Origin: a virus
Lineage: Duplodnaviria; Caudoviricetes
DNA length: 33,053 bases
IMG/VR virus record: IMGVR_UViG_3300037851_000900
Span: 1-33,053 of that record
Strand: one strand, 5' to 3'
The notes under the pieces were generated by a model. It worked only from the letters and a program-made list of their open reading frames with translations. It was not told the origin of the DNA and did no database searches. A program made the position numbers and the translations under genes. The number at the start of each line of letters is the position of its first letter. Position 1 is the stretch's first letter. Positions 1 to 33,053 of the stretch are shown here, piece by piece.

Positions 1-642
1 ATCGCCGCTCGCGGCGACCTCACGGTGATCTGGTGTCTGGAGCAGGTTGGCGATGTGCTCTGGGCGCGCGAGCGCGTGGAGCTCGCGCGGGCCCCCTTCG
101 CCACGCAGCTCGCCGAGCTCGCCCGGCTCATGGGGCGCTACCGCATCGTGCGGGCGGCGCTGGATCAGACCGGCATGGGCGAGGGATTGCTGCAGCAGGC
201 CCAGCGTGCCCATGGCGGCACGCGGGTGGTCGGCGTCCTGTTCACCCCCGCCGCCAAGCTCGATCTGGCCAGCGCGCTAAAGGACCGCATGGAGGACCGC
301 ACGTTGCGTCTGCCGCAAGGCGATACCCCCCTGCGCAACGATCTGCACAGCGTCCAGCGCACCGCCGGCCCGACCGGCATCCCGCGCCTGAGCGCCGAGC
401 GCGAGGGCGGCAGCCATGCCGACCGCTTCTGGGCGCTGGCCCTGGCGGTGTCGGCGGCGGGCAAAGGAGCTGCCGAATACGCCTATCACCCGGTGCGCCA
501 GCGGGCCATGCCGGACGGCAGGCCAGCCCCAGTCACCGGGTCCGATCACCTACGCAGCCGCCGTGCCGAGGAGGTCGCCGCGGCCGCCCAGCCGCACGGC
601 GGCGGCTTGCGCCGCCTCCTGCCGAGGCGAGGGGCACTCTGA
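1..642 (+). CDS. Mu gp28-like terminase large subunit, C-terminal part (5'-truncated, copy 1)
   Basis: Open from base 1 (IAARGDLTV...). Contains the RNase H-like nuclease motifs DQTGMG and HADRFWALALA. Homologous to the 3' part of 29630..31036. The stop overlaps the portal ATG (TGATG). Confidence 0.9.
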   Translation: MAARGDLTVIWCLEQVGDVLWARERVELARAPFATQLAELARLMGRYRIVRAALDQTGMGEGLLQQAQRAHGGTRVVGVLFTPAAKLDLASALKDRMEDRTLRLPQGDTPLRNDLHSVQRTAGPTGIPRLSAEREGGSHADRFWALALAVSAAGKGAAEYAYHPVRQRAMPDGRPAPVTGSDHLRSRRAEEVAAAAQPHGGGLRRLLPRRGAL

Positions 643-2288
643 TGCCGGATCCAGTCCTCCTGGGCGCCGATGGGCGTCCCCTGCGGGTGCAGAGCCGCGC
701 CGAGCTGGCCCGGCCCTATGCCACGGCCACCCTGGCTGGGGTGCGCCGGGCCTGGGACACGACCAGCATCGCCGACGGTTTGACTCCCGAGTCCCTGGCC
801 GCCACCCTGAAGGCGGCAGATGCCGGGGACGGCTACAACTTCCTCACCCTCGCCGCCGAGATCGAGCGGCGCGAGGCCCATTACCGCTCGGTGCTCGGCA
901 CCCGCCGCCAAGCGGTGCTGCGCCTGCCGGTGACGGTGGAGAGCGCGAGCGACGAGGCGGCGGACCTGGCGCTCGCCGATGAGGTGCGCGCCCTGGTGCG
1001 CGGCCCCGGCTTCCGCCGGGCCTGCTCCTTCCTCCTGGACGCCCTGGGCAAGGGCTATGCCGTGGTGGAGTTGACCTGGGACACCGGGCGCGCCCCCTGG
1101 GCGCCGCGCGACCGCACCGAGGCGCGCACCGGAGAGGTCATCGCGGGCTATCGCTGGATCGACCCGCGCTGGTTCGCCTGGCACCGCGAGCGCCCGGGTG
1201 AGCTGCGCCTGCGCGATGTCGCCGCCCCCGTCGAGGGGTTGCCCCTGCCGCCCTACCGCTACCTGGTGCACGCCCCCGGGCTGCTCAGCGGCCACCAGCT
1301 CGGCTGCGGGTTGGCGCGCACCGCGGTCATCGCCTATATGGCCAAGAGCTTTGCGCTGGGCGACTGGTTGCGCTTCGCCGACACCTATGGCCTGCCCATG
1401 CGGGTGGGCAAATACGGCCCCGACGCCAAAGAGGAAGACTTGGCTAAGCTGCTCGCGGCGATTGCCAACCTGGGCACCGACTGGGGGGCGTCGATTCCGG
1501 AGTCGATGCGGATCGAGCTGATCCAGGCCGCGGCGAGCGGCCCCGGGGCGGACACCTTCGAGCGCCTCGCCCGCTGGGCCGATCAGCAGCTCTCCAAGCT
1601 GGTCCTGGGCCAAATCGCCAGCAGCGAGGGCCAGCCAGGGGCGCTGGGTGGGAATCAGGCACAGGACGAGGTGCGCCGAGATCTGCGCGATGCCGATGCG
1701 GCTGACCTGGCCGAGACCCTAAATCGAGACTTAGTGGGCGCCTACCTGGCACTCAATCATGGCGGCATGGACCCGGATGACGCCCCGCGCATCCTGATCG
1801 CAGAGCCGGACGCGGAGGACCTCGCGGGCCTGGTCGATGCCCTGGCGCGCCTGGTCCCGCTCGGGCTGCGGGTCGAGCAGAGCATTATCCGCGATAGGTT
1901 GGGAATACCAGATCCTGCGCCGCATAGTGAGCTACTAGCCGCCGTTCCAGTCCCTGTTTCTGGAGGACCGATACCTGTTGGGGCGCCAGTCTCGGCCAAC
2001 CGGATCACCCTTCACCGCGCCGGCGTGCTCGCCGCGGACGACTACGCGGATCAGCAGACCGCGGCGCTGGAACGGGCGGCGGCCGCTCCCATGGACACCT
2101 TGCTCGCGCCCATCCGCGCCGCCCTTGATGCCTCCCTCGCGTCAGATGAAGACTTGGCTGACTTCGCCGAACGCTTGCGGCGGCTATATCCGGATCTGCC
2201 TGGCGAGGAGCTCGCCGCCGTGATGGGCGAGGCCCTGTTCGCCGCCGAGCTAGCCGGGCGCTACGACGTTATGCAGGAGGGTGCATGA
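642..2288 (+). CDS. Mu gp29-like portal protein (DUF935 family), copy 1
   Basis: Start reassigned to ATG 642 (MPDPVLLGADGRPL), matching the start of copy 2. Motifs YGLPMRVGKY and QLSKLVLGQ. Lies directly after TerL. Confidence 0.9.
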   Translation: MPDPVLLGADGRPLRVQSRAELARPYATATLAGVRRAWDTTSIADGLTPESLAATLKAADAGDGYNFLTLAAEIERREAHYRSVLGTRRQAVLRLPVTVESASDEAADLALADEVRALVRGPGFRRACSFLLDALGKGYAVVELTWDTGRAPWAPRDRTEARTGEVIAGYRWIDPRWFAWHRERPGELRLRDVAAPVEGLPLPPYRYLVHAPGLLSGHQLGCGLARTAVIAYMAKSFALGDWLRFADTYGLPMRVGKYGPDAKEEDLAKLLAAIANLGTDWGASIPESMRIELIQAAASGPGADTFERLARWADQQLSKLVLGQIASSEGQPGALGGNQAQDEVRRDLRDADAADLAETLNRDLVGAYLALNHGGMDPDDAPRILIAEPDAEDLAGLVDALARLVPLGLRVEQSIIRDRLGIPDPAPHSELLAAVPVPVSGGPIPVGAPVSANRITLHRAGVLAADDYADQQTAALERAAAAPMDTLLAPIRAALDASLASDEDLADFAERLRRLYPDLPGEELAAVMGEALFAAELAGRYDVMQEGA

Positions 2289-2518
2289 ATCAATATCCCA
2301 GCGCCAGCGCGGCTGGCGGGCATTGGAACGCCTATTGCGAAGGGGCCGTGGATCATGAGGACTACTTGACCCGCCTCACACGGGTCCCTGATCATCTGCG
2401 GGCGGACGTAATTCGCCACTGCCAGACCGTGGCCGCCCTTCGGGAGCTTAAGCGACGGCGCATGAACGCGATCGGCAGGAGCGGCGCGAACTCATCTGCC
2501 TGGCCTATGCGGGATTGA
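2285..2518 (+). CDS. Small hypothetical protein between portal and MuF, copy 1
   Basis: ATGA overlap with the portal stop and a GGAGG RBS. The homologous ORF at 32676..32918 keeps the frame (WNAYCE...DVIRHCQTVAALREL). Confidence 0.7.
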   Translation: MNQYPSASAAGGHWNAYCEGAVDHEDYLTRLTRVPDHLRADVIRHCQTVAALRELKRRRMNAIGRSGANSSAWPMRD

Positions 2519-2521
2519 CCG

Positions 2522-4036
2522 GTGGCTGAATACGGCTCCCTGTCCTTCGCCGAGCAGATCGCCTACTTCAAGGGCAAGCTGAATCTGCCCACTGCGCGCT
2601 GGGACGATATCCGCGGCGCCGCCCATGACCGTGCCTTTATCGTCGCTGGGGCGGCCAAGGCCGATCTCTTGGCCGATCTGCATACAGCCGTCCTCAAGGG
2701 CATTGAGGACGGCACGACATTGGAAGAATTCCGCCGCGACTTCGACGAGATCGTTGCCAAACACGGCTGGACGGGATGGACTGGCGAGGACAGCGTGCCA
2801 GGCGTCGCCTGGCGCACCCGCGTCATCTATGAGACCAACCTACGCACATCCTATGCCGCCGGGCGTTGGGCGCAGATCAAGGAGGTCAAGGCCGAGCGCC
2901 CCTATCTACAGTACCGCCATAACGACTCGGTGCTGCACCCGCGGCCCCTGCATAAGTCCTGGGATGGCCTGGTGCTGGCGGTCGACGACCCATGGTGGCG
3001 CACCCATTGGCCGCCCAACGGCTGGGGCTGCAAGTGCAGAGCATTCGCACTCTCCGCGCGTGATCTCGCCAAAATGGGCAAGACAGGGCCGGACAAGACC
3101 CCGAACGACGGGACCTACACCGTCACCAGACGCGGGGAAGAGCAGATCTTGCCCAAGGGCGTGGACTACGGGTGGGATCATGCGCCGGGGGCGAATCGCT
3201 ACGAACTCGATCAGATGCTGCTTGATCCCAAGCTCATGCGGCTATTCGGCTCCGTGCCGCCGGCAGCTATCGCGCATGGGGCCGAATCGGATGCGATTGC
3301 CGGGGTTTTGCGGGATGTCGCCGGGACGTTCGGCGAGCCCCTGCCGCCGTTTACCCGGGTAACCGAGGTAGTGACAGCCAAGTACAAGATGGCTACTGAC
3401 TGCAACGGTGTTTATATGGTGCCAGGCCCTGGCAACCCGTTGGCGCATTACACCGACAGGCTAAAGGCCGCGCTGTGGAAGATCCGTATGGGCAGGGGGC
3501 TCGAGCCAGAAGAGGAGTCCATGATCAAGACCATCTGGCACGAGATCGGGCATAATCGCCAGCAGGGGTTAAAGGATAAAAACTATGTCTATGCCAAGGA
3601 TTCTGTCAACGAGACGTTGCTGGAGGCGACTAACGAGTTCATCGCGCTGCGCACCTATCCGCAGTTTCTGCGCGCCATCGGCGGCGGGGCGGCGCGCTTT
3701 CCCGTTTACGTGCGGGCCGATTCCGGGTATCGCGTGTTCGTGGATCGCATCGAGGCGCTACTACGCGCGGTGGCGGTCGAGCAAGACGAATTCCTGGAGG
3801 AGATGGAGCGCGTGAGCTTCGAGGGCCCCATCGATGACGGCCATGGCGGGACCATCCTCGCCAACCTGAGTGACGCTATCGCTAAGGCCGGGCGTGCGGC
3901 CGGTTGGAAAGGGCTCTCTCGAACGCAGATACAGAGCGTGCTTCAGTGGATCCAAAAACCGGATGATTTTGCCGAGAAACTGGGCCGGCTTAAGGCGCGG
4001 AGTCCCCATGCCGCCGCGGATTCCTCTGCGCCATGA
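2522..4036 (+). CDS. Mu gp30/F-like head morphogenesis protein (MuF) with C-terminal HExxH metallopeptidase-like extension
   Basis: The N-terminal ~225 aa has MuF hallmarks (AFIVAGA, IYETNLRTSYAAGRW, HWPPNGWGCKC). The following ~280 aa include WHEIGH (HEIGH at 3539-3553) and a downstream EATNE. Confidence 0.85.
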   Translation: MAEYGSLSFAEQIAYFKGKLNLPTARWDDIRGAAHDRAFIVAGAAKADLLADLHTAVLKGIEDGTTLEEFRRDFDEIVAKHGWTGWTGEDSVPGVAWRTRVIYETNLRTSYAAGRWAQIKEVKAERPYLQYRHNDSVLHPRPLHKSWDGLVLAVDDPWWRTHWPPNGWGCKCRAFALSARDLAKMGKTGPDKTPNDGTYTVTRRGEEQILPKGVDYGWDHAPGANRYELDQMLLDPKLMRLFGSVPPAAIAHGAESDAIAGVLRDVAGTFGEPLPPFTRVTEVVTAKYKMATDCNGVYMVPGPGNPLAHYTDRLKAALWKIRMGRGLEPEEESMIKTIWHEIGHNRQQGLKDKNYVYAKDSVNETLLEATNEFIALRTYPQFLRAIGGGAARFPVYVRADSGYRVFVDRIEALLRAVAVEQDEFLEEMERVSFEGPIDDGHGGTILANLSDAIAKAGRAAGWKGLSRTQIQSVLQWIQKPDDFAEKLGRLKARSPHAAADSSAP

Positions 4037-4304
4037 TCTCCGCAGGCCATTCCCGCGCATACTCTTCGCGAGCCCTGCGATCCCCGTCGTCGGGCGGGAG
4101 GCGGAGCAGATACTGCAGGGCGCGCTCATCCTCGTCGCGCATGCGGAACAGATCGTAGAGGGTAAGGTTTTGTGAGCGCTCGCTCATTTTGAGGATTTCA
4201 GTGCGAATCTCATCCACGGTCATGCGCTCGCCATCGATGGAATATATGAACCCGAGGTTTTCTAGTTCGAATGGGGTCGGGTCATAATCTAGAATGGTCT
4301 CCAT
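3990..4304 (-). CDS. Small acidic hypothetical protein convergent on muF (candidate cognate immunity or partner protein)
   Basis: GGAG RBS before ATG 4304 (METILDYDPTPFEL..., 104 aa). It fills the 330-bp gap between muF and G, which has no convincing + strand ORF. Its 3' end overlaps the muF 3' end by 47 bp. Confidence 0.6.
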   Translation of the reverse strand: METILDYDPTPFELENLGFIYSIDGERMTVDEIRTEILKMSERSQNLTLYDLFRMRDEDERALQYLLRLPPDDGDRRAREEYAREWPAEIMAQRNPRRHGDSAP

Positions 4305-4366
4305 AGGGTCTCCATTTAGGTTCGGTTGAGGTATGAATCGCAACATCTCATTGGAGAGTATAGCCA

Positions 4367-4954
4367 ATGGCCGGCGCCCATAACACCATATCCATTGCCA
4401 TCGACGATGCCGAGGTCAAACAGACCCTGCGCCAAATGCTCGCGCGATTGCAGAACCCATCCCCAGTAATGCGCGATATTGGCGAATACATGTTGCGCAG
4501 TACCGACGAGCGATTTCGTCGCGAGGTTGCCCCAGACGGCAAACCATGGGCGCCGCTCTCGGAGGTGACCCTGCTGCGTCGCCTGACCGGGACCAAGAAG
4601 GACCCCAAAAAGGGGCTGCTCTCCAAGCGCAAGACCACCGCCGGAGGGCGCACCCTGACCAAGAAGGGCGCCAAGGTCTTGGCCGCGGCCAAGATCTTAC
4701 GTGACTCTGGGGTCTTGCAGGACACCATCCGCTATCAATTGAAGGATGGCGGGCGGGCGGTGGCGGTCGGGACCAATCGTATCTATGCCGCTGCCCAACA
4801 GTTCGGCATGAAGCGCGGCTACGCCGGCAGCGATCGCCATGGCCGCCCTATCCCCTGGGGGGATATCCCGCCGCGGCCCTTCCTGGGGATCGCGGCCGCG
4901 GACCGCGAGGAGATCCTGGAGATCCTGCGCCGCGCGCTTGAGCAATCGTTATAG
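4367..4954 (+). CDS. Mu G-like virion morphogenesis protein
   Basis: GGAGAG RBS. Motifs PDGKPWAPLS, ILRDSGVL, VGTNRIYAAAQQFG and IPPRPFLGI. Confidence 0.88.
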   Translation: MAGAHNTISIAIDDAEVKQTLRQMLARLQNPSPVMRDIGEYMLRSTDERFRREVAPDGKPWAPLSEVTLLRRLTGTKKDPKKGLLSKRKTTAGGRTLTKKGAKVLAAAKILRDSGVLQDTIRYQLKDGGRAVAVGTNRIYAAAQQFGMKRGYAGSDRHGRPIPWGDIPPRPFLGIAAADREEILEILRRALEQSL

Positions 4955-4979
4955 ATTGAATGTGATTCGCCTTACTTAT

Positions 4980-5035
4980 TTCGATATTTTTAATATAATC
5001 GAACGGACGATGGCATTATTAATATAATGCCCATC
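4980..5035 (+). promoter_or_regulatory. AT-rich intergenic site with two imperfect inverted repeats, each containing TTAATATAAT
   Basis: TTCGAT..ATCGAA (4980-5003) and GATGGCATTAT..ATAATGCCCATC (5009-5035). TTAATATAAT occurs at 4990 and 5019, upstream of the protease gene. Confidence 0.4.
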
Positions 5036-5080
5036 AACTTTAAATGCCATACTAACAGGCATTGCGTATATGGTCTAACA

Positions 5081-6055
5081 ATGGGACAAATGCGTCCATT
5101 GACTCTATGCAGATCGCTCCCGACACCGGTCCTGCACGATGGGGTGCCGCCGGACTGGTTATTGCTCGCGCCGCTGGGTACGCAAACTGGTGTCGATGGG
5201 CGTGGTTACCGTATGGATGACCCAACGCCGCTGTTAGCGGCATGGGACAGACGTACTGCCGATGTACCCCTTGATTGGGAACATGCGACTCACATTCGAG
5301 CCCCAGTCGGGTTAGATGCTCCCGCCGCAGGATGGATAGTCGACCTACAATCGCGCGACGATGGCATCTGGGGCAAAATCGTTTGGACCGAGGACGGGGC
5401 CACTGCTGTGCGATCGCGCGCCTATCGCTACTATTCCCCGGCATATCTGTTAGACGCATCAGGCGCCGTGCGCGCCATTGCCTCTGTTGCGCTCACCAAT
5501 CAACCGAACCTACCCCTTCCAGCCCTAAATCGAGAGAACATTAGAGAGAATATTAATATGTCTATTCCGCACCAATTGGCAAATGTACTCAACCTAACGC
5601 CATCGGCTACAGATGATGACGTCATTAATGCAATTCGCACCCTGCAGCAGGATAGGGAAACAGCTCTACACCGCGCTAACACCCCCGATCTTTCGATTTA
5701 TGTGCCCCGCGCCGATTACGATGTTGTTTTGCATCGTGCGGTGCAGGCAGAAACGATGTTGCGTCAAATGCAGGAGGATCAACGCGAGTGCGAAATTAAT
5801 GGTCTCATCGATCGCGGCCTATCTGAGGCGAGAATAACTCCCGCCACTGTCGAATATCATCGGGCTCAGGCTCGTACCGATGGCGGCATCGATAGGTTGC
5901 GTGCATTTATCGATGCCGCGCCGGTTGTGGTGAGCGAGAGCAACCATAACGGTGGTTCACCACATGGCGATGCTACCCTCACCGCTGAACAGATCGCTAT
6001 TGCCGCAGCATTCGGCAATAGCGCCGAAATAATCGCTAAATTTGGAGGCAGGTAA
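5081..6055 (+). CDS. Mu gp32/I-like prohead protease (probably with C-terminal scaffold)
   Basis: Motifs PLDWEH, APAAGWI, YRYYSP and VALTNQPNL. The start is uncertain (5027, 5081 or 5090). An in-frame internal ATG at 5558 follows a GAGAG RBS-like tract. Confidence 0.88.
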   Translation: MGQMRPLTLCRSLPTPVLHDGVPPDWLLLAPLGTQTGVDGRGYRMDDPTPLLAAWDRRTADVPLDWEHATHIRAPVGLDAPAAGWIVDLQSRDDGIWGKIVWTEDGATAVRSRAYRYYSPAYLLDASGAVRAIASVALTNQPNLPLPALNRENIRENINMSIPHQLANVLNLTPSATDDDVINAIRTLQQDRETALHRANTPDLSIYVPRADYDVVLHRAVQAETMLRQMQEDQRECEINGLIDRGLSEARITPATVEYHRAQARTDGGIDRLRAFIDAAPVVVSESNHNGGSPHGDATLTAEQIAIAAAFGNSAEIIAKFGGR

Positions 6056-6468
6056 TGACCGCACTAACTGCAGGACGTAGCACCCAGGTTCGATCTGGGA
6101 TTGATTTCAGAGGCCCAGTAGCGGCTGCCGTCGTTTGTTACGAGGGCGGCATTGCCGTGCGCGACACCGCCGGCGATATCAAACCAGGAGTCACAGCTAC
6201 CGGCCTGGTAGCAGTTGGTATGTTCACTGCCCGCGCCGATAACAGTGCCGGTCTGGCCGGCGCGATCGAGGCCAATTACAGGGTTGGGATATTCCTATTC
6301 AACAATTCCGCGAGTGCCGATCTGATCACCAATGCCGAGATCGGCGATGACTGCTATATCGTCGACGACCAGACTGTTGCCAAAACCAGCGCGACCAATA
6401 CCCGCTCGGTCGCGGGCAAGATCGTGGACGTGGACGCTAATGGCGTTTGGGTCAGAGTCGGAATCTGA
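6055..6468 (+). CDS. Putative capsid decoration/cement protein
   Basis: GGAGG RBS and TAATG overlap with the protease stop. Motif CYIVDDQTVAKT...AGKIVDVDANGVWV is typical of the small gene between protease and major head in Mu-like prophages. Confidence 0.7.
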   Translation: MTALTAGRSTQVRSGIDFRGPVAAAVVCYEGGIAVRDTAGDIKPGVTATGLVAVGMFTARADNSAGLAGAIEANYRVGIFLFNNSASADLITNAEIGDDCYIVDDQTVAKTSATNTRSVAGKIVDVDANGVWVRVGI

Positions 6469-6479
6469 GGAGATTAGTT

Positions 6480-7397
6480 ATGCTCATCAATAAAACGAAT
6501 GTGGATGATGTATTCCGCAATATCCGCGCCACATTCAATGTGGCATTACAGGCTGCAGAAACACAATATCAACAGCTCGCTACTATCCTGGATACCAACC
6601 AGATAGTTGAAAAAATGGATTGGGTAGGCAACCTGCCGAATTGGCGTAAATGGGTAGGGGATAAAATCGTCGGCAATCTGGCGGCGCATACATATGCCCT
6701 GACATGCGAGGAATACGAGAGCACGATTGCCGTTAAACGCAGAGATCTAGAGGCAGACCGGCTCGGCATATACAAAATGCAGGCAACCAGTCAGGGCGAA
6801 TTAGCCGCATATTTCCCAGAGGAGAGGGTTGGTGCTGCCGTTAATGCTGGTTTTACGGATGCATGCTGGGATGGAAAACCGTTTTTTGCCACAAACCATG
6901 GCACAAAATCGAAAAATGGATCCGATACCACATTCAGCAATAAGGGCACCGCAGTTCTTTCCGCTGCAACGTTGGCATTGGCCCAATCCAGTATTGGCGC
7001 AGGCCTAACGGCTATACAATCGATGCGCAATAACCAGGGGCGTCCTATTCGAGTCAACAACGTCAAATTGCTAGTTCCTGTAGCATTGCGCGAAACCGCT
7101 ATGGTTCTATCGACCAACGATAGGTTGGAGGACGGTAAACCCAATCCATATAAAGGGATCCCTGTTATTTATTGGCCTGAACTCAGTAGCGATACTGCGT
7201 GGTTTTTGGTCGGGGAGGCCGGAGGGCTAAAACCGTTTATCCTAGTGCAACGAAAAAAGCCGACCGTTGTAGAAGTAACCGACCCGCGCGATTCGCACGT
7301 TGTGCGGACTGGGGAATTTATATTCTCAATTGAGGCCGATGCAGTCGCGGGATACACATTCCCGCAACTCGCATACGGATCTACTGGGGCCGGTTGA
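6480..7397 (+). CDS. Mu gpT-like major capsid protein
   Basis: GAGGAG RBS before ATG 6480 (MLINK). Motifs RKWVGDKIV, YESTIAVKRRDLEAD, CWDGKPFFATNH, KPFILVQRK and QLAYGSTG. Confidence 0.92.
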   Translation: MLINKTNVDDVFRNIRATFNVALQAAETQYQQLATILDTNQIVEKMDWVGNLPNWRKWVGDKIVGNLAAHTYALTCEEYESTIAVKRRDLEADRLGIYKMQATSQGELAAYFPEERVGAAVNAGFTDACWDGKPFFATNHGTKSKNGSDTTFSNKGTAVLSAATLALAQSSIGAGLTAIQSMRNNQGRPIRVNNVKLLVPVALRETAMVLSTNDRLEDGKPNPYKGIPVIYWPELSSDTAWFLVGEAGGLKPFILVQRKKPTVVEVTDPRDSHVVRTGEFIFSIEADAVAGYTFPQLAYGSTGAG

Positions 7398-7407
7398 TAG
7401 CATTGAG

Positions 7408-7433
7408 ATTGAGCCGCCGTTAGGCGGCTCAAT
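7408..7433 (+). terminator. Hairpin after the major capsid gene (terminator-like, weak U tract)
   Basis: ATTGAGCCGCC-GTTA-GGCGGCTCAAT, a perfect 11-bp stem 10 bp downstream of the capsid stop. Confidence 0.65.
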
Positions 7434-7453
7434 TACATTAATCGGATAATCAT

Positions 7454-7891
7454 ATGTACGTGCCGTCTGGCGTCCTCGACGAAACCAAACATGATCATAT
7501 CCTCCCATATCGATGGAGCGCCTATTCGCGCGAGCGCATGGCGGGATTACATCATGACCTTGTGCGGGTGCTAGATCTGGCTATCGGCATATCGCAGATT
7601 GATCTAATTGTGCTAGAGGGACGGCGCACACTGGACCGCCAGATGCGTTTAGTGCGCAATGGTGCTAGTCGCACGCTGCGTTCTCGGCACCTAACTGGCC
7701 ATGCAGTCGATATCGCTCCACTCGACGAGGACGGCCATCCGTCGTGGGCATGGCCGCTCTATCACCGGATCGCTCCTGTCATCAAGCGGGCCGCCAGGGA
7801 CCTCGAGGTCCCGATCGAATGGGGCGGGGACTGGGAGCGCTTCCAGGACGGGCCGCATTGGCAATTGCCGTGGGATAATTATCCAATCTAA
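7454..7891 (+). CDS. Endolysin, M15 family (L-Ala-D-Glu peptidase-like) zinc metallopeptidase
   Basis: Motifs EGRRT..RQ, SRHLTGHAVDI, WGGDW and DGPHWQL. The start codon is uncertain. Confidence 0.88.
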   Translation: MYVPSGVLDETKHDHILPYRWSAYSRERMAGLHHDLVRVLDLAIGISQIDLIVLEGRRTLDRQMRLVRNGASRTLRSRHLTGHAVDIAPLDEDGHPSWAWPLYHRIAPVIKRAARDLEVPIEWGGDWERFQDGPHWQLPWDNYPI

Positions 7892-7896
7892 TAACC

Positions 7897-8325
7897 ATGT
7901 ACGCCACCCTGCAACAGATGCTAGATAGGTTCGATCGCATAGAGAATCCCGAACTCACCCAATTGACATCCTCTCCAAGCGGGGTTCGGGACGATGCGCG
8001 CATTGAATCGGCGCTCGATGAGGCGGATGGGGAGATAAATACGTATATCGGTAGCAGGTATCCCATTCCTTTAACAGGAATCAGTGAATCGACGGCAGCA
8101 AATCTCGCACGGCTGGCCTGCGATATTGCCCGTTATCGGCTGTGGTCTGTGCAATCGAGCGAGGAGGTTCGTAGGCGATACGAGGACGCCATAGGCGTCC
8201 TGGTGCGCATCGCCAAGGGCGAGTTAAATATTCTCCTGACGACCGGGACGGGCACTGCCTCCGGGGCCAGCGCGCGCGCCGCTGCGGTGCGCATGACACG
8301 CGACAATCTAGGGATGGTGTTGTGA
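7897..8325 (+). CDS. Mu gp36-like head-tail adaptor (DUF1320)
   Basis: MYAT...[21 protein letters not shown]...[10 protein letters not shown]...[13 protein letters not shown]. Confidence 0.88.
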
Positions 8326-8381
8326 GTCTATTGACAATAGAGGTAGATTCAATGCGTCCGTTATTTAATCACCAATATGGT

Positions 8382-10082
8382 ATGAAAAAATACATTGACA
8401 TTGCCGCCGCCGTAGCCGCCGCACTGACATGCATGCATGCTGACGCCACACTCGTGCGCATCCCGCCCCTCGCCGAGGCAAAAACTAGCGTGCGCCTTGT
8501 TTATCAGGACGATCAAACCGCACAGGTAATTGGTTTCGAGGGCGAGGAATGGGCAACCAGTTATTTCGGTTTCGATATCACCCAGGCCCAACAGATAGAG
8601 CTAACGCCGACGGCGCAGATCGCCACCACCGACGGTCGGCCAACCTGTTATCTAATTAATACCATCGCCAGCGGTGGGCGCGGTTGGTCCTATTGTGTCC
8701 AGATACCTGACAGTACCCAGGTTCTGGAACTCGTGGATTTGGTCGCGGCAACAGTTGGGATAGCGCCGGACGATATAACCGCCGGGCGTTTACTCCCTGA
8801 CCCTGACAACCTACCGGACGGGCGTTGGATAACTACATTGGCAGGCGATTGGGTTCTCACCGATGCCCCTCCAGGATCGGGGATTACCGATGCGCCGCTG
8901 ACTGGTGGTCCATACGGCCGCCAGGCCGGGGCCTGGGTCGAAGCTGTCGGTCCAGCGGGACCGCAGGGGCCGGCAGGGCCGCAGGGTCCCGCCGGGGCCG
9001 ACGGTGCTCAGGGTCCTGCCGGCCCGCAGGGTCCTACAGGCCCGCAGGGGCCAGCAGGAGCGGATGGCGCGCAGGGACCAATAGGACCGCAAGGCCCTAC
9101 AGGCGCCGACGGTGCCCAAGGCCCTACAGGCCCGCAGGGACCGGCCGGCCCTAGCACCCCTTCGAGCGATCCAGGCCAGGTGCTGACGACTGGCACTGAC
9201 GGTCTGCTCTATTACGGAGGCGGATCCGGCGGCCATGACCCGGTTACGCTGTCCGGCACCCCCGACTATCTCAGCCTCGCCGGACAGCAGATCACCCTAG
9301 GGGCTATCGATCTGGCAACAGATATCACGGGCAATCTGCCCGTCACGCGGTTGAACTCCGGCACGAATGCCAACGCTACGACCTACTGGCGCGGGGATGG
9401 CACATGGGCGACACCGGCCGGCGGTACCGTCGGGGCTAATGAGCAAATATTAGAGCAGCACGAATTCCTCGACACGAACGATTACGACGTATTCGGTGTG
9501 GGTACAGGAACTGGGGGATCGGTAACGTTCAAAAATTCGGCGGCTGGCCATCCCGGATTTGTCAATATCAGTACTGGCGGAGGTAGTTCCAATTCAAACG
9601 GGATACAGCGCGGTACCACAACGCCACTGACCGCAACCGGTCAGATAAAAATAGGCGGAGGTTCTCTGACATTCGAGGCCCTGATTAATATCAATTCGCT
9701 ATTCACTGGCGGCGATACTGGCTACGTCCGTATCGGATTTATGGACGAGATATCCGGGGCGCCGGGTAGCGGCGTTCATCTGCAATACGAGGATTCAGTC
9801 TCGGCTTGGAGGCTAGCGGCGCGCAATTCAGGAAGCTCGTCATTCGTGACCGGCCCAACGACCGTGACCACCGGTTGGCACCACGTCAAAATCGTGGTCT
9901 ATAGCAGTTCGAGCGCGAAATTGTGGGTCGATGGGATAGAACAGGGCGAGGTGACGACAAACCTACCGACTGGCGGTTTTACCTATGGCGCTCAGACCCA
10001 GAAAACGGCGGGGACCACGGCCGTTTCCATTGACGTGGATTGGATGCAGTTTGGGCAGAATTTCTCGCCGGCACGTTGGTAG
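8382..10082 (+). CDS. Collagen-like repeat protein with signal-peptide-like N-terminus and beta-sandwich (ConA/LamG-like) C-terminus
   Basis: 23 contiguous G-X-Y triplets. The C-terminal GWHHVKIV...LWVDG...VDWMQF is ConA-like. The likely start [22 protein letters not shown] is at 8382 (ORF open from 8322). Confidence 0.75.
8949..9155 (+). repeat. Coding collagen G-X-Y tandem repeat
   Basis: [21 protein letters not shown]... through GPS, 23 triplets. Confidence 0.95.
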
Positions 10083-10106
10083 TTAGGCGGCGGGGTAATC
10101 GAATTT

Positions 10107-10547
10107 ATGAATTTGCTAGCATTGGAGGGACTGATTGTTGAACGCCTCCGAGCACGTTTACCGGCAGATATTCTGGTGCTCGCGGCAGCATCGGTCGATG
10201 AGGCAATAACTGCTGGGAGTTCGCACCCTAGCGCTGCCGTATACGTGTTCTATGCGGGTGGGAACGTCAGTGAGTCGAGCGCTAATGGTCGAACTGCGAT
10301 CATTACACAGGAATGGTCGGTTCTCGTTGTTGCCCGCAATATGCAGGAGCAGCGATCGGGGGCGATCGCACGCGCCAGCGCTGGCGCGCTCGCCGATCAG
10401 GTTCTGGATGCCCTGATGGGCTGGAGGCCGGAGGGGGCGGGCGCCTTGGCGCTCTCGGCGCTGCCCGACCCGGGATACATCACGGGCTACCAGTGGGTGC
10501 CCCTGCAGTTTTCCACGACGCTAATGCGCAGTGTGAGTAATCAATAA
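10107..10547 (+). CDS. Mu gp37-like tail terminator/completion protein
   Basis: LEGLIVERLR...QEWSVLVVARN...VLDALMGWRP. Lies immediately upstream of the tail tube gene. Confidence 0.75.
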   Translation: MNLLALEGLIVERLRARLPADILVLAAASVDEAITAGSSHPSAAVYVFYAGGNVSESSANGRTAIITQEWSVLVVARNMQEQRSGAIARASAGALADQVLDALMGWRPEGAGALALSALPDPGYITGYQWVPLQFSTTLMRSVSNQ

Positions 10548-10565
10548 TATTTACCGGAGATAGCA

Positions 10566-11354
10566 ATGGCTATTGAAACAGCGACTACGATCAAAATATT
10601 CACACAATTCGAGGGCAGGATCGGGATCTGGTCGGGCCTGACCCCACCAACCAGCTATTCGGATTTCGTGAACTTCGAATCTATCAAAATTACCGCGCCG
10701 GAACAGGAGGTCAAAAAATTGATCTCGCGTATGACTAGCACTGCGGGGACGGCGCTGGATAGCCAAAATGTCGCTACCGACAAGGTTGCCACAGTTGAAA
10801 TCGAATCGAGCACATTCACACCGGGCATGCTGGAAATGATGCTCGGGGCGACCGTCTCTGAGGTGGTGCAAACCTCCGGCGCAGTGACCGACGAGGCCAT
10901 TACCACACAACTCAACGTCTGGGTACCGCTGGCCAATCAGGGAATTGAGGCGAGCGGGATCGATCTGGAAATCCCGGACAACACCAACGTCTCCAGCGAC
11001 AAGTTCCAGATCGACCTAGAACTCGGGCTGTTGAAAGCCATTCATGCCGACGCTGTTGGGACTGGCGTGATCAGCTATACCAAACGCGGTCAGACCATCG
11101 AACAGTATGCCGCAGGCCTGGCCAAGACCACCTATGTGCATCTGACCGGGCAGGCGACCGAGAAAGTTACAGGGTTGATAGGGCCGGTAGATATTTGGCG
11201 CGCCTCGCTAGCGAGCGCCGGGGCATTCGATCCGGTCGCCGCCGGCGGTGAGTACCTGAAGGGCGTGCTCAAGGGCGACTTGATCACGCCCTCGGTGGCG
11301 ATCCGCGGGGCGATCCCTACCTCGCCCTGGCGTTGGGGCCGGCGCACCGCCTGA
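10566..11354 (+). CDS. Major tail tube protein (non-contractile tail)
   Basis: GGAG RBS. 262-aa beta-rich protein between the terminator and the tape measure. No sheath gene is present. Confidence 0.7.
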   Translation: MAIETATTIKIFTQFEGRIGIWSGLTPPTSYSDFVNFESIKITAPEQEVKKLISRMTSTAGTALDSQNVATDKVATVEIESSTFTPGMLEMMLGATVSEVVQTSGAVTDEAITTQLNVWVPLANQGIEASGIDLEIPDNTNVSSDKFQIDLELGLLKAIHADAVGTGVISYTKRGQTIEQYAAGLAKTTYVHLTGQATEKVTGLIGPVDIWRASLASAGAFDPVAAGGEYLKGVLKGDLITPSVAIRGAIPTSPWRWGRRTA

Positions 11355-11367
11355 CGGGTAGTCGGGT

Positions 11368-11790
11368 GTGGCGCTGACCATCGGTAACGAGGTCACGATC
11401 CTCGCCCTCCCGGATGGCCTCATCTGGGAGGACGAACTGGCCTGGGATACGGTTGTTCAGGCCACTACACATAGCCTGGACGGGGCGCTGGTCATCGAGG
11501 AATGGACGCGCCTCGCCGGGCGGCCGATCACCCTCGCCGGAGGGGAGCGGTGGGCCTGGATCGCGCGCTCCGATCTGCTGGCGCTGCAGGCCCTGGGGGC
11601 GCCGGCCGGCGCAGTATTGACCCTGACCCTACACGATGCGCGCGCGTTCACCGTGACCCCGCGCCGCGACGAGGAGGGGTGGCTGGTCGTGCGTCCGCTT
11701 CCCGTGGTCCTCGACTCGGGGCCGGCCGATCCGAGCGGCGCCACCCGTTACCAGCTCGAGCGGATACGTCTCCTGCAGACGCCGCCGTGA
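11368..11790 (+). CDS. Tail protein (distal-tail-like)
   Basis: LPDGLIWEDELAW...SLDGALVIEE...GRPITL...LTLTLHDAR motif set, seen in tail-tip genes of proteobacterial siphoviruses. GTG start. Confidence 0.65.
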   Translation: MALTIGNEVTILALPDGLIWEDELAWDTVVQATTHSLDGALVIEEWTRLAGRPITLAGGERWAWIARSDLLALQALGAPAGAVLTLTLHDARAFTVTPRRDEEGWLVVRPLPVVLDSGPADPSGATRYQLERIRLLQTPP

Positions 11791-11802
11791 TCGTGGTGTA
11801 GC

Positions 11803-14800
11803 GTGGCCGCTAGTAAAGATCTTGCCCTGCGCCTCCTGATATCCGCCCGCGACACGGCGAGCGGGGTGCTGCACGCCATCACCGGGCGGGTGGCGCAGTT
11901 CGGGGCGGCGATCGCCGCCTTCATGGGCGCGCGATCCCTGGCGAGCTATCTCGCCGATGCGGTCGGAGCTGCCGCCGATCTGCAACAACAGCTCACGGTG
12001 CTGGCGCAGGTATCTGGGGCCAACAGTGAGGAGCTCGCCAAATTGGCACAGGCGGCCGAGGACGTCGCCGCCTCACCACTGCCCTATACCGCTGCCCAAG
12101 CGGCGGCGGCCGAGATTGAGCTGGCCAAGGCCGGGCTGTCGGCACAGTCGGTCATCGCCGCCCTGGCGCCGACCATGTCCCTGGCGAGCGCTGCCCAGAT
12201 GCAAGTCGGGGAGGCGGCAGGGGTCGTCACCCGGGCGCTAGCCGGCTTCGGCCTGGCGGCCGATCAGGCCGGGCGCGTCGCCGATACCCTGGCGGCGGGC
12301 GCCAATGCCTCCAATACCAGCGTGCAGGGCCTGGCCGAGGCCCTGAGCTATGCCGCCCCGGCGGCCAAGGCCGCCGGCTATTCCCTGGAGCAGGTGACGG
12401 CGATGATCGGGGTGCTGGCCGATCGCGGGATCGATGCCTCGCGCGCCGGCACGGCGATCAATAGCATCCTCTCCCAGATGCAAGATCCGGCATCGCAGGC
12501 CGCAATGGCCTTGCGCGATGCGGGGGCCAGTACCAGCGATTTGGCCGCAATGCTCGATCGCCTGGAGGACGGTGGGGCCGCGGCCGAACGGGCGATCAAT
12601 GCATTCGGCCTGGAGGCCGGGCCGGCGTTGCGCGCCTTACTCTCTGCGGGGGCGGATGGATTGGCGGAGCTCCAGCAGCGGCTGGAGGGCTCGCGGGGCG
12701 CGGCCACGGCGGCCGCGGAGGCGATACAGGATAACCTGCGTGGAGCGCTCGACGGGCTCGGCAGCCTGTGGGAGACGATCAAGACCCGCCTCGGCGCGGG
12801 CCTCCTGGGGCCACTGGGGCGCGAGATACGCCATATCTCCGAGCGCCTGGGGGAATGGATCGCGAGCGGGCAGCTCGAGCGCCTGCGCGATAGCCTGGTT
12901 ACGACCTTCGAATCGGCCGCGACGGCGGTGCGCCGCTGGACCGGGGATTTCGATCTGACGGCGCTCGGGAGGCGCATCGAAGAATGGGCCACCAGCATCG
13001 GCGCCACCTTCGACGCCTGGAGCGATCGGGCCAGTGTCGCTTTCGAGCGCGTAAGTCGCGGCATCCTAGCGGTTGGCGATATATTTCGGCGGGTCGGGGC
13101 AGGCATCGAGGCGGTCTGGGGTACGGTCATGGCCCCTATCAACCTCGCTGCCGCCGGGTTGGCCGGATTGTCCAGTGGGTTCGTAAGCGCCTCGGCCTAT
13201 ATAGCGAGGGGGGCTGCGTCCGTAGGCATTGCCAGTCGGGGGGCGGCCGATTCGTTATTGGCCATGACAGATTCGCTGGGCTCTACGGCGCGGCAGAATC
13301 TGACGGCTGCGGCCGGGCGCTTTGATCAGGTCGTTGGCGCCCTGGGGCGGATGGTGGCGCCGGCCAAGGCGGCCGGGGAGGCGGCCGGTGCCGCTGCCCA
13401 AAAGGCCGCGGAGGCCGCTCAGGCCGACGAGTCATGGCGCCTGGACATGGAGCGGCTCAATAGTGAGCTGGCGCTGTCCGGGGTGCTGGTGACCGAGAAG
13501 ATGAACGCCACCGCCGCCGAGGCCGCGGCAACCCGGGATGCTGGCGCCGCCGCCGAGGCGGCTAGTGCACAACGCGCATCCGAGGCAGCCGCTATGCGCG
13601 ACCAGATAGCGGCCATGCAGGAGCAGACTGAAATTCGATCTAGCGAACTGGCCGCCGCCCAACGATCGGTTCAAATTACTATCGATGAGGGTGCGCACCG
13701 GGCAACCGTATTGACCAACCTCGCTGCGGAGGCACGCGCACGCAACGATCTGACAGCAGCGAGGGCGATCGATCTGCAGGCCGAGCGCGCGCAAATCGAT
13801 ACGGCTACGCAGGTAGCGGCCGCGACACAGACCCAGGCCGATGCCGCCCAGGAATATGCAGATACACTGGAGCGATTGGCCACAATATCGCAGGACAATA
13901 CGGCAACGACTGCCGCCAAAATCGCTGCAGCGCAGGACAGTGCAACCGCATTATCTCTGGCCGCGGCCGCCGCAGCGGAAGTCGCTCGTCATCAGCGCGC
14001 ATTAGCGGATGCTACCACTGACGCCGATAGGGCATTCACGACTCTCGGGATTACCAGTCAGCACAGCCTAGAAGCAATGGCGGACCAGGCGCGCGACGCA
14101 TATCAAACGATCAGAGACAGCGCCAACACAACAGAAAACGATCGTATTGCCGCGGTCCGCGCCTATGCACAGGCCGCAATTAAAAGCGCGGATGAGGTTC
14201 GGATTTCTGAGGCGGCTGTGGCGGCCCAGATTGAGGGCCAGACGGATCTCTATAGAGACCTTATCAGTAGCACCGATGAGGCGGCCGACCGCCTAGTGGA
14301 GGCGATGCGCAGGGCTGGGATCGAGGGTGTCGATTCTATGGAATCCCTGCGCAGTGCGATCGCCGCTGCCAGTACGGCCCCAGAGTTACAGGAATTGGCC
14401 AATGGGTTGCGCGCCGCTATCGGCGCCGGCGTGGACAAGGCGGCCGAGTTATCATCCGAACTGGACACTGTCAACAAAAAAATCAAGGACATAGGTTCAA
14501 ACAAAAAATACACGTATCTGCTAGAACCGCAACGTTTAGCAGAACAATTCAGAGATTACCCGCAACGCGACAGGCTTCGCGCGCTAGAGGAATATCTACG
14601 CGCATGGCAGGATGGGAAAATTCTGCGCGGGCAGATCGAGGCTGTGGAGCGGATCTGGGCGGAGGATAAACAATCGCAGCGCGATGAGGATAGGCGGTCT
14701 GTCACCGTGCGATTCGAATTCCCAGGGCGGCCTACTGTGACTGCGCAGGTTCCTGCGACCCAGGAACAGGATTTGTTATCGGGGTTAGAACAGATATCTA

Positions 14801-14814
14801 ACGCCTCGAGGTAA
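11803..14814 (+). CDS. Tail tape measure protein (TP901-like core)
   Basis: 1003 aa, Ala-rich and helical. Core motifs ADTLAAGANASNTSVQGLAEALSYAAP, GIDASRAGTA and DNLRGAL. Confidence 0.92.
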   Translation: MAASKDLALRLLISARDTASGVLHAITGRVAQFGAAIAAFMGARSLASYLADAVGAAADLQQQLTVLAQVSGANSEELAKLAQAAEDVAASPLPYTAAQAAAAEIELAKAGLSAQSVIAALAPTMSLASAAQMQVGEAAGVVTRALAGFGLAADQAGRVADTLAAGANASNTSVQGLAEALSYAAPAAKAAGYSLEQVTAMIGVLADRGIDASRAGTAINSILSQMQDPASQAAMALRDAGASTSDLAAMLDRLEDGGAAAERAINAFGLEAGPALRALLSAGADGLAELQQRLEGSRGAATAAAEAIQDNLRGALDGLGSLWETIKTRLGAGLLGPLGREIRHISERLGEWIASGQLERLRDSLVTTFESAATAVRRWTGDFDLTALGRRIEEWATSIGATFDAWSDRASVAFERVSRGILAVGDIFRRVGAGIEAVWGTVMAPINLAAAGLAGLSSGFVSASAYIARGAASVGIASRGAADSLLAMTDSLGSTARQNLTAAAGRFDQVVGALGRMVAPAKAAGEAAGAAAQKAAEAAQADESWRLDMERLNSELALSGVLVTEKMNATAAEAAATRDAGAAAEAASAQRASEAAAMRDQIAAMQEQTEIRSSELAAAQRSVQITIDEGAHRATVLTNLAAEARARNDLTAARAIDLQAERAQIDTATQVAAATQTQADAAQEYADTLERLATISQDNTATTAAKIAAAQDSATALSLAAAAAAEVARHQRALADATTDADRAFTTLGITSQHSLEAMADQARDAYQTIRDSANTTENDRIAAVRAYAQAAIKSADEVRISEAAVAAQIEGQTDLYRDLISSTDEAADRLVEAMRRAGIEGVDSMESLRSAIAAASTAPELQELANGLRAAIGAGVDKAAELSSELDTVNKKIKDIGSNKKYTYLLEPQRLAEQFRDYPQRDRLRALEEYLRAWQDGKILRGQIEAVERIWAEDKQSQRDEDRRSVTVRFEFPGRPTVTAQVPATQEQDLLSGLEQISNASR

Positions 14815-14817
14815 TAT

Positions 14818-17800
14818 ATGCCGATTTATTCATCTAATATCCGCACCCGTCAGGCGGCTGTTTCCGGTCAATACGCGGAATCGGGCGGCCGCATCCATCC
14901 TACAGAGTATGTTGTCCATAACGAGGTTGGCAATCTGTTGCCAAAACTCACGGAATTGGATCACGCTGGCGGACGGGTCGATCTGTGTAAATGTTTCCTC
15001 TCGATTGAGACCGATAGCGACGAACAGGCGGATGACTGCTACACCTACCTGGATCAGACACCGGCCGACCCATTGGTTGACTGCGTCCTACTACGTCCTG
15101 CGCCAATCGGCGATCGATCTGGACATGTCGACGAACGGCAGGACACTCAATCGTTTATTGAGGCGTATCAGATTCAAGGGGGGCTCGCGCCATGGTATTT
15201 GCGCGGGCTGCATGTTGTTGGCATGCGCACAATTACCCTGTGGTCTAGAGAGGATGTACGGCTGCCGCAGGCCGGGCAGACGCTCTATCTGGTGGCCAAT
15301 GAGGGCGAATCTGGCGAATACGGTCAATACGTCCAAATTGCATCGTTCACGCATGAAACCCAAACATTTTCATTCTCAGAATCTGGAGGATGCTCCCTAA
15401 TTAGGCGGCGTTTGATTTCCTGCAGCCTGACCAGTGCTCTCGGTTATGAGTTCATCGGGCCGGAGGTTGCGTGTACAGATCCCAGCCCACAATCGATAGA
15501 TGTTTTGATACGAGAGGTTGTTGTAGCCGATGCCAGTCGTTATTACGGATGCAGAAATCTCAGCGTTGCCGCCTCGAGTGGGTCAACTACTGTGCATCTG
15601 GCCAATATATATGGCCAGATCGTGCCTAGTGCACGCGGTGAGGTACCGTTAACTAGCGTTCCTGCTCTCTCTGTTGGGACGCAGGAAATAACGTCAGGCA
15701 ATGAGACATTTACAGTTAATGGGCCGGTACATACGCAACGCACAACGATCACCGCTGTAACTCGTGCCAATAATTACACGCGCACACTGCTACCGATTCC
15801 AGCAACAGGCGGGTTAGTTCGTGTACATGTGCGTATTCTCGATCACTGGTACACAGTGGTTGAGGGTGAATCCAATAGCGTCGGTACGATTACATGCAAT
15901 CGGCTATCTGGTGCGACACTGCTGAGCCTATCGGCACTACCTGACGCGGATACATTGTTGCTATGGGAATGGCCATCGGCTATACATTTCACCGATCGCG
16001 TTGGAACGACGCAAATCAGTCCTATTACGATTGTTTCAGATCTGCCAGGCCAACCGGAAATTGGGACATTAACTCTCGGTTGGATTAGTGCAGGAACGTC
16101 GCGAACCGCATCCGAATCCACATTGGGATCGATCGGCGGTAATTGCACTGGATCGCGTGTTGGATCCAGGGTCATTCTGCAATTCGCGGGCGGCAATATC
16201 CCAGATGGCGGCACCCAGATTACGTACAACTACCAACCGTTAGAAACGGTTGTCGAGACAATTACACCCCAACTGGCGAACCACAACGCCACATTTACTC
16301 TCTCGCAATCGCCGCGTCCTGGATCGGTGCAGGCTACATGGAATGTAACGCGGAATCAGGCTGTCGATTCGAAAAACCAATCGACAACATCTATATTTTA
16401 TATGCCGGGGAGCAGCGGAGAGGGAGGGAGTAGTATTGAGCATCCGGGTTATAAGACATCATCCACTGAACAGGGCACTAAAAGCTCTGAAACGATCACT
16501 AAAATCGCGAATGACGATGGCGCGGGGCACATCGCGTTAACCGGCACCGTCAATTACACGACAGGCGCATGCCTATTGCCAGTAGAGGAACAATACCAGG
16601 CCTCCTCCTATAACATCGTCTCCGAACAGATTGGGGACGACGTGGTTGAAAGCGGAAGTTGGTCGAGCAACAGTCAAACCGAGTATTTTTATCCGCCGAT
16701 CAGTGTGCGGTATGCACTGGCGGCCACGGTGCCTGGGTCGCAAATAAATGGCGCAATAGCCACTCCTCCTCTGGAGATTCAGTTTCTACAGGAGGTACAG
16801 GACCATATTATTCCGGGTACCGTTAGATTTTCTATTGGATCGGTGAAATATTCAGATCGTGATGGCACTGGCGGCGTTCTCTATTTGGAAAACGGGACAA
16901 TAGTTGGGTCATTCGATTACCTACGGAAAACAGCGGTATTGACGTACTGGACCAGCGCGGTGTCTGTAACCGTGCAATCGATGTTGTCCACATACGGACA
17001 ATTTTCGCTGACACAGGCCAATTATCGAACATCGACCGCGCCATTGGTCCCGGCCTCGTTCGAGGCGACTGCGACGCAGGAGGACGGTGGGTTAGTAGTG
17101 GCGACCGGCAATCTCGACGGTTCATTGACCGGAGATGGCGTAACATCAGGGACGATCGATCACGATCTCGGAATTGTGACAGTCACATTCGATGAGCCGG
17201 TTTATCCAGGCACGATCAAATACAGCGCAGTTGCGTACACTCTAATCCCATTAGACCCATCGATTATCGGTATCGATCCAGTACGACTGCCGCCGGATGG
17301 GCGCGTGCCTATTATACGTACCGGGGATTATGCAGTTGTATTTGAGGATGGCGTGACGACCCTACCGACTGCCGTCGGTGGCGCCACTGTGGCAATGCCT
17401 GAAAATCATTTAGCGCATGTGATATTGGAAGACAGCATCGGGGAGCAGACCTATATCCTGGATAGCGGCGTCCTTCCCGACGATACAGTGCAGATACCCA
17501 CCAACGGGAGGTTGGGGCCTCTCGAATACTGCGTGCTAGAGGATAGTTATGGACGGCCGCTAGATGGGAGTCTATATGACGCAGATCTAAACGCATGGAC
17601 AATCCATTTCTCTGCAACATACAGCGCAGAGGGCCTCGTCGAGCCCTATACAGTCAGATATTTGGCGCTAGTAGATCCCGATTCATATCGCGTCGATCTG
17701 AGCGATGGAACGATCACATGGTCAGATCCGATTGACCTAACCGGTTATACACAGCCAATTAAAGCGAATTGGCGGAAACATGACATTAGCCTAGTCGCTG

Positions 17801-18345
17801 AGGCGCAGACTACAGGAACTGTGCAGTTATTGTCATCGCTGCTACATTCGTACAGCACAGCGGCAAAAATATCGGCATTGCTCGTGCATGGCGATCTAGT
17901 GGCGCGTGTGCAGAATGCATTTGTCGAAAACTCAACGCCTACAAACTGGGCCGACTATCAGCAAACGGGCGCGCCATCCGGCGGCGCCTCATACGATTTC
18001 ACAGGGTATCCTATTCAGGTGTTCAATTCAGGGGCAATACGCCAACGTTGGCGCATTAAACGCAGATCCGATGGGCAGTGGGACGTAATCGGCGAGTATC
18101 TGGGCGTAATCGTAACATGGCCAGGAACATCGACGCTGGAGGCACGTTCGACGCCATCGCAGGTGCGGCCCTATTTCACTCTATACAGTGGTGGGTTAGG
18201 TTCCGGATGGGCGACAGGCAATATTATCCAGTTTGAGACGCTGGCGGCGCACGGTCCAATATGGGTTCTGCGCTCGGTGCGACCGGGGCAACCAACAGTT
18301 GCGCAGGATTCTATACGGGTATGCCATAGAGTAGGAGTCGATTGA
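14818..18345 (+). CDS. Large tail-tip/baseplate structural protein
   Basis: 1175 aa, Thr/Ser/Gly-rich and beta-rich, directly after the tape measure. Motifs ELDHAGGRVDLCKCF and IIGIDPVRLPPDGRVPI. Confidence 0.75.
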   Translation: MPIYSSNIRTRQAAVSGQYAESGGRIHPTEYVVHNEVGNLLPKLTELDHAGGRVDLCKCFLSIETDSDEQADDCYTYLDQTPADPLVDCVLLRPAPIGDRSGHVDERQDTQSFIEAYQIQGGLAPWYLRGLHVVGMRTITLWSREDVRLPQAGQTLYLVANEGESGEYGQYVQIASFTHETQTFSFSESGGCSLIRRRLISCSLTSALGYEFIGPEVACTDPSPQSIDVLIREVVVADASRYYGCRNLSVAASSGSTTVHLANIYGQIVPSARGEVPLTSVPALSVGTQEITSGNETFTVNGPVHTQRTTITAVTRANNYTRTLLPIPATGGLVRVHVRILDHWYTVVEGESNSVGTITCNRLSGATLLSLSALPDADTLLLWEWPSAIHFTDRVGTTQISPITIVSDLPGQPEIGTLTLGWISAGTSRTASESTLGSIGGNCTGSRVGSRVILQFAGGNIPDGGTQITYNYQPLETVVETITPQLANHNATFTLSQSPRPGSVQATWNVTRNQAVDSKNQSTTSIFYMPGSSGEGGSSIEHPGYKTSSTEQGTKSSETITKIANDDGAGHIALTGTVNYTTGACLLPVEEQYQASSYNIVSEQIGDDVVESGSWSSNSQTEYFYPPISVRYALAATVPGSQINGAIATPPLEIQFLQEVQDHIIPGTVRFSIGSVKYSDRDGTGGVLYLENGTIVGSFDYLRKTAVLTYWTSAVSVTVQSMLSTYGQFSLTQANYRTSTAPLVPASFEATATQEDGGLVVATGNLDGSLTGDGVTSGTIDHDLGIVTVTFDEPVYPGTIKYSAVAYTLIPLDPSIIGIDPVRLPPDGRVPIIRTGDYAVVFEDGVTTLPTAVGGATVAMPENHLAHVILEDSIGEQTYILDSGVLPDDTVQIPTNGRLGPLEYCVLEDSYGRPLDGSLYDADLNAWTIHFSATYSAEGLVEPYTVRYLALVDPDSYRVDLSDGTITWSDPIDLTGYTQPIKANWRKHDISLVAEAQTTGTVQLLSSLLHSYSTAAKISALLVHGDLVARVQNAFVENSTPTNWADYQQTGAPSGGASYDFTGYPIQVFNSGAIRQRWRIKRRSDGQWDVIGEYLGVIVTWPGTSTLEARSTPSQVRPYFTLYSGGLGSGWATGNIIQFETLAAHGPIWVLRSVRPGQPTVAQDSIRVCHRVGVD

Positions 18346-19247
18346 TGGCCACTATTCGTTACGTACATCCAACCAACGGCCCATATTACGATATACCGGC
18401 CGCGGTTTCGGCCGCACAGACTGGCGACACGATATTGATATGGGGTCCATATACCTATTCTATACCATCACAGATAACCGTCACTAAAGCAATTCATTTT
18501 AAAGGGGAAACGAACGATCCTATAAATAGTCAAGTCAAATTGGATTCTGGGGGGTCATATTATGACATATTGGTATTCAACCTATCGTCGACACCGTCAA
18601 TAGATTTATGGATAGAGGGCCTAACATTTACAGGGACTAAAAATTCAAGCAGTGCTGTGTATATACAGAGGACGTCGAAATGGGAAGCGGGTAGAATGTT
18701 TAGGATCAATCGCTGCCAGTTTCAGAACACCTCCTGTTCAGCGCTAACGTTGGACGTCGATAATCCGTCCGTTGTACGACATGCGAGGTTTGAAAACTGC
18801 ACATTTAAACAGAATGGAGACGAGCTAGGGTACGTTAAACCGACGCATTGCACAGTCGATATCATTCGTTGTCAATTGGCATCGCCATTATCTATCCATA
18901 ATGGCGATATGTCCGCCGTATTAACGGCGGATTATGTAACAGTGTCAACAACCGATTATGGCTGTGGGTATGGGGTATGGTATTCGGGTCAGTGGATGGG
19001 AACTGCCATATCGATATTTGGGCAGGTTATTCTGCCAGACGGGATTGACAGATCTACATGCGATATTCGGATGTATTCCGAAACGAATGGCGTGATCGAC
19101 GCTACATACTGGGTTAAAACCAAACCCCATCCAGTTACGGGCGAATGGGCCTACCCCTATCTGCCGAACAATCGAATATTTTGGGTCCAAACGGTGCCGC
19201 CGTCAGGGTATCAACCGCGCATCGATGGACCGTATGCCGCTCAGTAA
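18345..19247 (+). CDS. Putative receptor-binding/tail accessory protein, beta-helix-like N-terminus
   Basis: TGATG overlap with the upstream gene. 'IPAAVSAAQTGDTILI..Y..ITVTKAIHFKG...IEGLTFT' is a typical start for a right-handed beta-helix. Visibly AT-rich. Confidence 0.55.
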   Translation: MATIRYVHPTNGPYYDIPAAVSAAQTGDTILIWGPYTYSIPSQITVTKAIHFKGETNDPINSQVKLDSGGSYYDILVFNLSSTPSIDLWIEGLTFTGTKNSSSAVYIQRTSKWEAGRMFRINRCQFQNTSCSALTLDVDNPSVVRHARFENCTFKQNGDELGYVKPTHCTVDIIRCQLASPLSIHNGDMSAVLTADYVTVSTTDYGCGYGVWYSGQWMGTAISIFGQVILPDGIDRSTCDIRMYSETNGVIDATYWVKTKPHPVTGEWAYPYLPNNRIFWVQTVPPSGYQPRIDGPYAAQ

Positions 19248-19259
19248 TGGCGTTAGTGC

Positions 19260-21446
19260 ATGCCAACGACTCCTATCGCTGGATTCGTAGCCAGCCCGAG
19301 GTCAGGCGTTTGGCCATTGGTTTGCGAATTCACCGACACATCCACAGGCGATATCACCAGTTGGTTTTGGGAATTCGGTGACGGCAAGGTCTCGGCTGTC
19401 CCCACCCCGCAGCACACGTTCACCGCAGCAGGGTCCTACGATGTCGGTTTAACCGTAACTGGGCCTGGCGGGTCTGATCATATACTGCTAGCGGATTACA
19501 TTTCCGTTAGCACGCCAGCACCGTCGTTGCTAAACGTAGCCGTTGGGATCGGTTGGAGGCGGCGGCCGTTGCGGCACATAAGTGCGCGACAACGAATTTC
19601 AATTCGTCCATCGCTGCGCGCCGGTTTGTTGGCGCCAAATCAACAGGCAAATGCGCTATCTGAGATCGCGGCCGAGAGGATTCAGATTACTGGGGTCAGA
19701 ACAAATAAAACATTCATCCCCACAGCCGCTCCAATTCAACTGCATTCAACAACCGCGTTGGCAATTGCAACGCCTCGTGCTAGCACCGCTCAGGCAGCGA
19801 ACGTCTATCGCCAGGCATCGGCACTCGTCGATCCCGTGTCGGCGGTATATAGGGAGGCCAACCCGACGCAGGCACCGAACGGCATCGAATGGATTGGATA
19901 TATCACGCAGTTCGATGCCACTCGCCAACCGCATCCGCCATCACCATATGTACCGCCAAACCCATTGATTGTTGTGCCGCCGTGGATTGGGATGGCTGTG
20001 AGGCCATTGCCATTGATTCAGTTTTTCGGTGGGACAACGAGATTCTGTTCTGGGCGTATATTCAACACTGTGTCTAGGTTTAGATGGCGAGAGGCTCGCT
20101 CGCCGAGCGTTGAATTACGCATGCCATGGGGTGAATCGTATGGATACGCTGAATCGTTGTACGGGATCGATATCCGATGGCCAGATAGCTGGTCCAGAAC
20201 AATAATACCGCGGCGGAAATTCTATATGATTTTGCACGATTTGTGGGTTGTGCGTCTGCCAGATCGCACGCCAATTCCCTGCAGTGGCCTGACGCTGTAT
20301 CTAGATTCAACGACGTGGGCATGGTCGGCATCGCTTCAACTGATCGGGCGCGACACAATCCAACTGGTAACCCCAACCGGATCGGATCCCGTTCAACTGG
20401 AGATCGGCATTAACGGAGCCACTTGGGTCATCGTCGTGGAATCGTGGACACGAACAGGATCGTTTGGGCAGGACGATATCAAACTCGTCGGTCGCGGTCT
20501 GTCTGCGCTGTTGTCTGACCGATATGTCCGTCCGCGCGATTATGAGGAGTTATATGCGCTCACTATGGCGCAGTTGGCGAACCAGGAACTGCCATACGGA
20601 GGTGGGTGGGATTTGATTTGGACAGCGGCCGATTGGCCTGTTCCGGCCGGGGTTTGGACGTATAAAAATCTCAGTCCAATCCAGGCAATAGCCAGGTTAG
20701 CCGCCGCATCTGGCGGGATGGTGGTGCCTTCCAGGAATAGCCTGGCATTGACTGTGGCGCCCGCCTACCGCCTAGCGCCGTGGGTTTGGACGGATGGCCA
20801 GGAGGATGTGCTAATCCCACTGAGTGCGATCCGTAACCTCTCCTTTCAGTACCGCTATCCCGATCAGGCCAATGCGGTATACGTATACGGGGGCGAGGGC
20901 GGCGGTATTCAGGCTCGCGTGTATCGTAGCGGTTCGGCGGGCGATGAATATACCGACGACCGTCACGAACCGTTAATTACCCATTCCGATGGCGCTATGG
21001 CAATTGGAACGCGGATTCTGTCTGCCAATTCGTCCCCGCCGGCAGTCTCGTCGATTAGCACATGGGTCGATCCAGGAGGGGATTTCCCTGTTATCGAACT
21101 GGGGGATCTGGTTCGTATCGATACTGTCGATGGGTCAATGGGACCGGTGTCGTCGCTAGAGATTAGCGCATCGGTGAGTGCACAACGGACGTCTGTGATT
21201 CAATCGCTCAGAATTGGCGAGACTCGCAACGATTACCAACGTCTGCTGGCGCTCATACCGCGTGAAACGCGATTTCTGGGGCGGGTAACCGGTACCTATA
21301 CAGATGGCACAGTGTCTGTAGCGACACTATCTGGAGGGTTGCTGCGTATACGCGGCAGCGCTGCGATCGATAGTTGGGTGTGGGTGCTGAACGATAGAAT
21401 AGATTCAATTGCACCGTCCATGCAGGCCTATAATATTGACGTATAA
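19260..21446 (+). CDS. PKD-domain tail protein fused to baseplate-hub-like C-terminal region
   Basis: N-terminal PKD signature FTDTSTGDITSWFWEFGDG...HTFTAAGSYDVGLTVTGPGGSD. The C-terminal half (WAWSASL...GRGLSALL...NAVYVYG) is hub-like. Last gene of the + strand operon. Confidence 0.75.
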   Translation: MPTTPIAGFVASPRSGVWPLVCEFTDTSTGDITSWFWEFGDGKVSAVPTPQHTFTAAGSYDVGLTVTGPGGSDHILLADYISVSTPAPSLLNVAVGIGWRRRPLRHISARQRISIRPSLRAGLLAPNQQANALSEIAAERIQITGVRTNKTFIPTAAPIQLHSTTALAIATPRASTAQAANVYRQASALVDPVSAVYREANPTQAPNGIEWIGYITQFDATRQPHPPSPYVPPNPLIVVPPWIGMAVRPLPLIQFFGGTTRFCSGRIFNTVSRFRWREARSPSVELRMPWGESYGYAESLYGIDIRWPDSWSRTIIPRRKFYMILHDLWVVRLPDRTPIPCSGLTLYLDSTTWAWSASLQLIGRDTIQLVTPTGSDPVQLEIGINGATWVIVVESWTRTGSFGQDDIKLVGRGLSALLSDRYVRPRDYEELYALTMAQLANQELPYGGGWDLIWTAADWPVPAGVWTYKNLSPIQAIARLAAASGGMVVPSRNSLALTVAPAYRLAPWVWTDGQEDVLIPLSAIRNLSFQYRYPDQANAVYVYGGEGGGIQARVYRSGSAGDEYTDDRHEPLITHSDGAMAIGTRILSANSSPPAVSSISTWVDPGGDFPVIELGDLVRIDTVDGSMGPVSSLEISASVSAQRTSVIQSLRIGETRNDYQRLLALIPRETRFLGRVTGTYTDGTVSVATLSGGLLRIRGSAAIDSWVWVLNDRIDSIAPSMQAYNIDV

Positions 21447-21497
21447 CGCCGATTTATTGGGACAAGGAGACCACACAAGAGGAGACCTTGAAGGTGA

Positions 21498-21905
21498 CTA
21501 CGGGGCTCGGGTTGAGTTAATTGTATGCTTATCGAATGCGGCATCCAGGGACAATGTAACGTCTTCTACCGATCTAGCGACGATCCCAATCCCGTGGAAT
21601 CGGTTGACCCTATCTATAAATGCTATTTGGTTCGTCCTGAGCTTGCCGGACTGTTTTTTAACCTCTATCGCTAGAAATCGGCCGTCAACCGTCTGTCCCA
21701 GAATATCTGAGCATCCGGGAAATGCATATCTAATGAACCGCCTGCTAATGCTGCCATTGGCGTTCTGCGTTTTAACGACGTGGGCACCGGTGTTGAATCT
21801 CGATGCCCATGCAATACGGGGATCCCTCCTCAGAAAATTCAGAATGGCAGGAGTAATTGCACTCTCTGGAATTTCAGGCCTACGCAATCGGAATTTACTA
21901 CTCAT
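21498..21905 (-). CDS. VRR-NUC domain (PD-(D/E)XK) nuclease
   Basis: ESAITPAILNFL...GCSDILG...GRFLAIEVKK..GKL..NQ..F. The likely start is MSSKFRL at 21905 (ORF open to 22082). Confidence 0.88.
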   Translation of the reverse strand: MSSKFRLRRPEIPESAITPAILNFLRRDPRIAWASRFNTGAHVVKTQNANGSISRRFIRYAFPGCSDILGQTVDGRFLAIEVKKQSGKLRTNQIAFIDRVNRFHGIGIVARSVEDVTLSLDAAFDKHTINSTRAP

Positions 21906-22002
21906 AGCATATAATCCAGCACGATAATTAGTGCACGTAAATTCCGACGATGCACGTAATGATTCGCCGCAACCTGTATTCATAGATGAACTATACCGCC
22001 CA

Positions 22003-22353
22003 TTAAATATTGGATGTATCGCGGTCAATTGCTTTCTCCAACCAACCGCGGCCAAGACGTCTGTATTTTTCCCAATATTCATCGTTCAGGCGAATGCTAT
22101 GCAGTTTTTTCCTTTTCTCGTCCGGTAATTTGGGCCTCCCGATTTTTGGTTTTGGCGGATTCCCGTCAAAACCATCGCGGTATCCGCGGCCATATTCGTT
22201 GCGCGTGAGCAACCAGAGTTCATATTCAGACGCGCTCGCCGATGTCTCGTTGTTTTTGTAGTGGCGATGCAACCCGCATCGGTACCCGTCAGCATAGTCG
22301 CCATTCAGCGAACTAGCGCGTCTCAATAGATTTTTGTATTCGAATTCATTCAT
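22003..22353 (-). CDS. Hypothetical protein with C-terminal ribbon-helix-helix (BrnA-antitoxin-like) DNA-binding motif
   Basis: C-terminal GRPKL...KKLHSIRLNDEYWEKYRRLGRGWLEKAID. The N-terminal part has two Y.(D/R)GY..G motifs. Confidence 0.6.
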   Translation of the reverse strand: MNEFEYKNLLRRASSLNGDYADGYRCGLHRHYKNNETSASASEYELWLLTRNEYGRGYRDGFDGNPPKPKIGRPKLPDEKRKKLHSIRLNDEYWEKYRRLGRGWLEKAIDRDTSNI

Positions 22354-22361
22354 TGTGCGGT

Positions 22362-22395
22362 CGCGTGTTTATTATCCATTTTTAATAACCTCATT
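22362..22395. repeat. 34-bp exact direct repeat, copy A
   Basis: CGCGTGTTTATTATCCATTTTTAATAACCTCATT, identical to 23706..23739. Confidence 0.95.
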
Positions 22396-22768
22396 ATGCC
22401 AATGTTTCTAGAACGAATGACATTCGTCTATTTGCCTTTTCTATCGCAGCGGCTCTGTGTTTGATCACGGCAATGATTACTCCCGCCATTAGATGGCCAG
22501 TATAGGTTCGGCATGAGCACATTTTATAGTGAAATCTACCATCCGCGACGTCGAACCAAATTTTGCTTGCATCCAGCGCCGCCTCGATTTCCCATGCCAG
22601 GCTATTGCTGATTTCCTCGCCGCATAGCGTCGCACTGCTGATATTGCCTGTACCGTAGCGGCTGCACTCTAGACCAAATAGGTCAGCGAGGTCGTTGAAA
22701 TACACCCGGTGTATGTCGCCTTTTTTCCACTCGCTGCCGCCGATTTTCTGTAGGGTTTCGATGTTCAT
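22394..22768 (-). CDS. Hypothetical phage protein with its own promoter
   Basis: GGAG RBS. 124 aa containing WKKGDIHRVYFN...GNISSATLCGEEISNS. Function unknown. Confidence 0.75.
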   Translation of the reverse strand: MNIETLQKIGGSEWKKGDIHRVYFNDLADLFGLECSRYGTGNISSATLCGEEISNSLAWEIEAALDASKIWFDVADGRFHYKMCSCRTYTGHLMAGVIIAVIKHRAAAIEKANRRMSFVLETLA

Positions 22769-22812
22769 GTTTATCTCCGGTTAGTGGCCAGCACCCCACT
22801 GACCATGGAGAT

Positions 22813-22841
22813 AATGTACTACACCAACACAGAATATGCAA
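22813..22841 (-). promoter_or_regulatory. Sigma70-like promoter TTGCAT-N17-TACATT
   Basis: Minus-strand -35 at 22841-22836 and -10 at 22818-22813 with a 17-bp spacer, 45 bp upstream of ATG 22768. Confidence 0.65.
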
Positions 22842-22898
22842 ATAGTTTTTGCGGTACAAATATGACGTAGATCACATTTCCTCACGGAGGATTGGTGG

Positions 22899-23723
22899 TC
22901 AGCTAACGTCCTGTTCAGTAACGTCTTGATTACTCATACATTTGCTGGTCTCTAGATTTTCCAATGCCGCGAGGGCGGCCGCTCTGCGCTCCTCAAAAAA
23001 CGCGCGCTCGCGCTCTCGCCTCTGAGTTCTAGCGTCTCGTTCCGCTGCCTCCCGCCGTTCCGATTCGATCAAAACCTCTCTGATCGTAGCCAGAAAACGG
23101 CGCGCCTCGCGGGTCTGCAGGTCCGGCAGGACGGACACGTTGCCAGTGAGCAACCCAGCTACAGCCGTCATTTCGGTGCGCTCCTGGGAGGGGAGCAAGG
23201 GGCGGATCTGGTCTACCGAAAGGCGACCTTGCTCGACGGCACGGGTCAGAACGTCTGCGCGGGCTGTTTTGTCGGTTCCAATACTGATTACCCATTTGGC
23301 GCGTGTGAGCTTTCGGCGCGCCTCAGCGCACAGGCGCTCGTAGGCGGACACGAAGGCGTGACGAGCACCAACCTCGTCTCCTATATCGAGAATTGGCCTG
23401 GCAATGCCCCAGGACTGGGCAATCTCGTCGGACCACACGAGGGTCGCCGCTTCGTCCTGAGCCTGCAAAGCCAGCGACCAGGCTTCATCTGCAGACGGGC
23501 GACCGTCGCAGGACTCCAGTCGCTCGATAATATCTGCAGGGCGCGGACAGAATTTGTTATAGCGGCAGTGATCTGAAAGGGCAGCTGAAACCAATTCGAT
23601 TGGATACGGCCTCAGAATAGCCCACCACATGCGCAGCGTTGCTTCCGATGGCGCTGCGGCGCCATATATTTCCATGGCCGCCGTTAGTTCCAATTCAAAT
23701 TCTGCCGCGTGTTTATTATCCAT
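22899..23723 (-). CDS. Replication protein downstream of O (P-like, helicase loader/inhibitor-like)
   Basis: GAGG RBS before MDNKHA (23723), overlapping the O stop. Motif WWAILRPYPIELVSAALSDH...KFCPRPADII...RPSADEAW is typical of genes that follow lambdoid initiators. Confidence 0.65.
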   Translation of the reverse strand: MDNKHAAEFELELTAAMEIYGAAAPSEATLRMWWAILRPYPIELVSAALSDHCRYNKFCPRPADIIERLESCDGRPSADEAWSLALQAQDEAATLVWSDEIAQSWGIARPILDIGDEVGARHAFVSAYERLCAEARRKLTRAKWVISIGTDKTARADVLTRAVEQGRLSVDQIRPLLPSQERTEMTAVAGLLTGNVSVLPDLQTREARRFLATIREVLIESERREAAERDARTQRRERERAFFEERRAAALAALENLETSKCMSNQDVTEQDVS

Positions 23724-23739
23724 TTTTAATAACCTCATT
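23706..23739. repeat. 34-bp exact direct repeat, copy B
   Basis: Identical to 22362..22395. On the minus strand it is RBS + ATG GAT AAT AAA CAC GCG. Confidence 0.95.
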
Positions 23740-24375
23740 TCTGTCCATTATTCCAGACATAGAGGAGTTAGTTAAAAATCCTCCTAATATTTTATTGGTG
23801 TTCTTAATAGATCTGACCTCGCGTTCGCGCAATAACCAAATGCGCCATTTAGATTCCCATTCCTGCTGCAGATATTTGCAACCATGATTATGTGCCTCGA
23901 ATTTATCGAAAACTATTTTAGGATCTAATAGATCTGGGCGGATTGTATTGGCTATCGCCATTAAATCGTCTTTAGGAATTAGATGGAGTTCAATCGGTTG
24001 TTGTATACGAGATGGAAATGGATTCTCTCTATTCGTATCTATATTGCATTGAATGTCATGTTTTACCCCTACATTCCAGAGTTTATAGTTAGACACTATA
24101 GAGATAGTCTGTCCGTATTTACCCGGTTGAACGCGGAGGACATTCATGTCAACCAATTCGCGGATTGCGGATCGACAATGACTGTCGGCCAATCCAGTAA
24201 GCATGGACATTTGGATCGATGTTATATCGTCTGATATTTTCCTCCATCCATATGTTTTTCTAATCGCAACCAATACAATTTTATATTGTCGTTTAGTAAA
24301 ATCGCTTCTTACTATTGCATCAAATAGCGCATTGTCAATTGCGGTATATCCGTTATCGCCATGAGATGTATTCAT
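23716..24375 (-). CDS. Lambda O-like replication initiator
   Basis: N-terminal DNGYTAIDNALFDAI...FTKRQYKIVLVAIRKTYGWRK..D.IT..Q is the Phage_rep_O signature. C-terminal FDKF...WESKWRIWL. Confidence 0.85.
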   Translation of the reverse strand: MNTSHGDNGYTAIDNALFDAIVRSDFTKRQYKIVLVAIRKTYGWRKISDDITSIQMSMLTGLADSHCRSAIRELVDMNVLRVQPGKYGQTISIVSNYKLWNVGVKHDIQCNIDTNRENPFPSRIQQPIELHLIPKDDLMAIANTIRPDLLDPKIVFDKFEAHNHGCKYLQQEWESKWRIWLLREREVRSIKNTNKILGGFLTNSSMSGIMDRNEVIKNG

Positions 24376-24384
24376 TGGATATCG

Positions 24385-24699
24385 CTATTCGATAGGGTTA
24401 TCCATTGGACCGCATTTATTCAGCGGTTTCGAACCGATTACATCGCGTTTAGCGCACAGAATATATTCTGTGATGAGGTCCTGAGCCTCAACATTGAGTG
24501 CGTTGGCTAATTTATCGAGTACGGATGTGGTTATGTTGCTATTACCACTCTCGATTTTATTAATATACTGCGGGCATAAATTAGCCAACGATGCCAACTG
24601 AACTTGTGTCAGCCGCCGCGCTTTTCTGGTTGAACGGACGTTCATCGCTAGTATTTTAGCGGTACGCGAATGATTCTCACACATAAATATTTTATTCAA
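24385..24699 (-). CDS. XRE-family helix-turn-helix regulator (no peptidase domain)
   Basis: RKARRLTQVQLASLANLCPQYINKIESGNSNITTSVLDKLANALNV. Confidence 0.85.
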   Translation of the reverse strand: MNKIFMCENHSRTAKILAMNVRSTRKARRLTQVQLASLANLCPQYINKIESGNSNITTSVLDKLANALNVEAQDLITEYILCAKRDVIGSKPLNKCGPMDNPIE

Positions 24700-24817
24700 T
24701 ACGAATTTGCACTTTATGACGCGGTTGACTCATGCGGAACCCCTTGCACGAGCAAGGTCCGATCAGCGATTGCGCGCACCAGATTTTCGAAATCGTCATG
24801 GCACTGTTGCACATTAA

Positions 24818-25264
24818 TTAAAATGGAAGATCGTCGTTATTGTCGACGTGAGCAGTTTTTCGCTTTGAGGAACGGCCATTAGGTTCATTCATTCCGGCCG
24901 CATTCATTTGCGCATCGTCAGCCATCCGTCTGTCGAGCATTATCATTTCATTGACGTGTATTTCTGTCGTGTACCTGGTCTGATTATGTTCGTCCTGCCA
25001 TTTGCGGGTTATTAGGCGCCCCTCGACATATATGCGCGATCCAGTACGTAGGTACTCAGACGCTATTTCCGCTAGCCGGCGCCACAGCACGCACCGATGC
25101 CAATCGGTGCGCTCCTGGGTTTCTCCGCTCTGTTTGTCGGTAAATTTATACGAAGTGGCGACGCTAATAGTCGCCACTGAATCACCGGCATTGGATATAC
25201 GGAGATCCGGATCGGCACCCAAATTACCAATCAACTGAACCCGATTAAGCGATCGCACGATCAT
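24818..25264 (-). CDS. ssb: Single-stranded DNA-binding protein
   Basis: LNRVQLIGNLGADP...TDWHRCVLW...IYVEGRL.TRKWQD...YTTEI, with the acidic tail DDLPF. Confidence 0.97.
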   Translation of the reverse strand: MIVRSLNRVQLIGNLGADPDLRISNAGDSVATISVATSYKFTDKQSGETQERTDWHRCVLWRRLAEIASEYLRTGSRIYVEGRLITRKWQDEHNQTRYTTEIHVNEMIMLDRRMADDAQMNAAGMNEPNGRSSKRKTAHVDNNDDLPF

Positions 25265-26591
25265 TCACCCTATTGTTTCGGATGCATTCCCGTAGCAATT
25301 TCGCGCGTCGCGCCAATGTCTCTGCCCGAAGCACTTCGGCCTGGTCAATATTCCCATCGCGCGCCATTGCGCGCATGTTGGCCGTTTTAGCGCGTTTGCT
25401 AACGTCCGCCGATATATCGGCCAATTGTTCGGCAGAACCGTTCCAATCGTATTCGGATTTTATCCAATCCAATGTCTCTGATATTGCATTGTCGTTAGGC
25501 GACATCGATTTAGCGGATTTCTCCTCAGCCGCCATTTTCGCAACAAACTCCGGTAATTTTCGTTCGATTTCATTGGCATGTGCCTCCCATAGCCGATCGA
25601 AATGTATCCCATCTGGATACGCATCCGGGTGCCGCCCCGCTAGCCATTTGCGTACGCGCTCGCGAGGCACTCCCGCACCATGCATCAACGACTCCAATCG
25701 ACGGTGCTGAGCATCGGTTACCAATCGTGGAGTTTCGCCAATCACATTGGGATTGGTAGGCGTAGTTTGTGCTCCCCTTTCACTGCGTGGGCGGCAGCCG
25801 CCAAACTGACCGTGGGGAGCATTCCCACATGAGACAGACTGCGGGGGAACAGTCTGTGCAGATTGTTGGCCAATAGCGTCGATCCGATTAGCCGCGATCT
25901 GCGGTTCGAGTAACCATTGCGCTAATTCATGGCCAAAATCCTCGCCAGGTTTATCAATAGTTAAGTCCTGGAATTGTCCTGATCTATCTTTAATTACCTG
26001 TGCAATATGATTCGAATTGATTTCGAGTAAGATATCGAATTCGTATTCAATCCCTTTCCCCTGTTCTGGGGATAGGCCTACACGTACCGGCCGTTGCCTA
26101 CCGTTGCTATCAGATTCAACAGTCCATTCGGTCCTGCTTCGCATTGTGGCGATCACGTGTCCAGGGAATGACAGAATAGAATCTATTAGGGAGCGCTGAC
26201 GCGGAGTTCCCTCGCTCCATGCTCCCCATGAATTCCCGCGATATTTCGTACTAGCCAATCTATCAATCTCGGCCAATAACTCATGCCATCCATGGGAAAG
26301 AGAATCAATAATAAGAACGTCATAGCCAGCGGCAGCGGCTGCATTTATAGCCGATTGATACGCCTGGATTTTTTTATCAGACAACGATAGAACGTCGAAA
26401 CTGAACCGGTCTGCGTATTTGCATGAGCTACCGCGTTCAGTGTCTATTACCGCAATACGTCCTCCTAAACCGCGTGCAATTCGTAACGCTGAGAACGTTT
26501 TTCCAGATCCGGCCGGGCCGAACAATCCGGCCCTTAATTTGGACTGGGATTTAATAGCTGGCGTGAATTGAAATACGGCATTGGCGTTCAT
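25245..26591 (-). CDS. AAA P-loop ATPase, Sak4-like phage recombination protein, with long C-terminal extension
   Basis: Walker A GPAGSGKT, IAVIDTERGS, Walker B LIIDSLSH and EYEFD. Adjacent to ssb. Start is 26591 or 26615. Confidence 0.85.
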   Translation of the reverse strand: MNANAVFQFTPAIKSQSKLRAGLFGPAGSGKTFSALRIARGLGGRIAVIDTERGSSCKYADRFSFDVLSLSDKKIQAYQSAINAAAAAGYDVLIIDSLSHGWHELLAEIDRLASTKYRGNSWGAWSEGTPRQRSLIDSILSFPGHVIATMRSRTEWTVESDSNGRQRPVRVGLSPEQGKGIEYEFDILLEINSNHIAQVIKDRSGQFQDLTIDKPGEDFGHELAQWLLEPQIAANRIDAIGQQSAQTVPPQSVSCGNAPHGQFGGCRPRSERGAQTTPTNPNVIGETPRLVTDAQHRRLESLMHGAGVPRERVRKWLAGRHPDAYPDGIHFDRLWEAHANEIERKLPEFVAKMAAEEKSAKSMSPNDNAISETLDWIKSEYDWNGSAEQLADISADVSKRAKTANMRAMARDGNIDQAEVLRAETLARRAKLLRECIRNNRVNDRAIA

Positions 26592-26683
26592 GTTGCCCCC
26601 ATCAATCATGTTCACGATTCATTCAATTATCGCTGTCCCCATGTAGGCGAATATGGGGAATAGATACGCTCCAACAACCGATC

Positions 26684-26902
26684 CTAAAATCCATCGACAT
26701 TGTTGATTCGAGCGCCATCGAGCCAACTCAGCAGGACTCGCAGATGTTCAATCTGAGGCGGCCCTGCGTGACCTCCATCGACGATTGCCCTAGCCTCGTC
26801 GACGATGTTCGCCTCGTACTGGAATTGGGCGGATCCACTCCAGTAATCGCCATCGTAATCGATGGTTTCGACTGGCCAGGTTGGGTACATACTATCGGCC
26901 AT
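26684..26902 (-). CDS. Small acidic hypothetical protein, first gene of the leftward operon
   Basis: Strong GGAGG RBS before ATG 26902 (MADSMYPTW..., 72 aa), just downstream of the leftward promoter. Confidence 0.7.
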   Translation of the reverse strand: MADSMYPTWPVETIDYDGDYWSGSAQFQYEANIVDEARAIVDGGHAGPPQIEHLRVLLSWLDGARINNVDGF

Positions 26903-26949
26903 AGTAGATTCCTCCTGTCTCAACATCAGCATTTACTACTGTCGGGGAC

Positions 26950-26978
26950 AGTATAGCAACCGCAGTACTGAAATGCAA
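26950..26978 (-). promoter_or_regulatory. Leftward sigma70 promoter TTGCAT-N17-TATACT with extended -10 (TGn)
   Basis: The minus strand reads TTGCAT ttcagtactgcggttgc TATACT. It precedes the replication/recombination operon. Confidence 0.75.
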
Positions 26979-27070
26979 GCCCCCCTGGGGCAGAGAGAGA
27001 GAAAATGTGGCCTGCCCCTCGCGCGCGCGCGCGCGGAATATATATATCTCTCTCTATACCCCAGGGGGCT
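26978..27070. repeat. Imperfect inverted repeat enclosing (CG)8 and AT dinucleotide runs
   Basis: AGCCCCCCTGGGGCAGAGAGAGA ... TCTCTCTCTATACCCCAGGGGGCT. (CG)8 at 27020-27035. Confidence 0.8.
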
Positions 27071-27202
27071 ATATTTTGATAGTTTATTTTGTTGCGGACC
27101 AAAACGGTACGGCTACCCGGACCAAAACGGTACTCTAGCCGGACCAAAACGGTACGGACAGAGGACCAAAACGGTACGCCGTCACGGATCGGCTGTGGAT
27201 AA
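27071..27202. other. Putative iteron-type replication origin: AT-rich tract, four iterons and a DnaA box
   Basis: AT-rich tract at 27071-27093. GGACCAAAACGGTAC at 27096, 27119, 27141 and 27163 (spacing 23/22/22). TGTGGATAA (reverse complement of TTATCCACA) at 27194-27202. Confidence 0.8.
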
Positions 27203-27220
27203 AAAAAAACAGCCACCCCC

Positions 27221-27249
27221 TTGCACATCTCCGCTGCCTCGGATAATAT
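27221..27249 (+). promoter_or_regulatory. Rightward sigma70-like promoter TTGCAC-N17-TAATAT
   Basis: -35 at 27221-27226 and -10 at 27244-27249, upstream of the first + strand gene. Confidence 0.55.
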
Positions 27250-27337
27250 CAATCACACGCGAGGACGTGCGCCGCCTGGCCAACCACACTCGCTGGGGTA
27301 TACACAGAACCGCCAATCTGCTATCGAGGGTAGTGAA

Positions 27338-27757
27338 ATGCCAATCGTAGCCACATCCACACCAACCCCAATTAACCAAACAAATCCCGAAGTCGGCCGC
27401 CAGCGCGACCCGCTAACGGCTAAATGGCTGGAGGCCATGTCTGTATGCGTTCTCCTCTCGAAAACAGGATGCACGCTGCTCGGCGCGCACGCGCATTCAG
27501 GTATCCCGGCGGTGATTGTCGACAGCAGACCGCGAGTTCCGGGCCTACGCGATGTAATGTCTCTCGCCTCCAACCATTGCGGCCAACAGAGTTATGCTGG
27601 ACGTATAGGGAACGTTCAGGTTTTGTGGGACGAGCCTGACAATGATACCGCAGCGTTCACAGCACGTATTAGGTCCGGGATTGAACAGCTATTCGACGGG
27701 CGCCAATTAACCAGTGTCGGCGCCGAATGCGGGCTGGCTTTAACTGAGTTATCCTGA
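27338..27757 (+). CDS. Hypothetical protein
   Basis: GAGG RBS before ATG 27338 (MPIVATS...). First ORF after the rightward promoter. No function recognised. Confidence 0.6.
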   Translation: MPIVATSTPTPINQTNPEVGRQRDPLTAKWLEAMSVCVLLSKTGCTLLGAHAHSGIPAVIVDSRPRVPGLRDVMSLASNHCGQQSYAGRIGNVQVLWDEPDNDTAAFTARIRSGIEQLFDGRQLTSVGAECGLALTELS

Positions 27758-27820
27758 TCGATTCAGCATCGTAGCCAATGCGTGCCATCGGTTATTCCCA
27801 TAAATGTCGAGGCGTATTCA

Positions 27821-28051
27821 ATGTCGTGGGATATTAATGAAATCCTACCATGTCCGCGAATGTCGATTTCGATTGACGTCATTGACGTGGTATTGGCAAT
27901 TATGCAGCAATTGCGTGTGCCGTATATGAGCGGTCCATATGGCGTTTCGCCTAAACGCAGACGCCAACTGTTGCACCGCGCACACTCGCGGCTATTCGGG
28001 ATCGATCCATCTGCCGCCGCCAACAGGCACGGATTTCGATATGGTATTTAG
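27821..28051 (+). CDS. Possible small basic hypothetical protein
   Basis: GAGG upstream of ATG 27821 (MSWDINEILP...), co-directional with its neighbours. No recognisable motif. Confidence 0.3.
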   Translation: MSWDINEILPCPRMSISIDVIDVVLAIMQQLRVPYMSGPYGVSPKRRRQLLHRAHSRLFGIDPSAAANRHGFRYGI

Positions 28052-28278
28052 CGGCATTGAACGATAGACCTAACGTCGTTCCAGACAGACAATTGATTCG
28101 ATGGCACTGCGTATTGATATAATGGGTCAATGGAATTGACTGATTGCTGTAGTGCATCCATAATCGGTCCGGTTAATAACCGTGCGTGCGCAGTATACAG
28201 CCATCGTGAGATTGCTATTATTCCAATAGCGGACATTGGATAAACCTGCCGAATCGATTCTGCCGGAGATGTAGCCCA

Positions 28279-28527
28279 ATGAATGAAAATTACGACGATT
28301 CGCCTAATAACGCCGATAGCAAATCATGGAGGCATTCGACTACGATATGGAGTGCTATAGTCAGCGTCATGTTGGGAATACTGCTGATTCTATTATCGGC
28401 GGTAGGCCTGGTCTCTCCGGAAATATTGGCAATCGGTCTCGCACAGATTGCTGCTGGGGTTGGTGCAATCCGCGGCCGTCTGAATGCTACCGAAACAATT
28501 GCATCCAATAGCAAACCCCTGAGATAG
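28279..28527 (+). CDS. Putative holin (two hydrophobic segments)
   Basis: GGAG RBS. KSWRHSTTIW followed by two TM-like stretches, 82 aa, upstream of the packaging genes as in Mu-like phages. Confidence 0.65.
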   Translation: MNENYDDSPNNADSKSWRHSTTIWSAIVSVMLGILLILLSAVGLVSPEILAIGLAQIAAGVGAIRGRLNATETIASNSKPLR

Positions 28528-28538
28528 GGGATCGGAAT

Positions 28539-28967
28539 ATGGATTCCGATCCGTCGTGGGTCAAATTAATTGTCGATGCCGGTCAGTTTTTATTGACTGG
28601 GATTGTTGGCGTTTATCTGCACCTAGAATTGCGTGACCGTGCGAGAGGGCATCAGGTTGACAGACTACGCCAGGAGATTGACAGACGTCTGGACGAGATG
28701 GCGGGCAGATTGGCGGCGCAGGAGGCAAAAATGGGATCGCTACCTACGCACGGTAGTTGCGCCGTACATCTGGAACGCCTAGCCGCAATCGAGGCGCGTG
28801 CCGCCAGTGCTCCTGGCGTTAGCGAATTCGTTCGTTTGCACGAGCGCATGGACGACCAGCTGGCGCAGGTAAACGCTATCGCTGGAGGGCTGTCGCGTGT
28901 TGAGAGCCTAATCGATACTCTGCACGATCATCTGTTGAATAGGCCTTTCACAATTCAGAAGTTATGA
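28539..28967 (+). CDS. Membrane-anchored coiled-coil protein (DUF2730/Mu gp25-like)
   Basis: N-terminal hydrophobic helix, then a coiled coil, LPT, and a terminal LHDHLL. Lies before the gp27-like gene. Confidence 0.65.
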   Translation: MDSDPSWVKLIVDAGQFLLTGIVGVYLHLELRDRARGHQVDRLRQEIDRRLDEMAGRLAAQEAKMGSLPTHGSCAVHLERLAAIEARAASAPGVSEFVRLHERMDDQLAQVNAIAGGLSRVESLIDTLHDHLLNRPFTIQKL

Positions 28968-29104
28968 ATCTGGTCGCGATTTTCCAATTCGAGATTTGGA
29001 TTATGGTTATCGTCCTCCTAATGTCCCAATTCAATTCAGGTAGGCGAGCAGATAATACAAATCGTCGATATTTCCGCGAGCGCGCTGCCAATGGGGCGCC
29101 GTAG
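28964..29104 (+). CDS. Possible 46-aa membrane peptide (below the ORF-track cutoff)
   Basis: ATGA overlap with the upstream stop. MNLVAIFQFEIWIMVIVLLMSQFNSGRR...GAP*, overlapping the next start. Confidence 0.35.
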   Translation: MNLVAIFQFEIWIMVIVLLMSQFNSGRRADNTNRRYFRERAANGAP

Positions 29105-29630
29105 CAAAATATACGAACTGCCCAGTGAGATTAGAACCGAGCTCGATAGCCGATTAATCGATAGGGGTTTTGGAGGTTATAGAGAGCTAGTTGGCTGGCT
29201 CTCTGAACGCGGTTACGATATACGTAAATCTACCCTCACTCGATATAGCCAACGTCTCGAAGAGGAGTACGCGGCAGCTCTATCTGATGTAATTCGAATC
29301 CAAAACCTAGCAGAGGCATATATGAATGCCAACCCGGATGAGCATTCCGCTCTCACTGGGGCTAGTGTGCGGATCGCACAGGATTCGCTATTGCGAATTG
29401 CAATAAAACTCCGTAACGTTAATGAGGATCCGATGGATATGGCGCGTGCAGTATCCAATATCAGCCGTGCTATTGCCGATCTCGGGCGCCTCGATATTCT
29501 CCGCGAGCGCTGGGTGATTGAGCAGAGACACGCTGGCGCCGCTGCCCTAGCGGAGCGCGCATCTGCTGAGGGTAATGTTGTCTCGACTGATCGCCTTCGA
29601 GAGATTGCCCGCGAAATATATGGGATCTAA
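29091..29630 (+). CDS. Mu gp27-like (DUF3486) putative terminase small subunit
   Basis: MGRRSKIYELPSEIR.ELD..L...GF.GY.EL..WL...GY.I.KS.L.RY, ending IAREIYGI. TAATG overlap with TerL. Confidence 0.88.
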   Translation: MGRRSKIYELPSEIRTELDSRLIDRGFGGYRELVGWLSERGYDIRKSTLTRYSQRLEEEYAAALSDVIRIQNLAEAYMNANPDEHSALTGASVRIAQDSLLRIAIKLRNVNEDPMDMARAVSNISRAIADLGRLDILRERWVIEQRHAGAAALAERASAEGNVVSTDRLREIAREIYGI

Positions 29631-31036
29631 TGGGCGAATTATTGCTACCGTATCAACGTGCCTGGATAGCCGATAAATCGCGATTTAAAATTGGTTTATG
29701 GGCGCGCCAAACAGGGAAAACGTGGAGCGCCACACTCGAATTAGTTTGGGATTGCGTTCAGGCCGAGTGGCGCGGTGCGCGGAGGCGTTGGGTCATTCTC
29801 TCTCGCGGGGAACGTCAGGCGCGAGAGGCAATGAACGAGGGAGTTCTCAGGCATTTGCAGGTGCTCGAAACAGTCCATCGCGCCGTTGAATACAATTGGG
29901 CTCCCGGTATAACAGCATATCAGGCCAGTTTGCCAGGCGGGTCGCGTATCACCGCCCTGCCAGCCAACCCAGATACGGCACGCGGGTTTTCGGCCTCGGT
30001 GCTGCTCGACGAGTTTGCGTTTCACCATGATAGCCGCCGCATCTGGCGGGCGCTGTTCCCGGTTATATCCGCTGGGCATAATCTGCGTGTGGTGAGCACA
30101 CCGAATGGCAAAAATAACCTGTTTTATGAATTGATGACATCCCCAGCTATGGAGAAAATATGGTCACGGCATGTGGTCAATATTCATCGGGCAATTGCAG
30201 ACGGATTGCCGCGGGACGTCGAGGAACTGCAACGCGGGATCGGTGACGACGATGCATGGCGCCAGGAATTCCTAATCGAATGGCTGGACGAAGCTAGCGC
30301 CTGGCTACCGTACGATCTCATTGACGGCTGCGAGGATGTGGGCGCAGGCAAAAGCGAACTCTATGCCGGCGGCCTCTGCTATCTGGGCATGGACATCGCC
30401 GCTCGCGGCGACCTCACGGTGATCTGGTGTCTGGAGCAGGTTGGCGATGTGCTCTGGGCGCGCGAGCGCGTTGAACTCGCGCGGGCCCCATTCGCCACTC
30501 AGTTAGCCGAAATATCCAGGCTCATGGGGCGCTATCGCATCGTGCGGGCGGCGCTGGATCAGACCGGCATGGGCGAGGGGTTGTTGCAGCAGGCTCAGCG
30601 TGAACACGGCACAACCAGAATTGTCGGCGTCCTATTTACCCCTGCCGCCAAACTCGATATGGCCAGCGCGCTAAAATGTCGCATGGAAGAGCGAACGTTG
30701 CGGCTGCCGCATGGGGATATTCAACTGCGCAACGATCTGCACAGCGTCAAACGCGCCATCGGCCCAACAGGCATTCCGCGATTGATCGCAGAGCGCGAGG
30801 GCGGCAGCCATGCCGACAGATTTTGGGCACTGGCCCTGGCGGTGTCGGCGGCTAGTGCCGGGGCTGCCAAATATGCATATCACCCGATGCGCCAGCGCCA
30901 GGAAACGGTCGGCACGCAATCCCTGGTCACTGGATCCGATCATCTGCGCAGTCGCCGTGCCGAGGACGTTGCGGCGGCCGCACAGCCGCATATCGGCGGC
31001 GCCCGCCACATTCTAAATCGGCGGGGAATATTCTAA
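29630..31036 (+). CDS. Mu gp28-like terminase large subunit (complete, copy 2)
   Basis: LLPYQRAW, Walker A ARQTGKT, Walker B VLLDEFAFH, VSTPNG, GMDIA and HADRFWALALA. Confidence 0.95.
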   Translation: MGELLLPYQRAWIADKSRFKIGLWARQTGKTWSATLELVWDCVQAEWRGARRRWVILSRGERQAREAMNEGVLRHLQVLETVHRAVEYNWAPGITAYQASLPGGSRITALPANPDTARGFSASVLLDEFAFHHDSRRIWRALFPVISAGHNLRVVSTPNGKNNLFYELMTSPAMEKIWSRHVVNIHRAIADGLPRDVEELQRGIGDDDAWRQEFLIEWLDEASAWLPYDLIDGCEDVGAGKSELYAGGLCYLGMDIAARGDLTVIWCLEQVGDVLWARERVELARAPFATQLAEISRLMGRYRIVRAALDQTGMGEGLLQQAQREHGTTRIVGVLFTPAAKLDMASALKCRMEERTLRLPHGDIQLRNDLHSVKRAIGPTGIPRLIAEREGGSHADRFWALALAVSAASAGAAKYAYHPMRQRQETVGTQSLVTGSDHLRSRRAEDVAAAAQPHIGGARHILNRRGIF

Positions 31037-32679
31037 TGCCCGATTCGACTATATTAGGCGCCGATGGGCGTCCCCTGCGGGTGCAGAGCCGCGCCTATAT
31101 GGCCAGGCCCTATGCCACAGCTACCACAACTGGGGTGCGCCAACCGTGGGACACGACCAGTATTGCGGACGGCCTGACTCCAGATTCTCTAGCCGCTGCC
31201 CTGAAGTCGGCAGATGCTGGGGACGGCTACAACTTCCTCACCATCGCCGCCGAGATCGAGCGGCGCGAGGCCCATTACCGCTCGGTGCTCGGAACCCGCC
31301 GCCAGGCGGTGCTGCGCCTACCGGTGACGGTTGAGAGCGCGAGCGACGATGCGGCTGACATGGCGCTCGCCGATGAGGTGCGCGCCCTGGTGCGCGGCCC
31401 CGGCTTCCGCCGGGCCTGCTCCTCCCTTCTGGACGCAGTGGGAAAGGGCTACGCCGTAGTTGAGATGGTCTGGGACACCGGGCGCACCCCATGGGCGCCG
31501 CGCGACCGCACCGAGGCGCGCACCGGAGAGGTCATCGCGGGCTATCGCTGGATCGACCCGCGTTGGTTCTCATGGCACCGCGAGCGACCGGATGAACTGC
31601 GTCTGCGCGATGCCGCCGCCCCTGTCGAAGGGTTGCCCCTGCCGCCCTACCGCTACCTGGTGCATGCCCCAGGGCTGCTCAGCGGTCACCCACTCAACAG
31701 CGGGTTGGCGCGCACCGCTGTTATCGCCTACATGGCCAAGAGCTTTGCGCTTGGCGACTGGTTGAGGTTCGCCGACACCTATGGCCTGCCCCTGCGGTTG
31801 GGTAAATACGGCCCCGATGCCAAAGAGGAAGACTTGGCTAAGCTGCTCGCGGCGATTGCTAACCTGGGTACCGACTGGGGGGCGGCAATTCCGGAGTCGA
31901 TGCGGATCGAATTGATCCAGGCTAGCGGTAGCGGCAGCGGTGCGGATGTTTTTGAGCGCCTAGCTAGGTGGGCAGACCAGCAGATATCCAAATTAGTTCT
32001 AGGCCAAATCGCCAGCAGCGAGGGCCAGCCCGGGGCGCTGGGTGGGAATCAGGCCCAGGACGAGGTTCGCCGAGATCTGCGCGACGCCGATGCGGCTGAC
32101 CTAGCCGAGACCCTAAATCGAGACCTAGTGGGCGCCTACCTAGCGCTCAATCATGGCGGCATGGATCCGGATGACGCTCCGCGCATCCTGATCGCAGAGC
32201 CGGACGCGGATGACCTCGCGGGCCTGGTCGATGCCCTGGCGCGCCTGGTCCCGCTCGGGCTGCGGGTCGAGCAGAGCATTATCCGCGATAGGTTGGGAAT
32301 ACCAGATCCATCGCCGCAGGGCGAACTGCTAGCCGCCGCTCCAGTCCCTGTTTCTGGAGAGCCGATACCTGTTGGGGCACCCGCGGCCAACAGAATCGCT
32401 CTGCACCGCGCCAGTGCGCTCGACTCGACCGACTATGCGGACCAACATACCGCGGCGCTGGAACGGGCGGCGGACGCTCCTGTGGATACATTGCTCGAGC
32501 CCATCCGCGCCGCCCTTGATGCCTCCCTCGCGTCAGGCGAAGACTTGGCTGACTTCGCCGAGCGCTTGCGGCGACTATACCCGGATCTGCCTAGCGAGGA
32601 ATTCGCCGCCGTAATGGGCGAGGCCGTGTTCGCCGCTGATCTAGCCGGGCGCTATGACGTTATGCAGGAGGGTGCATGA
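31036..32679 (+). CDS. Mu gp29-like portal protein (DUF935 family), copy 2
   Basis: 547 aa, intact and highly similar to 642..2288. Confidence 0.92.
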   Translation: MPDSTILGADGRPLRVQSRAYMARPYATATTTGVRQPWDTTSIADGLTPDSLAAALKSADAGDGYNFLTIAAEIERREAHYRSVLGTRRQAVLRLPVTVESASDDAADMALADEVRALVRGPGFRRACSSLLDAVGKGYAVVEMVWDTGRTPWAPRDRTEARTGEVIAGYRWIDPRWFSWHRERPDELRLRDAAAPVEGLPLPPYRYLVHAPGLLSGHPLNSGLARTAVIAYMAKSFALGDWLRFADTYGLPLRLGKYGPDAKEEDLAKLLAAIANLGTDWGAAIPESMRIELIQASGSGSGADVFERLARWADQQISKLVLGQIASSEGQPGALGGNQAQDEVRRDLRDADAADLAETLNRDLVGAYLALNHGGMDPDDAPRILIAEPDADDLAGLVDALARLVPLGLRVEQSIIRDRLGIPDPSPQGELLAAAPVPVSGEPIPVGAPAANRIALHRASALDSTDYADQHTAALERAADAPVDTLLEPIRAALDASLASGEDLADFAERLRRLYPDLPSEEFAAVMGEAVFAADLAGRYDVMQEGA

Positions 32680-32918
32680 ACCAATATCCCAACGACAATG
32701 CGACTGGCGGGCAGTGGAATGCCTATTGCGAAATGGCTATAAGTCATGAGGACTATCTAGAGCGCCTAGCACGAGTCCCCTACCATCTGCAGACGGACGT
32801 AATTCGCCACTGCCAGACAGTGGCAGCCCTGCGCGAACTGAATAACAGGCGCATTGACCATCGGCATACACGGCGCAAACGCAGCGGGCATACCGATATG
32901 AGATGGACCGGTGGCTGA
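32676..32918 (+). CDS. Small hypothetical protein between portal and MuF, copy 2
   Basis: Homologue of 2285..2518 with a different C-terminal tail. Confidence 0.7.
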   Translation: MNQYPNDNATGGQWNAYCEMAISHEDYLERLARVPYHLQTDVIRHCQTVAALRELNNRRIDHRHTRRKRSGHTDMRWTGG

Positions 32919-33053
32919 ATACGGTTCCCTGCCATTCGCCGAGCAGATAGCCTACTTCAAGGGCAAGCTGAATCTGCCCACTGCGCGCTGGGACGATATC
33001 CGCGGCGCCGCCCATGACCGTGCCTTTATCGTCGCTGGGGCGGCCAAGGCCGA
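32911..33053 (+). CDS. MuF head morphogenesis protein, 5' fragment (copy 2, truncated by the window end)
   Basis: GTG GCT GAA TAC GGT TCC... matches the start of 2522..4036. Confidence 0.88.
   Translation, partial: MAEYGSLPFAEQIAYFKGKLNLPTARWDDIRGAAHDRAFIVAGAAKA

Follow-up and report, generated by a model that had tools for sequence, protein, structure and literature searches.

A predicted Mu-lambda hybrid siphophage with a candidate iteron origin outside its initiator gene

The window, by which we mean the whole analysed stretch of 33,053 nucleotides, is classed in IMG/VR as a linear record with a CheckV completeness of 86%. Its plus strand carries a Mu-type head module (2522..7397, assigned by Pfam/PHROG) with the genes for F (2522-4036), G (4367-4954), protease I (5027-6055), a 137-aa virion structural protein (6055-6468) and the major capsid protein T (6447-7397), followed by an M15 peptidase endolysin (7454..7891, Pfam/PHROG). 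The adjoining region (7897..21446, plus strand) encodes the gp36 adaptor, a collagen/LamG fibre, a tail terminator, a tail tube, a putative chaperone, a tape measure and three distal tail proteins, and this gene content marks the tail as non-contractile and of siphovirus type. A locus search with the 1175-aa tail protein alone came back empty. Farther along the same strand lie a putative holin-like membrane protein and a 142-aa DUF2730-like gene (28279..28967; read from the sequence, with weak matches only), and then a Mu gp27-type TerS with TerL (29091..31036; Pfam/PHROG and TerL tree), the C-half of the latter being part of copy B described below. Pfam matches above cut-off comprise Phage_Mu_Gp27 TerS, Terminase_6N/6C, Portal_Mu (twice), Mu_F, Phage_tail_S (gpG), Mu-like_Pro, Mu-like_gpT, Gp36 and the tail terminator, and the Mu-type set of TerS, portal, F, I, T and gp36 is present in full. 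In a quick version of the TerL tree, the window TerL nests among MuA-bearing records, and it matches named Mu/B3-like phages at 53-58%.

The minus strand encodes, from 21498 onwards, a VRR-NUC nuclease (21498..22082; VRR_NUC; 55% to the metagenomic locus L171), a 116-aa ORF (22003..22353) that is possibly a regulator, given a weak BrnA-like C-terminal match below cut-off (E 6e-4, 20.5 bits vs 26.1), a lambda-P-like helicase loader (22899..23738; phrog_6028, phrog_2289; model pLDDT 89), a 219-aa lambda-O-like initiator (23716..24375; PF04492, 83.7 bits; TIGR01610, 69 bits), a single HTH regulator (24385..24699; HTH_3), and an SSB together with a Sak4-like AAA_24 ATPase (24818..26615; Pfam, and PHROG Sak4-like). 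The initiator is thus followed by its helicase loader as in lambdoid replicons. The top match of the predicted P-like fold is lambda P (9oa1; probability 0.99, E 0.011), the top matches are lambda P chains (probability 0.91-0.99, E 0.011-0.027) and SPP1 G39P was also matched; we call this match weak because of its E-value of 0.011. A search with the O protein returned only itself among 116 candidates, and a locus search with the P-like protein alone was empty. The HTH regulator is the orthologue of the gene at the Cro position of L171 (48.6%) and shows 29% to the gene at its CI position; L171 carries an integrase along with CI and Cro as a divergent pair, whereas the window keeps the Cro-position gene only. 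These assignments bear out the Mu-like head and packaging genes of the original prediction, and likewise its O-like, P-like, Sak4-like, SSB and VRR-NUC genes and its two divergent operons, which part at about 26.95-27.3 kb and converge at 21447-21497.

The absence of a DDE transposase, MuB, Mor/C, Gam, integrase and ParA/B, claimed earlier from the letters, agrees with profile searches of the ORFs and six-frame scans. The MuA profile phrog_310 gave 0 candidates in six frames of the window, as opposed to matches in 41 of 50 relatives, and MuB was likewise found in 41/50. MuB/TnpB was not found in the window, whose only ATPase is the AAA_24/Sak4-like one (AAA_22 score 15.7 vs a cut-off of 27). 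Mor/C, GemA and Gam had no match in 45 ORFs (Pfam and PHROG) or in 128 further six-frame ORFs (Pfam), among which the sub-cut-off BrnA was the sole match. The window also holds no tyrosine integrase, resolvase or late activator (Q, Mor/C), and no CI; with the single HTH at the Cro position, a CI/Cro switch with integrase is missing. Pfam/PHROG scans of the window ORFs returned no ParA/ParB, plasmid Rep or protelomerase, as a phage-plasmid of the P1/N15 type is defined by. Rfam and tRNA scans of the window gave no matches, and no RNA data set is listed as containing it. One part of the earlier argument fell, namely that no unassigned gap could hide a recombinase: the largest (26933-28278, 1,346 bp) could fit an integrase. 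This gap holds the candidate origin and a Kil-like ORF, with no recombinase match.

The candidate origin begins with a long palindrome and AT-rich tract (26976..27090; hairpin z -4.4, 0/200 shuffles; 75% to L171 9624-9747), next to which stand four identical quasi-palindromic iterons (27096..27177, spacing 23/22/22). Four exact 15-nt repeats are not expected here by chance (mean 0.09), and none of 100 shuffles reached that number. Beside them lies a perfect DnaA box by the usual consensus (27194..27202, minus strand), which is the sole exact one in the window and absent from L171 and the related locus L175. Boxes with up to one mismatch are common by chance (5 found vs 5.15 expected), so that only the exactness and position of this box count. 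In L171/L175, six homologous iterons lie within the O gene, where the origin block sits between the parts that align with O residues 1-100 (58%) and about 127-188 (55%); this linker measures 220 nt there vs 78 nt in the window, whose O gene contains no iteron array. A likely and new reading of these alignments is that a lambda-type origin has moved out of the O gene, its place in the nearest relative, to a site 2.6 kb upstream that adjoins the DnaA box. The iterons and AT-rich tract of lambdoid origins are retained; the location inside O is not. In 54 of 124 family loci, against 0 of 106 controls, the 1 kb upstream of the P-like gene contains an array of at least four copies; the strict detector found no array in 70 of the 124. 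The paired-iteron pattern had no match in viral contigs, and a promoter scan stayed at chance level (14 vs 12.9). The iteron origin was not included in the original prediction. The rightward operon opens with the Kil-like ORF (27338..27757, plus strand), a lead only (Atlas structure row PF26843, TM 0.47/0.70).

The two ends of the contig carry homologous genes. Copy A (1..2664, plus strand) is GC-rich and consists of the TerL C-half (1-642), portal (642-2288), a 77-aa ORF and the 5' end of muF; copy B (30395..33053, plus strand) is AT-shifted and consists of the TerL C-half, portal (31036-32679), an 80-aa ORF and the muF 5' end. The TerL-portal-muF order therefore does return, as had been noted, yet as homologous gene order and not as the same DNA: A (GC 70.6%) and B (GC 64.0%) are 86.7% identical, with 342 mismatches, in a linear record that does not close. 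Homology closure, not an exact repeat, is what makes 2665-33053 (30,389 nt) a likely whole unit, in which the packaging, head, tail, lysis and replication functions are each present once. GC3 in copy A is 0.84-0.87, and B is AT-shifted in all five segments. Purifying selection acts on both copies (dN/dS 0.19 and 0.23); a relative-rate test on the portal found protein change in B no faster (23 vs 19 sites, p 0.64), with counts of 8 vs 1 for the TerL C-half. Identity between the copies is unevenly distributed, to a degree reached in 0 of 2000 permutations. Within a 104-nt tract identical in both (2561..2664, plus strand) the GC polarity flips, which may mark a crossover or an assembly switch, and a GC-richer allele is found downstream at 3745-3798 (5/5 listed changes AT->GC). 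In copy B this tract is 32950-33053; a further stretch identical in both copies is 1-77/30395-30471.

Depth was compared in the main run, which may be the source sample; a second run was left out as too shallow (2-5x). At a depth of only ~8, and with contig depth not equal to copy number, copies A and B are each at about single-copy depth, A, B and the unit are roughly equal, and copy A has an allele-specific depth of 6.3-9.9. Allele depths sum to 13.0 (6.6+6.37) and 14.7 (9.94+4.73) vs 5.5-9.6 in nine single-copy contigs. These sums reach ~1.7-1.9x single-copy depth, which led us to reject one circle with two alleles. The divergence of the ends, their single-copy depths and the GC-richer downstream allele together imply that a second, GC-rich sibling element is involved, as judged from these sequences either by crossover or by assembly switch, and copy A likely belongs to it. 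Contigs do not phase A or B across shared tracts, and the sibling's flanks were not recovered, as exact patterns from two shared tracts had no match in metagenome or viral contigs.

The host likely belongs to the purple sulfur bacteria (Chromatiaceae), judging by the closest capsid and portal relatives, which are named Marichromatium gracile and Lamprocystis purpurea. Both runs are freshwater. Of 123 dsrA-positive genomes, 80 were searched for the reaction centre with one match, whose family/order was represented by two genomes, neither with a match. A scan of genome contigs for relatives found only two distant portals, both in genomes with MuA, and megablast of 1-25000 against GenBank phages found no match.

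The pairing of Mu-type headful packaging with origin-based O/P replication is supported, the more so with a candidate origin located, but it is no surprise in itself. Precedents are the cultured Myxococcus phage Mx4 (OK085710) and four IMG/VR records (G001, G002, G049 and G050) in which Mu head genes stand together with replication genes of the origin type. Phage_rep_O occurs in 0 of 53 Mu-head records; Mu heads without transposition are known from Mx4 and 4 of 50 IMG/VR relatives. Two fragments without MuA but with integrase-like genes (G038, G041) were not counted, G027 and G030 were excluded for incompleteness, and Gam is present in G045. An Acetobacter plasmid with gpT was set aside; it bears gemA and an AAA ATPase too and has the look of a remnant of Mu. 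Mx4 shares Portal_Mu, F, protease I, gpT, gp36, gpG and the lack of MuA with the unit, and is described in parts of PMC8530038 and PMC10720576 as a lytic generalized transducer with a circular assembly. Unlike the unit, it is a 57-kb myovirus with a Terminase_2 TerS, a tyrosine-integrase gene, no Phage_rep_O and a GC content like that of its host. The prophages G001 and G002, whose portals are named Marichromatium gracile, resemble the window in capsid (70%), portal (62-63%), P-like family (36%), a homologous lysin and the lack of MuA and MuB, and G001 has homologues of the 1175-aa and 728-aa distal tail proteins. In contrast, both records, which are incomplete, keep CI/Cro and have another initiator family, a Terminase_2 TerS and a GC of 70-72%. 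Transposable Mu/B3-like phages (such as G004, Pasteurella AFS-2018a, Rhodovulum RhkS_P1) share the gp27 TerS, TerL and head gene order, whereas the window has an O/P origin instead of MuA, MuB, Mor/C, GemA and Gam. Lambda, lambda-dv and L171 share the Cro-O-P order, inverted-repeat iterons beside an AT-rich tract and the P fold; the window differs from lambda and L171 by its origin outside O with a DnaA box, the lack of CI and integrase, and its Mu-type head. Mu heads without transposition are thus already known, and the stripped-down layout seen here was not found elsewhere in the genomes compared.

Taken together, we give about even odds (0.5) to the unit being an ex-temperate Mu-lambda hybrid siphophage of purple sulfur bacteria that is lytic and recombines with a GC-rich relative or resident prophage. 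The unit is predicted to replicate from the stand-alone iteron origin and to package concatemers by headful. For this account, which draws on passages of PMC5043065, PMC5499656, PMC5928155 and PMC3945230, O would bind the four iterons and open the AT-rich tract, perhaps assisted by DnaA at the adjacent box, and the P-like protein would load host DnaB. Sak4 and SSB may then drive a switch to concatemers, from which the gp27-type TerS and TerL would fill Mu-size heads; with a genome this short, the packaged DNA would then be circularly permuted and have long redundant ends, and generalized transduction is plausible by analogy with Mx4. With neither CI nor integrase, lysis would be the default. 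The presumed recombination partner is a GC-rich relative that lives in the same host population and has TerL-portal-F(-G) in common with the phage; copy A would be that relative, from which the contig enters the unit at 2561-2664 by a real crossover or an assembler switch. Against this account, A, B and the unit are almost equal in depth, as would be expected of residence in the same chromosome more than of a free lytic phage, and the DNA beyond both contig ends could hold an integrase or CI.

The original prediction had instead favoured a phage-plasmid, here of the lambda-dv kind, with the Cro-like HTH autoregulating O/P and the relocated origin with its DnaA box keeping a several-copy circle without par or CI. 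Cro-O-P without CI or integrase approaches the minimal lambda-dv set, given in an excerpt of PMC5043065 as cro, cII, O and P, the origin has come to look like those of iteron plasmids, in which DnaA boxes occur, and a weak BrnA-like antitoxin match is present. Yet we consider it unlikely, as the window matches no par system or plasmid Rep, the depth does not exceed that of the sibling copy, the Kil-like and lysis genes adjoin the origin with no recognised late switch, and PLSDB contains no close relative (best capsid match 43%).

Roughly equal depths, the flip in GC polarity at the shared tract, which a single crossover predicts, a contig that itself runs from A into the unit, and the encoded Sak4 and SSB could also reflect an integrase-free unit residing in the host chromosome, after one crossover into a GC-rich Mu-like prophage, in the order U-A-unit-B-D. 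Sak4 anneals 20%-diverged oligonucleotides, according to part of PMC5928155. The homology used for entry could also serve for excision; alternatively, such a unit could replicate where it sits and package adjoining host DNA in a lateral-transduction or GTA-like manner. This is quite improbable: an assembly chimera would give the same path, the contig shows no host flank, and the AT shift and the long branches suggest an existence outside a chromosome of 70% GC; GTAs are not known to have a replicon of their own.

Equally doubtful is that the contig is cut from a larger temperate phage in which the packaging block is duplicated and the integrase, CI or transposase lies between B and A. This suits a linear, incomplete record, the MuA and MuB present in each of the 28 relatives with a completeness of 90% or more, and the integrases of the non-transposable precedents Mx4 and G049. 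It does not suit a unit that already has its packaging, head, tail, lysis and replication functions once each and lacks CI at its usual site opposite Cro, inside the contig.

Returning to the hybrid siphophage, a more speculative extension, which we regard as a long shot, is that a phage free of integrase and repressor persists by recombination, through its own Sak4/SSB, into the homologous packaging genes of a resident Mu-like prophage, with the lambda origin rebuilt as a free-standing, DnaA-assisted plasmid-type origin. Such a phage could alternate between a circular and a co-integrate state, and the room left in oversize Mu heads would be taken up by host DNA from its flanks.

Replicative transposition and the Mu packaging motor are commonly regarded as bound to each other, and the unit keeps even a gp27-type TerS while swapping in a lambda replicon. 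If so, it would be a natural test of whether Mu pac/headful packaging acts on concatemers and how much host DNA is taken. The origin, now outside O and with an acquired DnaA box, seems to be on the way from the phage to the iteron-plasmid type. For genome mining, the case warns against reading transposition from Mu head genes, or a circle from a gene order that recurs at both contig ends.

The gene list behind the original prediction of a non-transposable Mu-like phage-plasmid is borne out by scanning 45 ORFs with Pfam and PHROG and by six-frame profile searches, which detected neither a tyrosine integrase nor MuA, a resolvase or ParA in the window; 128 further reading frames gave BrnA as their sole match, below the cut-off. 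The rightward arm encodes TerS (Phage_Mu_Gp27), TerL, Portal_Mu, F, G, protease I, the gpT capsid, an endolysin, gp36 and tail genes of the non-contractile type. The leftward arm carries an AAA_24/Sak4-like ATPase, SSB, one HTH gene, Phage_rep_O, VRR-NUC and a 279-aa P-like protein, whose model (pLDDT 89) has lambda P chains as its first fold matches (probability 0.91-0.99, E 0.011-0.027), with SPP1 G39P also among them. The MuF protein (2522-4036) has 504 aa, including an unassigned C-terminal extension past about residue 270 (phrog_35295 match). The endolysin gene (7454-7891) sits between those for the capsid and gp36, some 9.5 kb from a putative holin (28279) when measured around the unit; in three IMG/VR records with Mu-type head genes (G001, G002, G004) its homologue lies upstream of TerS. 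A direct repeat (22339-22395 and 23688-23739; 52-57 nt, 86%, 34 nt exact) puts a second copy of the sequence around the start of the P-like gene just upstream of a 116-aa ORF; it may act as a shared operator or translation signal, or be the scar of a recombination.

At 27096-27177 lie four identical quasi-palindromic repeats of 15 nt (chance mean 0.09). They are flanked on one side by a strong palindrome (z -4.4) together with an AT-rich tract, and on the other by the sole exact DnaA box in the window. A Kil-like ORF (27338-27757) lies directly downstream of this origin. The nearest replication relative, the metagenomic locus L171 (P-like 67%, O 58%, VRR 55%), encodes O and P as well as an integrase and a divergent pair of CI and Cro genes. 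Its O gene has six homologous iterons and the same AT-rich/palindrome block lodged between its two halves; the O linker measures 220 nt there and 78 nt, iteron-free, in the window. In L171 (9192-10011) and a second relative, L175, O is frameshifted over the 220-nt iteron linker, with its N- and C-terminal halves in different frames. Between integrase and repressor, L171 (1129-5393) also holds a pair of genes for 400 and 1021 aa (phrog_13642, phrog_7301), possibly defence cargo. An iteron array was detected within 1 kb upstream of the P-like gene at 54 of 124 family loci versus 0 of 106 downstream controls, and was undetected at the other 70 at the strictness used. The lambda origin maps within O, according to the available text of PMC5043065, and no report of an origin outside O was found in the literature covered, mostly non-subscription papers in their main text.

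The sole HTH gene of the window corresponds to the Cro-position gene of L171 (48.6%) rather than the CI-position gene (29%). From sequence comparison we infer that CI and integrase were probably lost and that the origin was relocated to the point of operon divergence. The unit may be an ex-temperate lytic hybrid, a reading to which we assign a probability of about 0.5. Replication would start by O/P initiation at the relocated origin, Sak4/SSB could aid concatemer formation, for which the accessible parts of PMC5499656 and PMC5928155 provide a basis, and packaging would be Mu-type headful. In named relatives with heads of this kind the genome measures 33-39 kb, so that a unit of 30.4 kb would leave space for host DNA or for extensive terminal redundancy. 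Persistence as a lambda-dv-like plasmid, for which cro-cII-O-P is enough in lambda (PMC5043065, in part), is an unlikely alternative.

The return of the gene order had been read as making a whole unit visible. The contig fails to close: its end copies, A (1-2664) and B (30395-33053), are 86.7% identical. They begin with an exact tract of 77 nt and finish with one of 104 nt, and their identity is patchier than in all 2000 permutations. The 77-nt start would fit a k=77 graph vertex. B is AT-shifted relative to A in five of five segments, and purifying selection acts on both copies (dN/dS 0.19 for the portal, 0.23 for the TerL C-terminal half). The window sequence is present in two freshwater runs, one of which (X1) is a possible source. 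Nine single-copy contigs there have depths of 5.5-9.6 (mean 7.7), and A and B should together reach about 7.7 for one circle with two alleles and about 15 for two copies; the two clean bubbles gave 6.6+6.37 and 9.94+4.73, contig depth being a weak measure. These sums and a GC-richer allele at 3745-3798 in X1 (AT to GC in five of five among the changes listed) point to a block common to the window and a GC-rich sibling element, whose flanks were not recovered with exact patterns from the two shared tracts in metagenome and viral contigs. GC polarity flips at the 104-nt tract, as expected from a single crossover, but an assembler switch would produce the same flip. A real co-integrate appears rather improbable. 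The AT-shifted unit (2665-33053; 30,389 nt, GC 55.9%) has the same extent either way. The window spans an entire IMG/VR record of 33,053 nt, which is classed there as linear (CheckV 86%). A fragment of a larger prophage is equally doubtful.

The comparison covered 50 IMG/VR records from capsid and portal searches, the longer ones among 130 loci. MuA and MuB are present in 41, among them all 28 with a completeness of 90% or more. Replication genes of the origin type occur in four of the nine others: G001 and G002 (CI/Cro, initiator, P-like), G049 (CI, initiator, DnaB, integrase) and G050 (primase/helicase, VRR-like). In a quick tree, the window TerL pairs with that of G050 (SH-aLRT 98), within a clade of records that carry MuA. 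Myxococcus phage Mx4 combines a Mu head set with an integrase-family gene and no MuA; the available text of PMC8530038 and PMC10720576 describes it as a circularly assembled, lytic generalized transducer of the Mu-like head-neck-tail class. Because of these four records and Mx4, a Mu head without transposition is already known. The exact pairing with Phage_rep_O, which the original prediction had proposed to search for, is rarer and absent from 53 of 53 Mu-head records searched; conversely, a search for Portal_Mu in 50 of the 52 closest records with O gave two faint matches (25 and 21 bits, versus about 300 in the window). A described group of non-transposable Mu-head phages was not found in the literature covered. 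Two further Mu-head records, G038 (L314:12044-13021) and G041 (L316:12329-13294), have a gene for a tyrosine integrase upstream of those for packaging, with no MuA in the available fragment; the G041 TerS is of the Mu gp27 type.

The best capsid (68-70%) and portal (55-64%) relatives are named Marichromatium gracile and Lamprocystis purpurea, which makes a Chromatiaceae host likely. GC3 is high (0.72-0.87) in the portal, F, G, chaperone and 5' tape measure genes and low (0.34-0.52) in O, TerS, capsid and distal tail. A second GC-rich island (about 10900-13600; GC3 about 0.8) comprises the tail tube 3' end, the chaperone and the 5' tape measure in an otherwise AT-shifted arm, which suggests a further recombination tract. 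This mosaic would fit a non-integrating phage that has drifted towards AT and regained GC in patches via recombination with GC-rich relatives; DNA exchange between ex-temperate phages and prophages is described in PMC3945230 (available part). The unit qualifies neither as a transposable phage nor as a temperate lambdoid or a phage-plasmid with par genes, and it appears to work as a lambdoid replicon would inside a Mu shell.
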